Source: a virus. Taken from it: a DNA stretch of 61,527 nt. Numbering within the stretch: the stretch's first letter is position 1; each line of letters starts with the position of its first letter. Positions 1 through 61,527 of this stretch are shown here, piece after piece. The notes under the pieces are model-generated. The model was given only the letters and a program-made list of their open reading frames with translations, had not been told where the DNA came from and did not search any database. A program made the translations under genes and the position numbers. The stretch spans positions 1 to 61,527 of IMG/VR virus record IMGVR_UViG_3300033069_001718; one strand, given 5' to 3'.

Positions 1-66
1 GGCACAGATATTCCGCGAGGTAACTCCCGCCGCTTCCTGTTACTCCGGTTATTAACACTTTTTGCG

Positions 67-492
67 TCATATCTTTGCTTTTAGTAAATCACTGGAAGAA
101 TACCTTTTTGGTTGGTTAAGGACAACTTCTTTTATTCCCAATTCTTCACAGATTTTTGTTTCTGCGCTTTCAAGATTCGTCGTTGTTCGGTCCCCGCTGT
201 TAAAAAAATACAACTCATCTTCCGGAAATATTTTTTTTATTAATTTCAAGGTCTGACACACGGTTTTATCAACGTCGAGGGATGGATATACCCAATTTAC
301 GGATTTTAGAGCTGACATTATTTTACATCGGTGGTCACAATCCATAAATTTTTGAGAGCCCTTCAATTCCACCTGCGTATCATTATTGACGATCACCACA
401 AGCTGATCACACAAGGATTTAGCTTCTGTAATGTATTCTATATGACCAAAATGAACCGGATTGAAGTAACCGGATACGATTCCTAGTTTCAT
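67..492 (-). CDS. small cytidylyltransferase-superfamily nucleotidyltransferase (TagD / RfaE-domain-II-like)
   Basis: N-terminal GYFNPVHFGH (HxGH nucleotidyltransferase signature). About 140 aa, like glycerol-3-phosphate cytidylyltransferase. First gene of the coupled minus-strand chain. Confidence 0.6.
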   Translation of the reverse strand: MKLGIVSGYFNPVHFGHIEYITEAKSLCDQLVVIVNNDTQVELKGSQKFMDCDHRCKIMSALKSVNWVYPSLDVDKTVCQTLKLIKKIFPEDELYFFNSGDRTTTNLESAETKICEELGIKEVVLNQPKRYSSSDLLKAKI

Positions 493-1199
493 TTGAATAA
501 CTCAATGTATTTTTTAAGTTTATCCGCTTCTTCTTTTCGTTTATAGGCTAAACGATCATAAATTGGGCGCTCGTCACTCACCGGTCTTTTCAAATGATCA
601 GTATATGTAGCATCCCACGCAGCTTTATTAGCGGCAGGGTGAATGTGTTCAATGACAATTTCTTCCAAATAGACCCGCCGGCCGATCATTTCCGCCACTT
701 CCGTCACCCAGGTATCTCCGTAGGCAATGTGAAAGTGTGGGGGATTAATATACCCAATCAAATCGATCCAATTGCGGTGGAAGAATCCGTGTGTACAAAT
801 GGGAACGGAGCCGTTCTGAAAACCATCCGGCGCATAAACCAATGCGATTTTATCTTCGAATTGGTCAAAGGCTTTTTTTACCGCAGTATCCCAACCTTTA
901 GTGCGATACACGATGTCGTCCGCGCCTTGATGAATAATCGGTCCAACCACTTCTTTCAACATCGCATTGTGCATGAAGGATTTTGAAGTCGGAATCGTCC
1001 CCATCGGTTCACCTTGAACCGCATTAATTTGAATTTTGGAAGCGTAGGTTTCCAGAACCGGGACGGTTAAAATATCGTCTTCGTCTACGAAAAAACAAAA
1101 TTCAACATCGGCAATATTATCCGCCGTAGTCAATACACTATCAATTAAACGTCGGACATTGTCCGGCCGATTGCGAGTAGGAACAATAATGCTTATCAT
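489..1199 (-). CDS. glycosyltransferase family 2-like (GT-A fold)
   Basis: N-terminal IIVPTRNRPDNV typical of GT2. DED acidic motif FFVDEDD. ATGA overlap with the upstream gene. Confidence 0.6.
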   Translation of the reverse strand: MISIIVPTRNRPDNVRRLIDSVLTTADNIADVEFCFFVDEDDILTVPVLETYASKIQINAVQGEPMGTIPTSKSFMHNAMLKEVVGPIIHQGADDIVYRTKGWDTAVKKAFDQFEDKIALVYAPDGFQNGSVPICTHGFFHRNWIDLIGYINPPHFHIAYGDTWVTEVAEMIGRRVYLEEIVIEHIHPAANKAAWDATYTDHLKRPVSDERPIYDRLAYKRKEEADKLKKYIELFK

Positions 1200-2146
1200 A
1201 GGGTGAGATCGAATTTAATGTTGTCGTAATTGTATTGTTCAGGGGTCATATACATGGTTTTTTTCAAATATGCGGCCAACCGCGCCGGATCGATGGCAAA
1301 CCCCTCCGGAGTATATTTACTGGGATCATGCATTTTGTAAAGCATATTCAATTTTGGCCCTGCTTCATTATAACCTAACCCAACCGCATCTGCTTCCGGA
1401 GTAAAGATGATATCGTGGATATCCAACCCGGCGTTCAAATTGTTCGCCGCGCCTTTAGGCCCAATATGATCTTTAATGGCCACTCCGGCGCCATCCATGG
1501 CCTTCACATGTTCAACGACTAAATCTTTTACCACTGCCCATTGCTTACTTATACTCGCGTTGAAAAAAGAATAAACACTTTCAATACAATAGGCCGCAAA
1601 AATATCAGGAATTAAACGGCCGTAATACTCTCTCAACTTTCGGTCATAGTATTGGAAATGGAGGTTGACACATTTTCCAACTGGAATAATCAAATCCTGT
1701 CCCCGGAAGATGGTATTTTTTGGAACATCGAACCACCAATCATAACCCATGTCATCATCGGTCTGTAAACTTATCATACCATATTTTTCTGTCATCGCTC
1801 GTTGGTTTATTTCCGATAGACAATTGTAATGTTCTTTAGTATTGATCCCGGAATCGATGTAAATATAACCATCAAATTCTCCCGCTTGTTTTACCACCTC
1901 CGTCACCGTTTTATTGAAAGTGAAGGGGAGGTTTAAACTTTCATCCATGTAATTATACCAGATCTTATTACCATAACGCTTTTTTAGGCCCTGTTTGGTT
2001 GCGCCGGTGACGCCACAACCACTAATAACAATACGAAACGGTTCGTGGTGCTGAGCTAAAAGTTTATCCAGAGAATCGATATACTGAAACAGATTGTTGT
2101 ATTTTAATTCGCAGATATTGAATATAACCAATAGATTCTTGTTCAT
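1196..2146 (-). CDS. hypothetical protein in glycan cluster (possible glycosyltransferase)
   Basis: Long ORF, translationally coupled on both sides. No clear motif. Confidence 0.45.
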   Translation of the reverse strand: MNKNLLVIFNICELKYNNLFQYIDSLDKLLAQHHEPFRIVISGCGVTGATKQGLKKRYGNKIWYNYMDESLNLPFTFNKTVTEVVKQAGEFDGYIYIDSGINTKEHYNCLSEINQRAMTEKYGMISLQTDDDMGYDWWFDVPKNTIFRGQDLIIPVGKCVNLHFQYYDRKLREYYGRLIPDIFAAYCIESVYSFFNASISKQWAVVKDLVVEHVKAMDGAGVAIKDHIGPKGAANNLNAGLDIHDIIFTPEADAVGLGYNEAGPKLNMLYKMHDPSKYTPEGFAIDPARLAAYLKKTMYMTPEQYNYDNIKFDLTL

Positions 2147-3723
2147 TAGTCTCCTAGTAGTTTTCTTTTTAAATTGATGGTAGTCAGAGCTTCCATATTT
2201 GTTCTGGCCTCTTTTCCAAACTTCTTTTCAAGCGATTCAAGATACCTTGGCGCGGAACAACACTTATGCCAGAATTCATCCCGAAATTTAAGAATCTGTT
2301 GGGGGGTAAGATGCTTGGTTGGTAACGGTTTACATTCATAGGAAAGAAATGCGAATTCATTGGGGTGTTCCGGTAACGCCCAACCATTTTTCTTCGCTTG
2401 AATATAAAGCGGACTTCCCGGCAAAGCTTGGCAGGGGTAAACATTTACCATCGCGGAATTTAGTTCCAACGCAAGGTTTAAAGTTTCATTCATCGTTTCC
2501 ATATTATCATCCGGAAAGCCAAGAATGTAATTGGCAATAATGTTGATATCCGCCCCTTCAATGGTTTTAACTACGTCCCTAATATTGGTGTTTTGAAATT
2601 TCCCCTTGGTTATTTCCAACCGAATATTTTGATTAGCGGCTTCGATTCCAAGCGCCAACCAGTTCACCCCGGCTTTTTTAAATAGTTCCAAGTATTTTTC
2701 CTGGACGGTATCAATCCGTGAATAAGCCCACATGCGGAGGGGCAATTTTCGGTCAACCAGATTGGTGAGGAGAGGTTCGAAATGAGACCGCTTGAGAAAA
2801 AACATCTCATCCGATAAACGCACGGTTTCCACCCCGTAAGCAGCCAATTTCTCAAATTCTTTTGTAATCAAATCGATACCCCAATAACGAATACCCTTCG
2901 AATCCTCCGAACTAACATACTCCCCATTATCCGTTCGATTGAGGATGTTAATCATACAAAAACTACATCCGAAGGGGCAGCCCAGTGAGGTATAAATCGC
3001 CGCGGCAGGCGTTCGTTTGGCGTGATCAAAATCAGCGTGCCAAAAGTGAGATTTGTATAAATCGAAGGGTTGGTTTTTATAGGGGAGCAAGTCCCACGCA
3101 TAGCCAGGCAAGTCTATGTCCATGCGTTCTTGGGGCACAACCATCTCAGGAGGATTCAGAATATGATATTGCTTTTCTCCACCGTGTATCACGGTTCCTA
3201 TCTGACACTCATAAGATACAATCTCAGTTTTATAGCCAATGCCTTTTACTTTATTTAACTGATCATTAGAACGCAAATTCGTTTTTAACAGATTTCTTAA
3301 AGCGTAAACGCCTTCATTCAAAAGAACAAAATCTACGAATGGTTTGGCTAAAACTTCTTTGGGCAGAGCGCTGACGTGGGAGCCGACCATACAGATGGGA
3401 AGACTTGGTAAAGCTAATTTTAATTTCTCCGCCGTGCGATACGCCCCAATCATCGAAGTAGTTCCAGAATTTGGATTGGGACCATACATTACAAATACCA
3501 CCAAACGCGGACTCAATTCTTCTATTCTTTTGATGGTCTGTCCATCAGTTAAACGTTCGGCATTAGCGTCACAGATAGCAACTTGGTAGCCCGCTGCCCG
3601 GCAACTTTGCGCCAAAAGTAAACTCCAGGTGGGAGTCTCAATGGCTGCGAAATTGTCCGAAAGCATTTGATATGCTTCCTTGGCACAATTGGGTTCAACG
3701 AATAAGACATCTAAATTTTTCAT
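2146..3723 (-). CDS. B12-binding radical SAM enzyme (class B radical SAM, probable C-methyltransferase-type)
   Basis: GCPFGCSFC CxxxCxxC motif after an N-terminal Rossmann-like domain of about 230 aa (LVVFVMYGPNP). 525 aa. Confidence 0.75.
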   Translation of the reverse strand: MKNLDVLFVEPNCAKEAYQMLSDNFAAIETPTWSLLLAQSCRAAGYQVAICDANAERLTDGQTIKRIEELSPRLVVFVMYGPNPNSGTTSMIGAYRTAEKLKLALPSLPICMVGSHVSALPKEVLAKPFVDFVLLNEGVYALRNLLKTNLRSNDQLNKVKGIGYKTEIVSYECQIGTVIHGGEKQYHILNPPEMVVPQERMDIDLPGYAWDLLPYKNQPFDLYKSHFWHADFDHAKRTPAAAIYTSLGCPFGCSFCMINILNRTDNGEYVSSEDSKGIRYWGIDLITKEFEKLAAYGVETVRLSDEMFFLKRSHFEPLLTNLVDRKLPLRMWAYSRIDTVQEKYLELFKKAGVNWLALGIEAANQNIRLEITKGKFQNTNIRDVVKTIEGADINIIANYILGFPDDNMETMNETLNLALELNSAMVNVYPCQALPGSPLYIQAKKNGWALPEHPNEFAFLSYECKPLPTKHLTPQQILKFRDEFWHKCCSAPRYLESLEKKFGKEARTNMEALTTINLKRKLLGD

Positions 3724-3726
3724 AAA

Positions 3727-4686
3727 TTAACCAATGGGATAAATAGTCGATACGCCATTGCGCTCGAATTGAAAATCAAAAACAGCCGGACCAAACTTTT
3801 CAGCGATACGCTTTTTAATCGGTGGGTCGCAGATAACCAATACGAAACCACAACCACCGGCGCCCAGTAACTTAACACCATGTGCGCCCATCGCCATAAC
3901 TTCATCTACTATGGTATTGATTTGGGAAGTAGAAATCAAGTTGGATATTTTGATTTTTTCTTGCCAGGTCGAATATAACATATTGCCGATACCTTTAATA
4001 TCTTCCCGAATAAAATAACCATAAGCTTCTTTGGCTAGTTTCATAATTTCCAGCTTGTCTTTGTTTTCATGAGACTGAGCGATGGTATCTTGATTCCGTT
4101 GGGAATTGGTATAGATCATAACCATCGAATCCTGAAATTCTTTAAGAAAATCGTGGGTGACTGGTAAAGGTTTTACGAGAAATTTTCCATTTTTTTCTAT
4201 CTCAATGGTGTTCAAACCGCCGTAGGCTGGCCAGATTTGGTCTTGGATTCCTCCGGGTTCGTTTAAAATACGTCGTTCGATGGCGATGGCCTCTTTAGCC
4301 AACTCTTTGGGATCGTGTTTCTTCCCAAAAATTTGATTTAAGAGATATAACATCCCTACGCAAAAAGAGGATGATCCACCCAAACCTGTGCGTGAGGGGA
4401 TATCAGAGAACGAATTAAACTCAATTGGAATGTTGATCGCACGATATTTTAATACTTCCCGAATGAGTGGGTTTTGAATTTCATCCCACGACTTTACCAA
4501 TTGTAGTTTAGAATAGGTTATAACACTCTCACTGGATAGTATACTTGGTCTTGGGCGCATTGAGAGGTAAACATATTTGTCAATTGTAGTCCCGATAATA
4601 AAAGACCCATACGCTTCGTAAAACGATTCGTAGTCAGTTGAACCGCCGAAGAAAGAAATTCGAAATGGGGATCTTACTATAATCAT
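3727..4686 (-). CDS. GHMP-family sugar kinase
   Basis: PSRTGLGGSSSFCVGML matches the GHMP kinase ATP-binding motif (PxGSGLGSSAA). 319 aa, similar in size to heptose or galacto-kinases. Confidence 0.7.
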   Translation of the reverse strand: MIIVRSPFRISFFGGSTDYESFYEAYGSFIIGTTIDKYVYLSMRPRPSILSSESVITYSKLQLVKSWDEIQNPLIREVLKYRAINIPIEFNSFSDIPSRTGLGGSSSFCVGMLYLLNQIFGKKHDPKELAKEAIAIERRILNEPGGIQDQIWPAYGGLNTIEIEKNGKFLVKPLPVTHDFLKEFQDSMVMIYTNSQRNQDTIAQSHENKDKLEIMKLAKEAYGYFIREDIKGIGNMLYSTWQEKIKISNLISTSQINTIVDEVMAMGAHGVKLLGAGGCGFVLVICDPPIKKRIAEKFGPAVFDFQFERNGVSTIYPIG

Positions 4687-5678
4687 TACACTATGGTTTT
4701 GCGAATATAATCAATTACTTCGTCAAGACTCTCGTCGATCTTGTATTGAGCTTCAAATCCCAAGACCTCTTTAGCCTTGCCAATGTTCGGTTGACGATGC
4801 TGTATATCATACTGGAAAGGAGGATCGTGGACAACACTAAAAGGTTTATTTCCATTAATTTTAACCCAAATCTTTTTAGCGAGATCGATTATTTTTATGT
4901 TTTCATCGGTGGAGATGTTAAAATCATCGTTTTCCGCTTTTGAACTTTCCATTGCCATTATAATACCCCGAGCAATATCCTGACCATTGGTAAAGTTGCG
5001 GGTTTGTTCACCGCTTCCAAGGATATGTAATGGGTCCTGACCTTTTAAGGTTTTAAAAATCAAGTCCGGCACGACATGGGATAACGTCAATTTTATGTTT
5101 CCAGACAACACTTCGGATTTTGCTACTGCGGAATCTTCGCCCACGCCTATACAATTGAAAGGTCTAACAATAGTATATTTCAATCCATATTGCTCGTATG
5201 CGGCTCTGGCAAAATATTCCGTCGCCAGTTTTTGAAAACCATAACTACTATCCGGCGGCGGAGATTTTTTAAGATCGGCTTCCGCCGATGGGAAAGTTTT
5301 AGTATTTTCAAATACCATTGAACTGGAAATTACTACTATACGTTTTAACCCTTTCATTTTAATGGCCGCGTCGAAGGTATTACAACCGATCCGCTCGTTA
5401 GCGGAAAGCAAATCGTAAGCAAAAGCATGAAAATAAGAGATGCCTCCGATCATTGCTGCGCCGGCAATAATATAATCCACTCCTGGAAGTCGTGGAAATG
5501 ACTGAGTCAAGTCGTGTTCAATTAATTGAAAACTTGGATTGTGATCGTGTGGTCTTCTAACCTTACCATACTTGGAAAAGTTATCAATGCCATATACGAA
5601 ATAACCCCGTTTTAATAACTGTTGGACGATATAACCACCAATGAAACCTTGTGAGCCTGTAACAATTACTTTTTTCAT
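4686..5678 (-). CDS. NAD-dependent epimerase/dehydratase (SDR)
   Basis: VIVTGSQGFIGGYIV GxxGxxG Rossmann motif. Start set at the ATG (MKKVIVTG) that overlaps the stop of the upstream gene. The track start at 5717 is an alternative-codon extension. Confidence 0.65.
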   Translation of the reverse strand: MKKVIVTGSQGFIGGYIVQQLLKRGYFVYGIDNFSKYGKVRRPHDHNPSFQLIEHDLTQSFPRLPGVDYIIAGAAMIGGISYFHAFAYDLLSANERIGCNTFDAAIKMKGLKRIVVISSSMVFENTKTFPSAEADLKKSPPPDSSYGFQKLATEYFARAAYEQYGLKYTIVRPFNCIGVGEDSAVAKSEVLSGNIKLTLSHVVPDLIFKTLKGQDPLHILGSGEQTRNFTNGQDIARGIIMAMESSKAENDDFNISTDENIKIIDLAKKIWVKINGNKPFSVVHDPPFQYDIQHRQPNIGKAKEVLGFEAQYKIDESLDEVIDYIRKTIV

Positions 5679-6613
5679 TAAATTCCTCTTATATTTGGAT
5701 AATTTTGAAGAAACCACTCTACTGAATTTTTGATAGCTATATCCAAATCAGTAAACTTAAAATCGGGAAACAACGAACGAAAGCGTGCCGTGTCCGACGG
5801 CCGGCGCAATTGCCCATTTGGTTTTTCGCTCAGATATTCGACATTCGGATATTCAAAATATTGGGTAATTCTTTCTACCAACTCTCTGATAGAAAATTCC
5901 TTGTTGTCAGATACGATAAGTAAATCTGGGGTATCATCTTCCATTTTTAAAAGTTCAACGCAGATTTTGGCTAGATCTTTGGAATAACAAAATTCGCGTT
6001 TAGCGATGCCGGTGCCCCAGACTTGAAATGGTTTATTGCTGCTTTTTGCGTCGTAACATTTTCGAATTAGACTGGGCACAACATGCCCATTTTCCAGGTC
6101 GTAATTGTCATGTTCGCCGAAGATATTTACAGGTAAAACCGATGAGTAATGTTTTATCCCATATTGCTTACGGTAAGATTTGATTTGAATATCAACCATC
6201 CGTTTAGAGTAAGCATACGACCCATGCGCATAATAAGGTGGCCCGTCATGAAGGATTTCCTCCTTGATGACCGTTGCGTTGTCAGGAAAAGCGCACACCG
6301 ACGAAAAGGCCAAAAGTTTCTCCACTCCTTGTTGATAGGCCTCATCAATCACCAAGGTATTCATAATAATGTTATGAAAGAATTGTTCCGCTGGTGAGGC
6401 GAGGTTTTTCCCAATTCCGCCGACCCTGGCCGCCGTATGAATAACATAATCCGGTTTCTCAGTTTTAAACACCGACTTGACATGGGCTTGATTGGTAAGG
6501 TCTGCTGATTTGTGATCGACGAATACAAAATTATATTCAGGGTAGACGGAAGATACACTTTTTAGAGCATTTCCTACTAAACCATTACCTCCCGTTACTA
6601 ATATTTTTTTCAT
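5678..6613 (-). CDS. GDP-L-fucose synthase-like 3,5-epimerase/4-reductase (Fcl / ColC-like SDR)
   Basis: ILVTGGNGLVGNAL N-terminus. HTAARVGGIGKN resembles the Fcl HLAAKVGGI region. 311 aa. Confidence 0.6.
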   Translation of the reverse strand: MKKILVTGGNGLVGNALKSVSSVYPEYNFVFVDHKSADLTNQAHVKSVFKTEKPDYVIHTAARVGGIGKNLASPAEQFFHNIIMNTLVIDEAYQQGVEKLLAFSSVCAFPDNATVIKEEILHDGPPYYAHGSYAYSKRMVDIQIKSYRKQYGIKHYSSVLPVNIFGEHDNYDLENGHVVPSLIRKCYDAKSSNKPFQVWGTGIAKREFCYSKDLAKICVELLKMEDDTPDLLIVSDNKEFSIRELVERITQYFEYPNVEYLSEKPNGQLRRPSDTARFRSLFPDFKFTDLDIAIKNSVEWFLQNYPNIRGI

Positions 6614-6618
6614 AACAT

Positions 6619-7410
6619 TTAATCCATTCTCATTCCCGCTTGTATAGTCTTTTTGTATTTTCCGTTTTCTTTTAACAAAGCGTCAAAAAAATCCACATCT
6701 AATTTCCGCGCGACTGAAGCAATTTCCTTTGTGTCTTTCGGCAGACAAACTCCCGCAAACCCTCTAAAATTATCATTACATTCCAGATACATATCCACAA
6801 TATGATTTCGGTTGACCATCGTGTTTTTAATGTGGGTGTAATCAACTTCATAATGTTTACAAACTTCATAAAAGCTATTGGCGAAAGTAATTAAAGTAGC
6901 ATTGTAAGTATTATTGAAATACTTGACCAGCTCCGCTTCGGTTGGAGTCATCTGAACAATTTTCTTTGGAAAATTCCCATGCGCATTTTTAAGCAATTCA
7001 AAGACAGATTGATCATCAGTCCCGACAACGCAGAGATCGTGGTTCTCCGTGAAGTCGGCTAAGGCATATCTTTCTCTGAGAAATTCTGGAGTCATAGCTA
7101 ATTTTAATCCTGTGTAAAAATCTGCCAATTTTTGAGTTGTGCCAGGCGCCACCGTTGATTTTATACATACCACCCCGGTATATTCCTTTTCATCCAACAA
7201 ACAAACCACCGATTCGACAACGGATGTGTCGCATGAACCATCTGGTTTTGACGGAGTAGGTACGCATAAGAATACTAATTCGGTATTCAACACTTCATCA
7301 ATGGTGGTACCTAGTTTAAGGTCATGGACTTTTACAACATGTCCTAATTTTTCAAACCCACCTTTACACGCATTACCCACTACTCCCAAGCCAATAATCC
7401 CGATATTCAT
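6619..7410 (-). CDS. nucleotide-sugar dehydrogenase-like NAD-binding protein (short UDP-glucose/GDP-mannose dehydrogenase-like)
   Basis: IGIIGLGVVGNACKGGFEKLGH plus a FLCVPTP motif typical of the UDP-glucose dehydrogenase N-domain. Only 263 aa. Confidence 0.5.
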   Translation of the reverse strand: MNIGIIGLGVVGNACKGGFEKLGHVVKVHDLKLGTTIDEVLNTELVFLCVPTPSKPDGSCDTSVVESVVCLLDEKEYTGVVCIKSTVAPGTTQKLADFYTGLKLAMTPEFLRERYALADFTENHDLCVVGTDDQSVFELLKNAHGNFPKKIVQMTPTEAELVKYFNNTYNATLITFANSFYEVCKHYEVDYTHIKNTMVNRNHIVDMYLECNDNFRGFAGVCLPKDTKEIASVARKLDVDFFDALLKENGKYKKTIQAGMRMD

Positions 7411-7979
7411 TTAGTTGCCTCCAGATTTAGACTGACTAGTTTACCTTCGATATCACTATCTTTCCGCCGCGTCGTATAGGCCATTTTTGGTAAATAACAT
7501 TGACTATAATCGTCAATATAAAAGTGTTCAGTGTCCCTCCAGTCGTATTTTTTTACCGACTGAAATCCAGCAACCTTCAAGTCCCGGCTGAGTGATTTCT
7601 CATCCCACCCCATATAATGAAAATCATAAGCGTGTCTCTGAGAACCGTAAAGCAGGGCTTGTAAAATATCCAGGTCTTTGTTGGCTATATAATATTCCAT
7701 TGCTGCGCCCAAATCGGGAACTGCGACTCGCAATACACCTCCTGGCTTCAAAACTTCAAACCAACGGCGCATAGCTTGCTTCGACCCCGCCCGTGTGGCG
7801 TGCTCCAAGACATGACAGACGTAGATTAAATCGACGGAGTCATTTTTGAATTTGTCTAGCTTAAACACATCATCTATTACATCTGGCTGGACATCTTCCC
7901 GGATGTCGATGTTGATGAACCCGTGGATTTTCTTTTGAAAACAACCGAGATGTAGTTTGACTTGTTTGTCATTGTTCAT
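7407..7979 (-). CDS. class I SAM-dependent methyltransferase
   Basis: VLKPGGVLRVAVPD motif-II-like. About 190 aa. Confidence 0.55.
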   Translation of the reverse strand: MNNDKQVKLHLGCFQKKIHGFINIDIREDVQPDVIDDVFKLDKFKNDSVDLIYVCHVLEHATRAGSKQAMRRWFEVLKPGGVLRVAVPDLGAAMEYYIANKDLDILQALLYGSQRHAYDFHYMGWDEKSLSRDLKVAGFQSVKKYDWRDTEHFYIDDYSQCYLPKMAYTTRRKDSDIEGKLVSLNLEATK

Positions 7980-9921
7980 AGGTCTTGTGTATTTCTTTCA
8001 CTTTTGTTTTATACCGATACGAGCGCCTGCCATACCAAATAGTTTCATATCCCCACTTGACAATGTCGTGTTCTGTAACCTTTGTCTTTTTTGAGAATGT
8101 AATCGGACCTTTAATCAGATCACTATCGCCGTTAAAATAACCTACCCAATCGAAGGCAAATTTTCCTTTAACTTCTTCTAAAAGCCGGTTTTCAGGCAAA
8201 CTTAACACCAATAATTGATAGTTTATTAGATCTTCAACCAGTTCGGCGGTTATACTTACACCCGTCTCCACATTTAAATAGTTCAGAAAAGACGACAACT
8301 CTTCTTTTATTCTGGAAGAATCGCGGGTGAGATGTAACCAACTTGCTTCTTCCATTGGCCAAGATATATCCCCCAAGTCATGATCGTAATAATCCCACCC
8401 TTGACCAGAATAACCATTTTTACAATGGTTTCTGGCTAGTTCGTATTCCTTACCGATGAAGGTTTTATTTTTCTTCATATACTCAGCAAGGTGATTATAA
8501 AATTGTTTGTAACTAAGGTTGTGTGATTTATTGTAATATCTGGATATCATTTCCGTGATGCCAAAGACGTGGAATATCATCATCATCCAGTTTGTCATAT
8601 ACACTTCTTCAATTTTACCATTTGGCAATGCGTCTGTGGCACATACCATTTTTTCAAATTCCTGAATCTCTCCGACCTTTTCCTTTTTGGCAATATGCTG
8701 CATGAACTGAGGCGATTTGAAAGCTTTAATCCCATAACGTTTCATATAGTCTGGATTATTCATTGGCGCATTAACAAAAATACTACAATTCCATACCATA
8801 ATTGCTGGTTGGGGGTCTAGTGAAGCGAGAATTTCCCAATTGTTTTTGAAGCTGTCAACCGTCTCTTCGGGCAACCCCATTATCATCTCCGTATAACTCT
8901 GAATCCCCTCATCATTGAACTTTTTAATCAGTCCTGAGAAGCTATCAAATTTTAAATTCTTACGTTTAATAGCTTCCAGTGTTTTGGGATCAAGGGATTG
9001 GACTGAAAGGGAAACAGCTCGCAATAAATCAACATCATTTAACACTTTTGCGATTGGAATGACCCGGTCTGATGAAGTCTTGACCCAAGTAAGGCCAATT
9101 CGCTCTGGAAAGCCGGTGGATTTTTTAAGGTCGGCTAGTTTTATCGCGATGTCGTGATCTCGCTTTTGAAAAATTCCAAAGTTCCCATCGCAACAATCGA
9201 TGTATGTGATGTTGTTTTTTCCAAACCATTCAATTTCTTTGAAAATTCTTTTTTCATCAAACGGTCTCAACTTGGACATAGTCGAACTTCCCCAGTCGCA
9301 GAAGGTACATGAAAACGGACATCCACGATTGGTTTCCCACGAAACGATATACTTTATGTTTGGATCACGCCGAGAAAGTTTCCAGATTAGATCGGTGGAG
9401 TAGGGGGATGGCCACTGACTGATGTCCGGCGTACGTATGCGTGGCTGACTTCGGTAGAATTTTGTTTCGGTTCCGTCGATATTTAAATTTTCCAAATTCA
9501 ACCCTGAAGCAAATTGTTTCAGAATTTCGTAAGAAGTGATTTCTCCTTCTCCGTGAACAAGAATATCCACGAATGGATTTTCATCAAAAAATTTGCCATC
9601 GTGGCTGTATGGAACTTCCGGACCTCCAAATACTATAATACATTGAGGATTTATAGCCTTTACACTTTTGGCTAAAAATTTGGTTATTTCCCAATTCCAC
9701 GAATAACACGAACAGAGAATGATCTTTGCTTCGCTTGCTTTAAGAATGTGATCTTGAATTTCAGAACGGAAGAGGAACGTCTCTTCAAAATCAAAAACAT
9801 CGGTGATTTCTTTAAATTGGAAACAATACGAAACTAAACACGCAATACTATAAGGAAAGTGAATTTGATTGTTTCCGAAGAAATTACTATATTGGCTGGA
9901 ATATACTTTTATTTTATCCAT
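7969..9921 (-). CDS. B12-binding radical SAM enzyme
   Basis: WETNRGCPFSCTFCDWGS CxxxCxxC. N-terminal IIVFGGPEV B12-domain-like. Start moved to the ATG preceded by AGGAGAT (MDKIKV). Confidence 0.75.
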   Translation of the reverse strand: MDKIKVYSSQYSNFFGNNQIHFPYSIACLVSYCFQFKEITDVFDFEETFLFRSEIQDHILKASEAKIILCSCYSWNWEITKFLAKSVKAINPQCIIVFGGPEVPYSHDGKFFDENPFVDILVHGEGEITSYEILKQFASGLNLENLNIDGTETKFYRSQPRIRTPDISQWPSPYSTDLIWKLSRRDPNIKYIVSWETNRGCPFSCTFCDWGSSTMSKLRPFDEKRIFKEIEWFGKNNITYIDCCDGNFGIFQKRDHDIAIKLADLKKSTGFPERIGLTWVKTSSDRVIPIAKVLNDVDLLRAVSLSVQSLDPKTLEAIKRKNLKFDSFSGLIKKFNDEGIQSYTEMIMGLPEETVDSFKNNWEILASLDPQPAIMVWNCSIFVNAPMNNPDYMKRYGIKAFKSPQFMQHIAKKEKVGEIQEFEKMVCATDALPNGKIEEVYMTNWMMMIFHVFGITEMISRYYNKSHNLSYKQFYNHLAEYMKKNKTFIGKEYELARNHCKNGYSGQGWDYYDHDLGDISWPMEEASWLHLTRDSSRIKEELSSFLNYLNVETGVSITAELVEDLINYQLLVLSLPENRLLEEVKGKFAFDWVGYFNGDSDLIKGPITFSKKTKVTEHDIVKWGYETIWYGRRSYRYKTKVKEIHKTYEQ

Positions 9922-10684
9922 ATCTCCTGGGCCACACGCTAGGAGCATTAACCCAATTCGCGTAATCTATTTTGATCCGGTCGGGATCATACGCGGCATA
10001 CATTTTTGCAAATAGAGGTTGGTCATTTTCAACATAGGCTCGGAAAAGAATTGATTGTACATAATTAGGGTTCCAATCACAAGCCATTACTTTTGATGGT
10101 GAGAGTAACATTTTGCCACCGGTTTTTTGGAGGCGGAAGGCAAAGTCGTGGGTGTTCATATTAACGTGTTCAAAACGACAATCAAGACCGCCTAGCTCTC
10201 TAAAGTAAGCGGTGTTATACATAAACGACGGCGCAATTTTCCATTCCGGCAAAACTCCAGGAATTTGTTGGTCGCCGTGAAAGCGCGCAGTCCAATACTC
10301 CGGAATTTGATCATTGTCACCGCCCTGATAACCAACGCCTTCGGAATAGCGTAGGACAATGCCATCTTTTGGAGTGTTGTCGTAGGCTAACTGAAGACAT
10401 TCAGACAAAGAATTTTTCATTAACCGACAATCATCCGGAATCAACGCAATATAATCTCCGTCCGCAAAAAACGTGCCCATTTGGTAGCACCGCGCAGGAG
10501 AACCCTTATCAATAAAGAATTTGAAATTTTTCTTGGAACGCAATTCTTCCGGCGGCAGTTCGGGCCCAACACAAATGAGTTCGAAAGTGTGTGGGCTACC
10601 AACGGATGCTATTAACTGATCGTAGATATCAACTAATTTACTGGGAGTTATGGTTGGGATGATGACGCTGAGATTGTATTTCAT
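9914..10684 (-). CDS. glycosyltransferase family 2-like
   Basis: LSVIIPTITP N-terminus. Confidence 0.55.
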   Translation of the reverse strand: MKYNLSVIIPTITPSKLVDIYDQLIASVGSPHTFELICVGPELPPEELRSKKNFKFFIDKGSPARCYQMGTFFADGDYIALIPDDCRLMKNSLSECLQLAYDNTPKDGIVLRYSEGVGYQGGDNDQIPEYWTARFHGDQQIPGVLPEWKIAPSFMYNTAYFRELGGLDCRFEHVNMNTHDFAFRLQKTGGKMLLSPSKVMACDWNPNYVQSILFRAYVENDQPLFAKMYAAYDPDRIKIDYANWVNAPSVWPRRYG

Positions 10685-10687
10685 AAA

Positions 10688-11518
10688 TTAAAATCGTTTT
10701 TTCCACACTGCGGGACTCTTTTTCCAATTCGAAACATCCAACAATAACTGATCGGCTTGTAGGGGTTTGGAATATTTTTCAATATAGATCGGGTAGTCGT
10801 CCTGAAACTGAGCGGCGACGATTGGGCCATGATCCCCAACATTAGGGTTGGGTTGGCAGTCGCAGTTCAACATTGGATAATCACTCATAACTACTTTTGC
10901 GCCCAAGGCTTGCGCTCGGACGGCCATATCCGCATGACCCGTTGGACACGCTTGATACTTACAATCCCAGGCTCCCAACTTATCAAAAAATTCACGATAT
11001 AAAATCGCCACGTTAAAAATCCACCAGTCAGGATGAATATACGGCGACGGAGGATAGGCTCGGACAAGTTTATAATAGCTATCATCGGCACCTCCATGCC
11101 GCGGGTCAGTCCCAGATCGGTTTTCGCCTTCAAGGTATCTAGCCACGACAACGTTTTGTACATCATATGGCATGGCATATAGTGTATCAATGTTTTTGTC
11201 CAACGCATCTTTAATAAACCAACCGTCGTCGGAAGTCCACATAACCAATTTCCCCTCACACAACTCTGCTCCAATATTTGAAGCGCGCATGGGAGAACCA
11301 AAATCCTTCACATACTTTACATTTTTTTGTTCTTGGAGAAATTTGGTTAAGGGGTAAGGGCCAACTACGATAAGTTCAAAGGAACGTTGGGTAGAATCCA
11401 ATATGGTTTTGTACACATCATCCCATTTATCCTGACGGATCGCCGGCATTATAATAGATACTTCCGGTTTTTCAACGGTGTTTAAAGAACTGACTAGAGT
11501 ATATTTGTATTCGCTCAT
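10688..11518 (-). CDS. glycosyltransferase family 2-like
   Basis: VSIIMPAIRQ N-terminus. Paralogous to the neighbouring GT2-like genes. Confidence 0.55.
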   Translation of the reverse strand: MSEYKYTLVSSLNTVEKPEVSIIMPAIRQDKWDDVYKTILDSTQRSFELIVVGPYPLTKFLQEQKNVKYVKDFGSPMRASNIGAELCEGKLVMWTSDDGWFIKDALDKNIDTLYAMPYDVQNVVVARYLEGENRSGTDPRHGGADDSYYKLVRAYPPSPYIHPDWWIFNVAILYREFFDKLGAWDCKYQACPTGHADMAVRAQALGAKVVMSDYPMLNCDCQPNPNVGDHGPIVAAQFQDDYPIYIEKYSKPLQADQLLLDVSNWKKSPAVWKKRF

Positions 11519-11521
11519 AAA

Positions 11522-12478
11522 TTAGGTGTTAAGATTACCGACCGCTATTTCAAGATTTTTATACCACCGCAGATATTCAGGAGTTCCAGGCATAGGAGCC
11601 ATGTCTGGAGTTAGTTCCGTTCGTATCTTATAGGTTTCATATTCTTTTCCTGTAATAGGAATTGGATATTTAAAGAACCGACGATCCCACACATCTGGTT
11701 GATTTTTCCAATTAGAATAGTTTAAAGTCTTTCGTTTGGTAGCCGCCGCTGGGTCTTGGTAAATTTGATTGAATAGTATCGTATCCACGCCCAATGTGGC
11801 GTCATGAACAGGTCCGTGATCTACTAGATGGCCGGAGTAATGCGTAAACACGGCGGCGACCTTTTCAAAATCGGTGACCTTGCCACCATCGGCTTGAACT
11901 CTAAAAATCATATCATGAATGGCATGATTGGAATACTCCCAACGACAATCAAATCCGCCTAGTTCCAGAAAATAATCCAATTTCATAAAAAAATGAAGTG
12001 AGATTCTCCACTCAGGTTTTATTCCGGGTTGTTGTAAGTCGGGCCAAAAACCGGCACGCCACAACTCAGAGTTATACGGTACGGGATTTACTTCAATGGG
12101 GTTTAAAGTATTCATATCCAACACATGTTTCCCTTCCACGTAAACCATGTTAATGACATCTTTTGGCCCCATAGTTTTGCGATGTAATTCAATCGCTTCG
12201 TCAATGACATCTTCCAACAGAAACCCGTCGTCGGTGATGTTGTAAAGAAACTCACCGTTACATAACTGGATGGCTAATTGTTTAGCCACGGTGGGCGCCG
12301 CGTGGGTTTTTATGACTTTGATATTAGGCATTCGTTTTACATCTTCAGGAACATCAAAGGGTGTGGGGATAACAATTTCCCAGGAATGTTTCTTACAGGC
12401 GGATTGAACCGATGCGCAGAAAGTTTCTAAAAAATGGGGCCGAATACTTGGGAGAATTATAGATACGTCTTTTTTCAT
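11522..12478 (-). CDS. glycosyltransferase family 2-like
   Basis: VSIILPSIRP N-terminus. Shares a conserved C-terminal region (GGxDCRWE, AxHD) with the 9914 and 10688 paralogs. Confidence 0.55.
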   Translation of the reverse strand: MKKDVSIILPSIRPHFLETFCASVQSACKKHSWEIVIPTPFDVPEDVKRMPNIKVIKTHAAPTVAKQLAIQLCNGEFLYNITDDGFLLEDVIDEAIELHRKTMGPKDVINMVYVEGKHVLDMNTLNPIEVNPVPYNSELWRAGFWPDLQQPGIKPEWRISLHFFMKLDYFLELGGFDCRWEYSNHAIHDMIFRVQADGGKVTDFEKVAAVFTHYSGHLVDHGPVHDATLGVDTILFNQIYQDPAAATKRKTLNYSNWKNQPDVWDRRFFKYPIPITGKEYETYKIRTELTPDMAPMPGTPEYLRWYKNLEIAVGNLNT

Positions 12479-13644
12479 ATTTGGTTTAGCAACGTGGTTA
12501 GCTCATTAATCTTTTCCTTTTCCAGTTCTGGATAGTTTCCGATATACCAGCCAAAATGATGGACGTGATCCGCATTGGGGAATTTTTTATAGGCTTCGTT
12601 GTAAATCCCCCGAAGATAAGGTTGACGGAGCTGATTGCCGCCTCCGGACATACCCCGGCGGAATTCTATACTATTTTGGTTCAAACAGATTTCAACCTTG
12701 TCGCGTGTGGCGAAATCCTTGTCCCGCAACATAAGGGTGAAGGCATAATTACTATTTCCAATCCGGTTAAAATCGGTGTAGAATTTTTTCGCATCCAAAC
12801 CATCCAAGAATACATCAAGATTTTCTTTCCTACGGAGATTGTTTTCGTCAAGGCGGTCTAGTTGGTTCAAAGCCATTACCGCATTAATCTCCGTTGACCG
12901 CATATTATAGGCAGGCGCCACGAAAATAAAATCCTTGTTTAAATCTGGAAAGTCTTTAAAAATAGTCTCCTTTAATTGATCATCGGTACTCTCACGCAAC
13001 ATGCCATGCGAACGAAACATCCGCACGGTCTGATAGATCAAATCGTCATCGGTACAAATCATCCCACCTTCAATGCTGGTCATATGATGCGCATAATAAA
13101 ATGAAAAATTGGAAATCAAACCGAAGCTGCCTGCTTTTTTCCCATTAAAAGTTGCGCCGTGGGATTCACAAACATCCTCAACCAACATTAACTTGTTCTG
13201 TTCGCATAGATCAAGAATACCTTGCGTCAAACCGTTATAACCCAGCACATGGGTCAGGAACACGGCTCGAGCATCCTTAGAACACTTCTCCAGTTCTTTT
13301 TCATCTAAAGCAAGAGTTTTAAGGTTGATGTCACAGAACACAGGTTTTAATTCCGATTGAAGCACCGATGCGATATCTGATACCCACGTCAACGGTGGCA
13401 CAATAACTTTGCTGTTTTGTGGCAGGGATAAAAACCGTAAGACGCTCATCGTCAAAAGATTGGCGGCCGAACCAGAGTTTAAAAATACGGAATGTTTTTT
13501 ACCCACCCACGCCGACCAACGTTTTTCAAATTCTACCACTTTTTTACTGTTGGTAAGAATGGGCATCGGTTCTTGGTTCAAGAATTCTACGATCTTATTC
13601 AAATCGTTCCGGGTAATATTATTGTTCATCAAAGGCCATTTCAT
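12475..13644 (-). CDS. DegT/DnrJ/EryC1-family PLP enzyme, probable NDP-4-keto-6-deoxyhexose 3-dehydratase (ColD / E1-like)
   Basis: DegT-like fold (SGSAANLL, HVLGYNG, EDVCESHGA). The PLP-lysine position reads FYYAHHMTSIEGG, with His in place of Lys, as in ColD/E1 dehydratases. Start placed at the ATGA-coupled ATG. The track start is TTG. Confidence 0.55.
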   Translation of the reverse strand: MKWPLMNNNITRNDLNKIVEFLNQEPMPILTNSKKVVEFEKRWSAWVGKKHSVFLNSGSAANLLTMSVLRFLSLPQNSKVIVPPLTWVSDIASVLQSELKPVFCDINLKTLALDEKELEKCSKDARAVFLTHVLGYNGLTQGILDLCEQNKLMLVEDVCESHGATFNGKKAGSFGLISNFSFYYAHHMTSIEGGMICTDDDLIYQTVRMFRSHGMLRESTDDQLKETIFKDFPDLNKDFIFVAPAYNMRSTEINAVMALNQLDRLDENNLRRKENLDVFLDGLDAKKFYTDFNRIGNSNYAFTLMLRDKDFATRDKVEICLNQNSIEFRRGMSGGGNQLRQPYLRGIYNEAYKKFPNADHVHHFGWYIGNYPELEKEKINELTTLLNQI

Positions 13645-14600
13645 AGTAATTCTGCTTTCATCCAATCGTATGTTTTTTGGATTCCGGTAATAAGGTTTAC
13701 TTTGGGTTCCCAACTAAGGACATTTTTAGCCTTCGATACATCAACCCGCCTCACTGGAATCATTTGCGGCCCAGTGGGGATTAGTTTATATGGGGTTATG
13801 ACTCCAGATACAGATTGAATCATCTGTAAGAGTTCCAGGACGGTAAACGACGAACCATAACCAATATTGAATTGGTTGAACCCATCTATTTTCTCTGCGG
13901 CCAGGAGCATCGCATCAACCATATCATCCACATATAACACGTCTCTAACATCTTGTCCGGTCCCCCACACCTCCACGGGATTCTGACCTTCAATAACTTT
14001 GCGAATTAGGGAGGCGAGAACGTGGGAACGCTTAGGGTCAATCTTATCATTCGGACCGTAGATATTAGACGGTCGGAGGGTAATACATGTCATTGGGTCT
14101 TTGACTTTGGTGGAATATAACTCACACAACTTTTCGGTGTATCGCTTCATCCAACCAACGGCGAAGTATTTATCAAAAGGGTCACCAACGAACATTTCTT
14201 CTTCGGTCATTGGTTGGGCACCTTCCGGATATCCGGTCGTGCTCGCCAACCATATGAATTTTTTAACTTTATTACGATAACAGGCATCAAGAAGATTTAT
14301 GTTCATGATGGTGTTATCCTTTGACATTGCCGTTGGTGATTCTAAATGGGTTGCTGCGCCGGAGCTATTCGCCGCGCAATGGAAAACAACGTCGGTATCC
14401 TTTGTTATTTCATCGCAGAATTTCTGGTCTAGCAAATCTCCCGCCTTGGATCTTAAACACACATTCAAATTTTTTATTGGATTCTTATGATGCGTGGTCA
14501 GTAAACTACATTGATAATTTTTTATTATCGTTCGGCTTAGATTAGAACCGATCAATCCAGAGGCTCCGGTGATCAATATGTTTTTTCCGTTTAAAGTCAT
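13641..14600 (-). CDS. NAD-dependent epimerase/dehydratase (SDR)
   Basis: ILITGASGLIGSNL Rossmann motif. 319 aa. Confidence 0.7.
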   Translation of the reverse strand: MTLNGKNILITGASGLIGSNLSRTIIKNYQCSLLTTHHKNPIKNLNVCLRSKAGDLLDQKFCDEITKDTDVVFHCAANSSGAATHLESPTAMSKDNTIMNINLLDACYRNKVKKFIWLASTTGYPEGAQPMTEEEMFVGDPFDKYFAVGWMKRYTEKLCELYSTKVKDPMTCITLRPSNIYGPNDKIDPKRSHVLASLIRKVIEGQNPVEVWGTGQDVRDVLYVDDMVDAMLLAAEKIDGFNQFNIGYGSSFTVLELLQMIQSVSGVITPYKLIPTGPQMIPVRRVDVSKAKNVLSWEPKVNLITGIQKTYDWMKAELL

Positions 14601-15508
14601 AACTTTTCTTCCGTATAAATATCCAGTAAACGTTTTTGTTCAGAATCTGTCAAAAGGGGGAGATTTTGAGCTTCAATATTCTCACTAACTTCAGTTCTTA
14701 GTTTCATTCCAGGAATTATAGTACAAACGGATGGATTAGACAAACAAAATCTTAAACAATTTTGCGCATCGGAATATTTATTAGGATCCAATGAACCTAG
14801 CATTTTTTTATAGATCTGAGTCATTTTAGAGACGCGTTCCTGAGACCAATTATTTCTGCGGTCGGCTGTATCGTCATTAAATTTAAAACAACCGGTGAGA
14901 ATTCCCTGACCAAGCGGCGTGCGGATAACTGTTTTAACTCCCTTCTTGACACACAAATCAAAAAGGCCCGACGTTTCCGCCCGGCGGTCCAGTAAATTGT
15001 AATTTACTTCAATGACTTCAAACCCATATTCATTTATGGCAATAAATCCATCCTCTGGATTTTTTAGAGAAATACCTTTTCTTTTTATCAGTCCACTATC
15101 TTTCATTGTGTCCAGATACCAAAGGAGATGACAATCTTTTAAAACTTCTATGTCCGGACTATGTAACATATACACGTCAACGAAATCGGTTTTCAATCGT
15201 GCCAAGCTTTGGGTAAGAGATTTGGCCAAATGGGTAATGGAAAAGTCCTGTTTACCGTCGTTGGAAATCATACCCCCCTTGGTAATGAGGACGATATCAT
15301 TTCGCACTTTATGAAACAAGTCCCCTAACAACGATTCGGTATAACCGTAACCATAAAAATCTGCCGTATCAAAGACATTTATACCCTGGGCAAACGCATA
15401 CATTAAAGCTTTAATCGAATCCGTCTCATTTACTTTTCCGTAAGAGATTGAACCATTGACATCACCGACTAATGGCCATGTCCCATAACCTATTTTATTC
15501 CATATCAT
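14597..15508 (-). CDS. aldo/keto reductase family oxidoreductase
   Basis: N-terminal GYGTW...GINVFDTADFYG is AKR-like. Confidence 0.6.
   Translation of the reverse strand: MIWNKIGYGTWPLVGDVNGSISYGKVNETDSIKALMYAFAQGINVFDTADFYGYGYTESLLGDLFHKVRNDIVLITKGGMISNDGKQDFSITHLAKSLTQSLARLKTDFVDVYMLHSPDIEVLKDCHLLWYLDTMKDSGLIKRKGISLKNPEDGFIAINEYGFEVIEVNYNLLDRRAETSGLFDLCVKKGVKTVIRTPLGQGILTGCFKFNDDTADRRNNWSQERVSKMTQIYKKMLGSLDPNKYSDAQNCLRFCLSNPSVCTIIPGMKLRTEVSENIEAQNLPLLTDSEQKRLLDIYTEEKL
14601..14624 (-). promoter_or_regulatory. same motif on the minus strand upstream of the SDR gene 13641..14600
   Basis: Minus-strand reading: ggATATTTATAcggaagaaaagttATGACT. The motif lies inside the 3-prime end of the upstream AKR gene. 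Confidence 0.35.
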
Positions 15509-15510
15509 AA

Positions 15511-17493
15511 TTAAAAATGTCCCTGTAAGATATATTCTGATTCCCAGTTGCCATACAGATATGCGCCTTTTTTATTGCCGTACCAAACCACTTCCTTGAA
15601 CCACTGCGGCCAGTTGGTATATGTGGTTTTAGACCGTTCGATTTTGTACTTGGTGGAAACCTTCTCCAGCTCCTTCGAATCTGACTCTAACGCAGCGCGG
15701 TAAAACTTCATAATATCATAATTAAGAGTAATGTCAATATCATCATTGACGAATGGGAGTTTTAATAATTGCCGATTTAACTTAAAAGCATCGTCAAGCG
15801 CGGCTAAGTCTGCGTTTTGACCGGTATTTTTCAATAGGGCTAAAAGTAAGTTCTGGGCTTCCTTATAAAACTGATCAACTTTGTTTTCGACCACCAATTT
15901 TATATAGGAGTATTCGTCTGCGGGCCACCAGATATTCAACCATTCTTTAGCTTCACAATATTCCGCGCCTCCGGTTTGAATATCCAACGCTTTGGCGACA
16001 AAAAATTCCCTAATCTCATTGATTACCGGATAGTTTTTCGTATAATTTTCATCCATAAACGCAGAGAAAATGTCCTTGTAACTAATTCCTGATTGTTTGT
16101 GAAACAGGATGATGGGTATTTGCATGATCTTATCGAAGTGAAGCAACGCGGTCATCCAACAATAAGCTCTAGTTTTTAACCAATCATTCTTTGGCATAGA
16201 ATCCGTCCCCACGACAAGAACCTGTTTTTCACGAATGGAAAGGTCATCTTTTTCTTCATCCAATGAACCGTGGAAATTGATAATATCAGTTGTCACCATC
16301 TTCATACCAAATTTCTTTTGATATTCCGGATTACCCATTTCTGCGTTAGGTAGGATGGAGAGATTATTAAACTGAATGCGATTGTGTTGTCCGTTACGCA
16401 TGATCTGATCAATTCCACTTATGAATGAATCGTAAGTTTCTCCGGGCATGGCTAGAATCATATCGGAATAAGTTTCCACTTTATCCCGCATAAACCGGCG
16501 TTGTAGTTCTTGATAGGAGGCGAGTGAAATATTGTCCCGCCGGATATTGGTAAGGGTTGTTTTATCCATCGACTGAACCGAAAGCGTCACGCCTTTATTC
16601 AACCCCGCATCGGACAGCATTTTTTGAATTTCGTAGGATCGATCCGTCGCATTCTTGGTATTTTGAACAGAGAGGGCTTTAGGGTAGCCGGTTTTCGTTT
16701 TGACATCGACGATGTATTTGGTGATATCGATGTCCCGAACAAGAATGCCGTAATTCGCATCACAACAGAAGACAAATTCCACTTTATGCCCCGCGAACCA
16801 ATCTACTTCCCTGAACAATCGTTGCTCTTCAAATTTGCTGATTTTGACCTGAATCGCCGAACCCCAGTCACAATAAGCGCATTGGAATGGACACCCACGA
16901 TTGGTTTCCCATAACCCCAACCATTGTTCTCCTGGGTTTTTTAGGATGATGGAATCAAACGCGCCGTTTAGATAGGGCGATGGCAATTCATCTAAAGTCT
17001 TGAATCGGCCAACTTTCGGGTTGTTAACAAACTTTCCTTCATGGATATATGATATTCCCGGAACATCCTTCCACGTCTGTTTCAAATCTCCAGTGTAGTT
17101 TTGGAGGATGAGAGTAAAAACATGTTCCCCCTCTCCGTGGACAGCTAGGTCAATGAACGGGTGTTTAGGCAACCACGCCTCCGCCTTATCCGGAACTTGG
17201 GGGCCTCCAAAAATAATAAGACATTTTGGATTTAACTTTTTTAGTTCGGCCGCAATTTTAAGCGAAATTCTTTCATTCCAGACATAGGTGCTAAAACCAA
17301 CGATATCACAATATTTGAGGTGTTCAACCGCAACGTGAACTGGAACACGTTTATAGATCGGGTCAATGAATTCATACTCTGATACTTTGGGGCAGTGCGC
17401 ATGCGCATATACCTGAATTAATCCCGCAGCGTAGGGAAAATAACTCTGGCCGGAAAAACTTGTATTAATTTGGACGAGTCCAACTTTTTTCAT
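15511..17493 (-). CDS. B12-binding radical SAM enzyme
   Basis: WETNRGCPFQCAYCDWGS. N-terminal LIIFGGPQV. Paralog of 7969..9921. Confidence 0.75.
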   Translation of the reverse strand: MKKVGLVQINTSFSGQSYFPYAAGLIQVYAHAHCPKVSEYEFIDPIYKRVPVHVAVEHLKYCDIVGFSTYVWNERISLKIAAELKKLNPKCLIIFGGPQVPDKAEAWLPKHPFIDLAVHGEGEHVFTLILQNYTGDLKQTWKDVPGISYIHEGKFVNNPKVGRFKTLDELPSPYLNGAFDSIILKNPGEQWLGLWETNRGCPFQCAYCDWGSAIQVKISKFEEQRLFREVDWFAGHKVEFVFCCDANYGILVRDIDITKYIVDVKTKTGYPKALSVQNTKNATDRSYEIQKMLSDAGLNKGVTLSVQSMDKTTLTNIRRDNISLASYQELQRRFMRDKVETYSDMILAMPGETYDSFISGIDQIMRNGQHNRIQFNNLSILPNAEMGNPEYQKKFGMKMVTTDIINFHGSLDEEKDDLSIREKQVLVVGTDSMPKNDWLKTRAYCWMTALLHFDKIMQIPIILFHKQSGISYKDIFSAFMDENYTKNYPVINEIREFFVAKALDIQTGGAEYCEAKEWLNIWWPADEYSYIKLVVENKVDQFYKEAQNLLLALLKNTGQNADLAALDDAFKLNRQLLKLPFVNDDIDITLNYDIMKFYRAALESDSKELEKVSTKYKIERSKTTYTNWPQWFKEVVWYGNKKGAYLYGNWESEYILQGHF

Positions 17494-18488
17494 ATTTCAA
17501 TTACACTCTCAATGTGATTCAACCATTTTTTTGTATCGCAGTGATAACTGGCCCGACACAAATTCATTGCTTGTTTTGAAATGCTATCACACACCGTTGG
17601 ATTTGTATAGATAATTTCAGCCAAATTTCTCGCATCGTATATATTATTTACATCTACTGACAAATCTGGAAAAAAGGTTAACTGCGTATCGACATCCCGG
17701 TTTCCAATACACGGAATTCCAAAGTATGCGCAATTTAAACTAAAAGTACCTGCGGCAACCGTGGGCATTAAATGGACGGCGTATTTGAATGTGGCTAACG
17801 TCGTCATCCAATCTTTCCATATGAGCCGTGGTAGATGTTTCAGATCAGGAATCTGTTCTTCTCCAGGTTGTTGACAATGTGAGTTCTGCGTCCACTTCTC
17901 ACAATTCTGAAAAACATCAGCGATGATGTAGCTTTGGAAGCCACCATACCAACGACAAAAATTTCCCCCAATCATTATTTTACTTTCTTTTGTTGGGGAG
18001 ACGTGTCTAACAAGAGAATCGACCATCAAAGTTGGGATATTTGACACTTTAACACTGGGAAACATCCCCTGATAAAACAACCTATCCGATTTATTGTGTG
18101 CGAAAATAACATCACATTGAGCTAATTGGTTATAAAAATGAAATTGATTATTGAGGGTGTAATCATTGAAAAACCAGTTGGGGCCTTCTTGAATATAACA
18201 AACCTTTTTATTGTTCTTTTTAAGCGTCTCTATAATGGGCAGGGCGTAGATGGCCATGTCCTTGTCTGGAAGGTTTAATTGTAATTCCAAACCGACTGAA
18301 TTAAGCCGGGTTAAGCCCTTGGGTAGGATAACGAACACCGCATCATAACCTTTTACTTGTTCGAATTGGAATATATTGTAATGGTAAGAATTCAAGGTTA
18401 ACTGCCAAGCAATTTCGGTACGCGCATTGGGGTGATCAGGAGGCAAAAAGCCCGAATAATTGGTTTCTGTGAGGAAAGCTGATTTCAT
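17490..18488 (-). CDS. hypothetical protein (possible glycosyltransferase)
   Basis: Start moved to the ATG (MKSAFL) that forms an ATGA overlap with the next gene. The track N-terminal extension looks non-coding. Confidence 0.4.
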   Translation of the reverse strand: MKSAFLTETNYSGFLPPDHPNARTEIAWQLTLNSYHYNIFQFEQVKGYDAVFVILPKGLTRLNSVGLELQLNLPDKDMAIYALPIIETLKKNNKKVCYIQEGPNWFFNDYTLNNQFHFYNQLAQCDVIFAHNKSDRLFYQGMFPSVKVSNIPTLMVDSLVRHVSPTKESKIMIGGNFCRWYGGFQSYIIADVFQNCEKWTQNSHCQQPGEEQIPDLKHLPRLIWKDWMTTLATFKYAVHLMPTVAAGTFSLNCAYFGIPCIGNRDVDTQLTFFPDLSVDVNNIYDARNLAEIIYTNPTVCDSISKQAMNLCRASYHCDTKKWLNHIESVIEI

Positions 18489-18934
18489 GATTTTTTCCGT
18501 CTCCACCACCAGGTACCAATGGCCGCTACGAAACCTATGATTATCAGAGAAGTATTGGGATACCAACACGCCAGCCGGAAAATGCCGGAGGGACAAAGGA
18601 GGGGGTAAACGACTTCGGATTTCCCCAACCAATTTAAATCCTGCCATATTCCAAAGAACGCACCAGGAAGCTGAACTGAATCAGCTGCGAGATTGCCTAC
18701 CGGAGTATCATTGTTGAACTGAACCAGATCCCAGTTTGTAACCATAGGAAACCACATGATAATGAACAACACGGATAGGATTAAAGCAGTCCACCCAAAC
18801 TCTTTTACCGATTCTCTCTCCGTTCGCATGGTGGTCCCCGCCATGTGTTGATTCCGTAAACAATATTGTTTTTGTTTTTTGTCGTATTCTTCACACTCCG
18901 TTAACCATTTATGATATCTAGCTTTTATGTTCAT
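18485..18934 (-). CDS. small integral membrane protein
   Basis: Two hydrophobic segments (ALILSVLFIIMWF, LIIIGFVAAIGTWWW). ATGA-coupled at both ends. Confidence 0.4.
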   Translation of the reverse strand: MNIKARYHKWLTECEEYDKKQKQYCLRNQHMAGTTMRTERESVKEFGWTALILSVLFIIMWFPMVTNWDLVQFNNDTPVGNLAADSVQLPGAFFGIWQDLNWLGKSEVVYPLLCPSGIFRLACWYPNTSLIIIGFVAAIGTWWWRRKKS

Positions 18935-19617
18935 TGTGTCTTTTTCCCAAATACATTGTGGCCTCTGTTTTCTTCTTGAGTAAACCACTCATTATATCGT
19001 TGATTGGTTTTAAGTTGGGTTTCAATAGTTTTATCATGGTATAACGCAAATTCTTCTTCCGCTGGCAACATAGAAAAGTTGGTAAACCCTTCAATTTTTT
19101 CGTGTAACCTTCTATCCCAACGAATCCGTCCGGGAGCATTGACAAAGATTCTAGGTTGATAATCAGGAAAATTTACGATGGGTCTTTTAAGAGAGGGCGA
19201 TTCAGTAAGCCGCCAACCCCATTGTTTAGCATGGGCTTCAGTAACGCCTTTAAAATCATTAATGCGTGGTACATAAATCAAATCCACCCCGGCATTTGAC
19301 TCTAATAAAGCGTGTAAATTTTCACCTAAAAGATAATCCGTTGGCAGCTCATCGCCATCAATTTGGAACACTACTTCGCCCCGACATTGTTCAGCGCCCC
19401 AGTTCTTGTGGGCTCCATAATTGCGTGAAAGTGAATGATATAGTATTCTGAATTTGCCAATATGTGGTTGTAATACTTTCTCAGTGTTTTCATTTTTGGT
19501 ATCATTGTCGACCACAATGACAACCTCATCAGCCCCATCAACAAACGACAATTTTTTTAATAGATTGTCAAGCGTAATAGTCTCTGTGCTGCAGGTCACA
19601 AGATAACTAATTTTCAT
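18931..19617 (-). CDS. glycosyltransferase family 2-like
   Basis: VVIVVDNDTKNE and QIDGDELP (DxD-like) motifs. Confidence 0.55.
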   Translation of the reverse strand: MKISYLVTCSTETITLDNLLKKLSFVDGADEVVIVVDNDTKNENTEKVLQPHIGKFRILYHSLSRNYGAHKNWGAEQCRGEVVFQIDGDELPTDYLLGENLHALLESNAGVDLIYVPRINDFKGVTEAHAKQWGWRLTESPSLKRPIVNFPDYQPRIFVNAPGRIRWDRRLHEKIEGFTNFSMLPAEEEFALYHDKTIETQLKTNQRYNEWFTQEENRGHNVFGKKTQ

Positions 19618-19628
19618 AACACACGAAG

Positions 19629-20969
19629 TTAGGCTAAACTTGGTGGATCAGTTTCCACCGGCTTTGAAAAACTTAGCTTTTTAAGTTTTGGTAATACGAT
19701 TGGTTGCGCAACTGAGAACTTGGGAACATATTTTTCCAATAAGCCATGGAACACTTTATCCATTGCTTGTTCCGAATACTCCTGGATATTTTCTACTCTT
19801 AGCTTTTCGGCTTTATCCAGATAGGAGTCATAGTTATATAATACATCCCACATTTTTTCTCCTGCTTTCTTGTAATCCACATAAAACCAGGCCGACTCCG
19901 CGATGATCCATTCATTGACGGAAGCTGGGGCCACCGGCTTCACCTCTCCGTCCAAGAGCACGGCGTATTTCGAATTTAAGAAATCCAATTGCCCGCTCCA
20001 GCGAGGCGCGAGCACAGGTTTTCCTGATAAAGTGGCTTGAAGGATCGGGTCGCCCTGCCCTTCGCCGTGGGTGAATGTCACAAAAGCTTTTACTTTTGGA
20101 TGATTATACAATGAATTCATTTCCTTGGTGGTCAACTCTCCATGAAGCAAATATACATTGGGGCAGTCTCCGCCAATGCCACTCCGGATCGCATGAATCT
20201 TAGCTATTAGATCATCCCGATCCATATTACAAATGGCTGCGCCGCTGGTTTTTAGAATCAAACAGGGTTTTTCCTTTATACCCACGAAGGTTTCAGAGAA
20301 AGTTTTAATTAGGTTGCCAATGTCCTTACGGTCATCAAACAAACCACCGTGTGTCCACTGACCAACAAAGAGAAAAGCAAATTTTTCAGGAATAGTACCC
20401 AATTCCTTCTCCACTTCCGGTTCAATGACATCAGTCTTGTAAAATCTATTCGTGTCAATACCCCAAAAAGAAACATCCAATGGTTTTTCCGCTTTGAGCA
20501 CAATGGATGGCGCGCCCGGCGGAGCATTTTGAACAGTCCGATTGTATTTAGCTGCCGCCAGGACATTTTTTACATGGTTGGAGAGGCAGAAATTAGCATT
20601 CATCCGGTTGACGCCTTCCAACCAATCCGCCCGGGGCGCGGTCGTTTCAATCCCCGCCGTCATGCCGATATTATATCGCGCCGGCGCTTGAAATTCGTTG
20701 GGAATCGTCATTTGAATGAATATGTCGGGTTGTGCGGTGAGGGGCTGACGCAAAATGCGTTTAATAGCTTCCCGTTCCAAATCATCTTCGGCACACGCTT
20801 CAAGATCGGCTAAGAGATGTTTTTTACTACAATGTCCCCACGGCGTTGGAACAATCGCTAATTCAAATTTATCATAACGGATTAGGCTTTTAGCGGTGGC
20901 GAGCGCCCAACCACCATAACCTGAACGGGTCCAGATGGGGGCTTGAAAAATACATATTGGTTTACTCAT
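19629..20969 (-). CDS. GT-B fold glycosyltransferase (GT4-like)
   Basis: C-terminal HGEGQGDPILQATLSGKPVLA resembles the GT4 EGFGLxxlEAmacGxPVIA region. Confidence 0.5.
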   Translation of the reverse strand: MSKPICIFQAPIWTRSGYGGWALATAKSLIRYDKFELAIVPTPWGHCSKKHLLADLEACAEDDLEREAIKRILRQPLTAQPDIFIQMTIPNEFQAPARYNIGMTAGIETTAPRADWLEGVNRMNANFCLSNHVKNVLAAAKYNRTVQNAPPGAPSIVLKAEKPLDVSFWGIDTNRFYKTDVIEPEVEKELGTIPEKFAFLFVGQWTHGGLFDDRKDIGNLIKTFSETFVGIKEKPCLILKTSGAAICNMDRDDLIAKIHAIRSGIGGDCPNVYLLHGELTTKEMNSLYNHPKVKAFVTFTHGEGQGDPILQATLSGKPVLAPRWSGQLDFLNSKYAVLLDGEVKPVAPASVNEWIIAESAWFYVDYKKAGEKMWDVLYNYDSYLDKAEKLRVENIQEYSEQAMDKVFHGLLEKYVPKFSVAQPIVLPKLKKLSFSKPVETDPPSLA

Positions 20970-20972
20970 AGT

Positions 20973-21218
20973 TTAATTACTCTTTTGGTTGATCTTTTCA
21001 AATTCGTCGGCGATTTTAAAACATAATCGGACGGCAACGTCGGAGGCTTTTTCGGCTGAAAATACTTGTTGTCCCGGACGGGGTTCCCAACACATGGAGG
21101 CTTCCCCAATCGCTTCAAATACAGCTGTATATAATTCGGAAGAAATACGATAACATAGAGGTCGTTGAGCAACGGGGAGTGCCATTGCTTCTTCTTTAGT
21201 TAATATTGTCGCGGTCAT
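20973..21218 (-). CDS. hypothetical protein
   Basis: Small ORF, ATGA-coupled. Confidence 0.3.
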   Translation of the reverse strand: MTATILTKEEAMALPVAQRPLCYRISSELYTAVFEAIGEASMCWEPRPGQQVFSAEKASDVAVRLCFKIADEFEKINQKSN

Positions 21219-21442
21219 AGTTTAGAATCGGTTAAATTTATTTGGTTGCTGAATTCGGTTTTTAGATAGTTTAATAATTTCGTGGCACACTCATCACACA
21301 AATCCATGGATAGTTCTTGATTGTCATACTGACTTGGCCAGCCAAAAGTAAGCCATAAATTACCATTACACTTACGTTTTTTATGTTTATCACAGAGCCG
21401 GACATACTCTTCCTTACGATAAGGAACGGTGACTTTTTTCAT
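21215..21442 (-). CDS. hypothetical small Cys-containing protein
   Basis: CDKHKKRKC...CDEC. Start moved to an internal ATG. Confidence 0.3.
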   Translation of the reverse strand: MKKVTVPYRKEEYVRLCDKHKKRKCNGNLWLTFGWPSQYDNQELSMDLCDECATKLLNYLKTEFSNQINLTDSKL

Positions 21443-21444
21443 AA

Positions 21445-21726
21445 TCAATTGGTTGAACAACAACCGCTATTACTATCACACCCACACTCTGGAGCTGAAC
21501 ATTCCTCTTTTGGTAATCCCGCTTCCGTACCAATGGTGAGCGGCCGGCCCTTGTTCCATGAGGTCTGACCATACCATAATTGCCGCCGTCTTACCGCGCG
21601 GTCATAAGCTTCCAACGCGTCCATCAAATAATCTCCAAGAATGAAGTCCGGTGTATCACTACCACTCTCCATGGAGTGGCGGTTGATTAGGTTTTCTAAA
21701 TCTTTTCTAAATGTTTCAGTATTCAT
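21445..21726 (-). CDS. hypothetical protein, Cys-rich C-terminus
   Basis: C-terminal CSAPECGCDSNSGCCSTN. Start at the ATG immediately after the dUTPase stop. Confidence 0.35.
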   Translation of the reverse strand: MNTETFRKDLENLINRHSMESGSDTPDFILGDYLMDALEAYDRAVRRRQLWYGQTSWNKGRPLTIGTEAGLPKEECSAPECGCDSNSGCCSTN

Positions 21727-21727
21727 A

Positions 21728-22357
21728 TTATCCTTTAAAATCCGCCTGGGTTTCCCGAACGGTTTGCTCATAAGTTTTCTTCGGCGTTTCAACATAATTG
21801 AGCTTACGGTAAAGATCTGCCATGCGTGAGGGAGTTTCTTCAAACTTCGCCGGGCCAGCATAAATTTTATCCGTGCTGCCGAAGCCACCTGCACCCCGCT
21901 GGGTTTTTTCCAGATCATCCACTAGTTCAAAATCAACTTGAGTCGTCGGTTCAAAAACCAACTGCGCAATCTTGTCGCCCTTCTTATAGATTTTTTCCAT
22001 ATTCGGTTGAAAACCAGATCCGACAATCATATCTTGAGGTTGCCATATATACTTGAAGCGGCATAGGATCATACCCCGATAGTCATTGTCAACTAATCCA
22101 ACACTATTGGCCAGTACAAGGTTTTGCTTGCTGATGGATGATCGTGGGTGAATAAGCGTGTGAAAATTAAGCAATGCGGGAGCGATAAATAAACCGGTTT
22201 CATATTCGATATAATCGATTCTACCCCAACTTCCATTTTCTATTTTTTCTCCGACTATCTTAGGATCGCTAGTCGCCACAATATCATAACCGGCGGCTAG
22301 TACACTGCCTTTTTCAGGGAGAGTTACACCGTCCGTTTTTTTAACATAGATTTTCAT
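21728..22357 (-). CDS. dUTPase / dCTP deaminase-family protein
   Basis: LAAGYDI (dUTPase motif 2-like) and GDKIAQLVF (motif 3-like). Confidence 0.65.
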   Translation of the reverse strand: MKIYVKKTDGVTLPEKGSVLAAGYDIVATSDPKIVGEKIENGSWGRIDYIEYETGLFIAPALLNFHTLIHPRSSISKQNLVLANSVGLVDNDYRGMILCRFKYIWQPQDMIVGSGFQPNMEKIYKKGDKIAQLVFEPTTQVDFELVDDLEKTQRGAGGFGSTDKIYAGPAKFEETPSRMADLYRKLNYVETPKKTYEQTVRETQADFKG

Positions 22358-22369
22358 AATCAGACAATA

Positions 22370-23866
22370 TTACAAGCCCTTGGTATTCTCTTCAATATCT
22401 TTTAAGACTTTGGCCTTATCAATTTCAGGAATAGGGAAACCCAAGTGTTTATCTTGAGGCATGTGGTTACCAACATAATCAGTCGGTGAATACAAACCGA
22501 ACCGCTTAACTGGCTTGAAGTTAGCCATAGTATAATCCATTGCTTTACTAAATTGCTCACACATATTTCGTGCGTTAAGTCCACCTTCATTCATAGCCCA
22601 GCGCCGGCCTTCCAAACCGCACTTTTCACGTTTAGCCTTACCCATTAGATACCAATACATCATACCTTCCGCCGCATCTTCCCACTTGGCCAGATCATCG
22701 AAGATATAAGGCGTCGGGATGGAACCTTGGACCAAACGGGTCACCGGCCAGATTGGATACGCCCACGGACCGTGTTTCTTATACTTACCCCAGTTATTGG
22801 AACCAAAATCCGCATCAAATTCGACCGGCTTACCTGTATCATCCACCTGACCGATTTGGTCTTGGAGTCCGCCCGTGGCGGTTACGATAACGGGAGTGCC
22901 GCACATAATACTCTCTGCGCAACTCAGACCAAAACCTTCACTGGAAGATAGATTGATCGTAATGTCACACAAATTGTAAATTAGGTTCATCGCATCCGGC
23001 GGGATTTTAGCTTGTGAAAAGTAAATGTCGTAGTCCGGACAAAAAGCCTCCTTGACGGCGAGCAAATCAGTCCCCGCATCCGATTTAATTTCCGTGTGCA
23101 TCAGCATTGCGCATTGTTTGCGTTCGGCTTCGGGCAAGTTTTCACAGAACTGACGAAACGCCAACATAATATTGCTGGTGCGTTTTCGTTGAATGTTACG
23201 GCTATTATACAAAATTACATACTTATAATCTTTTCCGCCAAGGTATTGGTCACGAATAGTTTTCAATCGCGGGTCATTATCTGGAACCGGCCGGAAAACA
23301 TCAGAATTGATTCCATGCGGCACATAATGGAGAATGTGTTTCCCTTCCGGGGTTGGATCGCCTACATCGCAACATTTATCCGGCCCAAGTACATGTCGGT
23401 TTATGTTAACCGTCTGTTTAGAAATACCCATTAACAAGTCACAACTCTGATAAAACGGCCGGTTATACATTGGATATGGTAAATTATCCCAAATATTTAG
23501 GTAGGTTATGGGAGTGGTTCTTCGGATTTCTCGCTCCAACATATACAACCAACCCCAGAAACGTGGGTCGGTGAAATGCATGATGACATCCGGTTTTTCA
23601 ATACCCATTATTTGATACAGAACATTTTCGTCACCATAGCCATTGACCGCATAGAGTTTGACATATGATCCCTTATTGCCTGTCATTTGATCCGTCGCTT
23701 GACTTAGATCCGCTACCTTACCGGCTTCCGGATGCTGCATCGCACCGGCGATTTGAACCCAGTCGTATTTCCCAACGGTGCCCAAGACAAGGTCGCGGGA
23801 TACCGTTGCGACTCCAGAGTTCATACGGAGATCGTCGGAGAGTAATAGAATTTTTGGTTTGGCCAT
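22370..23866 (-). CDS. glycosyltransferase family 4-like (GT-B)
   Basis: SSEGFGLSCAESIMCGTPVIV is an E-x7-E type motif. Confidence 0.6.
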   Translation of the reverse strand: MAKPKILLLSDDLRMNSGVATVSRDLVLGTVGKYDWVQIAGAMQHPEAGKVADLSQATDQMTGNKGSYVKLYAVNGYGDENVLYQIMGIEKPDVIMHFTDPRFWGWLYMLEREIRRTTPITYLNIWDNLPYPMYNRPFYQSCDLLMGISKQTVNINRHVLGPDKCCDVGDPTPEGKHILHYVPHGINSDVFRPVPDNDPRLKTIRDQYLGGKDYKYVILYNSRNIQRKRTSNIMLAFRQFCENLPEAERKQCAMLMHTEIKSDAGTDLLAVKEAFCPDYDIYFSQAKIPPDAMNLIYNLCDITINLSSSEGFGLSCAESIMCGTPVIVTATGGLQDQIGQVDDTGKPVEFDADFGSNNWGKYKKHGPWAYPIWPVTRLVQGSIPTPYIFDDLAKWEDAAEGMMYWYLMGKAKREKCGLEGRRWAMNEGGLNARNMCEQFSKAMDYTMANFKPVKRFGLYSPTDYVGNHMPQDKHLGFPIPEIDKAKVLKDIEENTKGL

Positions 23867-23886
23867 AGAATATAGTGTGTGGTTGG

Positions 23887-24090
23887 TTAAGCAACAGAAA
23901 AGGATCCCGAATTGGATAGGGCGGGCAAAGAAAACGCATCCATATCAATACGAAATGGAGTTTCACGGACATAACGAAAAACACAACGCTCTACCAAACT
24001 TTGGAGGGTGAGGTGACTTTTTACGCCGAGGATTTTAAATTCGTCATACAATTCATTTTCAAGTTTAACGGTGGTGGCTATTTTCTTCAT
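23887..24090 (-). CDS. hypothetical protein
   Basis: Small ORF only. Confidence 0.25.
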   Translation of the reverse strand: MKKIATTVKLENELYDEFKILGVKSHLTLQSLVERCVFRYVRETPFRIDMDAFSLPALSNSGSFSVA

Positions 24091-24153
24091 AACATATGTG
24101 TAAGGGTTTGAATACTAACTTACATATATAACAGAATAAGTTTTCCGTTAATT

Positions 24154-24417
24154 TTATTTTCCGATGATGTAATCTGTGTAAGGAACGGTTTTACCCCACG
24201 CTTTATAAACTTCATCGGCTGCTTTGGTTCCACATCGCCAAGAACCAAACATCGCAAGGTCTTTAATTGGACGCCCCTCATAGTGTTGAAGTCGTTTTGC
24301 GTTCCCGTTATACCACTCAAAAACAAATTCCGGGCGGTTATCCTTACCTTTACAATTGTAAGCCAAATAGGTTGCGCTTGACCACTCTACTCCAAACCAT
24401 TTGTGTTTCATAATCAA
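24154..24417 (-). CDS. hypothetical protein
   Basis: ATGA-coupled to the upstream nuclease gene. Confidence 0.3.
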   Translation of the reverse strand: MIMKHKWFGVEWSSATYLAYNCKGKDNRPEFVFEWYNGNAKRLQHYEGRPIKDLAMFGSWRCGTKAADEVYKAWGKTVPYTDYIIGK

Positions 24418-25331
24418 TCATCCTCAATTACATCTGATTTTGTATCGCAATTTACCTTTTTATGGATACAATATTTACAATTTTTCTTACCCTTGCCCGG
24501 AACTTTAGGATAGGCTTCCCGGCTTGTATTATAAACTCCCTCTGTGGTAAAACACTCATCGACGAAGGAGGTGAATTTACGAATGGATTTGTTGATCGCT
24601 CCAGAGGTATTGAGTGGGCTAAAAACCTGAATGCGGCTCTGAGGGAAGGCGCATTTTTCCATTAGTTTGCGCTTGAGAATAAAAAACTCCACATCAATCT
24701 GACTCAAGGGTACATTGTACCGTTTGCTATAAATTGCTTTATAGAGCAATACCTGGCTATATTTACTTTCATCGTCTTTCTGCCACTTGTTCCAGCCCAA
24801 AGAAGAGGTTTTGAAATCGACGATCTTTATTCTTCCGGTTTTCTTGTCTTTTAAAACCAGATCGATCAACGCAAGGAATTCCAAGTTGTTTCGGATGGGT
24901 TGGTTAATCCGCAGTTCCACGCCTAAAAATTCATATTTCCCACTGGGGAAATGCCGGCCCCGATTAGAATAATTACAAAACTCAGTGATGATGTCCTGCG
25001 CATCAAAAATAAAACCGGTGTATTCATCATCGGTCTTTGCTACCTTATTCTTTTCAATTTCCCGGTCAAACGCTTCACGGAAAATCTGATTGAGGTTCAA
25101 CGCATCCGCGCTGGGCGCATCTACCGTGTAAAGGGTTTCCACATATTTTTGAATCGCTTCATGTACCGCGGTTCCGAAGCAGAGGTTGAGATTGGCATCC
25201 TTTACTTTTAACTTGAGGATATTATCCAGATACCAATGATGGGGGCAGTTAAACCAAGTCGCGTATTGCGAATAACTGACCAATTTCTTTTTTGTAACCG
25301 GTGGATTATTATTCTTGTCGGGTTCTTCCAT
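24414..25331 (-). CDS. PD-(D/E)XK nuclease with Fe-S cysteines (Cas4 / RecB-exonuclease-like)
   Basis: N-terminal FNCPHHWY Cys. D...IVDFKTS (D/ExK core). C-terminal CKYCIHKKVNC three-Cys cluster. Confidence 0.5.
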   Translation of the reverse strand: MEEPDKNNNPPVTKKKLVSYSQYATWFNCPHHWYLDNILKLKVKDANLNLCFGTAVHEAIQKYVETLYTVDAPSADALNLNQIFREAFDREIEKNKVAKTDDEYTGFIFDAQDIITEFCNYSNRGRHFPSGKYEFLGVELRINQPIRNNLEFLALIDLVLKDKKTGRIKIVDFKTSSLGWNKWQKDDESKYSQVLLYKAIYSKRYNVPLSQIDVEFFILKRKLMEKCAFPQSRIQVFSPLNTSGAINKSIRKFTSFVDECFTTEGVYNTSREAYPKVPGKGKKNCKYCIHKKVNCDTKSDVIEDD

Positions 25332-25369
25332 AAGTGGTACAATACAATAATCAAAGTCAGTTTGTAAAC

Positions 25370-25387
25370 TATATTTATCCAGATATG
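25370..25387 (+). promoter_or_regulatory. conserved start-proximal motif tATATTTATc-N5-ATG
   Basis: ctatatttatccagatATGAAA. Confidence 0.4.
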
Positions 25388-26128
25388 AAATTTATAATCA
25401 CCATCGTATTTCTTTTTTTACTCCACCCAGTCAAGGCGGAGGATTTTATAAACGGAGCCTATTATATTCGGTCAGCTCCCACCAATGCCACTTTTGCTTG
25501 GGTGGGGCAAAAGCAAACTGAAAGCCAACCCCTGCGCGCCGGCCACACATATTCTTCCGATAAAAATCTATTCGATCTGGAGACCAAAGAATATGAGGTA
25601 AGTATTCAGTTATCATCTGGTCTCAGTGTGTTGATCGCCACCAACTCTGAGTTCCGTGTTGATTCTTTTAATCAGATGGTAACGGTGAATCCCGAACCTG
25701 AAACCTTAAAGGGTGGGGATTTTATCTTAAATCTGTCGCTTATGAATGGGTCGGCTTATTTTATAGCGCCCAAGTATTCATCGTCTAATACCCTGTGTGT
25801 ACTACAAACCCCACTGATGAATTTGGAATTGAATGGTGGGAAGTATTATATTAAGGTTAGTCCGAAGTTTACGATTATTTATATCGTGGAAGGCACGATT
25901 GGTCTTTTCGATAGTCAGACCAATCTTAAAACCAGTGAAAACGCAGGCGAAATGGTTTTAATTTTCCCTAGCCCACTCAAACCGACGGAAACCCTCACCA
26001 CCCGCAAAGCCATCGCATCGGATGATATGTTAAAAATATCCGCCAATTTACAAAAATTCTCCCCCAACGCATCAACTCCGGGATTCGTGGTCATCGACGG
26101 TAAAATAATCGGTTATCGCTTACAATAA
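25385..26128 (+). CDS. secreted / signal-peptide protein of unknown function
   Basis: MKFIITIVFLFLLHPVKA signal peptide. Preceded by an ATATTTAT motif. The track start (GTG at 25334) is probably an extension. Confidence 0.4.
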   Translation: MKFIITIVFLFLLHPVKAEDFINGAYYIRSAPTNATFAWVGQKQTESQPLRAGHTYSSDKNLFDLETKEYEVSIQLSSGLSVLIATNSEFRVDSFNQMVTVNPEPETLKGGDFILNLSLMNGSAYFIAPKYSSSNTLCVLQTPLMNLELNGGKYYIKVSPKFTIIYIVEGTIGLFDSQTNLKTSENAGEMVLIFPSPLKPTETLTTRKAIASDDMLKISANLQKFSPNASTPGFVVIDGKIIGYRLQ

Positions 26129-26133
26129 ATTGT

Positions 26134-26427
26134 ATGGTTTCAAAAAATGTGTTACGCTCTCTCACAGAAGATGAGTGGTGTATTTTGTTATATCTGACCA
26201 ATGTCATTCATCCTCCAGGTTTTGGTATGGAAGTAAATGAGGCCATATTAAGCGCTTACAAAAAAGACGCATTATTACAAATATGTTCCCATTATCGTGA
26301 TCGGATTAAACCTGAATATGAACCGATCTACGATACATTGGTTGGAAAATTGAACGGACAAATAGGAGTTACAATTAATGACGCCGCCGAAAGCAGAAAA
26401 TCTGACGAGCACGACTATATCATCTAA
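26134..26427 (+). CDS. hypothetical protein
   Basis: ORF only. Confidence 0.3.
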   Translation: MVSKNVLRSLTEDEWCILLYLTNVIHPPGFGMEVNEAILSAYKKDALLQICSHYRDRIKPEYEPIYDTLVGKLNGQIGVTINDAAESRKSDEHDYII

Positions 26428-26734
26428 GCGCCGAAGCTATCATTGGGGATTTGGTAAACGGGAGCTGGATTTGACAATTTCTGCGGCATCTATTGTCGTT
26501 ATTATAACCGGTGATTCTAAGTATCATTTCCGCTTTGATGACCATTGGTGTAAATGTAATGCGGATTTTCGTTGCCAGACGCCCGTTGAATATATTGAAA
26601 AGGCATGGCTGGTTAAGAACGAACATTCCTTAGAAATACTTTCGTGGTTCGGGGACACTTCAGAATTTATGGAATTTATCAAGGTTGAATATCAGGAAAT
26701 AGTTAATCCCGAACAACGTCTTCTAGATTTATGA
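26378..26734 (+). CDS. hypothetical protein
   Basis: ORF only. Overlaps neighbours. Confidence 0.3.
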   Translation: MTPPKAENLTSTTISSKRRSYHWGFGKRELDLTISAASIVVIITGDSKYHFRFDDHWCKCNADFRCQTPVEYIEKAWLVKNEHSLEILSWFGDTSEFMEFIKVEYQEIVNPEQRLLDL

Positions 26735-27195
26735 CGGATAAAGAAATTAAAACCATCGCTTTAACGATGGAACACAAGGAATCATTCGCGCGGCACATGT
26801 CCAAATTTTTTTCCGAAATGGCATATCGCACGGCGGTCCACGACAACTCCAAATTCAAAATGGATGAGCTAAATGGCTATTCTGAATGTGCGAATGAATT
26901 CAATACCCACCCCTTCGACTCGCCAGGAGAAAGAGCGCTTCGGGAAAAATTAGCGCCGGTAATGACATTACACAAAACAAGAAATCGTCACCACCCTGAA
27001 TATCACGCGGATGGGATTGATGGGATGGACCTTATGGATTTACTGGAGATGTTATGTGATTGGAAATCCGCGTCCGAAAGAACGCCGGGCGATTCTTTAA
27101 AAAAAGCCCTCCCCATTCTTCAAGCGAAGTATAATATAACTCCCCAATTATTAAATATACTTGAAAACACTTTGAAAAACTTTAACCTGTACTGA
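26731..27195 (+). CDS. hypothetical protein, possible HD-domain phosphohydrolase
   Basis: AVHDNSKF (HD) and RHHPEYH His-rich motifs. Weak. Confidence 0.3.
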   Translation: MTDKEIKTIALTMEHKESFARHMSKFFSEMAYRTAVHDNSKFKMDELNGYSECANEFNTHPFDSPGERALREKLAPVMTLHKTRNRHHPEYHADGIDGMDLMDLLEMLCDWKSASERTPGDSLKKALPILQAKYNITPQLLNILENTLKNFNLY

Positions 27196-27199
27196 TGTT

Positions 27200-27427
27200 A
27201 TGAAAATGGAAAATAAGTTATTGCGTTGGATTCACAATATAATCCGTTTTTTAGGCGGGTGTATTGTCGGTTTGTTAATGATCGGTACACTCCTTTTTTG
27301 TATGCCTGCTATGTTTTTTATTGTGGGTCTTGGATCCGGAGCAGGTGTGTGGATACCTATCGTCGCTTCCATTATGTGGTGGATAGTGGTATATACTATT
27401 TTTACTGGCGATGAACATTGGGATTAA
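27200..27427 (+). CDS. small membrane protein
   Basis: Two hydrophobic helices. Confidence 0.3.
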   Translation: MKMENKLLRWIHNIIRFLGGCIVGLLMIGTLLFCMPAMFFIVGLGSGAGVWIPIVASIMWWIVVYTIFTGDEHWD

Positions 27428-27436
27428 CTAAAAATT

Positions 27437-27637
27437 ATGAACTCTCAATTGCTCAGTGAAGTCATCGAAGATGCCAAGAGGGTCAGAGAAACCGCTTTGC
27501 TCAATGCTAAGAACGCATTAGACGATGCGTTTTTGTATCAATACAAAGGTTCGAATTTTATTAGTCAACTACCGGAGTATGACATCAATTACTACGAACG
27601 CAATAGAGCATGTACGCTCCATATCTTGAAAGATTGA
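27437..27637 (+). CDS. hypothetical protein
   Basis: ORF only. Confidence 0.25.
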   Translation: MNSQLLSEVIEDAKRVRETALLNAKNALDDAFLYQYKGSNFISQLPEYDINYYERNRACTLHILKD

Positions 27638-27753
27638 TTTTCTAACGCTTTTTGTTCTAACGCACTATACTTATTAGCATATGGGAAGAAAAAAACTCCA
27701 TAGGACCAGAGAAGAAATCCGGGAGCAAAACCGGATAAGAGCAAGGAGACATT

Positions 27754-28470
27754 ATGCTAAATATAGTTGGAGAATCAAGGAAGAACGAATGCGAGAATAC
27801 TACGAAAAAGTGGGCAAAAACTTGTCCAAAATGTAACTGCGAACAGATATATTCCAGCAGACGGTCTTTGTGGAATGGTATTAGTAAAAACAAACCATGT
27901 CCAAGTTGTGTTAATTCCGGAAAAAATAATCCATTTTACGGAAAGACCCACACCAAAGCTCACATAAAATCATTGTCCGAAAATCAAAAAAACTGTTCTT
28001 ATAGATACAAGAATACAACAGGGAAAAACCCTCCCAAAATTAATAAAATTTGTAAAAATGAAAAATGCAGTAAATCATTTTCTGTAACGGTGGGGCAGAA
28101 GAAGCGTTTGTATTGTTGTTATCAATGCGCATTAAATGACAAATTCGGTTTTTCTAAGATGCGAAAAACGGCGCCCGAAAAGATGTTCGAACGGATGTTA
28201 AAAAAACATAAGATAAAATATAAATATGGATTCGTGCTCGGCGGAAAAATATACGATTTCTATATTCCTAAAAAAAATCTTTTAGTGGAGGTCGATGGAA
28301 TATATTGGCATGCAAAAGGAATTTCTAAATCAAAAATGAATTTTACACAACTATCGAATCGGCGTAATGACTTAAAAAAAGATGACATAGCTAAGAAAAA
28401 CGGATACGCTTTAATAAGAATTTGGGAAGATGAATTGGAAGAAAACAAATGTATAAAAATATTTTCATAG
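27754..28470 (+). CDS. homing-endonuclease-like protein (zinc finger + NUMOD3-like + DUF559/Vsr-like nuclease domain)
   Basis: CPKCNC...CPSC zinc ribbon. NNPFYGKTHTKAH is a NUMOD3-like motif. C-terminal LLVEVDGIYWH...IRIWEDEL is DUF559/Vsr-type. Overlaps the polymerase start by 22 nt. Confidence 0.5.
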   Translation: MLNIVGESRKNECENTTKKWAKTCPKCNCEQIYSSRRSLWNGISKNKPCPSCVNSGKNNPFYGKTHTKAHIKSLSENQKNCSYRYKNTTGKNPPKINKICKNEKCSKSFSVTVGQKKRLYCCYQCALNDKFGFSKMRKTAPEKMFERMLKKHKIKYKYGFVLGGKIYDFYIPKKNLLVEVDGIYWHAKGISKSKMNFTQLSNRRNDLKKDDIAKKNGYALIRIWEDELEENKCIKIFS

Positions 28471-31163
28471 ATAAAGCAACAAACACCGTACATCTGTGGG
28501 ATGATGGTCCTGGCGGCTATACAAATTTCCCTTATCCCCGCTATGCATTCAAGAAAAAAGCCGGTGGTCGATATCGTTCCATCTATGGCGACGAACTTGC
28601 CCGGGTAACTAACTTTAATGAAAATGATCCGGAATTGTTTGAATCGGATCTGCCGCCGGAAACGCGGATTTTGATTGATGCTTACGAAGAGTCGGATGAA
28701 CCATCGACTGGACATAATGTGGTATTCATCGATATCGAGACCGACTCTGAAGGCGGCTTCCCCAACATCAAGGAGGGGGATAAAGAAATCACGGCGATTT
28801 CTATGTATGACTCCCTGACGAAAAAGTACCACGCATACTTGTTGGACAAGAACCATCTTGTTTCCGGTTTAAACCTTGGTGAGGGAATCGAACTCCACGA
28901 CTACGACGATGAAGAGACGATGTTAATGGCTTTTCTCAATATGTGGGAACAGCTTGCTCCGACCATCGTGACCGGTTGGAATGTGGATTTTTTCGACATG
29001 CCCTATCTATACAATCGCATAAAAGTGGTGTGTGGTCAGAATAATGCGAAACGACTTTCACCGATAGGCGCATGTTATATGCGCCGTGGGTTGGATAAGA
29101 TGGTCATCGGCGGAGTGTCAGTTCTGGATTATTTGCTTCTATACAAAAAGTTCAGCCGAAGAAATATGCCGAACCACCAATTGAATACCGTGGGTAAAAT
29201 CGTGGTAAAGATGGAGAAAATCCATTTTGATGGCAACCTCAACGATCTATATAACAACGATGTCAAAAAATACATTGAATACAACTTACAGGATGTGCGC
29301 ATTGTCGTGGCATTGGATGAAAAATTGAAGTTCATCGATCTGGCCAAACGGATCTGTCACACCGGTCACGTACCTTATGAGTGGTTTCATATGTCCAGTC
29401 GTTATTTGGACGGCGCGATTATTCTTTACATCCGCCGCAATGGCGGTTTGATTGCGCCCAATAAACCCGCCGGCGGACGTGAGCAGTATATGGAACAGGA
29501 GACAGGTGACGACGATGGCGAAGACGGTTTTGAAGGCGCATATGTTAAACCCCCTGTTCCTGGTCGTTACGATTGGGTGTATGACTTGGATTTAACCTCC
29601 ATGTACCCGAAAATCATTATTAGCTTGAATATTTCACCGGAAACCAAGGCAGCGAAGTGTTTTAAGGTAAAGTACACCCAAGCCGCAGCCGAAAGAAAGC
29701 GCCGTGAAATTCTTAAAGAAAATACGGAAAGTGATAAACCCCTACCCTTCGATAAAGTGGAGGAACTCATCACACGTAAACTCAAAGAATTTGATATGGA
29801 CTACCACGTACGCGGGGACATTGAGAGTTATGATCTGGGCCAAGCCGAATACACCAAGGAAGAGTTGGATGATTTGATAAAGAAAGCGTCGTATTCGTTA
29901 TCATCCAATGGAATTCTCTATGATCAGGACAAACGGGGAATTATTCCTGAAATTCTTACCAAGTGGTTTGCGGAGCGTGTGGAGATGCGTAAGTTGGCTA
30001 AGGAGTGTTTAAAAACGGGGGATAAGGTCGGTTACGAATTTTACAATGTTCGACAAGAGGTCCAGAAAATCTTACTCAATTCTATGTATGGGGTATTGGG
30101 TCTCCCCATCTTTCGTTTCTACGATGTGGATAACGCAGAAGCGGTCACAAAAACCGGCGTCACCATCATCAAGACCACCGCTCGGGCGATCAACATGTAC
30201 TATCAGAAGGTTTTGAATACCAACGGAGATTATGTCATCTATTCCGATACGGATTCCTGTTTCGTCGCCGCTGCGCCGATGATCAAACATAAATTTCCTG
30301 ACATTGATGTATTGGACGGTAAGGCTATGACGGACGGCATTATGAAGGTGACGGACGAAGTCCAAACTTACGTCAATACTTTTTATGATACGATGGCGGT
30401 TAAATTGTTTCATCTGAATAAAGCGCAATTTCAGTTAAAACGACACGGAGCATTGGTTAATACAACGCATGAATTTGAGGCGAAGCAGGAGGTCATCGCG
30501 AAGACCGGGATTTGGTTAGCCAAAAAGCGTTATGCGCTGTGGGTTATTCACAAGGAGGGGGTATTGCTGCCAACTCCAGAATTGGATGTCAAGGGCATCG
30601 ACATCGTTCGGACAAGTTTCCCCGCCAAGTTCCGTGACTTTATGAAAGAGTTCCTCATAAACATCCTGGATAAAGTGGATCGTGAAAAGATCGATGAGAA
30701 AATCCTCAATTTTGCCAATAGTGTTCGCACATTGGAGATTATGGATATTGCGAAGAACACTTCCATAAAATTTGTTAGTGGGAAGGGAGATATTCATTAC
30801 TATCCAAAGGATCGCCAACCGTTTAGTATTGTGACGGGAACGCCCGCCCAAGTCAAGGCCGGGATCAATTACAACGATCTTCTAAAGAAACTTGGGCTAC
30901 ACAAAAAGACCGAACCCATCCTTCACGGCCAGAAAATTAAGTGGGTCTACTTGCGAGAAAATGAATTCGGTTTGGATTGTATGGCCTTAAAAGCGGATGG
31001 TAACGACCCAAAGCAAATGTTGGATTTTCTAAATTCCCACGTAGATCGGCAGATGATGTATGAAAAGGAATTGAAAGGGAAGTTGGAAAACTTCTATGAA
31101 GTTATGAAATGGGAATTCCCGTCTGAAACAAAGAAAACCGCCGGCCAATTTTTTGAATTTTAA
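28449..31163 (+). CDS. family B DNA polymerase, T4 gp43-like
   Basis: Exo I VVFIDIETD. Motif A DLDLTSMYPKIIISLNISPET (T4: DLTSLYPSIIRQVNISPET). Motif C IYSDTDSCFV. KKRY motif. 904 aa, against 898 aa for T4 gp43. Confidence 0.92.
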   Translation: MYKNIFIDKATNTVHLWDDGPGGYTNFPYPRYAFKKKAGGRYRSIYGDELARVTNFNENDPELFESDLPPETRILIDAYEESDEPSTGHNVVFIDIETDSEGGFPNIKEGDKEITAISMYDSLTKKYHAYLLDKNHLVSGLNLGEGIELHDYDDEETMLMAFLNMWEQLAPTIVTGWNVDFFDMPYLYNRIKVVCGQNNAKRLSPIGACYMRRGLDKMVIGGVSVLDYLLLYKKFSRRNMPNHQLNTVGKIVVKMEKIHFDGNLNDLYNNDVKKYIEYNLQDVRIVVALDEKLKFIDLAKRICHTGHVPYEWFHMSSRYLDGAIILYIRRNGGLIAPNKPAGGREQYMEQETGDDDGEDGFEGAYVKPPVPGRYDWVYDLDLTSMYPKIIISLNISPETKAAKCFKVKYTQAAAERKRREILKENTESDKPLPFDKVEELITRKLKEFDMDYHVRGDIESYDLGQAEYTKEELDDLIKKASYSLSSNGILYDQDKRGIIPEILTKWFAERVEMRKLAKECLKTGDKVGYEFYNVRQEVQKILLNSMYGVLGLPIFRFYDVDNAEAVTKTGVTIIKTTARAINMYYQKVLNTNGDYVIYSDTDSCFVAAAPMIKHKFPDIDVLDGKAMTDGIMKVTDEVQTYVNTFYDTMAVKLFHLNKAQFQLKRHGALVNTTHEFEAKQEVIAKTGIWLAKKRYALWVIHKEGVLLPTPELDVKGIDIVRTSFPAKFRDFMKEFLINILDKVDREKIDEKILNFANSVRTLEIMDIAKNTSIKFVSGKGDIHYYPKDRQPFSIVTGTPAQVKAGINYNDLLKKLGLHKKTEPILHGQKIKWVYLRENEFGLDCMALKADGNDPKQMLDFLNSHVDRQMMYEKELKGKLENFYEVMKWEFPSETKKTAGQFFEF

Positions 31164-31353
31164 AATGAATGGAAAGCAAATTATGATGGTACCACCCTGG
31201 CCAAAGGTTCGGTTTAAAACTGATAGTGGTAACGAATGTGAGGGTTACATTTATTCCAAGTGGGGTGACAAAATTTACGTCTCCCAGAATAAAAGTTACG
31301 AGACCATTGGCTTGGCCCAGAACTGGATCATCACCAAGGAACAGATATTGTGA
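31153..31353 (+). CDS. hypothetical protein
   Basis: Small ORF coupled to the polymerase. Confidence 0.3.
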   Translation: MNFKMNGKQIMMVPPWPKVRFKTDSGNECEGYIYSKWGDKIYVSQNKSYETIGLAQNWIITKEQIL

Positions 31354-31655
31354 ATTCTACTAATAAACAGCGCAAAAAGAAAAACCGCCTGACGGTAGCT
31401 ATTACTACTGGAACATACCGTGGGGATGTTATTCGCAACGGTCAATGGAACAAGGCGAACACCTATTGTCCAGAATGTCACGCCTCTAACGGGATGGCAC
31501 ACAAACGGGGGTGTAAGGGCCGGAGAATAAGAATTTCAACTTCGGCTCGAATGCCAAAGAAAACCGCTTCGGCAAAAAGGTGGGAACGATTTTATGAAAA
31601 ATTTGTTAATTGTGAACCATATAAGGAATATGGCCGACCGGAATGGAAGTTATGA
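31350..31655 (+). CDS. basic zinc-ribbon protein
   Basis: CPECH...CKGRR. Lys/Arg-rich. Confidence 0.3.
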   Translation: MNSTNKQRKKKNRLTVAITTGTYRGDVIRNGQWNKANTYCPECHASNGMAHKRGCKGRRIRISTSARMPKKTASAKRWERFYEKFVNCEPYKEYGRPEWKL

Positions 31656-31858
31656 GTGAAGAGAAAATCATCAATGGAGTGAAATCGGTTAGGGCAGACG
31701 CATTAAATATGGGGGTTTGTTTTACGATTGCGGGCGTTTACACTAAATATTGTACAACCATTCCGACTGACCCGCGGCTTTGTTTAAGCATCTTTGTCTG
31801 CTGCGTCATTTGGTCAGTCTCCACCTCTTTTCTTTACGGTTTTAAAAAGAAATTATGA
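31643..31858 (+). CDS. small membrane protein
   Basis: Hydrophobic segments. Confidence 0.25.
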   Translation: MEVMSEEKIINGVKSVRADALNMGVCFTIAGVYTKYCTTIPTDPRLCLSIFVCCVIWSVSTSFLYGFKKKL

Positions 31859-32235
31859 ATACTGCTTATGAGGAAACGGTTCGGTTGGCCAAATTAATTT
31901 TTCAAGAAATTTATGAAAAGAGATTTTCTAATCGTAAAGAATTTGATAATTTCACTAGTCAATTGGTGAAAGATACTAAACAACCCGACACTGAATACAC
32001 TTATTCTTCATTGTATCTATCAAAACATTCTCATTTTACCTTTCATATAAAGGTGGTTTGTAACAGATGCTACTCCGTAATTACCTTTTCGTTCTGTATG
32101 ATACGGGGCGATAGTCAATTTTCCAATGGAAACATTTCGTCGGTGTCAATAAACATAGGTACTCCTGCCTATTGGTATGGAAACGAATCAATGTTTTCAG
32201 AGCCTGTCAAGGAAAAAGAGGAAATGATATTATGA
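31855..32235 (+). CDS. hypothetical protein
   Basis: ORF only. Confidence 0.3.
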   Translation: MNTAYEETVRLAKLIFQEIYEKRFSNRKEFDNFTSQLVKDTKQPDTEYTYSSLYLSKHSHFTFHIKVVCNRCYSVITFSFCMIRGDSQFSNGNISSVSINIGTPAYWYGNESMFSEPVKEKEEMIL

Positions 32236-32795
32236 AATTTCAACTTAAAACATGTTCCATCTTCGATATTAAAGATGTCGATGCTTACACCAACACCATA
32301 AACTGCGTTGGCATCATGGGCGCTGGTATCGCAGCTGAATTCAAAAAAAGATACCCCACAATGTTCAAAGAGTATCAAGAAGAATGTCTTATCCACGGTA
32401 TTAAACCAGGAGATTGTTGGGTGTATTCCGACGTGTCCGGAGTTGATTTATTAAATCTTGCCGTGAAAAGAGATTGGCGTGAGTGGGCGACCAGAGAATG
32501 GCTGGAACAAAGCCTCAAATCATTCAAATTGGAGGTTCTAGAGCGTAGAATTAAAAGCGTGGCCCTACCGCTCCTTGGCGGTAAAAACGGCCGACGCGGC
32601 CCTTGGGGCTCCGTTAAAGATTTCACCCCACCGCCACAGCCGGAAGAATTAAAAACATGGTTGGTAAAAGAGTTGACGAAATTCTCTGAAACATTTGATC
32701 TGGAAATTTATTTGTGTATTCCCGATGACAAGCCGGTTGAAACTCAGTCCGACCGCATAAAAATAGCGGCCAAACAATTCTTTAACTTAAAATAA
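32232..32795 (+). CDS. macro-domain (ADP-ribose binding/processing) protein
   Basis: INCVGIMGAGIAAEFKKRYP resembles the macro-domain glycine-rich ADP-ribose loop. Start at the ATGA-coupled ATG. Confidence 0.5.
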   Translation: MKFQLKTCSIFDIKDVDAYTNTINCVGIMGAGIAAEFKKRYPTMFKEYQEECLIHGIKPGDCWVYSDVSGVDLLNLAVKRDWREWATREWLEQSLKSFKLEVLERRIKSVALPLLGGKNGRRGPWGSVKDFTPPPQPEELKTWLVKELTKFSETFDLEIYLCIPDDKPVETQSDRIKIAAKQFFNLK

Positions 32796-32849
32796 ATAGA
32801 CACTTTCATTCCAATCCCGTATCGTATATCTCACACTTACAGACCACCT

Positions 32850-33572
32850 ATGAAAAAATCCTTAATTGAATCCTTTATTAAAAAATATAGTTTGAATGGC
32901 ACCATTGAATCCGTGAAGTGGGAAGCCACCAAAGATAAAAAATTACATGTTGATACCATCACCGAAGATAAGACGGTTTTGGTCAAGGTAGATTTGAAGC
33001 CCTTCGACGATTTCGCCGACGAAAACGTCGGCGTCAATGAAACATCGAAGTTGAAAGGTATGTTGGCCCCCTTCGGCGATGACATCCAACTAGCGGTTGT
33101 CAAAACCAAAGACAAGATTACCGGCCTAACGCTCGAACAAGGAGAAATTCAATCCCTCTTCGCTGCGGCCGACCTCGCGGTCATTCCGGCTGCGCCTAGT
33201 TTGAAGGGCTTACCTGAGGTTAACTGTGAAATTGTTCTTGATAACACTTTCATTGAGGGTTTTATCAAGGCGAAGTCAGGTTTACAAGAGGTTGACACAT
33301 TCACTCTCTTATCCAAGAAGGATAAAATATACCTAGTTCTTGGGCACAGCAAACTTAACACCAATCGAACATCAATTGGATTAGTCGCTACCGGCACCAT
33401 TGAAAAACCCATTAGCTTCTCCGCGAAATATTTTAAGGAAATTCTTTCTGCCAACTCCGACTGTACCGCAAGTAATTTGAAAGTGTCGGATAAAGGCTTG
33501 GCCATCGCGGAATTTGAAAATGATAACTTCAAGAGTAGTTATTACATGGTGATGATCAAGATGGAGGAATAA
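32850..33572 (+). CDS. sliding clamp (gp45-like) candidate
   Basis: About 240 aa, acidic, immediately upstream of the clamp loader. No strong motif. Positional inference. Confidence 0.45.
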   Translation: MKKSLIESFIKKYSLNGTIESVKWEATKDKKLHVDTITEDKTVLVKVDLKPFDDFADENVGVNETSKLKGMLAPFGDDIQLAVVKTKDKITGLTLEQGEIQSLFAAADLAVIPAAPSLKGLPEVNCEIVLDNTFIEGFIKAKSGLQEVDTFTLLSKKDKIYLVLGHSKLNTNRTSIGLVATGTIEKPISFSAKYFKEILSANSDCTASNLKVSDKGLAIAEFENDNFKSSYYMVMIKMEE

Positions 33573-33728
33573 TCATGAGCCACCGTGGATTTAACAAAGA
33601 ACCAGGCAGTCACGCTTCAATTTGGGAAGCCCTAATGGATATGGATCTCCTATTGAAAGATGGGACCCGGTGTAAATTAAAAGACAACATCAAATCAGTC
33701 ACATTTAAAGAAAAAAAGCGAGCTATCG

Positions 33729-34688
33729 ATGGAAGAATTCCTAGAATTTAAAGGTCAAACTGAAAAAACTCAGATCGACCACTATATTTGGACCGAAAAA
33801 TACCGGCCAAATGATTTAAGCGATTATGTAGGTAATGAGTCATTGAAAGAGTCAGTTGAACGTTATATCTCTGAAGGTGACATCGCGCACCTTTTGTTTT
33901 TTGGCCCAGCGGGGACAGGTAAAACGACTTTGGCTAAGATGTTGGTGAAAAAGATCGACTGCGACCATTTGTATATTAATGCGTCCAGTGAGAATGGAAT
34001 CGAAACTATTCGTCAGAAGATTACAGGATTTGCTTCCTCCGCTGGCTTTCGGGATCTTAAAATTATCATATTGGATGAGGCAGATTTTTTGACCGCTAAT
34101 GCGCAAGCGGCATTACGCAATACGATGGAGACTTATTCCTCCCACACGCGCTTTATCATGACGTGTAATTATCATGAAAAAATTATTCCCGCGATTGCGT
34201 CCCGCTGCCAAAAATACGAAGTCAAACCACTGTCCAAAAAAGAAGTTGCGATTCAAGTCGCCACCATTCTCAATAAAGAAAAGGTGGCCTTCATGAAGGA
34301 AGACTTAGCCTTCATCGTTAACAAATACCACCCCGATCTGCGGCAAATAATAAATGTGGCACAACAATCGACGCATGGTGGTAAATTGAAATTGACCAAG
34401 GAGGATTTAGTGGTTAGTGACTTGATGTCAACTTTGGTGGAGAAACTCAAAACGCCTACCCAAAAGGGATTATTCAACGAACTGCGGCAACTAATCGCAG
34501 ATTCAGATACGAATAGCTTTGACGAAATTTACAAGTACCTATTTGATAAGGTGGGGGAATATGCCAATGGCAAAGAAGCCGTAGTTTGTTTGGAACTAGC
34601 CGACGGGATCTATCAATCCGCGTTGGTATTCGAAAAACAAATAACATTTCTTGCCACTTTACAAAAAATCATAAACGCGTTACGCTAA
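33729..34688 (+). CDS. AAA+ clamp loader large subunit (gp44 / RFC-like)
   Basis: Walker A FFGPAGTGKTT. Walker B IIILDEADFL. SRC motif ASRCQKY. Exactly 319 aa, like T4 gp44. Confidence 0.85.
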   Translation: MEEFLEFKGQTEKTQIDHYIWTEKYRPNDLSDYVGNESLKESVERYISEGDIAHLLFFGPAGTGKTTLAKMLVKKIDCDHLYINASSENGIETIRQKITGFASSAGFRDLKIIILDEADFLTANAQAALRNTMETYSSHTRFIMTCNYHEKIIPAIASRCQKYEVKPLSKKEVAIQVATILNKEKVAFMKEDLAFIVNKYHPDLRQIINVAQQSTHGGKLKLTKEDLVVSDLMSTLVEKLKTPTQKGLFNELRQLIADSDTNSFDEIYKYLFDKVGEYANGKEAVVCLELADGIYQSALVFEKQITFLATLQKIINALR

Positions 34689-34702
34689 ACAAAAGAAAAA
34701 TT

Positions 34703-34942
34703 ATGGAACTACCAACTGACCCAAAAGACCGAGAAATCCTCAAGGAATTCATTTCCACCTACGCCAGCCATCAGTGGCTCCGTGGGGCTAATGTTATCGA
34801 CAACCACCCATCGACTTTCCGGAAGACACTTGAAGTCCACGTCAATTATCGCCCGATTAACGAAATGGTCCAATTGCGCTCGTTTGCGCACAAGTACGGA
34901 TTGGCCATTGAGTTGGTCCAAGTTCAGACCATTGAAGGTTAA
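34703..34942 (+). CDS. hypothetical small protein (candidate clamp-loader accessory subunit by position)
   Basis: ATG at 34703 just after the gp44-like stop. 79 aa. Confidence 0.3.
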   Translation: MELPTDPKDREILKEFISTYASHQWLRGANVIDNHPSTFRKTLEVHVNYRPINEMVQLRSFAHKYGLAIELVQVQTIEG

Positions 34943-34958
34943 TTCGAATCGTGGGGTT

Positions 34959-35177
34959 ATGAACGACCTTATCGATTTCATCGGGTATGTCTGGAAATTA
35001 CTTTTAGCCGTGTTCTCCAATGGAAAGAAATCCAAAGGAGAAATAAGCTATCAACCAGCGGCAATAATTCCCATTCAACCTATGGCCATGCCCGCGGGCC
35101 GGGTCTTTTATGCGGATTTAATCCACACATTGGACATCCGGAAACAGGTATCTGTCCATATTCAAAAAAATATATAA
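34959..35177 (+). CDS. hypothetical small protein
   Basis: The C-terminal part of track ORF 34782..35177 looks coding. The N-terminal part overlaps the preceding gene. Confidence 0.2.
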   Translation: MNDLIDFIGYVWKLLLAVFSNGKKSKGEISYQPAAIIPIQPMAMPAGRVFYADLIHTLDIRKQVSVHIQKNI

Positions 35178-35180
35178 AGT

Positions 35181-36266
35181 ATGAGTTTTTTGGCTCCAGC
35201 CATAGAGATCGCCCCCTTTCTCCCCATGCGTGGGATATATTACATTGGTCAATATGGAACCAGTGGTTATGCGAACGCGGCTCGTGGGTACCTCTATCAT
35301 TATTATTCTCTGGGGACGCCAATAACATGGGATCCCCTCTACTTCGATGGATCGGAGATGGAGGATGATGACCCTATAAATGTCGTCGTTAAATCCCTTA
35401 TTAATAAAACCATTGATTATGACTTCATTATCATCCACAGCACTCCTGATTTGTGGCCGGGCCTGTTAAAGCAGAAGAAGATGGATAACTGCGGGCGGAT
35501 TGTTGTCGGTTATTGTACGTGGGAGACCAGTCAACTCCCTGACGCCTGGGTAACCAGTATAAATAATTCAGTTCACGAGCTATGGGTGCCCTCAGAGTAT
35601 AATCGCCAAGCCTTCATCGCATCGGGAGTAACCAAGCTAATTCGGGTTGTCCCCCACATTTACCTACCCCCGCAAACGATGGATCGGAAACGAATAAACA
35701 TCAATGATGAAACGGTGTATACTTTCTATACAATTGGGGAAATGAATGCCCGTAAATCCATTGCGGAAACAATTGAGACTTTTTGCCGAACTTTTACGAA
35801 AGACGATCCCACGCGGTTATTGGTTAAGACTCACTATAAAGATTATGATACCAAAAATCGTCTGACATGTGAGAATAAGGTGATAGACATTCTGGAAAAT
35901 TTTCCTGAGCACGCTCCGGTTTTGGTTTTTGCCGACAAATGTTCATCCAAACAAATCTCCGCGATACATACCGTAGGAGATTGTTATGTCGCACTGTCCA
36001 AATCGGAGGGATTTGGTTTGCCAATTTTTGACGCGTTTCACCGTGGAAAAAAAATCATCACAACCGGCTATGGTGGGCAATTAGATTTCCTCCACGGAGA
36101 CTATCCGGGATTAGTTCGTTATACCCTGGGCCCGGCCGCCGGGATGCGTAATTATGCTGGGTTCGAAAACGAAACCCAGGATCATACATGGGCCATCCCT
36201 GATTTTAATCATGCGAGCGAACTCATGCGAAAGAATTATGAAGAATTTAAAGGCGCCTCTCTTTAA
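35181..36266 (+). CDS. glycosyltransferase family 4-like (GT-B)
   Basis: ALSKSEGFGLPIFDAFHRGKKIITT E-x7-E region. Start context aatatataaagtATGAGT. Confidence 0.6.
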   Translation: MSFLAPAIEIAPFLPMRGIYYIGQYGTSGYANAARGYLYHYYSLGTPITWDPLYFDGSEMEDDDPINVVVKSLINKTIDYDFIIIHSTPDLWPGLLKQKKMDNCGRIVVGYCTWETSQLPDAWVTSINNSVHELWVPSEYNRQAFIASGVTKLIRVVPHIYLPPQTMDRKRININDETVYTFYTIGEMNARKSIAETIETFCRTFTKDDPTRLLVKTHYKDYDTKNRLTCENKVIDILENFPEHAPVLVFADKCSSKQISAIHTVGDCYVALSKSEGFGLPIFDAFHRGKKIITTGYGGQLDFLHGDYPGLVRYTLGPAAGMRNYAGFENETQDHTWAIPDFNHASELMRKNYEEFKGASL

Positions 36267-36277
36267 AACTTAAAATT

Positions 36278-37177
36278 ATGATAGAACCCGAAATTAACAT
36301 AGTTTATGTTATTCAAGCATACAACCGGCCCCATTTATTAGCCCCAAGCTTACTAAGCCTTAGAGATCAAATCATTTCTCGGGATCGAAGAATCATCCTC
36401 TTAAACGATGGCCCCAAAGATGCGGGAGACATCGAAAAAATAAATGCGAATAAAATGATATTCGAATCCTTTTTTTCAGGATATCCCAAGGCTGAATATC
36501 GGGTCGAACCAATTAATAATGGAGCCGAACAGATGTTTGTTAAGACATTTTTTCAAATGTTTGATGTTGAGGGAGTTGATTGCTTTGCTCTATTAGAAGA
36601 TGATCTGTATTACGAACACAGTTATGTTCACAATGTAGAGCGGCTTTTATCACAGACATATGAAGACCCCGATGTTGTGAGCGTAAGTGGATTTACACGA
36701 CAGACAATATTCAAAACTAAATTTGAACTTGAAATGAATCGCCGATATGTTACTGCCCAACACAATTTAATCGGAGCGGTGTACAAAAAAATCGGCTGGC
36801 CAATTTTAAAACCAGCCTTTTTAGATTTTCTGGAACTTAAAAAGTCAGGTATTAGGCCGGAGACTATCTTTTTAACGTTAAACTCTAAATATGGTCTTAA
36901 GATGCCACATACAGCTTACGATAAGATTGTTGACCATTTATTTGCTAAACATCGGAAGTTGAGGGTCTCCACTTTTAATCGATATCTTTTTCATATGGGT
37001 TTGTTTGGAACATCGTGCGCTAAAAACAATGAAGATACTCATCATAACCGTGAGGCGCTTGCCAATTTCATTCGATTTGATTGGAATAAGCTGACAACGG
37101 ATAGCTCCACGGTGGATCATTTCATATTGAATAAAATGGATGATAGTTTTGTAGAGCAGTTTAGGAAAGAATCATGA
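36278..37177 (+). CDS. putative GT-A fold glycosyltransferase
   Basis: NIVYVIQAYNRPHLL N-terminus. ALLEDDLYY acidic motif. Confidence 0.4.
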   Translation: MIEPEINIVYVIQAYNRPHLLAPSLLSLRDQIISRDRRIILLNDGPKDAGDIEKINANKMIFESFFSGYPKAEYRVEPINNGAEQMFVKTFFQMFDVEGVDCFALLEDDLYYEHSYVHNVERLLSQTYEDPDVVSVSGFTRQTIFKTKFELEMNRRYVTAQHNLIGAVYKKIGWPILKPAFLDFLELKKSGIRPETIFLTLNSKYGLKMPHTAYDKIVDHLFAKHRKLRVSTFNRYLFHMGLFGTSCAKNNEDTHHNREALANFIRFDWNKLTTDSSTVDHFILNKMDDSFVEQFRKES

Positions 37178-38223
37178 AAAATAATCACCATGAAGAATTC
37201 ACTCAAAAGTATAGTAGTTGGGGAGATAAGCTTCTTCAACATACTGATGTGTTATCATCAATCCAGAATAAAAGAAAATTTATTCCAATAAATATTCAAC
37301 TGGCTCCATGCGAAATTTGTGACAGCGACTGCCCATTTTGCTCAGTTCAAAACCGACCTCTTAAAAGTAAACTTTCATTTGAAAAAATACAGAAAGTGTT
37401 AGGGGACTTTAGGACACTTGGGGCTAAAGCACTTGAGATTACCGGCGGAGGAAATCCTATGCTCTACCGTGACGGGAACCGTAACATTAACGATATCATT
37501 GAATGTGCTTATAGTTTAGGATATCAAATCGGAATAATAACGAACAGTCACAATCTTTCCAAGATAAATCCTGAGAACCATTCTAAAATAACGTGGTTAC
37601 GAATAAGTCTTATTCAATTGGATGAGGGTATTGAACCGGAAGAATATTTTTTTAATGGATTTCCGACAAACAAACTGGGATTTAGTTACATTATCTATGA
37701 TAAGACGACCCAAGAATCTATTTTGAAAATTTCTAAACTGGTTGCTTTACATCCCGCTGTCAAATTCGTTCGCCTGGCGGGGGATTGTTTGATTAAAGGA
37801 AATAACGTTGAAGTACGGGAGAAATTCAAGGGGGTAATTGATGAGATAGATAAACAATCAAAATTCTTTTTTAAAGAAATTGGTCATGAGGATTCGCCAT
37901 TTGATCACGGTTGTTATGTGGGGATGATACGACCATATGTAGCTCCGAATCCACAAGGAGGAGATTATAGAGTATATCCATGTACTAGTTATGTTCTAAA
38001 TAAACGGACATATGACCTGGATTATTCGCTTTGTAGCATCGATGACATCATACCAATGTGGGAAGCTATGAACCTCCGATTTAAAAACACAGGAAATCCA
38101 TATGAGATAAAGGGAAATAATGGGACGGATTGGTGTAAAACGTGTAAATATTGTTATTACAAAAATAACAATAAATTACTCCACTCCGTAGCCGCTGAGA
38201 TGCCAGATAAAAATTTCGCATGA
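37174..38223 (+). CDS. radical SAM enzyme
   Basis: CDSDCPFC CxxxCxxC motif. GGGNPML. Confidence 0.6.
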   Translation: MKNNHHEEFTQKYSSWGDKLLQHTDVLSSIQNKRKFIPINIQLAPCEICDSDCPFCSVQNRPLKSKLSFEKIQKVLGDFRTLGAKALEITGGGNPMLYRDGNRNINDIIECAYSLGYQIGIITNSHNLSKINPENHSKITWLRISLIQLDEGIEPEEYFFNGFPTNKLGFSYIIYDKTTQESILKISKLVALHPAVKFVRLAGDCLIKGNNVEVREKFKGVIDEIDKQSKFFFKEIGHEDSPFDHGCYVGMIRPYVAPNPQGGDYRVYPCTSYVLNKRTYDLDYSLCSIDDIIPMWEAMNLRFKNTGNPYEIKGNNGTDWCKTCKYCYYKNNNKLLHSVAAEMPDKNFA

Positions 38224-38792
38224 ATTTTGAAGAGTCATATTTTAAAAGTATAAATTATACCAATTATCTTGAGCGAGGTATTCGTTATAAGAAAATGGCG
38301 AAAGAATTGGTCCATTATTTAAAAGACCACACTCACATTCACCAAAACACATTGACTTTGGATTATGGTTGCGCGGTTGGATTTTTTACCCTGGGAGTGT
38401 CTGAGTTGGGAGTGTGTTGTGATGGTTATGACATTTCAACTTGGGCGGCCAACATCGCGAAGGATAATGGCGTTACTATTATTCCATTCGAATCACGGCA
38501 TTATGATATTATGTTCGCATTCGATGTGTTTGAACATATGGAAGATGGTGAAATAAACAAATCTTTGTATATGTTCTCTCCCAATTTATTGTTAATTAGA
38601 ATACCCTGTTCAATCAACGGGAAGGATTTTCATTTAGATGTTTCCCGCCGCGACCCAACCCACATCAATTGTAAAACAAAAGATGATTGGTTGGCTTTTT
38701 TCAAAAAAGCAGGCTTCACCCACGCCGAACCTATTGATTTATATACGATTTATGATGCGCCTGGAGTTATGTGTTATTTGTTCCAACGTTGA
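38220..38792 (+). CDS. class I SAM-dependent methyltransferase
   Basis: LDYGCAVGFFT motif-I-like. FDVFEH. Confidence 0.5.
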   Translation: MNFEESYFKSINYTNYLERGIRYKKMAKELVHYLKDHTHIHQNTLTLDYGCAVGFFTLGVSELGVCCDGYDISTWAANIAKDNGVTIIPFESRHYDIMFAFDVFEHMEDGEINKSLYMFSPNLLLIRIPCSINGKDFHLDVSRRDPTHINCKTKDDWLAFFKKAGFTHAEPIDLYTIYDAPGVMCYLFQR

Positions 38793-38821
38793 TCATTTTA
38801 CATCTGTTTCTAACACGGATT

Positions 38822-38838
38822 CATATTTATAGGATATG
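38822..38838 (+). promoter_or_regulatory. conserved start-proximal motif cATATTTATA-N4-ATGAG
   Basis: tcatatttataggatATGAGT. Confidence 0.45.
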
Positions 38839-39453
38839 AGTCAAAAGAAACCGATTACCAAGGAAAATTCATTTGAGGGCGGCGCCGCTGGCAGCGCCGG
38901 TACAGTCAATTATGCGACTGGCTGGGGAACCTATGCTTCTCCCGCTAACGCACAATATCCTGACCGGTTCGCCGGTAATCGTGGCAACAACACCGCTGAT
39001 CAACAACAGGGCGGTCCGGCCGGCGGCAAGAGTGTAACATCCGACATGCCCCAACAAGGTAAGCTTGCTGGCGCAGTCAATAAAATTTTCAAGAAAAAAG
39101 ACACGCCTTCGCCCGACGAAATCGCGGCCGGACTACAATATGAATTGGGGCAAATGATTCAAAAAGACAAGGGACGGGCCAAAGAAACCGTCTTAAGCAA
39201 CATTAAACGGGACCCTCACTATTACAGCAATTTACATATGTTAAACATTGATGATAAACAGATGAAGGTGGATGAGAGTCGTTTGGCTAAAAAAGCCGAA
39301 CTCAAGAATATTTTCCAGGAAATGGCCACGGAGCGCCCAAAGAAATACGAAACCAAACCTGAAATCGCTGAAGTGATGAAGGATCTGTGGCGGAAAAAGG
39401 AAGAGCGTAGTTTGTGGAAGCGGGGCAAGACTTCGCAAGCCCCAAACCATTAA
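38836..39453 (+). CDS. Gly/Ala/Gln-rich protein, possibly virion-associated
   Basis: Low-complexity N-terminal half. Preceded by a TATTTATA motif 4 nt from the ATG. Confidence 0.4.
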   Translation: MSQKKPITKENSFEGGAAGSAGTVNYATGWGTYASPANAQYPDRFAGNRGNNTADQQQGGPAGGKSVTSDMPQQGKLAGAVNKIFKKKDTPSPDEIAAGLQYELGQMIQKDKGRAKETVLSNIKRDPHYYSNLHMLNIDDKQMKVDESRLAKKAELKNIFQEMATERPKKYETKPEIAEVMKDLWRKKEERSLWKRGKTSQAPNH

Positions 39454-39473
39454 CCCCCGTTAATAAATGAGTT

Positions 39474-40529
39474 ATGAACCTACCAACGACGTTTTGTATT
39501 TCTCTTAAAGAGACACCCATAAGAACAAATGGCTTTCTTGATTTGGCTAAAAAAGCCGATCTACCGGTTTCTGTTTTTTATGGGGTATTAGGCGACTCCT
39601 TGGGTTTGATTCCTAAACTCACCAACGAATTGGAATGTCCCAAGAAAAATGTCTTTATCAACGAACGCGCGATTGGTTGTAATCTATCACATTTTCTTTT
39701 GTGGAATATGCTAAAATATCGTTCGGAGGAAGAGTTTTTGATTTTTGAAGATGACGCGATAATTCCTGATGATTTCATTTCAAGTTTTAAGAAACTATAC
39801 GATCAACTTCCTTCCAACTGGGAATTCGTATACATCGGTTGGATACCATATGGTAAGGATAGTGCGCCTTTGATTGTGAGTGACGGGATTTCTATCCGGT
39901 CTCCGAGCGCCACCCACGCCTATATGATTAAGAAATCGGCGATTGAAATTTTATGCGACAACGTCGTTCCGTTTCAATCTCCACTGGATTTGGCCATTAT
40001 CAATCGATGTCTTCCAAAACTAAAACACTATGTTTTTGACCCGCCCTTAGTCCGGCAACGGAGTTATGCGAATGTTAAAGATCCGGTTTGGATGTCTTTG
40101 ATCTATGATTGGTCCTCCGATTTATATGGTTTCAAACGAAAAATATTACGGGAAATGAATCTGGGGGATGGTTGGTATAATTTGGAAAAATCAACTGATG
40201 CTTACTGGATATGGAGTCGTGATACATTTACTATTAAATTACCTGAGTGCGCGGAGAACATTCATCTGGTTTTTAGTTCACCCATCCGAAATACTCTATC
40301 CCTATTCTGTGATGGTAAACAGACGGATTTTGAATTTCCGGTTGGTGATAATGAAATCCAACTACACACCGGCGGCGCTGTGTTATTATCAGGAAAAGTA
40401 TATGAACAATTCATTCCGATGAGATATGATCCAGCTTGTAAAGATGAAAGAGACCTTGGGATTTGTTTGAAAGCCATTAAAATTGATGTGGGTTCGATTC
40501 CTGTAACCGTTGGGGTGGAAGAACTATGA
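39474..40529 (+). CDS. glycosyltransferase family 25-like (LPS/LOS beta-glycosyltransferase family)
   Basis: GCNLSHFLLWNMLKYRSEEEFLIFEDDAIIPDDF matches the GT25 core. Confidence 0.6.
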   Translation: MNLPTTFCISLKETPIRTNGFLDLAKKADLPVSVFYGVLGDSLGLIPKLTNELECPKKNVFINERAIGCNLSHFLLWNMLKYRSEEEFLIFEDDAIIPDDFISSFKKLYDQLPSNWEFVYIGWIPYGKDSAPLIVSDGISIRSPSATHAYMIKKSAIEILCDNVVPFQSPLDLAIINRCLPKLKHYVFDPPLVRQRSYANVKDPVWMSLIYDWSSDLYGFKRKILREMNLGDGWYNLEKSTDAYWIWSRDTFTIKLPECAENIHLVFSSPIRNTLSLFCDGKQTDFEFPVGDNEIQLHTGGAVLLSGKVYEQFIPMRYDPACKDERDLGICLKAIKIDVGSIPVTVGVEEL

Positions 40530-41296
40530 TCCCTCAGAAAATTCATTATATTTACGGATTGGATCCTGAATTTTCTAAAAAACCATTCACATTGATTCAT
40601 TATTTATCCGTAATATCAGCGCATTTTTCTCAACAATTCGACATCACAATTCATATTAAATATGAACCGAAGAATAATGTTTGGTGGGAGAAAACAAAAC
40701 CGTGGGTTACTATCAAAGAATTACCTGATGTTCCCAATGAATTTTTCGGAATCCCCATTGTATTTCCTGAACATAAATGTGACTATCTCCGTTTAAAAAT
40801 TCTTGATGAAGTTGGGGGGATTTATATGGATATGGATACCATTTGTGTCGCTCCCTTATTTCCATTATTGGCTCACGATTTTGTTATGGGAGAAGAACGT
40901 TTGGATAAAAATTTAAACGGGTTATGTAATGCGATAGTAATGGCTAAGCCCCAAAACCAGTTTGGAAGAATTTGGTTAGATTCATTTCGTGATTTTAATC
41001 CCCTTGATTGGAATCTGATGGCAGTCCGCCGGCCTCTAGAAATAGCATTACAAAACCAAACTAAAATTCACATCGAACCTTCATCCTCATTTTTCAAATA
41101 TGATTGGCACCACATTCTTGATATATTCAACGGAGAGGTGGTGGACTATTCCGACATTTACACTATCCATTTGTGGGAGAGTAAATTATACCACCCAATA
41201 TTAAAACATATTACCATTGAGGATATTGTTGCCAGAGATTGTTATTTCAATAAACTTGCTAGAAAATACCTTAACCTTGCGGGGTGGAAACTATGA
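40526..41296 (+). CDS. DXD-motif glycosyltransferase (GT32 / Och1-like)
   Basis: GGIYMDMDTICV DXD motif. Confidence 0.5.
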   Translation: MIPQKIHYIYGLDPEFSKKPFTLIHYLSVISAHFSQQFDITIHIKYEPKNNVWWEKTKPWVTIKELPDVPNEFFGIPIVFPEHKCDYLRLKILDEVGGIYMDMDTICVAPLFPLLAHDFVMGEERLDKNLNGLCNAIVMAKPQNQFGRIWLDSFRDFNPLDWNLMAVRRPLEIALQNQTKIHIEPSSSFFKYDWHHILDIFNGEVVDYSDIYTIHLWESKLYHPILKHITIEDIVARDCYFNKLARKYLNLAGWKL

Positions 41297-42282
41297 GCCT
41301 AATTTTGCCGCCGATGCTAGATCAACATAGACCGCTTGGTAAATTTTCTCCAAATAGAAGCTTTGAAGTTGAGTGTTTAAAAATGTTATGTGAAATCCTA
41401 GATGATTATTGTAAATTCTATGACACTAAATATTGGATTGATTGGGGCACATTGTTGGGCGCTTACCGGGAAAAAAAAATCATCGATGGGGACCTGGACA
41501 TTGATGTCAGTTGTTGGATAACCGAAGCAGATCACTGGTGGGAACAAAAACAAGTGAATTTGATCCGAGCCGTTCAAAAAGAATTTTTCATTCGACATTT
41601 TTCATCTGACTATCATCTAGCAATATACCCCCGTGATTTTCAGAAATTTCAAATGAGTCACATCGACATCTATTTCCACCGTCTTGAAGGCAACCAATTG
41701 GTCGACGGACATAAAAACAAAATATTTCGGAGATTTTATGTAGATGAGTTGGAAACCACATCATTATATGATCAGACGTTTCCTTGCCCCCGACATACTA
41801 AAGAATTCTTAACATTAAGGTACGGGGCTGATTGGCAAACTCCCCAACCCCATTCTCCACCGGGAAATATGGGGAAAGACAAAGAAATATACACCGCTTA
41901 TACCGCTATGGTCGGAGATATGTTCCACATCGGCCACCTCAATCTGCTTCAACGGTGTAAGAACTTATTTGATAAAGTTATCGTCGGAGTTCATAATGAT
42001 GAAGCGGTGGTGTCTTATAAGAGCCGCCCGGTCATTCCCTATCCTCAACGCTTAGAAATCATTCGGTCTTGTAAATATGTGGATGAAGTTCTTGAAAACG
42101 CGCCTGCCATTACCACCGACCAATTACTGGATTCTATTTTAGCGGATTTTGTGGTCGCGGGGAGGGAAGACTCCGAAAAGATTAATCGACTATACCCAGT
42201 CCGACCAGAACGGTTACACCTCATTCGACGCACAGAGGATGTCAGCTCTTCCGCGATCAAGGAATTTGTCAAGTCTGTTTGA
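41293..42282 (+). CDS. LicD-family phosphotransferase fused to TagD-like cytidylyltransferase
   Basis: N-terminal YWIDWGTLLGAYRE...DGDLDIDV (LicD signature). C-terminal MVGDMFHIGHLNLL (HxGH cytidylyltransferase). Start at the ATGA-coupled ATG. The track start is GTG. Confidence 0.6.
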   Translation: MSLILPPMLDQHRPLGKFSPNRSFEVECLKMLCEILDDYCKFYDTKYWIDWGTLLGAYREKKIIDGDLDIDVSCWITEADHWWEQKQVNLIRAVQKEFFIRHFSSDYHLAIYPRDFQKFQMSHIDIYFHRLEGNQLVDGHKNKIFRRFYVDELETTSLYDQTFPCPRHTKEFLTLRYGADWQTPQPHSPPGNMGKDKEIYTAYTAMVGDMFHIGHLNLLQRCKNLFDKVIVGVHNDEAVVSYKSRPVIPYPQRLEIIRSCKYVDEVLENAPAITTDQLLDSILADFVVAGREDSEKINRLYPVRPERLHLIRRTEDVSSSAIKEFVKSV

Positions 42283-43732
42283 TTTTTTTCGTTTCGGGTC
42301 GCAAACCTACGCCACGGTTTAAATTAACAGCGTGGTGGCGCTTAGGATCAACCTGTTCTAAAATAGAATTTAATTGAATGTTCTTTTTATCCACCCACGC
42401 TTCAAAAGAATCTGGGCCCAGAAAACCATCGACACGAATAAGTGAGTTTCGGAAAAGGCTATTGTTTATTCCAGAATCTTTTTCCCACCAGAGATTTTCC
42501 TTTATCACTTGATGATAGATGGGGGTTCCAGGCAACGGAGTGAAGATCGATACGGAAAAACTATCCGCGCCACATCCACTCGCAACCTCAATGGTTTTTT
42601 CCATTTCAGCTCGGGTTTCTCCTGGTAGGCCGACCATCCAAAAAGTGTGAACGAACAAACCGGCCGCCTTGGCGTTTTGAATGGCTAATTTAAATTGGTC
42701 AACTTTGATATTTTTGCGGATGATCTTGTCCAATACACGTTGAACTCCACTTTCACACGCCAAGGTTATTTGATAACATCCACTCTGTTTCATTCGTCGG
42801 AACATTTCCGGTTGTTCGTGAGTGTGGTAATTGAGTTTTATCCCATTTGGGGTACACCACGGTAACTGAAATTCTTTCAGATAATCACATAGTTGGTAAA
42901 GTTTTTTGAGGTTGGCGGTCAGAGTATCATCCTGGAATTGAATTTCTTGAATATTGTAATCCGCAACCGCATGCTTTATTTCCTGATATAACCTCTGAGG
43001 GTCTTTCCAGCGTACGGAGGCGCCCCAGGTTAGGGGTGTAGTACAAAACTGACATTTTTCGGGACAACCCCTGGAGGCCATTACAGGCAATACTCTTCCG
43101 GAATACGATTGTGCGGAATGAAATAAACCGACCCTGAAATATTTTTCCATCGGAAATAAATCCCATGCGGGGGCAAGACATTCGGCCATCTCAATGAATT
43201 TTCCAGGAGGATTGGTTATTAACTCATTGCCCTTGAAATAACTAAGGCCCGGTGTGGTTTTAGAAAACCCATCAATGAATTGAGGTAATGAAAATTCCGC
43301 TTCTCCGCTGAAATAATAGTCGATGTTCGTATCAATGCGAACGGGGGCAATTTCCAATTTCCAATCGCGGATAGTATTTGTAATGTAATTTCCACCAACT
43401 ATAACAAGTACTTTCGGATTGATCTCTTTACAGAGGGCGGCAATTTCCGCCGCACTATCCATTAGATTGCTAAAAAGAACCGATATTCCAACAAGATCGG
43501 GATTAATCTTCCGGATTTTTTCTGAGATATTATTCTTCGATTCTCCAATGGATATCATCGTCCCGCCAATTGGTTTCTGAATTTCCCAACCTTCAATCGC
43601 AGTGTCATACACAACGACATCGTGTTTTAAACGGAGGTATGCCGCAAGGTAGGCTAATCCCAATGGAGGTTGGATACGATTAATTCCTCCACTGACCCCC
43701 TTGATGTTTGGGGATATTAACAAGATTTTCAT
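42269..43732 (-). CDS. B12-binding radical SAM enzyme
   Basis: MASRGCPEKCQFC CxxxCxxC. N-terminal LVIVGGNYIT B12-domain-like. Convergent with the LicD gene, with a 14-nt 3-prime overlap. Confidence 0.7.
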   Translation of the reverse strand: MKILLISPNIKGVSGGINRIQPPLGLAYLAAYLRLKHDVVVYDTAIEGWEIQKPIGGTMISIGESKNNISEKIRKINPDLVGISVLFSNLMDSAAEIAALCKEINPKVLVIVGGNYITNTIRDWKLEIAPVRIDTNIDYYFSGEAEFSLPQFIDGFSKTTPGLSYFKGNELITNPPGKFIEMAECLAPAWDLFPMEKYFRVGLFHSAQSYSGRVLPVMASRGCPEKCQFCTTPLTWGASVRWKDPQRLYQEIKHAVADYNIQEIQFQDDTLTANLKKLYQLCDYLKEFQLPWCTPNGIKLNYHTHEQPEMFRRMKQSGCYQITLACESGVQRVLDKIIRKNIKVDQFKLAIQNAKAAGLFVHTFWMVGLPGETRAEMEKTIEVASGCGADSFSVSIFTPLPGTPIYHQVIKENLWWEKDSGINNSLFRNSLIRVDGFLGPDSFEAWVDKKNIQLNSILEQVDPKRHHAVNLNRGVGLRPETKKIKQT

Positions 43733-43809
43733 TATAACGGTTTAAACAATACATATATTCAAGGATAAGTCAATTTCAAGAAGAAGTCGTATCTTTCTCA
43801 TAATTTAAC

Positions 43810-43828
43810 AATATTTATACGTTGTATG
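43810..43828 (+). promoter_or_regulatory. conserved start-proximal motif ATATTTATA-N6-ATG
   Basis: caatatttatacgttgtATGAAT. Confidence 0.4.
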
Positions 43829-45217
43829 AATTACAGAGACTTCTATAAGCAAGAACAGGCGCTAGCGGGTTCTCCCACCCTGGCGGAAAATATTGATTTA
43901 TCCAAAATTCCGCCTGAGCTCCTTAAAGGGGCAGAGGTCGAACTGGAACACACCCCCAGCAAAGGAAAGTCTTTGCGTGACGCTGCTCCAGCGGACATAA
44001 AAATCGCTTTAAAAACCTCCCTCGATCATTATAAAGAGGATAAACATTACTATGAAAAGCTGGCCGGGGCCGGCATCGATGAATGTAATGCGTCGTATGG
44101 CGGTTGGACACCTGTCCCGCCGCAATTGGGATTGGATGTACCTAGCCGCATACGCCCCGTTTCCATTGTCAATTTAGTTAATCCTGTCGCTGCCTTCGGC
44201 GGCAAAGCTATGGGCATGTCCAGCCGGCCTGATACCGCGGTTGGTTCCGTTGCTGACGATAAAGAAAAGATTACTGCGGCAGGTGAGGTTGACTCTTCCA
44301 TTGCGCAAAAATCCGTGGGCGGCACCGTCATCCCCAACAAAGGTCAAAAGCAAGAAGGGCCAAACCATAATGGTTGTATCGCAGGCACTCCGGACAATTC
44401 TGCCAAGAAGAGTCCTGCTCCCGGTGGACCTAATTCCAAGGGCTCGATTAATGGTACACCCAAGAACCCAACCTTTGGGCTTAAGGGGAGTGATCTAATT
44501 AAGGGTGGTTTTGGCGTTTCCACCGATCAAGCCAAGATTGGTCAATTTGAAGATTGTGGGAATGAAGAGGAAGAAGTAGCCATTGAAACTCCGGATGAAG
44601 ATGATTTAGACGCGGCTAATCGGCGTGAAGTCGATTCAATGGAACCAAATATGGATTCGGCTGATATGGCCAGCGCGGAAGATCAACGTCAATCCACAGA
44701 GGATTTGCCGGGCGCTGAGGAAGAAGGTGAGGACGTGACGATTAAATTGAATGAGGCCATTAAAAATGTGGTTCACGAAGTCATCCACGAAGTTATTCAG
44801 GAAGCCCGGGCTAAAAAGCGTTCCCAAGCAGTAGCTAAGCCAATCATAAAGAGTTTTAAGAAAGCAGGCGCGCTCCAACGGGAAGCCGCATTTATTTCCC
44901 GTAAAATCAATGAGGGTCGGGAACTGACCGCCGACGAACGTGCGGTAATCACTGAAATTCTTATTGCGAAGGCAGTGCGCCTCAAAGAAGAATTTGATGC
45001 TGAGGGTTGGCAGTCTGCGGCGGAAGGCCAACAAGCCATCCTTGATAGTTGGGTCGAAGACATTGTTAAATATCGTTCCCGCAATGACACGGTAGAGGAT
45101 TTAGTGGCCAGTATCACCGTCGTTGCGGAGGATAAGCTTGGTATTCGGCACATCAACGATGAGGAAATTTCCCGCCAAGTCGAAGAATTTATGGCAAAAT
45201 ATCCCGCCAAACATTAA
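43826..45217 (+). CDS. acidic low-complexity protein, possibly structural or internal
   Basis: Gly/Ala/Pro/Asp/Glu-rich. Preceded by a TATTTATA motif. Confidence 0.4.
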   Translation: MNYRDFYKQEQALAGSPTLAENIDLSKIPPELLKGAEVELEHTPSKGKSLRDAAPADIKIALKTSLDHYKEDKHYYEKLAGAGIDECNASYGGWTPVPPQLGLDVPSRIRPVSIVNLVNPVAAFGGKAMGMSSRPDTAVGSVADDKEKITAAGEVDSSIAQKSVGGTVIPNKGQKQEGPNHNGCIAGTPDNSAKKSPAPGGPNSKGSINGTPKNPTFGLKGSDLIKGGFGVSTDQAKIGQFEDCGNEEEEVAIETPDEDDLDAANRREVDSMEPNMDSADMASAEDQRQSTEDLPGAEEEGEDVTIKLNEAIKNVVHEVIHEVIQEARAKKRSQAVAKPIIKSFKKAGALQREAAFISRKINEGRELTADERAVITEILIAKAVRLKEEFDAEGWQSAAEGQQAILDSWVEDIVKYRSRNDTVEDLVASITVVAEDKLGIRHINDEEISRQVEEFMAKYPAKH

Positions 45218-45227
45218 ATTGTCGGTT

Positions 45228-46748
45228 ATGATAAACCTTCGACGATTACTTTTCGAAAATCCAGACGTTGCTTCTTATCACGGAGAACTCCATCGTTACG
45301 GAAGTAAGACCGCGTTTGGTATTTTTAGTATTTTTCACGACCAACAAACTAACCGCTGGGTGGCCGCCGTTGCGAGTCTTGGTCAGATCAAAACATCGGA
45401 TTCTGATTTGAACAAACTCATTGATTTTGAAGATCTGGCTCTGGACGATTCAAACACCGATGTAATGGATGTCCACCCTAATCTCCTTGATGTCCTAGTC
45501 ACGCTTAAGAGAATTCCAAGGGTTGGTAGTTATTTTGAATATCGGAGCGACCGCCGGGATATTCCAGTTAATGGCCGTGTATGGAAAACCAAAGACGGAA
45601 AACAATATCTTGTGTCGCTTTGGTCCCGGATCCCCTCATACTCAAAATACAAAAAAGAAATTGACTCTGCGTTACGCCTATTGAAAGCCGAACCAGAAAA
45701 GTGTTCGTATGAATTCATTGAACACCCGAACAAATGGTATTCCTATGCGGACTTGAATGCTCAAAAAGCTGATGTGGAGCGAGGGGCGCTGTCGGATGAA
45801 GAAGTCCGTAAACTTTTAAAAATTCAACATCTTAATCCCGATGTAAAAAAGATACTAGCCCGTTCCTCAGGCCCAGACCGGCTCCAAACGCAAGCGGATG
45901 AATTGGGGACCACGGTGGCTGCCATCAAAAATGCGATGAATTTATATGAGTCTGCGCCGTTAAAAGAGTCTCCGGATGACATTGAACCTATTAAGGGACA
46001 TCAAGTCAGTTATATGGATCATAGTAAAGTCATCGCCGTCGTTTGTGTTGGGTATTACCAGAACGATGGGGCCCGTAAATTTGGTTGGTTGGCAGGTAAC
46101 AGCCAAAGTGGAAAAATTTGGTTGAATGGAGAAGAATTGCCGGGAGTGGAATATGAGGGAGAAACTCACGGAGACCTGCGTCGGTCAGCAGATTACGACG
46201 ATTACTCATTTGAAGACCGTTGTAATTTTCGGCTTTATAAGATAGTTGATAAATATTACGCTTCATTTTGGAGTGGTCAGTATGTGGTAAAGAAATACAA
46301 GGAAACCATTATCGAATGTCTTGACTTTCTCACTTCCAAAAAACATCAGGAAGTAATGTATCAATTCGATACAATGGCCGATGATAAATTTGTATCTTTT
46401 GCGGATGCTTTTGGGATTAAACAAAAACGCACACGCTCAAAAGAGGAAGCGGAACTAATCAAGGCCTTACATCTTATGCCCGCAGCGCAAAAAGCTGAGC
46501 TGTTAAAGAAAATGGGAGCGATGAAGCCCACGGAATTACAAAAGGCCGCCGATAAATTCGGGATGACCACGATTGAGCTTCGGCAAGCGTTAGGGCTGGA
46601 TGTGGCAGAAAATAGTTTAGGTAATTTGAGTTTTAGTGACTATAACGATCCCAGTATTCCCTACGAAGCTAAACCCCGCCCCAGTCTTACGCCTAGCTAT
46701 GGTACTAATTTTGAACATTTCACCCGCAAGCGAAAGCGGTTTAGATAA
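45228..46748 (+). CDS. hypothetical protein
   Basis: Start moved to an in-frame ATG downstream of the preceding stop. Confidence 0.4.
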   Translation: MINLRRLLFENPDVASYHGELHRYGSKTAFGIFSIFHDQQTNRWVAAVASLGQIKTSDSDLNKLIDFEDLALDDSNTDVMDVHPNLLDVLVTLKRIPRVGSYFEYRSDRRDIPVNGRVWKTKDGKQYLVSLWSRIPSYSKYKKEIDSALRLLKAEPEKCSYEFIEHPNKWYSYADLNAQKADVERGALSDEEVRKLLKIQHLNPDVKKILARSSGPDRLQTQADELGTTVAAIKNAMNLYESAPLKESPDDIEPIKGHQVSYMDHSKVIAVVCVGYYQNDGARKFGWLAGNSQSGKIWLNGEELPGVEYEGETHGDLRRSADYDDYSFEDRCNFRLYKIVDKYYASFWSGQYVVKKYKETIIECLDFLTSKKHQEVMYQFDTMADDKFVSFADAFGIKQKRTRSKEEAELIKALHLMPAAQKAELLKKMGAMKPTELQKAADKFGMTTIELRQALGLDVAENSLGNLSFSDYNDPSIPYEAKPRPSLTPSYGTNFEHFTRKRKRFR

Positions 46749-46766
46749 TATATTTATAAGGGTATG
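46749..46766 (+). promoter_or_regulatory. conserved start-proximal motif ATATTTATA-N5-ATGAG
   Basis: atatatttataagggtATGAGG. Confidence 0.45.
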
Positions 46767-47174
46767 AGGCCGGAACAAAAAGAGGAATTTAAACGTAATG
46801 TGGGTAAGTTGTTTGGAGAACTGAAAAAACAACTGAAGCTAAAATCCACGCCCCAACTTATTCTGGTGGAAAACCCGGACAATGCGCAGAAGCCCTTCGG
46901 TCGGACCGCCCATTATGAACCGGACGGTAGAGTGATTCGGTTATTTATTACGGATCGGCACCCCAAGGATATCTTACGCTCCTTTAGCCACGAAGTCATT
47001 CACCATTGGCAGAATGAGAATGGCAAGTTAACCAATACCCAAACCGCCCAGTCCACAAGCGGCGACCCCCAATATGCGCAAAATGATCCGGTTTTGCGCC
47101 GGATGGAACAACAAGCCTATCTTTTGGGGAATATGATTTTTAGAGATTTTGAGGATCGTATAAAAAATGAGTGA
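46764..47174 (+). CDS. small HExxH-motif protein (possible Zn-metallopeptidase-like)
   Basis: SFSHEVIHHWQ. Preceded by a TATTTATA motif. Confidence 0.35.
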   Translation: MRPEQKEEFKRNVGKLFGELKKQLKLKSTPQLILVENPDNAQKPFGRTAHYEPDGRVIRLFITDRHPKDILRSFSHEVIHHWQNENGKLTNTQTAQSTSGDPQYAQNDPVLRRMEQQAYLLGNMIFRDFEDRIKNE

Positions 47175-47616
47175 TTATGACCGAGCTGGTTCTGAGTTTC
47201 AATATAGCCGGGCACCAGATTTCAATCAAATGTTAGGTGGGATGTTAGGTGGAAAAGCACCTGAGGCTAAACCTGGTCCCAACGGGTTTGACCCGCATAA
47301 ACTGATGGTCAAGAAGCACAAGGTTGAAACCGGAGAAGCGTTACCGGAAATTCCTAAAGCTCCAACTTGGCCGGAAGCGGATGTCAAGGCCTTACAAGAT
47401 TATTGTCAACGAATGGGAATTATTGGATTTTCAACACGTCACAATCCTCGATTGGCCTTGGCTCAACTCAAACAACAGGTGGGAGATATGTCGGATATAT
47501 CCCTGGAAAACCGTGTTCCACTCGGCTATGAAAAACGGGGCACTCTTAATTCACATAATAGCAATTTCCCCTATCAGAAACCAACCTCAGTAAAAAAGTC
47601 TCTTCTCAACGATTGA
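47167..47616 (+). CDS. hypothetical protein
   Basis: ORF. Start reads ATGAGTG. Confidence 0.35.
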   Translation: MSDYDRAGSEFQYSRAPDFNQMLGGMLGGKAPEAKPGPNGFDPHKLMVKKHKVETGEALPEIPKAPTWPEADVKALQDYCQRMGIIGFSTRHNPRLALAQLKQQVGDMSDISLENRVPLGYEKRGTLNSHNSNFPYQKPTSVKKSLLND

Positions 47617-47618
47617 CT

Positions 47619-47637
47619 CATATTTATATCTTATATG
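47619..47637 (+). promoter_or_regulatory. conserved start-proximal motif cATATTTATA-N6-ATGAG
   Basis: tcatatttatatcttatATGAGT. Confidence 0.45.
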
Positions 47638-47877
47638 AGTGACCCGCGTGAGACATTCTACCGGAAGGCTTCCCATTTACAGGAGCTGGCAGCCAGAGGT
47701 ATTTTAGAAATTGCCTATGAAGGTAATATAGGCTTTCACGAACTGGTCCAGTTCTACACTAAGGCCAACGAATTCCAAATCGAACAGCTGGAGTACTATT
47801 TAAAAACAAATCAAATACCCCAAGTGTTACATCTGATTGAAATTGTGACCGGAACACATCTTGTCGTCCCCGTATAA
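47635..47877 (+). CDS. hypothetical protein
   Basis: Preceded by a TATTTATA motif. Confidence 0.35.
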   Translation: MSDPRETFYRKASHLQELAARGILEIAYEGNIGFHELVQFYTKANEFQIEQLEYYLKTNQIPQVLHLIEIVTGTHLVVPV

Positions 47878-47888
47878 GGAGAAGTAAT

Positions 47889-48878
47889 ATGAAAATGAGT
47901 TTTAAATTAATTCAAATCGGCTTAGTTAGTTGCCTTGCTCTGACTCTGGCAGGCTGCGCCGCTTTAACCAGCCATAATGAAGGCGCAACCGGCAAATCCA
48001 CCAAGGCGGAGGAAAAAGCGGCCAACCGCGTAGACGCAGTAAATGAGGCTATTGTTTTAAACGACCGACAAAAATTACAAAGTATTGGGGTTTTCGCTGC
48101 TGGCACGGATTACGCTCTTTCCAAAGTCCAAGACCCGCCCAAGGAAGTTGAAGTTGCGCGGGAACTAAACTCCCGGGTTTTGAACATCGCAGGATCGCCT
48201 GCCTTGGAACAATTGAAGAGCGTCACGTTGATGGTGGATAATTTAGTAAGCACGCTTCAAGAACAAAAGAATAAAGGTCTGAGTGATCTGGCCGAACGGG
48301 ACAAGGACATCTACACGATTCAATTGGAGAAAAAAGCGCTTGAACAAACCAAGGAATTTGAAATCAAAAAGTATATGGATGTTGCTCAAGTCGCCGCGGC
48401 TAAGGCCGATCAATATGCGGCGACCTTGGGGGATATGGATAGTATGTGGGGCTTGGGAGCTATTTTTTATGGCTTCAAACGGCTGATTTCCCGCGCTTTA
48501 ATATTTATAACCATCTTCGCTTTTATTTATCTTGTCTTACGGGTGGCCTCCACAATGAACCCTGCTTTCGCTGCGGTATTCCAAATTTTTAATATGGTTG
48601 CCAGCGTTTTTATAAACCTAATTAAAGGTTTGGCCCCAGGCGCAGCTTCCCTCGCTAAACTTGTTCCCGAATCGACTTATACCCTATACAAACAAACTCT
48701 GGGTCACATCGTTGATAACATTGAATTGTTGAAGGAAGAAGATAAAAAAGCGGTTGCCGCTGGTTTACCATTAAAAAAATATACCATCCCCGAAATCCTC
48801 AATACCTTCGGCGGGTCAATGGATCAGTCCAATAAAGATATCATTGACAAAACCAAGATCGATGTGAACTGGAAATAA
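47889..48878 (+). CDS. lipoprotein with C-terminal transmembrane region
   Basis: Lipobox LTLAGC after a signal peptide. Predicted coiled-coil middle. Two C-terminal hydrophobic helices. Strong AAGGAG SD. Confidence 0.45.
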   Translation: MKMSFKLIQIGLVSCLALTLAGCAALTSHNEGATGKSTKAEEKAANRVDAVNEAIVLNDRQKLQSIGVFAAGTDYALSKVQDPPKEVEVARELNSRVLNIAGSPALEQLKSVTLMVDNLVSTLQEQKNKGLSDLAERDKDIYTIQLEKKALEQTKEFEIKKYMDVAQVAAAKADQYAATLGDMDSMWGLGAIFYGFKRLISRALIFITIFAFIYLVLRVASTMNPAFAAVFQIFNMVASVFINLIKGLAPGAASLAKLVPESTYTLYKQTLGHIVDNIELLKEEDKKAVAAGLPLKKYTIPEILNTFGGSMDQSNKDIIDKTKIDVNWK

Positions 48879-48948
48879 TAAGTTGAATAAAAAAACGAAT
48901 TAAGTTACAATACCTTAATGATGTACATAGTTATCATCAGATTCATAT

Positions 48949-49275
48949 ATGACATATTACGTTCAAGATCCAACCGTTGGCAAGTACGTGCTTTTTAACA
49001 CTGTACCTGAACTCGTAGCCTACCTTGATAATTTGGTAGTCCGAGCCCATAAACTCACCCGCAAGCAGTACATGCAAAACTTGATTGAGCTGGGTTATGG
49101 GTATGACGACCCACAAGGCATTACCTTCACACGGCAGATGAGCGATCAGTTTAACATCGGCGTCATTAAAAATGGCAACTACATGAAAACGGATGTTCAC
49201 TCATCGGACGCCCTGCGCCAAGAAGAATTCGGAGTGGGGGTAGTCAATCGATTTGAGGATAGAGGCCGAGCTTAA
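48949..49275 (+). CDS. hypothetical protein
   Basis: ORF only. Confidence 0.3.
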   Translation: MTYYVQDPTVGKYVLFNTVPELVAYLDNLVVRAHKLTRKQYMQNLIELGYGYDDPQGITFTRQMSDQFNIGVIKNGNYMKTDVHSSDALRQEEFGVGVVNRFEDRGRA

Positions 49276-49298
49276 TTCCTAAGCCCCAAAAAAGTTAC

Positions 49299-50954
49299 AT
49301 GAATTTCACCATTGTCTGGGAAGAACCTAGAAAAGTTAAAGTCGTCAATGGCACCGACCAGTGGCGCAGAGAATGGCGTATTCCTTATAATCTAAGACCA
49401 GGCTTTTTCGCTTTCTGGAACCGTGGTAAATTTAATCTCAAGAACGAAGGATTTGCGGTTTATAAAGACGGTGAAGATTGGATTTTTACAGAAACAAAGC
49501 TGAATCCGATTTTGTTTAAAAAGTTTCCAGGCCAACCAGCTCCGGTTGAGGTGGAAGAGGTTAATTTACCTGAATATAAAGTTGCTAATGTTTCCGGGTT
49601 AAGAGATTGGCAAGTTGCTTCGGTAGCAAAATTATGTTCGGCGATCAAGTACTGGGGGGCCGCCATCGACGGATCTGATACCGGTGTGGGTAAAACTTTT
49701 GTGGCTTGTGCCGTGGCCCGGGAGTTGAAAATGAAGATTGTGGTCATTTGTCCGAAATCGGTAAAGGAGTCGTGGCGCCGGGTGATATGTAACCACTTCA
49801 AAATGAATACGGAATTGGTTGGTATCACCAATTATGAACAGTTGCGAACCGGAAAAACATCTTCGATCATCGCCTCCTTCATTACCAATAAGAAAACGCA
49901 CCGGGACAAATTCACTTGGAAAATAACCAAAGATACCCTCATCATCTGGGATGAGTCTCAAAAATTAAAAAATTGGAAAACGCAAAATTCCAAAACCTGT
50001 ATTGAAGCCTTTAAACAGGGTTACAAAATGCTATTCTGCTCAGCGACCAATGCCACCAATCCACTGGAATTGAGGACCGTGGGGACGGTGTTAAAAATGT
50101 TCAAAGGCGCAAAACAGTATTATGATTGGGCCTACCAGCACGGGGTTTATAAAGGTCAGTGGGGTATGGTTTTCACCGAAGACCCCAAACAAAGAGCGAC
50201 GGTTTTAAAAAAACTTCACAAGGACATCTTCATAAATCGTGGTTCACGCCTGTCTCGGGATACTATCCCTAATTTTCCAGATTCGGAAATCATCGCGGAT
50301 TGTTATAACATGGATGACGCGGAGATTAAGCAGATCAATCAGACTTACAGTGAAATGGCAATTGAATTGAAACAATTAGCCAACCGTGTTAAACGGGATA
50401 AGACCGCGGAAATGGTGGCTATTCTCAGGGCACGGCAAAAGATTGAATTGATAAAGGTGCCTCTATTTATTGATATGGTCAATGAAGCCTTAGAGGATAA
50501 TATGAGTGCCGTTATTTTCGTCAATTTCACGGAGACCATCAATGCTCTTTCCAAACGGTTAGAAACAAATTGTATCTTCGACGGTAAAACGAAAGATGAA
50601 GTGCGGCAAAAGAACGTCGACGATTTTCAGGCCGACAAACAACGGGTGATTTTGGTTAATATCGCCTCCGGAGGCGCCGGGCTGTCGCTCCACGATTTAA
50701 ATGGCACCCACCCCCGCTTGGCCTTAATCTCACCAAGTTATTCCGCGGTATTGATGCGACAAGCGACCGGGCGGGTTTGGCGTGATGATGCTAAAACCAA
50801 AAGCATACAGAAGATTGTTTTCGTAGCCGGGACGGTGGAAGAAGATGTATGTGAAACCGTGAAACAAAAATTGAATAATCTTGATTTACTAAACGATGGG
50901 GACTTGGCGGCAATACAGCTTGAGTTTTCCAAGGACAAAAAGGATACCGAATGA
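49299..50954 (+). CDS. SF2 helicase, SNF2-like
   Basis: Walker A GSDTGVGKTF. IIWDESQKLKN (SNF2 DEAH-RIKN-like box). Motif VI-like QATGRVWR. Confidence 0.6.
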   Translation: MNFTIVWEEPRKVKVVNGTDQWRREWRIPYNLRPGFFAFWNRGKFNLKNEGFAVYKDGEDWIFTETKLNPILFKKFPGQPAPVEVEEVNLPEYKVANVSGLRDWQVASVAKLCSAIKYWGAAIDGSDTGVGKTFVACAVARELKMKIVVICPKSVKESWRRVICNHFKMNTELVGITNYEQLRTGKTSSIIASFITNKKTHRDKFTWKITKDTLIIWDESQKLKNWKTQNSKTCIEAFKQGYKMLFCSATNATNPLELRTVGTVLKMFKGAKQYYDWAYQHGVYKGQWGMVFTEDPKQRATVLKKLHKDIFINRGSRLSRDTIPNFPDSEIIADCYNMDDAEIKQINQTYSEMAIELKQLANRVKRDKTAEMVAILRARQKIELIKVPLFIDMVNEALEDNMSAVIFVNFTETINALSKRLETNCIFDGKTKDEVRQKNVDDFQADKQRVILVNIASGGAGLSLHDLNGTHPRLALISPSYSAVLMRQATGRVWRDDAKTKSIQKIVFVAGTVEEDVCETVKQKLNNLDLLNDGDLAAIQLEFSKDKKDTE

Positions 50955-51340
50955 AAAAATCTATGAAAGCAGCAAAGCTGAGAAAAATTGTCGTCAAGTG
51001 TCTTAACTGGACAGATGAAATAGAAGTGGACGCAAACCTTTTTGATGACGTATATATGGAAGCCGCCACCCGGGTCATTGAAAAGAACCGTGACACTCCC
51101 GACTTTACGGTGGCGATCATCATGGTGTGTTACGACAAAAAAGACGAAAAGAATATCAACAAACACATTTGTTATAACACTTATTTTGTATTGGTGAACG
51201 CGGCATTGTATGAGAAAGCTGAATTGTTGCGTTTAAATTTCCTCAAGGCGACCAAGATCGATATTCAAAAACAAAGTTTACATGGAGAAGGACCCGACAC
51301 AAATAATTCCGGAACAAAACCCAATCCCACCAGCAACTGA
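50951..51340 (+). CDS. hypothetical protein
   Basis: ATGA-coupled to the helicase. Confidence 0.3.
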   Translation: MKKSMKAAKLRKIVVKCLNWTDEIEVDANLFDDVYMEAATRVIEKNRDTPDFTVAIIMVCYDKKDEKNINKHICYNTYFVLVNAALYEKAELLRLNFLKATKIDIQKQSLHGEGPDTNNSGTKPNPTSN

Positions 51341-51980
51341 TGTTGAGAAGGTAATTGTTAAGCTTTCCAAGGATATAGATTACTTGAAGAATAAGGTGGT
51401 GGAACTGGAATCCGAAAAGCTGGCGAAACATTTTCAATTAACTCCGGAAGAGGTGAAGGCTCAGTTTATGGATCCGGTGCCGACGAAAGTGAGTCTTGGA
51501 CGTGGCTCACGACCAATACTGGAATCGGAAATAAAGGAAGCTCTGGAACATGTCCAATGTGCTTCGGCAGTCGCCCGTTATCTTGGTATAAGTTACAAAA
51601 CTTACCGCAAGTATGCTACACGATACGGTCTGTTTAAGGCGAACCGCCACGGTGTGGGAGCGTTAACAAAGGTTCCCGGAGTCAATAAAGGTAAATACCC
51701 CCTTGATAAATGTCTCACCGGAGAAATATATCATCCGGTCCCCTGGCGCTTTAAAAATCTTCTCCTCCGCAGTGATGTGCGGAAACCCTGTTGTGAACGC
51801 TGTGGCTGGAAAGAGACCCGGCCCGATGGCATCCTCCCCCTTGTCATCAATTTCATCGACGGTGACCAAAAAAATCAAAAATCAGAAAATGTCAGGATCT
51901 ACTGTTATAACTGTACTTTCGTGCTTCGTGGATATATTCGCCGCGGAGTGTTAGTTTTTGATGAGGTTTCAAAGATGTGA
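51282..51980 (+). CDS. HTH (NUMOD1-like) plus degenerate HNH-like endonuclease-like protein
   Basis: SAVARYLGISYKTYRKY is HTH-like. C-terminal CERCGW...INFIDGDQKN...YCYNC matches the HNH scaffold with Phe where the catalytic His usually sits. Confidence 0.4.
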   Translation: MEKDPTQIIPEQNPIPPATDVEKVIVKLSKDIDYLKNKVVELESEKLAKHFQLTPEEVKAQFMDPVPTKVSLGRGSRPILESEIKEALEHVQCASAVARYLGISYKTYRKYATRYGLFKANRHGVGALTKVPGVNKGKYPLDKCLTGEIYHPVPWRFKNLLLRSDVRKPCCERCGWKETRPDGILPLVINFIDGDQKNQKSENVRIYCYNCTFVLRGYIRRGVLVFDEVSKM

Positions 51981-51981
51981 G

Positions 51982-51998
51982 GATATTTATTGGTGATG
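51982..51998 (+). promoter_or_regulatory. conserved start-proximal motif ATATTTATT-N4-ATGAG
   Basis: ggatatttattggtgATGAGT. Confidence 0.4.
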
Positions 51999-52469
51999 AG
52001 TACGCAATCACCAAAACATCTTATTACTGAACTGGGAGTGTTAAAAACATTTTCCATTGGTAAGAGGGTATCCGCGGAAAAAGTCAAGGAATATCGTTCC
52101 CGCATCAAAAAAATAACGAGCTCCAAGACCGAAGCGGAAAATCTTCTAAATAAAGTAATCAAAAAAGATGGCCAAAAAATGATTGATACGGCAACTGTCC
52201 CTGGCATCATCATGGAAAAAGTTTCAGAAAAACGCCAAAACGCTGAGAAAAAACTTGTTAACCTTACATATTTTGCTTCGGTTATAAACAAGAAGGTAGC
52301 GGAAAAAGACATGTTAAAGTTCGACCGGTGTTACTTCATCAATGTCCTCGTAAATATGTTGGGTCTAACGGAGGAGGATTTTGACAAATTTCATCAGACA
52401 TTTAATAAATTCAAAAACGGGGAAATTGATGCCCCTGAAGATGATCCTGGTGATACATCATCCATTTGA
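51996..52469 (+). CDS. hypothetical protein
   Basis: Start set at the ATGAGT preceded by ATATTTATT. The track start is TTG. Confidence 0.35.
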   Translation: MSTQSPKHLITELGVLKTFSIGKRVSAEKVKEYRSRIKKITSSKTEAENLLNKVIKKDGQKMIDTATVPGIIMEKVSEKRQNAEKKLVNLTYFASVINKKVAEKDMLKFDRCYFINVLVNMLGLTEEDFDKFHQTFNKFKNGEIDAPEDDPGDTSSI

Positions 52470-52487
52470 AGTAATACCGATTAATTT

Positions 52488-53507
52488 ATGCTACCACGAA
52501 TATTATTTATTTGTAAACAACGCAATGACAAGTACGGGGTGTCATTTGGGTTGATCAATTCTTGTAATTTTGTAGGCAATGCGCTTGCTAAATACAATAT
52601 TGAAACCAAAACTGTCATGGCCATTGACAATAATTACATTGACAGAGAAGTTGCCGCTTTTAAACCTACACACGTCTTCATTGAGGCATTGTGGGTAATT
52701 CCAGAAAAATTTCACATTCTCATTGCGCTTCACCCCACGGTAAAGTGGCATGTCCGTTTACATAGTTGTTTGCCCTTTCTCGCGAATGAGGGTATGGCAA
52801 TTGAATGGTTGAAACGGTATTATACCGAAGTCCAATTGGCTTATCCGGATAAATTTTTCATCGCCGCGAACAATCTTGATGTGTTTAATACCTTTACCGG
52901 CGCATTTAACATTCCTACGCTTCACTATCCCAACATCTATTGTCCGCCGGATTATACCCACAAAGAGACCCATTATAATGCCAAAAAGTTTATTGATATT
53001 GGTTGCTTCGGAGCCGTCCGTCCGATGAAGAACCATCTCTATCAAGCTCTTGCCGCAATGATATTTGGCAATCAAATTGGTCAGACCATTCGTTTTCATA
53101 TTAACGCGGATCGTATTGAACAAAAAGGAGAGGCAGCTTTAAAAAATATTGAAGCGAGCTTTGAAGGCACTCCTCATCAGTTAATAAAACACAACTGGAT
53201 GAGTCATGACGCTTTTATTGGTCTGGTACGTTCAATGGACCTTGGCATGCAGGTTAGTTTCAGTGAAAGTTTCAATATCGTCGCAGCGGATTTTGTTCAT
53301 AACAACATCCCTATGATTGGTTCGCCTGAAATTTCATGGTTGAATCCAATCTATCAATCAAATCCCACCAATTTGGCTACCATAATTGAAACTTTGAAAG
53401 TGGCTTATTACGGTAAGGCGATCCACCTTCATTGGTTAAACAAATGGGGTTTGAATTGTTATAATAAACAAGCCACAAGGATTTGGGTTGACAACCTGGG
53501 TTTGTAA
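52488..53507 (+). CDS. hypothetical protein (possible GT-B-like glycosyltransferase)
   Basis: Immediately upstream of gmd. No strong motif. Confidence 0.35.
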   Translation: MLPRILFICKQRNDKYGVSFGLINSCNFVGNALAKYNIETKTVMAIDNNYIDREVAAFKPTHVFIEALWVIPEKFHILIALHPTVKWHVRLHSCLPFLANEGMAIEWLKRYYTEVQLAYPDKFFIAANNLDVFNTFTGAFNIPTLHYPNIYCPPDYTHKETHYNAKKFIDIGCFGAVRPMKNHLYQALAAMIFGNQIGQTIRFHINADRIEQKGEAALKNIEASFEGTPHQLIKHNWMSHDAFIGLVRSMDLGMQVSFSESFNIVAADFVHNNIPMIGSPEISWLNPIYQSNPTNLATIIETLKVAYYGKAIHLHWLNKWGLNCYNKQATRIWVDNLGL

Positions 53508-53527
53508 GGAGTATACTGAAATAAGTT

Positions 53528-54679
53528 ATGGAAATCAAATCAATTGAGTCCGCTAAAATTAATGATAATCGTCCGACGGTGGTAGTGACAGGAGTTACAG
53601 GTCAGGACGGCAGCCACATGGTTGATTATCTTCTTAAAAAAACAGATTATATAGTCTATGGTGCGGCTCGAAGGTTGAGTGTGGCAAACCACTCCAACAT
53701 TAAACATATAAACGATGGGCGATTTGTATTATTTAATATGGATGTCACCGACCCTCATAGCATTGGCAAAACCATATCGACGCTAAAACCTAAATATTTC
53801 ATAAATTTCGCAGCCCAAAGCTTTGTGGGATCAAGTTGGGATTTTCCGGAACAAACGTGGCAAACAAACTGTACTGCGGTTTTACATATGTTGGAGGCAA
53901 TTCGGCAATACCACCCAACTTGTCGTTTTTATAACGCGGGGTCTTCGGAGGAAATGGGGGATGTGATAGTTTCTCCGCAAGATGAGACTCACCCCGCTCG
54001 GCCACGCTCACCTTATGGCGCATCAAAAGTAGCTGCGCGGCAGTTGGTTAAGGTTTATCGGGAATCTTACCATCTCTACGCGGTCCAGGGTTGGTTGTTT
54101 AATCACGAAGGAACCCGCCGGGGGGAAGAATTTGTAACCCGCAAAATTACTAAGAGCGTAGTTAGAATTTTTAACGATTTAAAAAAGGAACGTTTCATCG
54201 TCCCGCTTTTATTGGGGAATGTAGACTCCGAACGTGATTGGGGTGACTCAGAAGACTTCGTTGACGCGGTCTGGCGCATGTTGAATCAAGAGGAATACAA
54301 TTCCAATTTCCCCACAGGAAATATTATGTTGCCTGGAGCAAGTCAGTCCCGAATAGTTAGCAATATTAAAGATTACGTCGTTGGTACGGGTGAAGTTCAT
54401 TCGATCAAGGAATTCGTAGAAGAGGCTTTTAAAAATGTGGGGATTTATGGTCAGTGGGAAATGACCGACCGGGCAGGAGGCGAACTAGCCCAATTCATCG
54501 GACGCGTTATCAGTTCTCCTATTATTCTAGCCAAAACCTCTCCCGAATTTTACCGCCCGGCGGATGTCAATAACTTAGTCGCGAACTATTCCGCGATCAA
54601 AAACGATCTGGGTTGGGCACCGACTACCACTTTCAAAGAATTGATAAAAAAAATGGTCAGCAACGACCTCAAGGCATAA
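53528..54679 (+). CDS. gmd: GDP-mannose 4,6-dehydratase
   Basis: VVVTGVTGQDGSHMVDYLL is the hallmark Gmd N-terminus (TGxTGQDGS). 383 aa. AAGGAG-like SD. Confidence 0.85.
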   Translation: MEIKSIESAKINDNRPTVVVTGVTGQDGSHMVDYLLKKTDYIVYGAARRLSVANHSNIKHINDGRFVLFNMDVTDPHSIGKTISTLKPKYFINFAAQSFVGSSWDFPEQTWQTNCTAVLHMLEAIRQYHPTCRFYNAGSSEEMGDVIVSPQDETHPARPRSPYGASKVAARQLVKVYRESYHLYAVQGWLFNHEGTRRGEEFVTRKITKSVVRIFNDLKKERFIVPLLLGNVDSERDWGDSEDFVDAVWRMLNQEEYNSNFPTGNIMLPGASQSRIVSNIKDYVVGTGEVHSIKEFVEEAFKNVGIYGQWEMTDRAGGELAQFIGRVISSPIILAKTSPEFYRPADVNNLVANYSAIKNDLGWAPTTTFKELIKKMVSNDLKA

Positions 54680-54682
54680 AAA

Positions 54683-54705
54683 ACCCACCTCCGAAGAGGT
54701 GGGGT
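54683..54705. terminator. factor-independent hairpin terminator between convergent gmd and HNH genes
   Basis: CCCACCTC-cgaa-GAGGTGGG 8-bp GC stem. Flanked by A6 on plus, which is a T-run on the minus strand, so it is better suited to terminating the minus-strand HNH transcript. Confidence 0.55.
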
Positions 54706-54722
54706 GCTGTCACGGCAGACTT

Positions 54723-55367
54723 TTATTGAAGAGTCTTAGCCAGTTTTCTCATAAACGGGATCCAATCCCGGTGCATCGGCTTCCGAATCGTTTCCCACGC
54801 TTCCACCTCCCGTGGCGGCCGGGGTGACTGAATCAAACGTAGGCCCGCTTCACTATTCAACTTATTACCCTTCGTTGAGTTAATGTCCTTGGCAGACCAA
54901 ACCACATTGTCCCAGGTGTCGGTACCACCACGGGACAGAGGAACAACGTGGTCCACACTACCTTCAGACGGCTCGATGATGCGACCGGTGTATTGGCAAC
55001 GGTTGCCATCCCGGAATTGGACAGCCTGGTTTGAAGGCGTCTTCTTCGGCGTTTTCCTTGGCATCCGGTCAAACTTACTGGTGATAACCACCGTCGGTAC
55101 ACGAATCTCCATCTTTGAGGTGCGAATTGTCGGGTCCCATTTACGTATCGGTAAAGTTATCCAGGTTTCCCACGGTACGGGATTGGCATAGATTGGGCGC
55201 TTGTTTTCCACCGGCCTGCCGTTTTCATCCAATGCCCAATCCAAATCCATAGCAAAAACTACCCCGTTGACTAGATCAACGATGGCTTTACCGACGCTGG
55301 AAGTCCCTACTTCCTGCCAGTTTTTGTTTAGTTTTAGGACAATGTTCAAATCAGCGATATTGTTCAT
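54723..55367 (-). CDS. HNH endonuclease
   Basis: CQYTG...VDHVVPLSRGGTDTWDNVVWSAKDINSTKGN is a canonical HNH motif. Confidence 0.7.
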   Translation of the reverse strand: MNNIADLNIVLKLNKNWQEVGTSSVGKAIVDLVNGVVFAMDLDWALDENGRPVENKRPIYANPVPWETWITLPIRKWDPTIRTSKMEIRVPTVVITSKFDRMPRKTPKKTPSNQAVQFRDGNRCQYTGRIIEPSEGSVDHVVPLSRGGTDTWDNVVWSAKDINSTKGNKLNSEAGLRLIQSPRPPREVEAWETIRKPMHRDWIPFMRKLAKTLQ

Positions 55368-55549
55368 TTTAGTAATGCGTTCAGAGTTTAGGATTGGAGT
55401 CGTGTCAGGTTCAGTCTATGGTTGTGTCATAATGTTATTGTTGTACGTGGTATAATAAGTTCCACATTTCAGCCTATATTCTATATCATAGGCCCGCGAA
55501 AGTCAATAAGAGATTTAAAAAAAGATGCTAATGTTCAGTTTATGAGAGA

Positions 55550-56176
55550 TTAGATAATCTCATCCACAAAACCCCATTCCAAACACACTTCAGGAGAAAT
55601 ATACAGATCGTGTTTTAATAACACATCCAATTCCTTTTTAGGAATTTTTGTTTTTTCAAGATATATCTTCTTGATTGACGCCATCATCATATCAAGGTTT
55701 TCCATCTGATCTTTAAGTTCAGTATACTTACCCCAATACTCTGCGCTTAGTTGGTGAATTAGAAAAAAGGAATTTTTAGTGATAAATCGTTTTTTTCCTG
55801 ACACCGAAATCATCGTGGCGCCACTCGCGACTTCACCTTCACAATAGGTATGAATGGGAACGGGGCAATTGCGAATTTTATCCGCGGCGCAAAATGATGA
55901 GCCGACATCGCCGCCGGGAGAATTGATATGAAGTTTAATGGGAGGAGCTTCATTCAAATCCAATGTAATCTTGAGAATTAACATCTGCCGGGCGGCTTCG
56001 TCGATTTGTTTGTTCAGTTCCAGTACCGTCTCACTAGTTATTTCACTATAAAAATAGATCCGGTTTGCTTGTGAGCTTGTTTGGGGGGATGCGTTAATCG
56101 AAATTGTCGTCGGTTCCTCACCGTCGATATTAGATGCAGCATTATGTCTTCGATGGGACCGTGTTGACCATTTCAT
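55550..56176 (-). CDS. ClpP-family serine protease (possible prohead protease)
   Basis: LHINSPGGDVGSSFCAADKI ClpP-like core. Start placed at the ATG preceded by GGAAAGGAG. The track start is TTG. Confidence 0.6.
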   Translation of the reverse strand: MKWSTRSHRRHNAASNIDGEEPTTISINASPQTSSQANRIYFYSEITSETVLELNKQIDEAARQMLILKITLDLNEAPPIKLHINSPGGDVGSSFCAADKIRNCPVPIHTYCEGEVASGATMISVSGKKRFITKNSFFLIHQLSAEYWGKYTELKDQMENLDMMMASIKKIYLEKTKIPKKELDVLLKHDLYISPEVCLEWGFVDEII

Positions 56177-56233
56177 TAGAAACTCCTTTCCCTTGTTCAA
56201 GGAATAAATATGGTTCCGTTCAACTAAAAGAGA

Positions 56234-57073
56234 TTAAGGATGGGAATTTCCGATCAGTGTTTTTTTAACCAAGGCAGAAACGGATTTTATTGTCAATTTC
56301 CTACCATTCCAGACTGCGTATTCCTGTAAACCCGTGTCCAAACATAGATTATAAGATACATCGGAAGCGACTTGAACCTTCAAATCAGGCCCTTCATGCC
56401 ATTTCTGCCGCTCGCCGGCGGCTAAACGGTATATCCAACGAACTTTTTCATCGTGGGTATGACCGACTAGTTGGTTGACTCCGATGATAGAATGGAAATC
56501 TCCCCCAAAGTCATTCCAGACCAAACCACCAGGGTGTAATGTTCCACTGCGGGCCCGACTCCAAGCCACAAACCAATGAAACTCACCACGTCCGGCCTTC
56601 AATAAAAACTGCTCCGTTTCACGTTTGAGAATCTGGCCAGTTTCACGAATATCCGACTTCAGAACTTCGCCGGGTTTAACAAATTTTACCCATTGTGGAT
56701 GAGCGCCTGCGTGACTTAACAGCCAGGTATCATCTAAATTGTGATAAAATTTAAGCATGCGCCAATCGCTTGGTTTTACAAATTCTTCTACGAGCAAAAG
56801 TTTTTGACGGGAGAATCCTGGACACCAAAGGTATTTGTTATTAGGAAACCAATAGGGGAGGTCGTGATTTCCGGTCAGGTGAATCCGGTTTGGTTGGTTG
56901 ACTGACCAGGCGAACCATTTTGCCGTTTCCCGGATCAAGTCCGGATTTAATTCGTCATTCCACGAATCGAAATAATCGCCAAGGAACACGATTTGATCCG
57001 GTTTTTCCTGACGAATAATGTGCTCCGCAATATGGCTGCGGTTATGAATATCAGGAATTATGGTAACTTTCAT
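56234..57073 (-). CDS. calcineurin-like metallophosphoesterase (Mre11/SbcD-like)
   Basis: IIPDIHN, VFLGDYFD and LTGNHD motifs. Confidence 0.65.
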   Translation of the reverse strand: MKVTIIPDIHNRSHIAEHIIRQEKPDQIVFLGDYFDSWNDELNPDLIRETAKWFAWSVNQPNRIHLTGNHDLPYWFPNNKYLWCPGFSRQKLLLVEEFVKPSDWRMLKFYHNLDDTWLLSHAGAHPQWVKFVKPGEVLKSDIRETGQILKRETEQFLLKAGRGEFHWFVAWSRARSGTLHPGGLVWNDFGGDFHSIIGVNQLVGHTHDEKVRWIYRLAAGERQKWHEGPDLKVQVASDVSYNLCLDTGLQEYAVWNGRKLTIKSVSALVKKTLIGNSHP

Positions 57074-57074
57074 C

Positions 57075-57102
57075 CTAGTATGCTACCACAGATATATAAA
57101 AA
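57075..57102 (-). promoter_or_regulatory. candidate sigma70-like promoter (TTGACT-N16-TAGCAT) abutting a start codon
   Basis: Minus-strand reading: TTGACTttttatatatctgtggTAGCATactaggATG. Confidence 0.35.
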
Positions 57103-57306
57103 GTCAATGTGTCTTTTCTTCCACAACAAACCCCTCACTTTCCAAGTATTCCCAAATTTTCATACTAATAAAGAGCTGTTCTTTTTTTGAAAAATTGGTT
57201 TTAAACCTGACCTGTATAGCATTTCCATCTAAGATAGCAACGTCATAACCATGAACTTTTAGTTTCTTCATATAACATATTATACATCAAAACAACCAAA
57301 GGTCAA

Positions 57307-58224
57307 TTAGAAATTGACTAACAATCGTTTAGCTTCTTCCGCAGAGGTCTTACCTTTCGATACACTCTGAAGTAGTTCATCTAATGCGGCATCCGATAAT
57401 TTGTACATGGAGGACTGCCAGCCGGCGTAAATCTTACCATCGTAATACAATACTTGTTTGCTATGCTGCTTGGGGTTATGGGGCGCCGGGCGGCAATTGG
57501 TTTGTAAACCGCACATTTGACGAAAATTGACAGGCATCCCATCAATAATTGCTTCCTTATGACAACCGTTAATAAATGGATCATCGTTCAGACCATACTT
57601 CCCATTGAGGACTTCGGTTAGATTTACAAAATTATTCTCATCAACTTTAAGCTCAGCAAAACGAACGGAGTCAGCACCAAGGGTTTTGGCAAACGTGATA
57701 TATTCCCGGATCGTATTTTCGGAATCGATGTAGCCCCGAATGGTATTACAATTGAAGCGGATACTACCACCAAGTTCGTGAATCGTTTTAATACCTTGCT
57801 CTAAAACCTGAGTATTGAGATACAAATGCGTAATATCGTGATTCAAACGCATATCAAAGTGGTGAATGGAAATATTAACCCCGGCGATACCTTGGAAATT
57901 TTCCTTACAATATCCGGGATTGATGCGGCAACCATTGGTAGTAACCCACACTTTAAGTTGATTCGCTACCAGTTTTTCAATTAAAGGTTTGATATCGGGA
58001 TAAAGGGTCGGTTCACCACCCAGAAGAATGATGTTTTTCTTACCTGTTGAAATTGCGGCCTGAGCAAGTTGTTCCCAGGTGGCTATGTGATCAGGATGGA
58101 AGCCCAACTTTTCAATACACCACGAGCACCGAGCGTTACATTTATTTGTAAGATTAACCTCCAACCAATCCTGGAAAGCTCCGCCGCAGAAATTTTCCGG
58201 ATGGGGCAGGGTAGATTCGGACAT
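57307..58224 (-). CDS. radical SAM enzyme of unknown specificity
   Basis: CNARCSWC CxxxCxxC. LLGGEPTL glycine-rich SAM motif. Confidence 0.6.
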   Translation of the reverse strand: MSESTLPHPENFCGGAFQDWLEVNLTNKCNARCSWCIEKLGFHPDHIATWEQLAQAAISTGKKNIILLGGEPTLYPDIKPLIEKLVANQLKVWVTTNGCRINPGYCKENFQGIAGVNISIHHFDMRLNHDITHLYLNTQVLEQGIKTIHELGGSIRFNCNTIRGYIDSENTIREYITFAKTLGADSVRFAELKVDENNFVNLTEVLNGKYGLNDDPFINGCHKEAIIDGMPVNFRQMCGLQTNCRPAPHNPKQHSKQVLYYDGKIYAGWQSSMYKLSDAALDELLQSVSKGKTSAEEAKRLLVNF

Positions 58225-58240
58225 AACTTATTATGGAAAA

Positions 58241-58480
58241 TCAGTATTGACAACCAACACCTGAAGAAGCCGCATCCGCTGAGCGTGATAGTTTTGTAAT
58301 CAACTTTTTTGCGGTTTCCGGATCGATCTTGCCCGCTGCGAGCGCATCAATGACCTGATCGGTGGTTTTAAGAGTTCGACTGATATTTGTTGTGGAAGCT
58401 GTTTTAACCGGCGGGACACCAACATTCATCATTTCTGCCAAACATTTCTTTATCAACGGTTTTAGATCGTTTTTTGTCAT
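58241..58480 (-). CDS. hypothetical protein
   Basis: SD AAAGGAA upstream. Confidence 0.35.
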   Translation of the reverse strand: MTKNDLKPLIKKCLAEMMNVGVPPVKTASTTNISRTLKTTDQVIDALAAGKIDPETAKKLITKLSRSADAASSGVGCQY

Positions 58481-58502
58481 ATAAATTCCTTTACCATAAG
58501 TA

Positions 58503-58853
58503 TTATGGTTGAATAATCAAACTCTTTTCTTTTTTCACCCAGCCCGCTGCTTCCATATCCGATTCCGTCAAAACCGATAGATTGTCATCGGGCTCCAGAA
58601 ACAGGACGGTTAGCTGTTTTTCCTTGAATAGGTCGCCTTTCGATTGAACAAATCGGATAAAGGCTTGGTGCATGCGAATTTTGTGTCCAGAGTCGCCGCC
58701 GATTTTAAGAACAATAACGGACTTAGGGGTGATGTTGTCTAAATCTAAGACGGAATCGATCTGGACTAATTTAGCGTCTGCTTCCTGGTCCAGCTTGGAT
58801 TGTTCCACTAACACTAGTTCTTTTTCTGTTGGGGTGGGAGTGTTTTCAGTCAT
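58503..58853 (-). CDS. hypothetical protein
   Basis: ORF only. Confidence 0.35.
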   Translation of the reverse strand: MTENTPTPTEKELVLVEQSKLDQEADAKLVQIDSVLDLDNITPKSVIVLKIGGDSGHKIRMHQAFIRFVQSKGDLFKEKQLTVLFLEPDDNLSVLTESDMEAAGWVKKEKSLIIQP

Positions 58854-59032
58854 ATAAGATAATCGATGAGACCTTCAGCAATAAAACCTTTGGTGAGGGA
58901 AAAGGCTTGTTCAGTTGTAAACCCTTGAGCCAGAAATGACTCATATAAATTCTTAGTTGCGACGGCTACGATGGCACACTGCTCACTCACCGTAGGCTCT
59001 GCGGGCCGATTCGATTTGGAAGATTTCTTCAT
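58850..59032 (-). CDS. hypothetical protein
   Basis: First gene after a consensus sigma70-like promoter. Confidence 0.3.
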   Translation of the reverse strand: MKKSSKSNRPAEPTVSEQCAIVAVATKNLYESFLAQGFTTEQAFSLTKGFIAEGLIDYLI

Positions 59033-59035
59033 AAT

Positions 59036-59070
59036 GCTTAATTATCTCAGAGAAAACGGAAGCTGTCAAC
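59036..59070 (-). promoter_or_regulatory. sigma70-like promoter (TTGACA-N17-GATAAT)
   Basis: Minus-strand reading: TTGACAgcttccgttttctctgaGATAATtaagcattATG. Confidence 0.5.
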
Positions 59071-59125
59071 AATTTACATTATAAGGAATATAATAAATTG
59101 AGGTATAATACCACCGTGTTATAAT

Positions 59126-59668
59126 ATGACGATGAGAGAAATAGGAGAATTCAAAAATTACCAAGTTCCGTCGTGGGATAGGTTGTTTATGCGTTTGGTG
59201 TATGAGTATGCGAGTAAAAGCAAAGACCCATCTTCCAAAATCGGAGCTGTCATTGTCCGCAATAAGAGACCTATCTTATTTGGCTATAATGGTTTTCCAG
59301 AAGGCGTGGCAGATACTCCAGAACGCCTTAATGACCGGGCTTTGAAATTGCCTTTCACCGAACACGCTGAGCGGAACGCGATTGATATGGCGGCCGCAGA
59401 GGGAACACGATCTGAGGGTGGGACGCTTTATACACAAATCTTACCGTGTTCAGGTTGTGCTAAGGCGATTATCCAAGCCCGTATAACGGAAGTGGTTATT
59501 CATCGGCCAGCGGATGAATATTTTAAAATTTGTAATACCGGCAGATCGTGGGCCGAAGAACACAAATTCACCAAAATTATGTTTGAGGAAAAAAAAATGA
59601 AAGTCCGTTATATGGATGAACTAATCAATTGTATCGGTTACTTCGGGGGTAAAATGGTTGAATTATGA
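59126..59668 (+). CDS. dCMP deaminase (deoxycytidylate deaminase)
   Basis: HAERNAI and PCSGCAKAI zinc-binding CDA motifs. About 180 aa, like T4 cd. Confidence 0.8.
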   Translation: MTMREIGEFKNYQVPSWDRLFMRLVYEYASKSKDPSSKIGAVIVRNKRPILFGYNGFPEGVADTPERLNDRALKLPFTEHAERNAIDMAAAEGTRSEGGTLYTQILPCSGCAKAIIQARITEVVIHRPADEYFKICNTGRSWAEEHKFTKIMFEEKKMKVRYMDELINCIGYFGGKMVEL

Positions 59669-59826
59669 AAACAAAAGAAGAACTGAACTTGGAATTTGAT
59701 GAGGATATGAAGCGTTTGGACCTGACTTATGATCAATCCGAAGCGGTTTACTTTTTAAAAAATTATATCGACGCTCGGTTACGAATGTTAGAAAACAAAA
59801 AACAAAATGGAACAAATGACAATTAA
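59665..59826 (+). CDS. hypothetical small protein (not in ORF track, under 60 aa)
   Basis: ATG overlapping the dCMP deaminase stop (ATGA). Fills an otherwise uncovered plus-strand gap. Confidence 0.2.
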   Translation: MKTKEELNLEFDEDMKRLDLTYDQSEAVYFLKNYIDARLRMLENKKQNGTNDN

Positions 59827-60052
59827 AATCATCGCTAACTTCCTTCATGAAGGAAAACGGACAGAACTGACGGAGGAAGTCTGCCATCTCATTAAAGACC
59901 CGCCCCAGAAAAAGGACACCACCAAACTGTCCAATATGGTTAAAAAACTATTTGAGAAGGAACTGGGCCGGATCGTCACGGTAAAATTGCGCATGCGAAA
60001 AGCGGAACTTACCGCAATTGTCAATATCCGCCAAAATCCCGTAGACGACTAA
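59807..60052 (+). CDS. hypothetical protein
   Basis: ORF only. Confidence 0.3.
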   Translation: MEQMTIKIIANFLHEGKRTELTEEVCHLIKDPPQKKDTTKLSNMVKKLFEKELGRIVTVKLRMRKAELTAIVNIRQNPVDD

Positions 60053-60056
60053 TAAT

Positions 60057-60251
60057 ATGAATAAAACCATTTCTCATACTTACTACTTTGGTAGTAAAGA
60101 TACTGACAAAACCTATTGTAATCTACGAACGATTGGCGAAGTGAAATCTGGTAAATTTAAAAATGAAAGAATGGTGTCAGGTAAAGAAAAAGTTACTTGC
60201 TCTGCGTGTTTGAGTGCTGGCCGCCTGGATTTGGCAATGGACTGCGTATAA
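60057..60251 (+). CDS. hypothetical protein
   Basis: ORF only. Confidence 0.25.
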   Translation: MNKTISHTYYFGSKDTDKTYCNLRTIGEVKSGKFKNERMVSGKEKVTCSACLSAGRLDLAMDCV

Positions 60252-60260
60252 AGAAAATTT

Positions 60261-60482
60261 ATGATTGCTTTTTTAAACATTCTGATCCCATTTATTATTT
60301 TACAATATTTGGTGGTTGGGGCACTTTTCATCGCCGAAGGTGGAATTGGAAAAAACAGACTGATTTTTAATAGAAAACGGTCTATTATATTAGCAGTAAT
60401 CCCGATGGGGTACGTCTATCCACTCATCCGTGGCATCATTGACGCATTTAAAACCTTGAAATCATTTAAGGAATTGGATTGA
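60261..60482 (+). CDS. small membrane protein
   Basis: Hydrophobic N-terminus. Confidence 0.25.
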   Translation: MIAFLNILIPFIILQYLVVGALFIAEGGIGKNRLIFNRKRSIILAVIPMGYVYPLIRGIIDAFKTLKSFKELD

Positions 60483-60488
60483 AAAATT

Positions 60489-60671
60489 ATGAACTTTAAA
60501 AAATGGCTGGAAGATTTTTACGGTAAATGCGCGAGCAATTCCGATACTTATTTCACCTCAGCAGCGGCTTGGAATGGATGTAAGAAAGAAGTGTTAAAAA
60601 TCATCGAAGATGAGATCGACAACGGTAAAATGTCCATCGTCGAAGCCGCTAAAAAGATTAGAGAATTATGA
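60489..60671 (+). CDS. hypothetical protein
   Basis: ORF only. Confidence 0.25.
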   Translation: MNFKKWLEDFYGKCASNSDTYFTSAAAWNGCKKEVLKIIEDEIDNGKMSIVEAAKKIREL

Positions 60672-60801
60672 AGACAAATCCGAATGTGGAACTGAAAAAG
60701 CTCCAGCAACAAAACATTCTCTTGGAAAAGGAGAACCGTCTACTTAAAAAGCAGTTTACGGCCGTGGAAGCACAAAACCGAATCCTGAGGAAAACGGTTT
60801 A

Positions 60802-61002
60802 TCAGTTGCGTGAAGCAGAGGAATCGCGGTCAGCTTCAGCGAGCTGACTTGTCCTGTTGATAAACAATTCTGTACCATCTAAGGCATAAAATGTACCGCA
60901 ACCAATACAATAATTGTAACGAACGATCTTTTGGTTTTCTTCGTCAAAATCCACCAATGACTCGCGGGTAAATAAGTTGACTCCGCATTTTTTACATTTC
61001 AT
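60802..61002 (-). CDS. zinc-ribbon protein
   Basis: CKKCG...CIGCG. Start at the ATG that overlaps the upstream stop. Confidence 0.3.
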   Translation of the reverse strand: MKCKKCGVNLFTRESLVDFDEENQKIVRYNYCIGCGTFYALDGTELFINRTSQLAEADRDSSASRN

Positions 61003-61259
61003 ATTTTTGAAATCAATTTTGTTTTTCTGATGTGACTTCCGTGCCATCCGTCGCCCACCCGTTTTCGGGAAACCATTCCCAGCTTTTCTAATTCTCTGAT
61101 ATCTTTAGAAATATCAATCCAGGGTCGGTGAATTTCACCATTACCACTAGGTTCATTGTAAAATCCAGAGATACACTTTTTCTTACCTTGATCCCATCGT
61201 GGTAAATTGGCCAAAGCGAACAAACGCCGTTTTACGCCTTTATGTTTGTCTTTACTCAT
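60999..61259 (-). CDS. basic hypothetical protein
   Basis: Immediately downstream of a TTGACA-N16-TATAAT promoter. Confidence 0.35.
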   Translation of the reverse strand: MSKDKHKGVKRRLFALANLPRWDQGKKKCISGFYNEPSGNGEIHRPWIDISKDIRELEKLGMVSRKRVGDGWHGSHIRKTKLISKI

Positions 61260-61261
61260 AG

Positions 61262-61296
61262 GGTTATTATATCACAATTGGAGAGATTGTCAATGC
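61262..61296 (-). promoter_or_regulatory. sigma70-like promoter (TTGACA-N16-TATAAT) abutting a start codon
   Basis: Minus-strand reading: TTGACAatctctccaattgtgaTATAATaaccctATG. Consensus -35 and -10 with 6 nt between -10 and ATG. Confidence 0.55.
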
Positions 61297-61382
61297 CCAA
61301 TAATTTATAAGGTTATTGGGGCTAGTGGTTTTGATGTTCAAAACGCAATGTCTGAACGATAGGGCTTCCCCTAGAAGATGGT

Positions 61383-61455
61383 AGCCCAAGTGAGATTCGA
61401 ACTCACGCTACACAGATTTTAAGTCTGCTGACTCTTCCGCTGGTCTACTGGGCCA
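61383..61455 (-). tRNA. tRNA, anticodon UAA (Leu-reading) in a class I (short variable arm) body. CCA not cleanly encoded
   Basis: Reverse complement folds as GGCCCAG/TTGGGCT acceptor, U8, GCAGA/TCTGT anticodon stem, loop CTTAAAA, T-arm GTGAG-TTCGAAT-CTCAC, discriminator A. Coordinates are approximate within 1-2 nt. Confidence 0.65.
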
Positions 61456-61527
61456 TTTTAAATTTGGTAGGCTACGTGGGTCCTGCCCCCACACCCGGCA
61501 CTCATCTAGTGCGACGGAGGGTATAAA

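What the first reader, a model, noticed from the sequence alone, without database searches (positions are those of the whole stretch)
67..23866. 24-kb single-strand phage-encoded glycan and nucleotide-sugar biosynthesis factory
About 26 consecutive minus-strand genes, almost all joined by ATGA or TAATG overlaps, encode at least nine glycosyltransferases (GT2-like x6, GT4-like x2, others), four SDR epimerase/dehydratases, a GHMP sugar kinase, a small cytidylyltransferase, a ColD/E1-type 3-dehydratase, an aldo-keto reductase, a SAM methyltransferase, a nucleotide-sugar-dehydrogenase-like protein and three B12-binding radical SAM enzymes. This scale and chemistry, with C-methylation/rearrangement-type rSAMs and deoxy-sugar tailoring, is what one sees in bacterial O-antigen/capsule or aminoglycoside clusters and in giant-virus fibril-glycan clusters. 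It is very unusual inside a T4-like phage replication/structural region. The product could be a virion-surface glycan, a DNA hypermodification donor pathway, or a host-surface (receptor) remodelling system.
Basis: partly seen in the sequence, partly recalled or inferred. Interest (0 to 1): 0.85.

Follow-up and report, generated by a model that had tools for sequence, protein, structure and literature searches.

The report
Oversized variable sugar-making island in phage
An uncultured freshwater relative of T4-like phages devotes about half of this 61-kb stretch to enzymes that make rare sugars and string them into a glycan; smaller clusters of this kind are known in aquatic phages, but this size and enzyme set are not, and what the glycan is attached to is still unknown.

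Summary
Window 67-23866 is one tightly packed minus-strand train of 26 genes. Searches support eight glycosyltransferases, three SDR enzymes, an HddA-like sugar kinase, a small nucleotidyltransferase, a ColD-type 3-dehydratase with the diagnostic His, an aldo-keto reductase, a methyltransferase, a short UGDH-like protein and three B12-radical-SAM enzymes. Two of these resemble TokK/CysS C-methylases.

It is not a chimera. Two other contigs from JGI samples 3300020576 and 3300033070 reproduce it at 99.98-100% identity across the 24-25 kb junction, and composition is uniform.

The island is larger than reported. It runs off the left edge, a second 8.5-kb glycan cluster lies at 35181-43732, and a Gmd-like gene lies at 53528-54679.

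Its proximal part (GT4, dUTPase, GT-B, GT2, beside a PD-(D/E)XK nuclease and PolB) is conserved in Microcystis phage Mel-JY01, Flavobacterium phage immuto and thousands of metagenomic proteins. The distal part is hypervariable.

Inferred products are GDP-fucose and a colitose-like 3,6-dideoxy sugar, possibly C-methylated.

The acceptor is unresolved: virion protein is slightly favoured, host LPS is the close rival, and DNA is unlikely.

Smaller clusters are known in aquatic T4-like phages, so this is a new variant of a known kind.

The parts
1..70 (-). First codons of a further SDR epimerase/dehydratase gene (324 aa) that runs off the left edge. A second SDR (316 aa) and a DegT-like gene follow outside the window.
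   Evidence: Contig L025 is 100% identical to window 1-975 and extends 2.2 kb further, with Pfam-annotated genes.
67..492 (-). Small nucleotidyltransferase (141 aa), closest to the RfaE domain II heptose-1-phosphate adenylyltransferase.
   Evidence: PF01467 5e-16. TIGR02199 gives 60 bits, below its cut-off of 181. 57% identical to the partner of the GHMP kinase in L012 and L014.
489..1199 (-). GT-A glycosyltransferase.
   Evidence: phrog_14945 glycosyltransferase 2e-40. Weak PF00535 match.
1196..2146 (-). Unassigned 316-aa protein, linked to the preceding B12 radical SAM gene.
   Evidence: No Pfam or PHROG match. Homologous ORFs follow a B12 radical SAM gene in L012. Not related to the GT-A triplet.
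2146..3723 (-). B12-binding radical SAM enzyme; nearest solved relative is the sugar diol-dehydratase AprD4.
   Evidence: PF04055 and PF02310. AprD4 (6fd2) 4.6e-10. CxxxCxxC at residue 249.
3727..4686 (-). GHMP sugar kinase, HddA-like.
   Evidence: PF00288 and PF08544. NF049969 HddA 7e-40, 137 bits, below its cut-off of 600. 62% identical to L012/L014 and 36% to the kinase of the Kovacikia heptose cluster.
4686..5717 (-). SDR resembling UDP-glucose 4-epimerase and UDP-glucuronate decarboxylase.
   Evidence: PF01370 1e-37. Best PDB matches 4zrm 2e-29 and UXS 1.5e-22.
5678..6613 (-). GDP-L-fucose synthase-like epimerase/reductase.
   Evidence: PDB GDP-L-fucose synthase 4e5y 5e-73. NF047922 gives 207 bits.
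6619..7410 (-). Short nucleotide-sugar dehydrogenase-like protein (263 aa) with no match to the C-terminal domain.
   Evidence: PF03721 and PF00984 only. TIGR03026 1e-40. Same gene call in independent contig L015.
7407..7979 (-). Class I SAM methyltransferase-like protein, immediately downstream of a TokK-class radical SAM gene.
   Evidence: PF08241, PF13489 and related families.
7969..9948 (-). Cobalamin radical SAM enzyme of the KedN5/TokK class (first copy).
   Evidence: NF033712 2e-68. PF04055 and PF02310. CxxxCxxC at residue 210.
9914..12478 (-). Three tandem paralogous GT-A glycosyltransferases (9914-10684, 10688-11518, 11522-12478).
   Evidence: hhalign 5e-64 and 5e-51 against the family profile. 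The profile hits dolichol-phosphate mannose synthase at 6e-5 and SpsA at 0.008. The family has 469 representative clusters.
12475..13644 (-). ColD/E1-type PMP-dependent NDP-4-keto-6-deoxyhexose 3-dehydratase.
   Evidence: PF01041 1e-65. Best PDB match ColD (2gms) 1e-47, with the query's 'YAHH' aligned to ColD's 'YSHH', that is His instead of the aminotransferase Lys. RfbH 200 bits.
13641..14600 (-). Fcl-like epimerase/reductase overlapping the ColD-like gene by 4 bp; candidate ColC.
   Evidence: NF047922 166 bits. PDB GDP-L-fucose synthase 1e-36.
14597..15508 (-). Aldo-keto reductase, part of the conserved four-gene cassette.
   Evidence: PF00248 1e-49. 57% identical in L002.
15511..17493 (-). 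Cobalamin radical SAM C-methylase of the TokK/CysS/KedN5 class (second copy).
   Evidence: TokK (7kdx) 2.4e-97 and CysS 1e-56. NF033712 287 bits, below its cut-off of 700. Bacterial homologs are 55-59% identical and sit in NDP-heptose-type clusters.
17490..18488 (-). GT-B glycosyltransferase with no Pfam match; fused to a GT2 domain in some relatives.
   Evidence: AlphaFold pLDDT 92.7, pTM 0.91. Foldseek matches to GT-B enzymes at about 1e-9. 2441 homologs, some 558-561 aa with PF00535.
18485..18934 (-). 149-aa protein with two hydrophobic segments; the only membrane-like protein in the island.
   Evidence: Hydropathy scan. Sequence. Gene call from L010.
18931..19617 (-). Core GT2 glycosyltransferase.
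   Evidence: PF00535 9e-9. 49-51% identical in relatives and 29% in Mel-JY01.
19629..20969 (-). Core GT-B-like glycosyltransferase (446 aa).
   Evidence: phrog_2170 9e-11. 54-57% identical in relatives and 39% in Mel-JY01. Weak profile hits to GT4 enzymes in the PDB.
20973..21672 (-). Three small ORFs (81, 75 and 75 aa) of unknown function.
   Evidence: No family matches. Gene calls from L010.
21728..22357 (-). dUTPase, conserved inside the core module.
   Evidence: PF00692 1e-16. TIGR00576 83 bits. Present at the same position in relatives.
22370..23866 (-). Core GT4 glycosyltransferase (498 aa), the anchor of the island.
   Evidence: PF00534. 61-65% identical in relatives. At least 8000 homologs passed E<=1e-5 (search saturated); the 120 listed are 61-84% identical, apart from the identical hit. 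Best solved relative is chlorovirus B736L, by sequence 2e-14 and by fold 1.5e-15.
24414..25331 (-). PD-(D/E)XK nuclease, the conserved left neighbour of GT4.
   Evidence: PF12705 2e-20. Adjacent to GT4 in Mel-JY01, immuto, L019 and IMG/VR relatives.
35181..43732 (.). Second glycan cluster, outside the finding: GT4-like, GT2-like, radical SAM, methyltransferase, a conserved unknown (38836-39453), GT25, GT32-like, a LicD-cytidylyltransferase fusion, and a fourth B12 radical SAM on the minus strand (42269-43732).
   Evidence: The fourth B12 radical SAM best matches Sden_1168/PhpK-type P-methyltransferases at 211 bits, below the cut-off.
53528..54679 (+). GDP-mannose 4,6-dehydratase-like enzyme, which would supply the substrate of the ColD-like and fucose-synthase-like enzymes.
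   Evidence: PF16363 7e-96. TIGR01472 293 bits, below its cut-off of 415.

Best explanation
This is a real, phage-encoded, hypervariable glycan-synthesis island in an uncultured freshwater myophage distantly related to T4-like phages. Its nearest cultured relative is Microcystis phage Mel-JY01.

Architecture (shown):
- A conserved proximal module lies next to a PD-(D/E)XK nuclease and the replication genes. It consists of GT4, a dUTPase, a GT-B and a GT2; in this phage a second GT-B follows.
- A strain-specific distal part follows, built from cassettes whose nearest homologs outside this phage group are bacterial.

Pathways (inferred from family assignments):
- A Gmd-like enzyme converts host GDP-mannose to GDP-4-keto-6-deoxymannose.
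- A fucose-synthase-like SDR turns that into GDP-L-fucose.
- The ColD-type 3-dehydratase and the adjacent Fcl/ColC-like reductase turn it into a colitose-like 3,6-dideoxy sugar.
- The aldo-keto reductase and the TokK/CysS-class cobalamin radical SAM enzymes may reduce and C-methylate that sugar further.
- An HddA-like kinase and a small nucleotidyltransferase activate a further, possibly heptose-type, sugar.
- UGDH-like and UXS-like enzymes may give a uronic acid or pentose donor.

Assembly and target (inferred, least certain): eight or more soluble glycosyltransferases build a complex oligo- or polysaccharide in the infected cell's cytoplasm. The acceptor is conserved across this phage clade. 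I think it is most likely one or more virion surface proteins, giving the particle a strain-specific glycan coat, as in chloroviruses, mimiviruses and mycobacteriophages.
For: Real and phage-borne:
- Contig L010, a different contig of JGI sample 3300020576, is 100% identical over window 12759-27493. L015, from a different sample (3300033070), is 99.98% identical over 6562-17452.
- Tetranucleotide correlation is 0.88-0.95 between all 6-kb segments, against 0.32-0.45 with a bacterial locus.
- PolB matches phrog_262 at 9e-179, and a clamp loader is present. The best cultured match is Mel-JY01 at 42%.

Conserved core plus variable tail:
- GT4 is 61-65% identical in relatives, more than PolB (53-55%). 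The 446-aa GT-B is 54-57% and the GT2 49-51%.
- The same nuclease-GT4-GT-B-GT2 order occurs in Mel-JY01, Flavobacterium phage immuto and a 268-kb contig.
- Distal content differs between relatives.

Pathway:
- ColD-type His.
- Gmd-like enzyme.
- Fucose synthase 5e-73.
- TokK 2.4e-97.
- The cassette ColD / SDR / aldo-keto reductase / radical SAM is 57-72% identical in an IMG/VR contig that also carries the PolB homolog.
- The bacterial homolog of the radical SAM enzyme lies in a GmhA/HddA/HddC-type cluster with DegT and SDR genes.

Acceptor:
- No multi-pass membrane protein in about 33 kb of glycan genes, so no priming transferase, Wzx, Wzy, WaaL or ABC transporter.
- The core GT4 is shared at about 45% identity by phages of a cyanobacterium and of a Bacteroidota host. 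That argues for a phage-intrinsic or universal acceptor.
- Its nearest solved relative is the chlorovirus glycosyltransferase B736L.
- Chlorovirus PBCV-1 likewise encodes GMD, GMER and UGDH for its capsid glycans (PMC9614988).
- Mel-JY01 has FkbM-methyltransferase and cytidylyltransferase-like giant ORFs inside its structural module.
Against: - Nothing here identifies the acceptor. No virion protein, glycosylation motif or expression timing could be tied to the island; the promoter scans were uninformative.
- The island sits among replication genes, not structural genes.
- Soluble or peripheral glycosyltransferases could extend host lipid A-core at the inner leaflet. MsbA would then flip the product, so no Wzx or Wzy would be needed, and the absence of transporters is not decisive.
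- The GT25 and LicD families of the second cluster are typical decorators of lipo-oligosaccharide (established knowledge of these families).
- B736L's own acceptor is unknown (PMC9614988).
- All the specific enzyme assignments fall below NCBIfam equivalog cut-offs. The named sugars are therefore analogies.
- No GmhA, GmhB or ManC was found in the window.
Confidence: 0.4

Rival explanations
1. Host envelope remodelling. The phage enzymes decorate or extend the infected cell's LPS/LOS core, O-units or another envelope glycan on the cytoplasmic face, and host machinery (MsbA/Lpt, Wzx/Wzy) exports the product. This would block superinfection or stop progeny adsorbing to infected cells and debris. 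The hypervariable distal part would track host serotype.
For: - This is the interpretation given for the analogous clusters in cyanomyophages and pelagimyophages (PMC12801897, PMC7029224).
- GT25, GT32-like and LicD-cytidylyltransferase genes in the second cluster belong to families known for LOS, LPS or teichoic acid decoration.
- Fucose, colitose-type dideoxy sugars and heptoses are classic O-antigen and capsule sugars.
- The TokK-like radical SAM enzyme's bacterial homolog lies in a polysaccharide-type sugar cluster.
- Hypervariability between close relatives fits host-serotype tracking.
Against: - No priming phosphoglycosyltransferase, flippase, polymerase, ligase or ABC transporter is present, and no multi-pass membrane protein at all.
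- The core glycosyltransferases are conserved as well as or better than PolB. They are shared by phages of hosts in different phyla, whose envelope glycans differ.
- No experimental demonstration exists for any lytic T4-like aquatic phage in the papers read.
Confidence: 0.3
2. DNA hypermodification. The core glycosyltransferases glycosylate a hydroxylated or hydroxymethylated pyrimidine in phage DNA, and the sugar pathways supply unusual donors that protect the genome from restriction and CRISPR.
For: - The island lies in the replication module, flanked by a PD-(D/E)XK nuclease with a dUTPase inside it. One relative carries a Mom homolog two genes upstream of GT4.
- RB69 and DLP3 carry nucleotide-sugar and glycosyltransferase genes for poly-arabinosylated cytosine (PMC13326640). 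The candidate RB69 sugar genes lie between DNA polymerase and UvsX (PMC6024577).
- Phage glycosyltransferases add mono- to trisaccharides, including heptose, to 5hmC (bioRxiv 10.1101/2023.12.21.572611).
- The 332-aa GT-B model matches T4 alpha-glucosyltransferase among its top folds.
Against: - No thymidylate-synthase-family hydroxylase or hydroxymethylase, TET-like dioxygenase or C5-methyltransferase was seen among the annotated ORFs of the window.
- tblastn with E. coli ThyA finds nothing in the window, the fetched relatives, or about 187 of the 190 kb of Mel-JY01. This search has low sensitivity.
- Mel-JY01's thymidylate synthase is a ThyX with the RHRS motif.
- Eight to thirteen glycosyltransferases far exceed any known DNA glycan, which has at most three sugars.
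- The T4 AGT fold match is no better than matches to many unrelated GT-B enzymes.
Confidence: 0.1
3. Small-molecule glycoside. The island is a secondary-metabolite-like pathway that makes a soluble glycosylated compound (aminoglycoside-like or compatible-solute-like) used to manipulate the host or competitors.
For: - The radical SAM enzymes resemble AprD4 (apramycin), TokK (carbapenem) and CysS/KedN5 (antibiotic tailoring).
- The GT4 fold also matches small-molecule GT4 enzymes such as MshA, BshA, sucrose-phosphate synthase and TreT.
- The authors of PMC12801897 read similar genes in cyanophage S-SCSM2R as 'antibiotic synthesis' genes.
Against: - No scaffold-forming enzyme was found: no inosose synthase, PKS, NRPS or cyclitol genes.
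- Eight or more glycosyltransferases, including a tandem triplet, point to an oligo- or polysaccharide.
- No exporter is present.
- The matches to antibiotic enzymes are at class level only and below curated cut-offs.
Confidence: 0.07
4. Assembly artefact: a bacterial O-antigen or capsule locus joined to phage DNA.
For: The distal genes have close bacterial homologs (55-59% for the TokK-like enzyme), and this is a metagenomic contig.
Against: - Another contig from JGI sample 3300020576 spans the junction at 100% identity, and a contig from sample 3300033070 covers 6562-17452 at 99.98%.
- There is no compositional break.
- The same anchor genes are followed by glycan islands in cultured phages and in many viral contigs.
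- The ColD-to-radical-SAM cassette co-occurs with the PolB homolog on IMG/VR contig 3300033075_000647.
Confidence: 0.02

Closest known systems
'LPS' / cell-wall gene clusters of T4-like cyanomyophages (P-SSM2, S-SCSM1, S-SCSM2R, ACG-2014f)
   Same: Co-oriented clusters of glycosyltransferases, nucleotide-sugar epimerases/dehydratases, DegT-family enzymes and methyltransferases in large aquatic myophages. ACG-2014f has a ColD-like gene (37% identical) next to two epimerases. S-SCSM2R has 22 such genes including 13 glycosyltransferases (PMC12801897). The function has not been tested experimentally.
   Different: The cluster here is 2-3 times longer (at least 26 kb, plus 8.5 kb, plus Gmd). It carries four B12 radical SAM enzymes. 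The TokK-class enzyme has only two weak partial matches (about 24% identity) in 50,697 GenBank phage records. The anchor (PD-(D/E)XK nuclease and GT4 next to PolB) is different. PolB is only about 31% identical to Kyanoviridae.
Pelagimyophage hypervariable host-recognition cluster (PMC7029224)
   Same: A hypervariable island in T4-like aquatic myophages, rich in glycosyltransferases and LPS-type genes (rfaE, UDP-glucose dehydrogenase). Radical SAM cassettes differ between close relatives.
   Different: That island lies in the structural module between VrlC and gp14, together with tail fibres. This one lies in the replication module with no tail-fibre genes nearby. The freshwater pelagimyophages were reported to lack these genes.
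Giant-virus glycan clusters (chlorovirus PBCV-1 GMD/GMER/UGDH and capsid glycosyltransferases; Mimivirus clade-specific clusters of up to 21 genes; the CroV 38-kb cluster) (PMC9614988)
   Same: Virus-encoded GDP-mannose dehydratase, fucose synthase and UGDH. All glycosyltransferases are soluble. The sugars are rare and bacterial-like. Gene content is clade-specific. The core GT4's best solved relative is chlorovirus B736L. The scale is similar (about 30 genes).
   Different: Those are eukaryote-infecting Nucleocytoviricota and their capsid or fibril glycans are proven. Here the virus is a tailed phage and the target is unproven. No cobalamin radical SAM enzyme was mentioned in the passages of that review read here.
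Mycobacteriophage virion glycosylation (Freeman et al. 2023, as cited in PMC12619734)
   Same: Phage-encoded glycosyltransferases modify capsid and tail-tube subunits of a tailed phage. This is the precedent for the favoured mechanism.
   Different: Those phages have only a few glycosyltransferases (for example two in Maravista, PMC11256854). To my knowledge they lack nucleotide-sugar pathways and the genes lie with the structural genes; this was not checked here.
Phage DNA glycosylation systems (T4 glucosyl-hmC; RB69/DLP3 poly-arabinosyl-5hoC; MT/TET-dependent glycosyltransferase clusters)
   Same: Glycosyltransferase and nucleotide-sugar genes sit in plastic regions near DNA polymerase. The transferases are GT-B enzymes. 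The glycans can include heptose (PMC6024577, PMC13326640, bioRxiv 10.1101/2023.12.21.572611).
   Different: Those systems need an enzyme that creates a hydroxyl handle (a ThyA homolog, or a methyltransferase plus TET). None was found here. Known DNA glycans have at most three sugars.
Bacterial GDP-L-colitose pathway and O-antigen/capsule loci
   Same: Gmd, then a ColD-type 3-dehydratase with His in the active site, then an Fcl-like ColC, with the last two genes overlapping. Many glycosyltransferases are present. Gene content is hypervariable.
   Different: No priming transferase, Wzx/Wzy or ABC transporter. No ManB or ManC. Extra aldo-keto reductase and cobalamin radical SAM steps. All scores are below equivalog cut-offs.
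Class B cobalamin radical SAM methylases TokK, CysS, KedN5
   Same: B12-binding domain plus CxxxCxxC radical SAM core. 330 bits to TokK over residues 16-481. These enzymes methylate unactivated sp3 carbons, often repeatedly (established knowledge of this class).
   Different: Their known substrates are carbapenem, aminobenzoate and naphthoate scaffolds, not sugars. Here and in bacteria the gene is embedded among NDP-sugar enzymes, which implies an uncharacterised sugar substrate.

Membership tests
Glycan ('LPS-type') auxiliary gene islands of aquatic T4-like myophages | Carried by a T4-like myophage genome | tested here: met
   gp43-type PolB (phrog_262, 9e-179) and gp44-type clamp loader (phrog_168, 7e-74). 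The nearest cultured relative, Mel-JY01, has a T4-like capsid, sheath and tube. The relationship is distant: 31% PolB identity to Kyanoviridae.
Glycan ('LPS-type') auxiliary gene islands of aquatic T4-like myophages | Co-oriented cluster of glycosyltransferases and nucleotide-sugar enzymes | tested here: met
   29 such genes cover 30.0 kb, 48.8% of the window.
Glycan ('LPS-type') auxiliary gene islands of aquatic T4-like myophages | Gene content varies between related phages | tested here: met
   Region 67-18647 has no counterpart in the fetched parts of five IMG/VR relatives, apart from one cassette. The relatives' islands hold different genes.
Glycan ('LPS-type') auxiliary gene islands of aquatic T4-like myophages | Acts on the host cell surface (the assumed role) | not testable with these tools
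   The papers read offer no experimental basis either (PMC7029224, PMC12801897).
GDP-L-colitose pathway (Gmd, ColD, ColC) | ColD-type 3-dehydratase with active-site His in place of the aminotransferase Lys | tested here: met
   The alignment to ColD (2gms) and its H188N and H188K mutants places the query's His at that position.
GDP-L-colitose pathway (Gmd, ColD, ColC) | GDP-mannose 4,6-dehydratase present | tested here: inconclusive
   PF16363 7e-96, but TIGR01472 gives 293 bits against a cut-off of 415, in two stretches, and the gene is 40 kb from the ColD-like gene. It could instead be a heptose 4,6-dehydratase.
GDP-L-colitose pathway (Gmd, ColD, ColC) | ColC (C5-epimerase / C4-reductase) acting on the 3,6-dideoxy-4-keto product | tested here: inconclusive
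   An Fcl-like SDR overlaps the ColD-like gene by 4 bp. Substrate specificity cannot be read from the sequence.
Wzx/Wzy- or ABC-transporter-dependent O-antigen/capsule locus | Priming phosphoglycosyltransferase plus flippase and polymerase, or an ABC transporter | tested here: not met
   No Pfam match to these families. No protein with more than two hydrophobic segments in 67-25331 or 35181-43732.
Class B cobalamin-dependent radical SAM methyltransferases (TokK/CysS/KedN5) | N-terminal B12-binding domain plus a CxxxCxxC radical SAM core | tested here: met
   PF02310 and PF04055. Cysteine motifs located.
Class B cobalamin-dependent radical SAM methyltransferases (TokK/CysS/KedN5) | Membership of the curated KedN5 subfamily | tested here: not met
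   NF033712 gives 287 and 231 bits against a cut-off of 700. The proteins are still clear homologs of TokK (2.4e-97). They should be called TokK-class, not KedN5 orthologs.
Class B cobalamin-dependent radical SAM methyltransferases (TokK/CysS/KedN5) | Methyl transfer to an unactivated carbon | not testable with these tools
   Needs anaerobic reconstitution with cobalamin and the NDP-sugar substrate.
Phage DNA glycosylation systems | Enzyme that makes the hydroxyl handle (ThyA-family hydroxymethylase or hydroxylase, or a C5-methyltransferase plus TET/JBP) | tested here: inconclusive
   None was found among the window's annotated ORFs or by tblastn with ThyA. Mel-JY01 has a ThyX. However, the window is only part of a contig of at least 125 kb, and the search was insensitive.
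Virus-made virion glycans (chlorovirus / mimivirus type) | Virus-encoded nucleotide-sugar enzymes plus soluble glycosyltransferases | tested here: met
   Gmd-like, fucose-synthase-like and UGDH-like enzymes and 8-13 glycosyltransferases without transmembrane segments. The core GT4 is nearest to chlorovirus B736L.
Virus-made virion glycans (chlorovirus / mimivirus type) | Glycan covalently attached to virion proteins | not testable with these tools
   Needs virion glycoproteomics.

The most novel reading that the evidence does not exclude
A widespread clade of aquatic tailed phages, whose cultured members infect hosts from Cyanobacteria to Bacteroidota, builds its own strain-specific glycan coat on the virion. 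It would do so from a conserved three- or four-glycosyltransferase core plus swappable sugar cassettes. In this phage the cassettes would include TokK-class cobalamin radical SAM enzymes that C-methylate a nucleotide-activated 3,6-dideoxy hexose or heptose. That sugar chemistry has not been described in any organism, and it would make the phage dependent on host cobalamin and low-oxygen conditions.
Probability: 0.2. Interest if true: 0.85.

Novelty: new variant of a known kind. Interest (0 to 1): 0.6.

Why it matters
If the product coats the virion, tailed phages would join giant viruses in making elaborate, clade-specific glycans on their own. That bears on adsorption, on escape from host or grazer recognition, and on particle stability in lakes.

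If the product goes to the host envelope, this would be the largest known phage toolkit for rewriting a cell surface during lytic infection.

Three points stand whichever target is right:
- The cassette of ColD-like, Fcl-like, aldo-keto reductase and TokK-class radical SAM genes is shared with bacterial NDP-heptose-type clusters. It points to an uncharacterised family of cobalamin-dependent sugar C-methylases that can be tested directly.
- The conserved anchor (PD-(D/E)XK nuclease, GT4, GT-B, GT2) occurs in two cultured phages, Mel-JY01 and Flavobacterium phage immuto. The long-standing question of what 'LPS genes' in aquatic phages do can therefore be addressed experimentally.
- Six radical SAM enzymes, four of them B12-binding, in 61 kb imply that the phage depends on host cobalamin and iron-sulfur supply.

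Tried and rejected
- Megablast of the window against 50,697 phage records: no match.
- Exact look-up of the PolB protein: not on record.
- The search for related loci with the 446-aa core protein: no relatives recovered, because this method needs near-identical peptides.
- Attempts to fetch the source contig beyond the left edge by exact DNA patterns in metagenome and viral collections: no match. The extension is known only from the 3.1-kb contig L025.
- Expression timing from promoters: the T4 late-promoter consensus TATAAATA occurs 9 times against 4.75 expected, with 4 of 100 shuffles reaching 9. Sigma-70-like and terminator-like sites are at background. No inference was drawn.
- Fold searches of the two modelled glycosyltransferases against PDB and viral structures: they show GT-B folds but do not discriminate between acceptor types. 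T4 alpha-glucosyltransferase scores no better than SenB, BshA, TarM or OGT.
- Pfam at E up to 10 for the remaining unknown ORFs: nothing usable for 1196-2146, 18485-18934 or the three small ORFs.
- The 'moraphage' lineage paper (PMC12619734) also reports core glycosyltransferases. I could not establish whether it is the same clade, so it is not used as such.
- Chimeric assembly was considered and rejected.
- A giant-virus origin was considered and rejected: the replication genes are of the T4-like phage type and the nearest relatives are cultured phages.

Full report
OBSERVATION. The minus strand from 25331 down to the left edge of the window is one uninterrupted gene train. Between 67 and 23866 there are 26 ORFs. 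I refined the gene calls with those of independent contigs. Of the 25 junctions, 12 are 4-bp ATGA overlaps and 2 are 1-bp TAATG overlaps. Three are longer overlaps, 7 are gaps of 2-12 nt and one is a gap of 55 nt.

These are a small CTP_transf_like nucleotidyltransferase, a GHMP kinase, three SDR epimerase/dehydratases, a short nucleotide-sugar dehydrogenase-like protein, a methyltransferase, a DegT-family enzyme, an aldo-keto reductase and three B12-binding radical SAM enzymes. All three radical SAM enzymes have the CxxxCxxC motif. The DegT-family protein aligns best with ColD (2gms, 1e-47). It carries His where ColD has His188 and aminotransferases have Lys, so the call of a ColD/E1-type 3-dehydratase is right.

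Eight glycosyltransferases are supported.
- 489-1199 matches phrog_14945 at 2e-40.
- 9914-10684, 10688-11518 and 11522-12478 form a tandem triplet that Pfam does not recognise above its cut-offs. They are mutual paralogs (hhalign 5e-64 and 5e-51), and their family profile hits the GT2 enzymes dolichol-phosphate mannose synthase and SpsA.
- 17490-18488 has no Pfam match, but its AlphaFold model (pLDDT 92.7) has a GT-B fold.
- 18931-19617 is a GT2.
- 19629-20969 matches phrog_2170.
- 22370-23866 is a GT4.
The 316-aa protein at 1196-2146 stays unassigned.

NOT AN ARTEFACT. GC content is 0.39-0.46 throughout. Tetranucleotide profiles of all 6-kb segments correlate at 0.88-0.95, with no step at 24 kb. 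Against a bacterial locus that carries homologous genes the correlation is 0.32-0.45. A 51-kb contig from JGI sample 3300020576 is 100% identical over window 12759-27493, so it spans the junction. A contig from sample 3300033070 is 99.98% identical over 6562-17452. An IMG/VR contig (3300033075_000647) carries both a PolB homolog (53% identical) and the cassette of ColD-like, SDR, aldo-keto reductase and radical SAM genes (57-72% identical).

WHAT THE PHAGE IS. The window encodes a gp43-type family B DNA polymerase, a gp44-type clamp loader, an SNF2-type helicase and three HNH endonucleases. There is no nucleotide-level match in GenBank phages. The best PolB match is Microcystis phage Mel-JY01 at 42%, followed by T4-like cyanophages at about 31%. 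Several related contigs come from lake metagenomes, judging by their record names; that is my inference. The host is unknown. The core genes are shared with phages of Microcystis and of a Baltic Flavobacterium.

ANATOMY: A CONSERVED CORE AND A VARIABLE TAIL. Five IMG/VR relatives, Mel-JY01, Flavobacterium phage immuto (a PolA phage) and a 268-kb metagenomic contig all have the order PD-(D/E)XK nuclease, GT4, (dUTPase), GT-B, GT2. GT4 is 61-65% identical among relatives. That is more than PolB (53-55%) or the clamp loader (49-51%). At least 8000 database proteins match GT4 at E<=1e-5, and apart from the identical hit the 120 listed are 61-84% identical. Some lie on contigs of up to about 400 kb. 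The 332-aa GT-B has 2441 homologs and is sometimes fused to a GT2 domain.

Distal to this core the content changes from phage to phage.
- The 214-kb IMG/VR relative has methyltransferases, GT2 enzymes, DUF6492 and a GT11.
- Immuto has aminotransferases, a mannosyltransferase and an epimerase.
- The 268-kb contig has other radical SAM enzymes and a GT7.
- Two metagenomic contigs (L012, L014), which I take to be phage because of the shared cassette and similar composition, are filled for at least 22 kb with glycan genes. These include the same radical SAM / aldo-keto reductase / SDR / DegT / GHMP kinase / nucleotidyltransferase cassette, plus transketolase-like, GT10 and GT11 genes.

THE SYSTEM IS LARGER THAN THE FINDING.
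- The train runs off the left edge. Contig L025 is identical to window 1-975 and adds two more SDR genes and a DegT-like fragment.
- A second cluster lies at 35181-43732. It has GT4-like and GT2-like genes, a radical SAM gene, a methyltransferase, GT25 and GT32-like genes, a LicD-cytidylyltransferase fusion and a fourth B12 radical SAM enzyme. That enzyme best matches P-methyltransferases, below the cut-off.
- A Gmd-like gene lies at 53528-54679.
In total, 29 glycan-type genes cover 30.0 kb, which is 48.8% of the window.

PATHWAYS (INFERRED).
- Gmd-like plus 5678-6613 (5e-73 to GDP-L-fucose synthase) gives a GDP-fucose route. Chlorovirus PBCV-1 encodes the same pair (PMC9614988).
- Gmd-like plus the ColD-type dehydratase plus the overlapping Fcl-like SDR (1e-36) reproduces the logic of the GDP-colitose route (established knowledge of that pathway).
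- The aldo-keto reductase and the radical SAM enzyme at 15511-17493 always travel with this pair. That radical SAM enzyme scores 2.4e-97 to TokK and 1e-56 to CysS. These are cobalamin-dependent enzymes that methylate unactivated carbons, often repeatedly (established knowledge).
- Homologs of this radical SAM enzyme are 55-59% identical in bacteria. In Kovacikia minuta the gene sits among GmhA-, HddA- and HddC/GmhB-like genes, DegT, a transketolase-like pair and four SDRs. The substrate is therefore probably a nucleotide-activated dideoxy hexose or heptose.
- The HddA-like kinase (7e-40) and the RfaE-II-like nucleotidyltransferase are a conserved pair in L012 and L014.
- The enzyme at 2146-3723 is nearest to the sugar diol-dehydratase AprD4.
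- The UGDH-like protein and the UXS/GalE-like SDR may give a uronate or pentose donor.
All these scores are below NCBIfam equivalog cut-offs. The named sugars are analogies, not identifications.

WHAT IS GLYCOSYLATED. This cannot be settled here.

Against an autonomous O-antigen or capsule pathway: there is no priming transferase, flippase, polymerase, ligase or ABC transporter. The only membrane-like protein is a 149-aa ORF with two hydrophobic segments. LOS-type extension of lipid A-core needs none of these, however, and GT25 and LicD are typical LOS decorators.

For a phage-intrinsic acceptor:
- The core glycosyltransferases are among the best conserved genes of the clade.
- They are shared by phages of hosts in different phyla.
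- The nearest solved relative of GT4, by sequence (2e-14, against 2e-5 for the next match) and by fold (1.5e-15), is the chlorovirus glycosyltransferase B736L.
- Mel-JY01 carries giant FkbM-methyltransferase and cytidylyltransferase-like ORFs inside its structural module.

For DNA as the target:
- The island lies in the replication module with a nuclease and a dUTPase, and one relative has Mom nearby.
- There are precedents in RB69, DLP3 and the MT/TET-linked clusters (PMC6024577, PMC13326640, bioRxiv 10.1101/2023.12.21.572611).

Against DNA as the target:
- No ThyA-family, TET or C5-methyltransferase gene was found in the window.
- Mel-JY01's thymidylate synthase is a ThyX.
- The number of transferases far exceeds any known DNA glycan.

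My weights are: virion protein 0.40, host envelope 0.30, DNA 0.10, small molecule 0.07, artefact 0.02. The remainder is left unassigned for targets not considered here.

COMPARISON AND NOVELTY. Glycan clusters are a described feature of aquatic T4-like phages (PMC7029224, PMC12801897; ACG-2014f). The finding is therefore not categorically new.

The following appear not to have been described in the searchable literature or, for the third item, to be present in GenBank phages:
- The scale, which is comparable to giant-virus clusters of 21-34 genes (PMC9614988).
- The conserved-core plus variable-tail architecture, anchored at a PD-(D/E)XK nuclease, across phages of different host phyla.
- TokK-class cobalamin radical SAM cassettes joined to a ColD/Fcl-like pair.

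I rate it a new variant of a known kind, with interest 0.6. The function is open, but it can be tested because two cultured phages carry the core.

Noticed in passing
window 38824-38831, 43812-43819, 46751-46758, 47621-47628: Four plus-strand genes (starts at 38836, 43826, 46764 and 47635) are each preceded by ATATTTATA followed by 5-6 nt and then ATG. This is the reverse complement of the T4 late-promoter consensus, at a fixed short distance from the start codon. At least three of the four genes (38836, 43826, 46764) are conserved in relatives. The glycan train on the minus strand lacks the motif. It may be a phage-specific promoter or translation signal.
   Followed up: partly
window 42269-43732 (-) and 41284-42282 (+): The fourth B12 radical SAM enzyme best matches P-methyltransferases of the Sden_1168 and PhpK families (211 bits, below the cut-off). 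It converges on a LicD-cytidylyltransferase fusion. The pairing hints at a phosphonate- or phosphinate-type or phospho-alcohol decoration of the glycan.
   Followed up: partly
window 27754-28470, 51282-51980, 54723-55367; L006 3866-6391; protein P0012: Three free-standing HNH endonuclease genes sit next to PolB, the helicase and Gmd. In relative L006 the core GT4 gene is interrupted by about 1 kb, and in Mel-JY01 it is split into two ORFs. One homolog of the TokK-like enzyme carries an intein (PF14528, PF14890). Mobile elements therefore target these conserved glycan genes.
   Followed up: no
window 37174-38223 (+) and 57307-58224 (-): Two further radical SAM proteins without a B12 domain, best matching viperin-like and MoaA-like families at low scores. 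Together with the four B12-binding enzymes, this makes six radical SAM enzymes in 61.5 kb.
   Followed up: partly
window 6619-7410: The nucleotide-sugar dehydrogenase-like protein has an intact GxGxxG N-terminus and the central domain but no match to the C-terminal UDP-binding domain. The same 263-aa gene is called in an independent contig, so this is not a sequencing truncation. Whether it is active is unclear.
   Followed up: partly
window 32172-32795, 55550-56200, 56234-57073: A Macro-domain protein (conserved at 55-57% in relatives), a ClpP-like protease and a calcineurin-like phosphoesterase are encoded among the replication genes.
   Followed up: no
window 61379-61454 (-): tRNA-Leu (anticodon TAA). 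Mel-JY01 also has a tRNA-Leu in its replication region; its anticodon was not checked.
   Followed up: no
L022 (Mel-JY01) 4750-8430 and 11243-13162: Mel-JY01 encodes a 1226-aa 'FkbM methyltransferase' protein and a 639-aa 'cytidylyltransferase-like' protein inside its structural module, beside a structural protein and upstream of the terminase. These could be virion-associated sugar-modifying proteins.
   Followed up: no
L019 8577-9122: A 268-kb relative carries a Mom (DNA adenine modification) homolog two genes upstream of the core GT4, between the PD-(D/E)XK nuclease and the glycan island.
   Followed up: no
window 24414-25331 (-) and 25334-26128 (+): The divergent genes that head the glycan-side and replication-side transcription units are only 2 bp apart. 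Their promoters must therefore lie inside coding sequence or much further upstream.
   Followed up: no

Follow-up and report, generated by a model that had tools for sequence, protein, structure and literature searches.

Class B radical SAM enzymes in putative glycan-biosynthesis modules of an uncultivated, probably T4-like phage

In the Fom1/Fom2/FomC/Fom3 pathway, the class B radical SAM enzyme Fom3 is a methylase. Two tryptophans, W76 and W215, have been described as specific to TokK, ThnK and CysS (bioRxiv 10.1101/2021.07.10.451909), and the class B sequence network also includes AprD4, a diol dehydratase that is cobalamin-independent and binds no cobalamin (PMC12931638). We compared these systems with a set of radical SAM enzymes encoded by a 61,527-nucleotide stretch of viral DNA (hereafter the window) and found no published description of the radical SAM sugar modules in which they occur. 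The reading that we favor, with moderate confidence, is a mosaic glycan-biosynthesis island in which four class B enzymes (rS1 to rS4) tailor nucleotide-activated building blocks, each with its own gene module.

Six radical SAM enzymes in the window

The original prediction of six radical SAM enzymes, four of them with an N-terminal B12-binding-type Rossmann domain, was confirmed by Pfam, a motif scan and alignment to TokK. All six ORFs exceeded the PF04055 gathering score of 29.5 bits (55.3, 49.4, 33.6, 69.3, 30.2 and 60.3 bits for rS1 to rS6). In a six-frame scan of ORFs at least 100 aa long, CxxxCxxC occurred in these six and nowhere else, and the three cysteines were invariant or near-invariant among 120-150 homologues per class B protein. 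With PF02310 (gathering score 32.1), rS1 and rS4 were above the threshold at 52.8 and 49.3 bits, while rS2 and rS3 were just under it at 30.9 and 31.3 bits; since the alignments of the latter two to the cobalamin enzyme TokK begin at residue 16-23, the cobalamin domain is covered. The VFGGPxV motif, predicted for all four, was present in rS2 (IIVFGGPEV) and nearly so in rS3 (LIIFGGPQV) but not in rS1 (ICMVGSHVS) or rS4 (VIVGGNYIT). Three of the class B genes lay inside the range 2146-17493 to which they had been assigned, but the fourth was at 42269-43732. The two further enzymes were without a B12-type domain, as predicted. rS5 (37174..38223, plus strand) was divergent, had CDSDCPFC at residue 49 and a GGGNP motif, and lay in a GT2-rS5-methyltransferase operon, with both ends overlapping neighboring genes. 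rS6 (57307..58224, minus strand) was MoaA/viperin-like (75 and 54 bits, respectively, both under cut-off), with CNARCSWC at residue 29 and a GGEP motif.

The four class B proteins are paralogous at the superfamily level only, as they fall into three or four distinct subfamilies of class B, none of which reached an NCBIfam equivalog cut-off. rS2 and rS3 were 28.6% identical and the remaining pairs 20-25%. Because this mutual identity is low, while rS1, rS3 and rS4 share 50-77% identity with orthologues from bacteria or other phages and rS2 shares 60% with its nearest relative, the four genes look like separately acquired modules rather than within-phage duplications. Among 50,697 deposited phage records searched by tblastn, weak matches numbered 0 for rS1, 2 for rS3 and 10 for rS4.

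The interpretation first placed on these enzymes was partly supported. Since the enzymes lie in clusters of nucleotide-sugar and glycosyltransferase genes, it is reasonable to think of exotic or C-methylated sugars, although rS4 looks phosphonate-related instead of a sugar C-methylase. The proposed dependence on host cobalamin was an extrapolation; no cob or btu gene was seen in the window. As for C-methylation, the call was strong for rS2 and rS3 but not for rS1 and rS4, as described below.

rS2, rS3 and their module partners

rS3 (15511..17493, minus strand, 660 aa) matched TokK at E 2.4e-97 and CysS at E 1.2e-56. W76 and W215 of TokK are conserved in rS3, but the substrate residue Arg280 is replaced by Ser, and TokK is therefore no guide to the rS3 substrate. 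rS2 (7969..9948, minus strand, 659 aa) matched TokK (7kdx) at E 8e-92 over residues 23-607, CysS at E 8e-48 and the KedN5 family at 231 bits, with YSWN and CDWGS at the positions of W76 and W215. Its longest ORF begins at 9948; the alternative start originally given, 9921, corresponds to Met10 and is preferred by the closest homologue. Given their place in the TokK/CysS clade and the conservation of Trp76 and Trp215, we consider the assignment of rS2 and rS3 as C-methyltransferases strong. rS3 had bacterial orthologues of 55-59% identity in NDP-sugar clusters. Close relatives of rS2 were few: the nearest cluster representatives were 60, 53, 46 and 40% identical to it, and the next ones ~30-37%.

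Directly downstream of rS3 was an aldo-keto reductase (14597..15508, minus strand; PF00248, 169 bits), with counterparts beside rS3 in L002 and L010 that were 57-58% identical, and then an Fcl/ColC-like SDR epimerase-reductase (13641..14600, minus strand; GDP-L-fucose synthase model, 166 bits), syntenic with rS3 in the same two loci at 60-62% identity. The next gene (12475..13713, minus strand) encoded a ColD-type PLP/PMP sugar 3-dehydratase, with ColD (2gms, E 1e-47) and then E1 dehydrase as best PDB matches and 200 bits to the RfbH model. We rejected an aminotransferase identity for this protein, since its SFYYAHH motif, which the partner genes in L004, L015 and L061 share, puts His at the position of the catalytic Lys of aminotransferases. 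The module of rS3, aldo-keto reductase, SDR and ColD-like enzyme was kept in L002, L010 and many IMG/VR loci, and the bacterial orthologues of rS3 and rS1 lay in GHMP kinase/SIS/NTP-transferase/SDR/ColD-like/transketolase-like clusters. A GDP-mannose 4,6-dehydratase-like enzyme (53528..54679, plus strand; PF16363, 321.9 bits; gmd model, 293 bits where the cut-off is 415) is the probable entry point for 6-deoxy sugars, although the ~40 kb between its gene and the rS3 module speak against the link. This enzyme and the adjacent ColD-type 3-dehydratase would make the putative substrate of rS3, a GDP-linked 3,6-dideoxy-4-keto sugar. rS3 would then act as a methylcobalamin-dependent C-methyltransferase, in which the 5'-deoxyadenosyl radical formed from one SAM removes a hydrogen atom and the methyl group comes from methylcobalamin, and the adjacent SDR and aldo-keto reductase would reduce the product.

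rS2, of a rarer lineage within the clade of rS3, may methylate a second sugar. Its neighbors included a methyltransferase, an Fcl-like SDR and three GT-like genes. On one side (4686..7979, minus strand) were the methyltransferase, a short protein resembling NDP-sugar dehydrogenases and two SDRs, of which one was Fcl-like (207 bits); the methyltransferase and the Fcl-like SDR accompanied rS2 in L123 too (43-49% identity). The partners on the other side (9914..12478, minus strand; GT2 matches), a 256-aa protein, a GT2 and a 318-aa protein, were all kept alongside rS2 in that locus at 36-44% identity.

rS1, rS4 and the phosphonate link

rS1 (2146..3723, minus strand, 525 aa) had CPFGCSFC at residue 249, and its best NCBIfam matches were HpnJ (108 bits) and BchE (98 bits), far under their cut-offs. 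An HddA-like GHMP sugar kinase (3727..4686, minus strand; GHMP_kinases_N and _C; HddA model, 137 bits) adjoined it, and a GHMP kinase likewise neighbored rS1 homologues in Herminiimonas (L015) and at 48 of 80 IMG/VR loci. A 141-aa nucleotidyltransferase resembling RfaE domain II (67..492, minus strand; PF01467, 59.5 bits; rfaE_dom_II, 60 bits) occurred together with the kinase and rS1 in L016, L018 and L019, and a GT2 glycosyltransferase and a 316-aa protein (489..2146, minus strand; weak GT2 matches) were both beside rS1 in L016-L019 and L021-L023 at 31-48% identity. IMG/VR viral contigs contained at least 337 stretches encoding relatives of rS1, and the cassette lay inside a clear T4-like phage, L061, with gp20 portal (3.7e-179), gp23 (1.9e-142) and a UvsW-type helicase domain (PF21241, 9.2e-18). 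The kinase and the nucleotidyltransferase would activate a sugar that rS1 may alter through methylation, dehydration or rearrangement.

rS4 (42269..43732, minus strand, 487 aa) belonged to a family tied to phosphonate clusters. Its best family match, nearly full length, was the Sden_1168 P-methyltransferase model at 211 bits (cut-off, 575); HpnJ, BchE and PhpK (114 bits) ranked next, in that order. Convergent with rS4 was a LicD phosphotransferase fused to a PF01467 cytidylyltransferase (LicD-CT; 41284..42282, plus strand; Pfam LicD and CTP_transf_like); the C-terminal part resembled TagD, and the CT domain was also like glycerol-3-phosphate cytidylyltransferase. The two genes were paired in three phage contigs (the window, L013 and L096). 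For the cellular context, we used 35 genome loci of at least 10 kb with homologues of at least 44% identity. PEP mutase was encoded within 10 kb of the rS4 homologue in 23 of the 35; a CT domain fused to Ppm occurred in 21, Ppd in 18 and Fe-ADH in 12, and in L012 Ppd and AEP transaminase exceeded the NCBIfam cut-offs. This context copies the logic of Fom1/Fom2/FomC/Fom3, and the CT domain of LicD-CT was 33% identical over 76 aa to a PEP mutase-fused CT domain (L098). rS4 thus looks Fom3/PhpK-like when judged from its relatives. PEP mutase, Ppd, Fe-ADH and AEP transaminase were absent from the window and from the flanks of the phage rS4 homologues, so a phosphonate substrate would come from the host or from an unseen part of the genome. 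The cytidylyltransferase half could make a CMP-activated phosph(on)ate alcohol on which rS4 acts, much as Fom3 acts on CMP-hydroxyethylphosphonate, and the LicD half would transfer the product onto the glycan.

Among proteins of solved structure, AprD4 was the closest in sequence to both rS1 (4.6e-10) and rS4 (5.2e-18). It is conceivable, at somewhat lower odds than our preferred reading, that only rS2 and rS3 are cobalamin-dependent methylases and that rS1 and rS4 catalyze other radical reactions of sugars or phosphonates, such as AprD4-type dehydration, HpnJ-type ring contraction or BchE-type cyclization, which may not need cobalamin. HpnJ and BchE as top family matches of rS1 point the same way, as does AprD4 itself, which does without cobalamin despite its class B network membership. 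The AF2 model of rS1 (pLDDT 74.8) matched TsrM, AprD4, MgmA, CysS, TokK and OxsB along its whole length, and TsrM and AprD4 were not separable in the fold search. On the other hand, the PF02310 scores of rS1 and rS4 exceeded the gathering score, the top match of rS4 was a characterized P-methyltransferase family, and its cellular context mirrors a pathway whose class B enzyme methylates. In the reading that we favor, rS1 and rS4 are putative cobalamin enzymes.

Phage context and fate of the glycan

The window is probably part of a large T4-like phage genome of at least 125 kb, with Microcystis phage Mel-JY01 as the nearest cultured relative. A T4 gp43-type PolB (phrog_262, 9.3e-179; closest to that of Mel-JY01, 42% identity), a Macro-domain protein and a gp44-type clamp loader (phrog_168, 7.3e-74) were encoded at 28449..34688 on the plus strand. 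We assigned the window to a phage because the PolB and clamp loader sit between both sugar islands. The glycosyltransferase block (17490..23866, minus strand) comprised a 385-aa protein, GT2, a 446-aa GT, GT1/GT4 and an embedded dUTPase (21728-22357), and the second glycan island (35181..41296, plus strand; Pfam) comprised GT1, GT2, rS5, a methyltransferase, a 205-aa protein, GT25 and a GT32-like gene. A bacterial polysaccharide locus beside a prophage remnant, or a chimeric assembly, would fit the close bacterial homologues (50-60% identity) of all sugar and radical SAM genes, the metagenomic source of the contig and the lack of any capsid or tail gene in the window. We nevertheless consider this the least probable explanation of all. 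Homing endonucleases, a ClpP-like protease, the dUTPase and a dCMP deaminase (59126-59668) were, like PolB and the clamp loader, interleaved with both islands; the junction order PDDEXK nuclease, GT1, GT446, GT2c, rS3 was repeated in independent IMG/VR contigs (L103, L104 and L111); the closest homologues of rS3, rS4 and rS1 (60-77% identity) shared their contigs with phage genes (L013 encodes lysozyme and DUF5661, whereas L100 and L110 encode a clamp loader); and the same sample yielded a second, independent contig (11.8 kb) with this gene order.

T-even phages glycosylate hmC, and thymidine hypermodification in some phages uses radical SAM enzymes. Since the island adjoins replication and nucleotide-metabolism genes (dUTPase, dCMP deaminase, PolB), the sugars and radical SAM enzymes might serve to hypermodify phage DNA with glycosylated or alkylated bases, with no protein- or lipid-linked glycan. 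This is very unlikely: in the window, Pfam found neither a dCMP/dUMP hydroxymethylase nor a homologue of thymidylate synthase; DNA glycosylation would need far fewer enzymes than LicD and the 12 or more soluble glycosyltransferases, which span five families; and the orthologous bacterial clusters were of the NDP-sugar or polysaccharide type.

T4-like cyanophages such as P-SSM2 carry LPS-type gene clusters. The same enzymes could instead remodel host LPS, capsule, S-layer or glycoprotein glycans during infection and leave the virion undecorated, with the glycosyltransferases acting on intermediates that the host links to lipid or protein. Superinfection could thereby be blocked, or grazing and adsorption altered. 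The bacterial orthologues of rS1, rS3 and rS4 lay in cell-surface polysaccharide-type or phosphonoglycan-type clusters, and SAR11 and Prochlorococcus phosphonates are located on surface glycoproteins (PMC8931226). We regard this purpose as rather unlikely. Pfam found no Wzx, Wzy or initiating phosphoglycosyl transferase in the window, which also had no ABC exporter, a hydropathy scan found no membrane-spanning segment in any sugar-cluster protein, and a lytic T4-like phage would have little time to profit from remodeling, although neither point is decisive. In the mosaic island that we favor, the glycosyltransferases would work in the cytoplasm and build the products onto either a virion protein or an intermediate of the host envelope. 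The products of the islands are apparently unusual methylated deoxysugars, perhaps with a phosphonate decoration, and such radical SAM sugar modules recur in uncultivated phages.

Radical SAM genes and the divergence of the four class B proteins

The ORFs were arranged in a dense minus-strand run (67-23866) and a second, mostly plus-strand block (35181-43732). We searched them with Pfam and found the radical SAM domain (PF04055) above the gathering score in all six ORFs named as radical SAM genes in the original prediction. As also predicted, four of the six contained the B12-binding-type domain (PF02310): rS1 (2146-3723), rS2 (7969-9948), rS3 (15511-17493) and rS4 (42269-43732), all on the minus strand and referred to here as class B radical SAM proteins. 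The PF02310 scores of rS1 and rS4 were 52.8 and 49.3 bits, relative to a gathering score of 32.1, while rS2 (30.9 bits) and rS3 (31.3 bits) fell slightly below it. Since the match of the latter two to the solved enzyme TokK begins at residue 16-23, their cobalamin domain lies within that alignment. A six-frame scan of ORFs of at least 100 aa detected the CxxxCxxC motif in these six ORFs only, and across 120-150 homologues per class B protein its cysteines varied hardly or not at all. Both the domain profile and cysteine conservation were thereby checked, and neither a missing domain nor variable cysteines were seen. The VFGGPxV motif ascribed to all four proteins was present literally in rS2 and nearly so in rS3, and was missing from rS1 and rS4. 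The rS2 start had been placed at 9921, which corresponds to Met10 and is favoured by the closest homologue; the longest ORF begins at 9948. The range of 2146-17493 assigned to the four class B genes was incorrect, as rS4 falls outside it. The other two proteins, rS5 (37174-38223, plus strand) and rS6 (57307-58224, minus strand), had no B12-type domain. rS5 (PF04055, 30.2 bits) is encoded within a GT2-rS5-methyltransferase operon, and rS6 (PF04055, 60.3 bits) is MoaA/viperin-like, with scores below the cut-offs of those families.

The four class B genes had been called paralogous, and we compared the proteins with each other and with their homologues. rS2 and rS3 were 28.6% identical across 637 residues, and the remaining pairs shared 20-25% identity (E 1e-5 to 1e-14). 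Mutual identity was thus 20-29%, as compared to 50-77% with outside orthologues, and paralogy in the sense of a recent duplication within the phage was rejected on this basis. rS3 was 65-77% identical to proteins of likely-phage contigs and 55-59% identical to those of bacteria or archaea; the corresponding values for rS4 were 60-63% and 44-53%. The relatives of rS1 had 60-77% identity overall, with phage and cellular sequences not separated. rS2 represents a rare lineage, with cluster representatives at 60, 53, 46 and 40% identity followed by the general TokK-like crowd. Since rS1, rS3 and rS4 are far closer to outside sequences than to each other, the four genes look like separately acquired modules and not close paralogues.

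TokK/CysS-type proteins, rS1 and the nucleotide-sugar module

A PDB sequence search identified TokK and CysS as the best solved relatives of rS2 and rS3. Residues 23-607 of rS2 aligned to TokK 14-610 (E 8e-92; CysS, E 8e-48) and residues 16-481 of rS3 aligned to TokK 20-481 (E 2.4e-97; CysS, E 1.2e-56). Like TokK and ThnK (carbapenem) and CysS (cystobactamid), both proteins show the three-domain architecture along almost their entire sequence, with the cluster cysteines retained, and both keep the W76 and W215 positions (STYVWN and CDWGS in rS3, SCYSWN and CDWGS in rS2). W210 was invariant across the rS3 family. An earlier study described two tryptophans as conserved only in TokK, ThnK and CysS: Trp76 beneath the corrin and Trp215 of the active site (bioRxiv 10.1101/2021.07.10.451909). 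The best NCBIfam family for rS2 and rS3 was KedN5 (NF033712), with 231 and 287 bits, respectively, relative to a cut-off of 700, and the two proteins are thus relatives of this curated subfamily that fall outside it. The substrate-binding Arg280 of TokK is replaced by Ser in rS3, indicating that its substrate likely differs from that of TokK. TokK, ThnK and CysS are iterative cobalamin-dependent C-methyltransferases of pantetheine-linked antibiotic pathways, whereas rS2 and rS3 have a phage setting, among genes for NDP-sugars and glycosyltransferases. GenK, named as an example in the original prediction, and GenD1 and Fms7 are also class B enzymes and methylate unactivated sugar carbons (PMC12931638), acting on aminoglycoside pseudo-oligosaccharides; among solved enzymes, rS2 and rS3 are closest to TokK and CysS.

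Two of the comparison loci (L002 and L010) and many of those from IMG/VR kept the same arrangement, in which rS3 is followed by genes for an aldo-keto reductase, an Fcl-like SDR and a DegT-family protein. The best solved relatives of the DegT-family protein (12475-13713, minus strand) were ColD (E 1e-47) and then E1 dehydrase, with ColD the closer of the two. Its SFYYAHH motif aligned with FSSFYSHH of ColD and places a His at the Schiff-base Lys position of DegT-family aminotransferases; we take the aligned position to be the catalytic His188 of ColD. Partner genes at L004, L015 and L061, which include bacterial as well as phage loci, encoded this motif too. Against the NCBIfam RfbH model the protein scored 200 bits (cut-off 423), and its cysteine spacing, judged by eye, was unlike that of the E1 [2Fe-2S] cluster. 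An aminotransferase was excluded by the ColD-type His and by ColD and E1 being the best solved relatives.

A GMD-like gene (GDP-mannose 4,6-dehydratase-like) was found at 53528-54679 on the plus strand. Together with the ColD-type and Fcl-like SDR genes, it would make up a route resembling that to colitose, leading to a GDP-4-keto-3,6-dideoxy sugar. As in the GDP-colitose pathway (GMD, ColD and ColC), the window has GMD-like and ColD-type genes and an adjacent Fcl/ColC-like SDR gene; however, its module also includes a TokK-type radical SAM gene and an aldo-keto reductase gene, and the GMD-like gene is distant, so a modified 3,6-dideoxy sugar would be expected instead of colitose. We infer that this GDP-4-keto-3,6-dideoxy sugar is the substrate of rS3; methylases of this type act on unactivated carbons, such as its new methylene or its methyl group. 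We tie both putative TokK-type methylases to 3-deoxygenated sugars. Bacterial rS3 orthologues were clustered with genes for SIS, GHMP kinase, NTP-transferase/HAD, SDR, ColD-like and split transketolase-like proteins. IMG/VR locus L123 repeated the rS2 module, made up of a methyltransferase, rS2, a 256-aa protein, GT2, a 318-aa protein and an Fcl-like SDR. The 256-aa and 318-aa proteins of the window, encoded at 9914-10684 and 11522-12478 (both minus strand), are Pfam orphans that were mutually alike by eye (N-terminal VIIPT/IILPS, and GGLDCRFEH/GGFDCRWEY) and both conserved with rS2 in L123; they look like GT-A-type glycosyltransferases. An rS3 homologue of 1059 aa (P0012; 72% identity, on a 31.5-kb contig) carried an intein and homing-endonuclease insertion (PF14528 and PF14890).

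For rS1, the best family matches (HpnJ and BchE) and the best PDB sequence match (AprD4) were all weak. AprD4, the radical SAM 1,2-diol dehydratase of apramycin, acts on a sugar and was the best solved-structure sequence match of both rS1 and rS4 as well as a top fold match of rS1, though the sequence matches were weak (E 1e-10 to 1e-18) and mostly covered the radical SAM core. When we performed a fold search with the AlphaFold model of rS1 (pLDDT 74.8), it matched every solved class B enzyme over the full length. This backs the class B assignment, with methylase and dehydratase not separable by fold. AprD4 and ArsL have the B12-type domain and do not bind cobalamin (PMC12931638). Because AprD4-type proteins carry the domain without binding the cofactor, cobalamin dependence of rS1 and rS4 is uncertain, while that predicted for rS2 and rS3 appears well founded; no cobalamin-related gene was seen in the window. 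Overall, the original observation of six radical SAM genes, four of them class B, was confirmed, and its interpretation as a dependence on host cobalamin and a source of unusual sugars was supported in part.

An HddA-like GHMP kinase gene adjoins rS1, and this pairing was also present in Herminiimonas and in 48 of 80 IMG/VR loci. A tblastn search with rS1 gave no match in 50,697 deposited phage records. In IMG/VR, a single-sequence scan detected no relatives of rS1 or rS4; these were found with alignment queries, and the alignment-based scan placed rS1 relatives in at least 337 stretches. One of the loci, L061 (IMG/VR UViG 3300043570_001741, 157.7 kb), is unmistakably a T4-like phage, as it encodes a gp20 portal, a scaffold protein, gp23 as the capsid protein and a helicase of the UvsW type. 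Its compact cassette at 9995-14786, flanked by this helicase gene and a gp46-like gene, encodes an rS1 homologue, E1/transketolase-like proteins as a split pair, a GHMP kinase and a ColD-type dehydratase. The same contig also encodes a DruA (Druantia defence) homologue at 20059-21336 (PF14236, 63 bits).

Phosphonate-associated neighbourhoods of cellular rS4 homologues

The best family of rS4 was the Sden_1168 P-methyltransferase model (211 bits, cut-off 575), and the PhpK model gave 114 bits (cut-off 600). With scores far under both cut-offs, rS4 was rejected as a member of either of these families of phosphonate or phosphinate methylases. In three phage contigs, rS4 was convergent with a gene for a LicD-PF01467 cytidylyltransferase fusion, located at 41284-42282 (plus strand) in the window. 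We also analyzed the genes around cellular homologues, using 35 GTDB loci with rS4 homologues of at least 44% identity, many of them from Pelagibacteraceae single-cell genomes and DPANN archaea. Within 10 kb of the homologue, PEP mutase (Ppm) was present in 23 of the 35 loci, a fused cytidylyltransferase domain in 21, phosphonopyruvate decarboxylase (Ppd) in 18 and Fe-ADH in 12. The order in L098 and L099 was cytidylyltransferase-PEP mutase fusion, Ppd, Fe-ADH, LicD (not in every case), TylF and the radical SAM gene. In Ca. Nitrohelix, the homologue was flanked by AEP aminotransferase (417 bits) and phosphonopyruvate decarboxylase (484 bits) genes, both above cut-off. The rS4 family was frequent in PEP-mutase clusters of Pelagibacteraceae, Nanoarchaeota, Woesearchaeota, Omnitrophota and Nitrospinota (L140-L182; L098 2897-9521), usually with the cytidylyltransferase-Ppm fusion, Ppd and Fe-ADH.

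These neighbourhoods resemble the fosfomycin system, in which Fom3 occurs with Fom1, Fom2 and FomC: cellular rS4 homologues (44-53% identity) adjoin the cytidylyltransferase-PEP mutase fusion, Ppd and Fe-ADH, which we take to be the Fom1/Fom2/FomC/Fom3 arrangement. Fom3 methylates CMP-hydroxyethylphosphonate. The likeness of rS4 to Fom3 is one of gene context. The Fom3 system also has genes for C-P bond formation, whereas the window and the phage flanks lack them: Ppm, Ppd, Fe-ADH and PhnW were found neither in the window nor in the flanks of L013 and L096. The phage share of the phosphonate-type linkage is the cytidylyltransferase alone, and its fusion with LicD implies that the product is transferred to a glycan and not released as a small molecule. 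Fusions of PF01467-type phosphonyl cytidylyltransferases to Ppm have been described (PMC8942020). The cytidylyltransferase domain also resembles TagD, and the substrate could therefore equally well be a phosphate ester. The gene contexts suggest that rS4 belongs to a phosphonate-associated family and that the phage encodes only the activating, tailoring and transferring steps. The family in the PEP-mutase clusters is apparently uncharacterised; the terms 'radical SAM', 'cobalamin' and 'Fom3' do not occur in the SAR11 phosphonate paper (PMC8931226).

Glycan machinery, phage setting and recurrence

At least 12 glycosyltransferase-type genes were identified, including GT2-type, GT1/GT4, GT25, GT32-like and LicD genes and two GT-like unknowns. 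Pfam detected no Wzx, Wzy, exporter or initiating transferase in the window, and none of the sugar-cluster proteins was a membrane protein by hydropathy. The lack of these components suggests that the glycan is assembled in the cytoplasm on a soluble or host-supplied acceptor. Hypermodification of DNA was rejected as the purpose, since Pfam detected no hydroxymethylase in the window and the glycosyltransferases are too many. L007, from the same sample, covers sequence beyond the left end of the window and contained two further SDR epimerase/dehydratase genes (906-2834); the sugar island thus runs past that end and the whole cluster is not inside the window. The NDP-sugar dehydrogenase-like protein at 6619-7410 (minus strand) has only 263 aa and matches profile positions 57-297 of 413, so that the beginning of the NAD domain and all of the C-terminal domain are missing. 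Since similar short matches (27-35%) were present in other viral loci, it may be a genuine short form and not a pseudogene. Virus-encoded nucleotide-sugar pathways with many glycosyltransferases, as found here, are a feature of T4-like cyanophages (P-SSM2), giant viruses and mycobacteriophages with glycosylated virions: T4-like cyanophages such as P-SSM2 have LPS/glycan islands, giant viruses have glycan machinery and mycobacteriophage virions are glycosylated. To our knowledge, class B radical SAM enzymes have not been reported in such viral glycan islands.

Between the sugar blocks we found genes for a PD-(D/E)XK nuclease, a family B DNA polymerase of the gp43 type (PolB; phrog_262, E 9.3e-179) and a gp44-type clamp loader (phrog_168, E 7.3e-74). 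PolB and clamp loader of these types are features of T4-like (Straboviridae-type) phages, and the window is read as phage DNA. It derives from a 125,527-bp contig of JGI sample 3300020576; a 46-mer at its left end had no exact match in IMG/VR or metagenome_contigs. A free-standing NUMOD3/DUF559 (Vsr-like) homing endonuclease gene (27754-28470, plus strand) overlaps the start of PolB with its end. The Macro-domain protein encoded between PolB and the clamp loader (32172-32795, plus strand; PF01661, 36 bits) may be an ADP-ribose hydrolase in counter-defence. Farther along were genes for a SNF2 helicase, a ClpP-like protease, a dCMP deaminase and tRNA-Leu, and a free-standing HNH endonuclease gene (54723-55367, minus strand) directly after the GMD-like gene. 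PolB matched 2,662 of the phage records among the 50,697 deposited; the closest was from Microcystis phage Mel-JY01 (42% identity), and PolBs of T4-like cyanophages came next (~31%). Window positions 1-25000 had no nucleotide match to deposited phages by megablast, and no capsid or tail gene was identified in the window. A bacterial origin is countered by the synteny with phage genes, which is conserved across contigs. The dUTPase ORF (21728-22357) overlaps a 157-aa ORF (21445-21918) by ~190 nt, both on the minus strand, and probably either one start site is wrong or the shorter ORF is spurious.

Class B genes were very rare in the 50,697 deposited phage records yet recurrent in IMG/VR, where TokK-like enzymes were found in 42 contigs. 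We counted the class B genes in 124 IMG/VR loci of up to 22 kb each, and found one in 113 loci, two in 10 and three in one. The window has three within 15.3 kb and four within 41.6 kb, in addition to the two other radical SAM enzymes, and this count places it at the top of the sampled range. Class B radical SAM enzymes and phage glycan islands are both of known kinds; a full-text literature search found no relevant account of such enzymes from phages or from glycan islands.

As a tentative proposal, which we consider possible but rather unlikely to hold in full, cobalamin-dependent radical SAM modules would be widespread in uncultivated T4-like phages and would make sugars undescribed from viruses (C-alkylated 3,6-dideoxy or heptose-type) and a methylated phosphonate ester. 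TokK-type, possibly iterative, methylases would work on nucleotide sugars, and a Fom3-like enzyme with the LicD-cytidylyltransferase would install the methylated phosphonate ester. If so, the phosphono-glycan decoration of this phage would be its own product or a copy of that of the host, and infection would rely on host B12 and the host phosphonate supply.

The class B group of radical SAM enzymes is difficult to study, and its TokK/CysS type is known from the biosynthesis of antibiotics. In the present data this clade occurs in conserved nucleotide-sugar modules, always beside a ColD-type 3-dehydratase, in phages and in many bacteria, and this conserved neighbourhood gives a large uncharacterised family a testable substrate class, the GDP-4-keto-3,6-dideoxy sugars. 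The rS4 family marks a step of tailoring, as yet uncharacterised, in the PEP-mutase clusters found in SAR11, DPANN archaea and further groups, whose surface phosphonates matter to marine phosphorus cycling. The class B modules are recurrent auxiliary genes of phages in IMG/VR. Oxygen-sensitive enzymes with a need for B12 and Fe-S clusters can thus form part of phage glycan islands, and the success of infection would hinge on the cofactor status of the host.

Follow-up and report, generated by a model that had tools for sequence, protein, structure and literature searches.

The protein encoded by ORF 12475–13644 is, judged by its sequence, a 3-dehydratase of the ColD class, and we consider it probable (roughly 60%) that it acts within an NDP-heptose module of this T4-like phage rather than on GDP-4-keto-6-deoxymannose supplied by Gmd. 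Most likely, it would remove the C3 hydroxyl of an NDP-4-keto-heptose that may or may not carry a 6-hydroxyl. The initial annotation of the window (the whole stretch of 61,527 nucleotides analysed here) had instead proposed a GDP-L-colitose route from GDP-mannose split across three loci, comprising Gmd, this ORF and an Fcl/ColC-like reductase. All three ORFs are present at the positions given for them (Table 1) and intact, and their homology to the respective enzyme families is strong and far above chance. The product and the division into three loci fared less well, as detailed below.

The focal protein has 389 amino acids and includes FSFYYAHHMTSIEGG in its translation. Its start ATG at 13644 and the stop of the gene upstream overlap (ACTATGA). 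In keeping with the DegT family membership noted initially, the DegT/fold-type-I aminotransferase domain is full-length (Pfam DegT_DnrJ_EryC1, PF01041; 223 bits, E 8e-66, residues 29–382). The closest solved relative was E. coli O55 ColD (2gms; E 1e-47, 166 bits), with E1 scoring below it (E 1e-32, 117 bits). A His had been claimed at the position of the PLP-binding lysine, and alignment with ColD and E1 bore this out: YYAHH paired with FYSHH of ColD, and the first His of AHHMTSIEGG fell on ColD His188, at the PLP-lysine position, with MAFFT agreeing. This column was anchored by the mutant entries H188K (2r0t) and H188N (3b8x), which differ at that position alone. The His is invariant across the inspected members of the clade, and a His replacing the Schiff-base lysine marks dehydratases according to the class-defining features set out in a review (PMC8987622). 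The PLP-site motifs SGSxANL, W, EDxCES, FS and YNxR are kept as well. Because the protein shares with ColD/WbdK of E. coli O55 and Yersinia pseudotuberculosis (2gms, 3gr9) its fold, length, active-site His, cofactor motifs and absence of an Fe-S cluster, its chemistry is presumably that of ColD, namely PMP-dependent C3 deoxygenation with glutamate recycling. The two differ in that identity is just 30% over 349 residues and ColD Ser187 is replaced by Ala in the phage protein.

Table 1 Features of the phage DNA discussed in the text (window coordinates).
Position	Strand	Assignment	Basis or remark
1..70	minus	DdahA-like NDP-heptose 4,6-dehydratase, first 23 codons of 324 aa	continues past the left edge of the window
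67..492	minus	CTP_transf_like nucleotidyltransferase, RfaE-domain-II-like, small	putative sugar-1-phosphate nucleotidyltransferase of the module
2146..3723	minus	B12-binding radical SAM enzyme	Pfam B12-binding + Radical_SAM; conserved partner of the ColD-like clade
3727..4686	minus	HddA-like GHMP sugar kinase, heptose-7-phosphate kinase type	best matches in PDB and NCBIfam
4686..5717	minus	extended SDR, epimerase/decarboxylase type, without dehydratase motif	Pfam Epimerase, 130 bits
5678..6613	minus	Fcl/GMER-type NDP-4-keto-sugar epimerase/4-reductase, canonical	PDB matches, catalytic residues
12475..13644	minus	ColD-type (His-for-Lys, Fe-S-free) PMP/PLP-dependent NDP-4-keto-sugar C3-dehydratase, predicted	focal gene
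13641..14600	minus	Fcl-family SDR adjoining the ColD-like gene on its upstream side, overlapping stop/start	NCBIfam Fcl, 166 bits
14597..15508	minus	aldo-keto reductase, member of the trio	Pfam Aldo_ket_red, 169 bits
15511..17493	minus	KedN5-family cobalamin-dependent radical SAM C-methyltransferase-like, member of the trio	Pfam B12-binding + Radical_SAM
53528..54679	plus	GMD-type GDP-mannose 4,6-dehydratase	Pfam GDP_Man_Dehyd, 322 bits

E1 (DdhC/AscC/RfbH; 3bcx) is likewise a His-type 3-dehydratase of the DegT family, and the focal protein might be an E1-type CDP-4-keto-6-deoxyglucose 3-dehydrase serving a CDP-3,6-dideoxyhexose route of the abequose, paratose or tyvelose kind. This would fit its top NCBIfam match (RfbH/E1, 200 bits), the JGI labels of its relatives ('CDP-6-deoxy-D-xylo-4-hexulose-3-dehydrase') and the cytidylyltransferase-like family of the nucleotidyltransferase 67–492. 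However, the match does not reach the RfbH cutoff of 423 bits, and among solved structures ColD outscores E1. Moreover, E1 has a four-Cys [2Fe-2S] motif and needs an E3 reductase, whereas in our alignment the focal protein lacks this motif and has no Cys-rich insert after the HH motif. Genuine E1-like paralogs of the same cluster type do carry the insert, with WGRGCYC...C at this place, and one such separate gene (in L008) scores 354 bits to 3bcx. Among the ORFs scanned, which covered those below ~150 aa in part, neither an E3-type reductase nor a CDP-glucose 4,6-dehydratase turned up. We therefore rejected the E1-type assignment on the missing Fe-S motif and regard such a route as very improbable. 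An ordinary sugar aminotransferase is, if anything, harder still to credit: the DegT family fold and the RefSeq label 'aminotransferase' on the homolog of cyanophage ACG-2014f speak for it, but the His at the lysine position led us to reject it. The initial choice of a 3-dehydratase over an aminotransferase is thus upheld, with ColD as the best solved relative.

The gene block to the left of the focal gene accounts for much of the heptose reading. The whole set of partners characteristic of the clade (Cj1427-like SDR, HddA-like kinase and B12-radical-SAM enzyme) is present in one phage gene block, together with a nucleotidyltransferase and a DdahA-like dehydratase, and part of this block lies outside the window. 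A metagenomic contig of 3.1 kb (L094) overlaps positions 1–975 with 0 mismatches over 975 bases, and on it the truncated gene at the left edge is complete. The full DdahA-like protein (324 aa) has the TSE and YxxxK motifs, and its closest solved relative is the GDP-D-glycero-D-manno-heptose 4,6-dehydratase 7us5 (182 bits, vs ~100 bits for GMDs). Past this gene lies a Cj1427-like SDR of 316 aa with 334 bits to 6vo6/6vo8; these entries we take to be Cj1427, their PDB label reading just 'putative sugar-nucleotide epimerase/dehydratase'. For both off-window SDRs, NCBIfam gave generic SDR matches alone. A 4,6-dehydratase of the DdahA type and a C4-dehydrogenase of the Cj1427 type are thus contiguous with the window, and the contig then carries the start of an E1-like DegT gene, so the glycan island of this phage apparently holds two different 3-dehydratases. 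Since the block contains its own kinase and nucleotidyltransferase besides these off-window genes, the apparent split of the route across three loci largely reflects where the window ends.

Within the window, the kinase 3727–4686 has the heptose-phosphate kinases 4n3o, 3k85 and 4usk as closest solved relatives (E 1e-29 to 1e-27) and HddA as top NCBIfam match (137 bits; cutoff 600). The nucleotidyltransferase 67–492 matched PF01467 (59.5 bits) and, in the PDB, 3glv, its best NCBIfam equivalog match being rfaE_dom_II (60 bits; cutoff 181). A copy 57% identical to it adjoins a ColD-like gene and a kinase in a CPR metagenome-assembled genome (L002), and Pfam places the same type in L092 and L093. 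The radical SAM enzyme 2146–3723 also has a 58% identical copy in L002 and one of 46% identity in the syntenic phage contig L005, where an ortholog of the SDR 4686–5717 is found at 79% identity; the top PDB matches of this SDR are UDP-glucose 4-epimerase and UXS. Searching the window by tblastn revealed no cupin epimerase and, with cluster-derived queries, no GmhA-, GmhB- or HddC-like gene. The glycan island as a whole exceeds 24 kb and encodes many glycosyltransferases and at least three B12-radical-SAM enzymes.

The relatives of the focal protein carry a similar set of genes. Sequence comparison places it in a very large clade apart from ColD, with thousands of metagenomic members, SAR11 and CPR bacteria among them, and with 96 relatives in IMG/VR viral contigs; identity to members of its own clade is 63–76%. 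These relatives were reached solely at the protein level, megablast of window positions 1–25000 against deposited phages giving no match. We counted neighbours within 10 kb of homologs of 45–66% identity, in 26 viral clusters dereplicated at 90% and 57 bacterial clusters. A Cj1427-like SDR, of the heptose C4-dehydrogenase type, was present in 25/26 viral and 42/57 bacterial clusters and an HddA-like kinase in 23/26 and 47/57, and B12-radical-SAM enzymes likewise accompanied 23 of the viral and 29 of the bacterial genes. ThDP/transketolase-like genes were found in 12 viral and 16–19 bacterial clusters, SIS/GmhA-like genes in 22 bacterial ones, and a cupin epimerase and the small CTP_transf_like nucleotidyltransferase in eight and six viral clusters, respectively. 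Bacterial clusters also hold GmhA-, GmhB- and HddC-like genes, and a Pelagibacter locus (L086) shows the order kinase, ColD-like gene, Cj1427-like SDR and NTP_transferase-HAD phosphatase fusion. Gmd-type genes, by comparison, occurred in three viral clusters, where they follow the nucleotidyltransferase, and in none of the 57 bacterial ones; conversely, no gene of the ColD-like clade lay within 10 kb of any of 65 viral Gmd loci. The clade is thus tied to heptose-pathway genes and not to Gmd. ColD enzymes themselves, in contrast, go with gmd, colC and manC.

Gmd of this phage is a sound member of its family. It carries VTGVTGQDGS, matching the TGxTGQDGS hallmark reported for it, and aligned with solved GMDs at E 1e-61 to 1e-66 (210–228 bits), against 3.5e-26 (95 bits) for the heptose dehydratase 7us5. 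Its TIGR01472 score of 293 falls short of the cutoff (415), in part owing to an insert of 24 residues. As stated in the initial annotation, the gene lies ~40 kb from the ColD-like gene; it is on the opposite strand, and the order SNF2, two or three small ORFs, Gmd, HNH and ClpP recurs in ~10 IMG/VR contigs. Gmd is a core-region gene of this phage lineage, part of a replication-region synteny away from the glycan island.

ORF 5678–6613 best matched human GDP-L-fucose synthase (4e5y, E 5e-73) among such synthases, and matched the C. jejuni heptose reductase MlghC (7anh) at E 4e-40. The catalytic S-x-C, YxxxK and His are all kept, and the NCBIfam Fcl score is 207 (cutoff 500). These features support the earlier Fcl/ColC-like assignment over RmlD or GalE, for a class in which sequence does not separate Fcl from ColC. 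The protein is the best candidate for the final epimerase/reductase step, or may alternatively be a GDP-L-fucose synthase.

These three enzyme classes, all verified by homology, could in principle form the route first proposed, in which Gmd makes GDP-4-keto-6-deoxymannose, the ColD-like enzyme removes the 3-hydroxyl and 5678–6613 yields GDP-L-colitose or another GDP-3,6-dideoxyhexose, perhaps as a side branch. In viral loci L178–L192, an Fcl-like gene, a ColD-like gene, kinase, nucleotidyltransferase and Gmd stand in one operon, the Fcl-like genes there being homologs of 5678–6613 (34–49% identity) directly upstream of the ColD-like gene. Substrate breadth is also plausible, as hexose- and heptose-specific ColD-type enzymes are 62–67% identical (PMC10440746). 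The idea of a single pathway thus finds a syntenic precedent in those loci but not in this phage, where Gmd is placed elsewhere, in conserved core synteny. We nevertheless consider the colitose route unlikely: the focal protein is distant from ColD, Gmd is rare or absent in the neighbourhoods counted above, and the cluster has a DdahA-like dehydratase of its own. Furthermore, Gmd and an Fcl enzyme suffice for GDP-L-fucose, and such a pair is annotated in cyanophage S-SCSM1.

A closer fit to the colitose route is seen in cyanophages. ACG-2014f (gp219–gp221) and a homolog in S-CAM7 provide phage-borne ColD-like genes that share the HH motif (FYFGHHMTTIEGG) and lie in the glycan island of a T4-like phage, the S-CAM7 copy being annotated as a 3-dehydrase. 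In ACG-2014f, the ColD-like gene with its His is contiguous with genes for a Gmd homolog and for an SDR of the Fcl type whose active site is complete, and the 25-kb locus has no annotated kinase; the GDP-3,6-dideoxyhexose route therefore suits this cassette better than the window. The focal protein is only 38% identical to the ACG-2014f copy, vs 63–76% to copies linked to kinases and Cj1427-like genes. The initial annotation had considered the sugar not to be a known phage product. Deposited cyanophages nevertheless contain Gmd/Fcl-like/ColD-like cassettes, although our literature search found no phage product demonstrated biochemically, and because equivalent cassettes sit in published cyanophage genomes, the colitose claim alone would be of modest interest.

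The closest parallel to the heptose module comes from Campylobacter jejuni HS:5/HS:11, in which a PLP-dependent C3-dehydratase takes part in a GDP-3,6-dideoxy-heptose pathway (Ghosh, Xiang and Raushel 2023, PMC10440746), following an HddA-type kinase, which serves to activate the heptose, and a heptose 4,6-dehydratase. The ColD-type C3-dehydratases of C. jejuni use GDP-6-deoxy-4-keto-heptose and are 62–67% identical to ColD (PMC10440746), and in vitro they also accept the product of Cj1427 (PMC10680097). Homologs of the HddA-type kinase, the DdahA-type dehydratase and Cj1427 all recur in the phage. The phage differs in having a CTP_transf_like nucleotidyltransferase where C. jejuni uses HddC, in showing no counterpart of the cupin C3/C5 epimerase in the window, and in adding B12-radical-SAM enzymes. 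It does have Fcl-family SDRs, of which 5678–6613 unites the residues for epimerase and reductase activity. With 30% identity to ColD, compared with 62–67% for the C. jejuni enzymes, the focal protein is also distant from the latter, so the precedent is one of class and not of orthology.

The heptose substrate, nucleotide carrier, order of steps, final product and glycosylation target that we infer would combine as follows. The kinase 3727–4686 and nucleotidyltransferase 67–492 would turn a heptose phosphate into an NDP-heptose, with isomerase and 7-phosphatase presumably coming from the host. The off-window Cj1427-like C4-dehydrogenase, the DdahA-like 4,6-dehydratase, or both, would then give a 4-keto or 6-deoxy-4-keto heptose, from which the ColD-like enzyme would take off the C3 hydroxyl by means of its PMP cofactor, with His as acid/base and PMP recycled from L-glutamate. 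One or more Fcl-family reductases/epimerases, 5678–6613 being the best candidate, and the B12-radical-SAM enzymes would complete the sugar, and the many glycosyltransferases of the cluster may consume it.

Kinase and nucleotidyltransferase fall far under their equivalog cutoffs (137/600 and 60/181), so the sugar they activate may be something other than a heptose. Should they activate some other sugar, also distinct from mannose, the ColD-like enzyme could deoxygenate its 4-keto form toward a branched or C-methylated higher sugar, with the aid of B12-radical-SAM and, in relatives, ThDP enzymes; the frequency of both enzyme types near clade genes is consistent with this, and a literature search returned neither a described pathway nor an assigned product for clusters of this type. 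We hold this to be more doubtful even than the colitose route, as the closest characterised relatives of the kinase, nucleotidyltransferase, 4,6-dehydratase and C4-dehydrogenase are all heptose enzymes, and bacterial clusters contain GmhA-like and GmhB-like/HddC-like genes.

In the clade of the focal protein, C3-dehydratase and Cj1427-like enzyme are near-obligate partners, whereas for C. jejuni their combination was reported only in vitro (PMC10680097). We tentatively propose, while rating it somewhat short of even odds, that the two form a natural route leading to heptose-derived sugars of the 3-deoxy (and 3,6-dideoxy) type, C-methylated or branched by B12-radical-SAM and ThDP enzymes, which would be widespread among bacteria, SAR11 and Patescibacteria included, and travel in T4-like phages as a mobile glycan island. 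In that case, the phage would direct the making of a class of sugar so far reported solely from the laboratory combination of enzymes (PMC10680097). If the heptose reading holds, a large uncharacterised clade of 3-dehydratases gains a testable function, the joint use of a Cj1427-type C4-dehydrogenase and a C3-dehydratase becomes a natural pathway beyond that laboratory setting, and there is further evidence that large phages encode complete pathways for rare surface sugars. Glycan islands of this kind could alter the surface glycans of the host or serve to decorate virions, which bears on receptor masking and superinfection exclusion.

Finally, the SDR 13641–14600, translationally coupled to the ColD-like gene, was considered as the ColC equivalent and rejected because two catalytic residues are missing: Thr stands in place of the Cys and Val in place of the Tyr, in its orthologs as well. 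This SDR also travels with the aldo-keto reductase and the KedN5-like radical SAM enzyme (15511–17493; NCBIfam NF033712, 287 bits, cutoff 700) as a trio of its own, which we found again in L091, L092 and L193.

The initial annotation proposed that a DegT-family protein with His at the PLP-lysine position, an Fcl/ColC-like SDR and a Gmd together would make GDP-L-colitose or a related 3,6-dideoxy sugar. All three ORFs were present where it had placed them; their strands, which it did not give, are included in the table below. The DegT-family ORF encodes a 389-aa ColD-like protein (including FSFYYAHHMTSIEGG), whose start ATG and the upstream gene's stop codon overlap (ACTATGA). The protein matched the DegT family over its full length (Pfam, 223 bits), and its closest solved structure is E. 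coli O55 ColD (2gms, E 1e-47), with Yersinia E1 behind (3bcx, E 1e-32). Alignment confirmed the predicted substitution: the first His of the pair falls in the ColD His188 column, which is fixed by the ColD mutant entries H188K and H188N, identical except there. The cofactor-site motifs SGSxANL, EDxCES, FS and YNxR and the stacking Trp are kept, and the alignment revealed no Cys-rich [2Fe-2S] insert of E1-type enzymes. Because such features separate ColD-type enzymes from aminotransferases (PMC8987622), the comparison shows a protein that, judged by its residues, is a ColD-type, Fe-S-independent 3-dehydratase. By the same review, His at the PLP-lysine column speaks against the aminotransferase reading, to which we assign next to no probability; an E1-type CDP route is very improbable given the missing insert.

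With E. coli ColD the protein shares only 30% identity, and with its cyanophage ACG-2014f homolog 38%; it shares 63–76% with members of a very large metagenomic clade, whose FSFYYAHH..EGG motif is invariant in the sequences inspected. At least 8000 metagenomic relatives were found at E ≤ 1e-20, which is every candidate that was scored. C. jejuni heptose C3-dehydratases share 62–67% identity with ColD (PMC10440746), and the phage protein is therefore placed by sequence in a distinct clade within the same enzyme class. This class is already known, and public genomes already include ColD-like, Gmd and Fcl genes of phages; in cyanophage S-CAM7 the ColD-like gene bears the label putative 3-dehydrase, and the annotations of Caulobacter phage Cr30 and some cyanophages list HddA-like kinases. 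Three aspects appear new: the clade, the near-obligate association of its members with both a Cj1427-like dehydrogenase and a B12-binding radical SAM enzyme (B12-rSAM), and its presence within phage glycan islands. A literature search found no pathway described for such clusters.

The window is part of a T4-like myovirus genome. Its family-B polymerase is 42% identical to that of Microcystis phage Mel-JY01 and ~30% to cyanomyovirus gp43, and it also encodes an RFC-like clamp loader, a PD-(D/E)XK nuclease, homing endonucleases, an SNF2 helicase and ClpP. Megablast of window 1–25000 found no nucleotide-level match among deposited phages. Glycan genes form two separate blocks.

Features of the window discussed in the text
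Position	Strand	Feature
1–23866	−	Glycan island, densely packed: CTP_transf_like nucleotidyltransferase, HddA-like GHMP kinase, four SDRs, truncated UDP-sugar-dehydrogenase-like ORF, methyltransferase, aldo-keto reductase, three B12-rSAM, at least six glycosyltransferase-like genes
2146–3723	−	B12-rSAM
5678–6613	−	Fcl/ColC-like SDR
6619–7410	−	UDP-glucose/GDP-mannose-dehydrogenase-like ORF, 263 aa
7969–9948	−	B12-rSAM
9914–10684	−	Tandem paralog
10688–11518	−	Tandem paralog, weak GT2 signal (only one of the triplet)
11522–12478	−	Tandem paralog
12475–13644	−	ColD-like protein
13641–14600	−	Fcl-family SDR
15511–17493	−	B12-rSAM
22370–23866	−	GT4 glycosyltransferase, 498 aa, single ORF
27754–28470	+	NUMOD3/DUF559 homing-endonuclease-like ORF
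28449–31163		Family-B DNA polymerase
35181–43732		Second glycan block: GT1, GT2, methyltransferase, GT25, DXD sugar-binding GT, B12-rSAM, radical SAM protein weakly similar to viperin (36 bits)
41284–42282		LicD-like and cytidylyltransferase fusion, in second glycan block
42269–43732	−	B12-rSAM
53528–54679	+	Gmd
54723–55367		HNH endonuclease

To define the gene associations of the clade, we sampled 80 bacterial and 80 viral loci, each with a 45–66% identical homolog of the ColD-like protein, and scored them with proteins of the window and of annotated contexts. When loci whose ColD-like proteins were 90% identical had been merged, 26 viral and 57 bacterial clusters remained, in which partners were counted within 10 kb. 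The Cj1427-like SDR (L094_SDR316 type) was present in 25/26 viral and 42/57 bacterial clusters, an HddA-like kinase in 23/26 and 47/57, and a B12-rSAM of the 2146–3723 type in 23/26 and 29/57. ThDP E1/transketolase-like genes (12/26 and 16–19/57), SIS/GmhA-like genes (1/26 and 22/57) and DdahA-type heptose 4,6-dehydratases (3/26 and 13/57) were also counted; Gmd-type dehydratases occurred in 3/26 and 0/57. A complete Pelagibacter genome has the order B12-rSAM, cupin, E1_dh, transketolase, kinase, ColD-like, SDR and an NTP_transferase–HAD phosphatase fusion, whose phosphatase domain carries what we take to be the GmhB signature; of the 80 bacterial loci, 42 have similar NTP_transferase domains. 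GDP-D-glycero-D-manno-heptose is made by a kinase, a phosphatase, a nucleotidyltransferase and an isomerase, and the set predicted in the bacterial clusters is of this logic.

This phage also carries a predicted heptose-type module. The closest solved relatives of its kinase are heptose-phosphate kinases (4n3o, 3k85, 4usk), and the top equivalog match of its small nucleotidyltransferase is RfaE domain II. L094, a 3.1-kb metagenomic contig identical to window 1–975, reaches 2.2 kb beyond the left edge; right after the nucleotidyltransferase it encodes a 324-aa SDR (first 23 codons at window 70–1), a 316-aa SDR and the N-terminus of a second DegT protein. The 324-aa SDR has TSE and YxxxK motifs and is closest to C. 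jejuni GDP-D-glycero-D-manno-heptose 4,6-dehydratase (7us5, 182 bits, versus ~100 for GMDs). The 316-aa SDR scored 334 bits against 6vo6/6vo8, whose PDB label does not name Cj1427 and which we take to be that GDP-heptose C4-dehydrogenase. The 103-aa DegT fragment (L094 2838–3146, ~1.9–2.2 kb past the left edge) aligns with 439–449-aa DegT proteins of the same cluster type, which have His at the lysine column and a WGRGCYC..C insert; the copy in locus L008 scored 354 bits against Yersinia E1. Apparently, the phage also encodes an E1-type (Fe-S) 3-dehydrase left of the window, and two different 3-dehydratases within one glycan island are unusual.

We propose a four-step heptose modification, with a probability of roughly 0.6. 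The HddA-like kinase and RfaE-II-like nucleotidyltransferase would activate a heptose phosphate, with isomerase and phosphatase probably supplied by the host; the Cj1427-like SDR would oxidize C4 and/or the DdahA-like SDR would dehydrate; the ColD-like enzyme would deoxygenate C3; and Fcl-family SDR(s) would reduce or epimerise the product, which B12-rSAM enzymes possibly C-methylate and island glycosyltransferases would transfer. Such a mechanism has precedent in C. jejuni, whose ColD-type enzymes use GDP-6-deoxy-4-keto-heptose and also accept the Cj1427 product in vitro (PMC10440746, PMC10680097). Our comparisons establish the class of the enzyme and which genes accompany it; substrate, nucleotide carrier, order of steps and biological target are what we infer here, and another kinase-activated sugar as the substrate seems distinctly improbable.

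The dehydratase of the initial proposal is indeed a Gmd (VTGVTGQDGS; E 1e-61 to 1e-66 to solved GMDs, versus 3.5e-26 to the C. jejuni heptose 4,6-dehydratase), and it lies 40 kb away; however, the DdahA-like SDR beside the nucleotidyltransferase, in the ColD-like gene's own block, is a closer and better-fitting candidate. The Gmd scored 293 against TIGR01472 (cutoff 415), partly because of a ~24-residue insert relative to all solved GMDs (residues ~257–280), around which the match splits in two. Its synteny (SNF2 helicase, 2–3 small ORFs, Gmd, HNH, ClpP) is shared by ~10 related viral contigs, and 0 of 65 viral Gmd loci had a ColD-clade gene within 10 kb. An E1-like (Fe-S), not ColD-like, DegT gene lay within 10 kb of the Gmd ortholog in 13 of the 65 (L100, L135, L136 and ten others; IMG/VR). 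This suggests that a GMD-type dehydratase works together with an E1-type 3-dehydrase in some phages, and we know of no characterised pathway with that combination. For GDP-L-fucose, Gmd and an Fcl-type enzyme are enough, and such a pair has been described in cyanophage S-SCSM1 (PMC9602691). Viral loci L178–L192 and L206 (~5–6 distinct contig types) do join the proposed trio in an operon, Fcl-like, ColD-like, kinase, nucleotidyltransferase and Gmd, with the Gmd-type gene in the slot of our DdahA-like SDR; in cyanophage ACG-2014f a Gmd homolog, an Fcl-type SDR and a ColD-like gene are contiguous, in a locus that has no annotated kinase. These arrangements therefore leave room for a Gmd-fed 3,6-dideoxyhexose branch, especially if the dehydratase takes both substrates, but with Gmd in core synteny and rare beside the clade we regard a colitose-like route as unlikely.

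For the final step of the proposed heptose pathway, ORF 5678–6613 is the best available candidate, as initially picked. Its Fcl/ColC-like assignment held (GDP-fucose synthase, human, E 5e-73; S-x-C, YxxxK and His kept), and its Fcl/GMER active site is complete; sequence alone cannot tell Fcl from ColC or hexose from heptose. In the Fcl-family SDR adjoining the ColD-like gene, the catalytic Cys is Thr and the catalytic Tyr is Val, changes also found in its orthologs (which have Val or Ile in place of Tyr), and it may act as a scaffold without redox activity or by another mechanism. An aldo-keto reductase and a KedN5-like B12-rSAM always accompany it, and the three recur as a trio of their own.

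Among the four B12-rSAM in these 61 kb, two resemble KedN5-family C-methyltransferases (231 and 287 bits, below curated cutoffs), and the one in the second block is nearest the Sden_1168 family of P-methyltransferases (211 bits, below the curated cutoff). To our knowledge, cobalamin-dependent chemistry on phage-made glycans is undescribed. Genes of the tandem triplet share 26–31% identity with each other's orthologs from the syntenic phage contig L005; related phage contigs keep the triplet directly downstream of the ColD-like gene, so its members are probably glycosyltransferases that use the pathway product. ORF 6619–7410 is missing the beginning of its N-terminal Rossmann domain and all of its C-terminal domain; it is 74% identical and equally long in phage contigs L005 and L006, and L091 has an ORF that agrees with it in size and domains. 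The truncation is therefore maintained, and the ORF is no recent pseudogene. In L005 (1168–3883), the GT4 halves (79% and 81% identical) are split by a 396-aa DUF723/zinc-ribbon ORF, which looks like a mobile-element insertion. The LicD fusion suggests phospho-alcohol transfer, e.g. of phosphocholine. An HNH endonuclease gene adjoins Gmd, and the NUMOD3/DUF559 ORF ends 22 bases into the polymerase gene.
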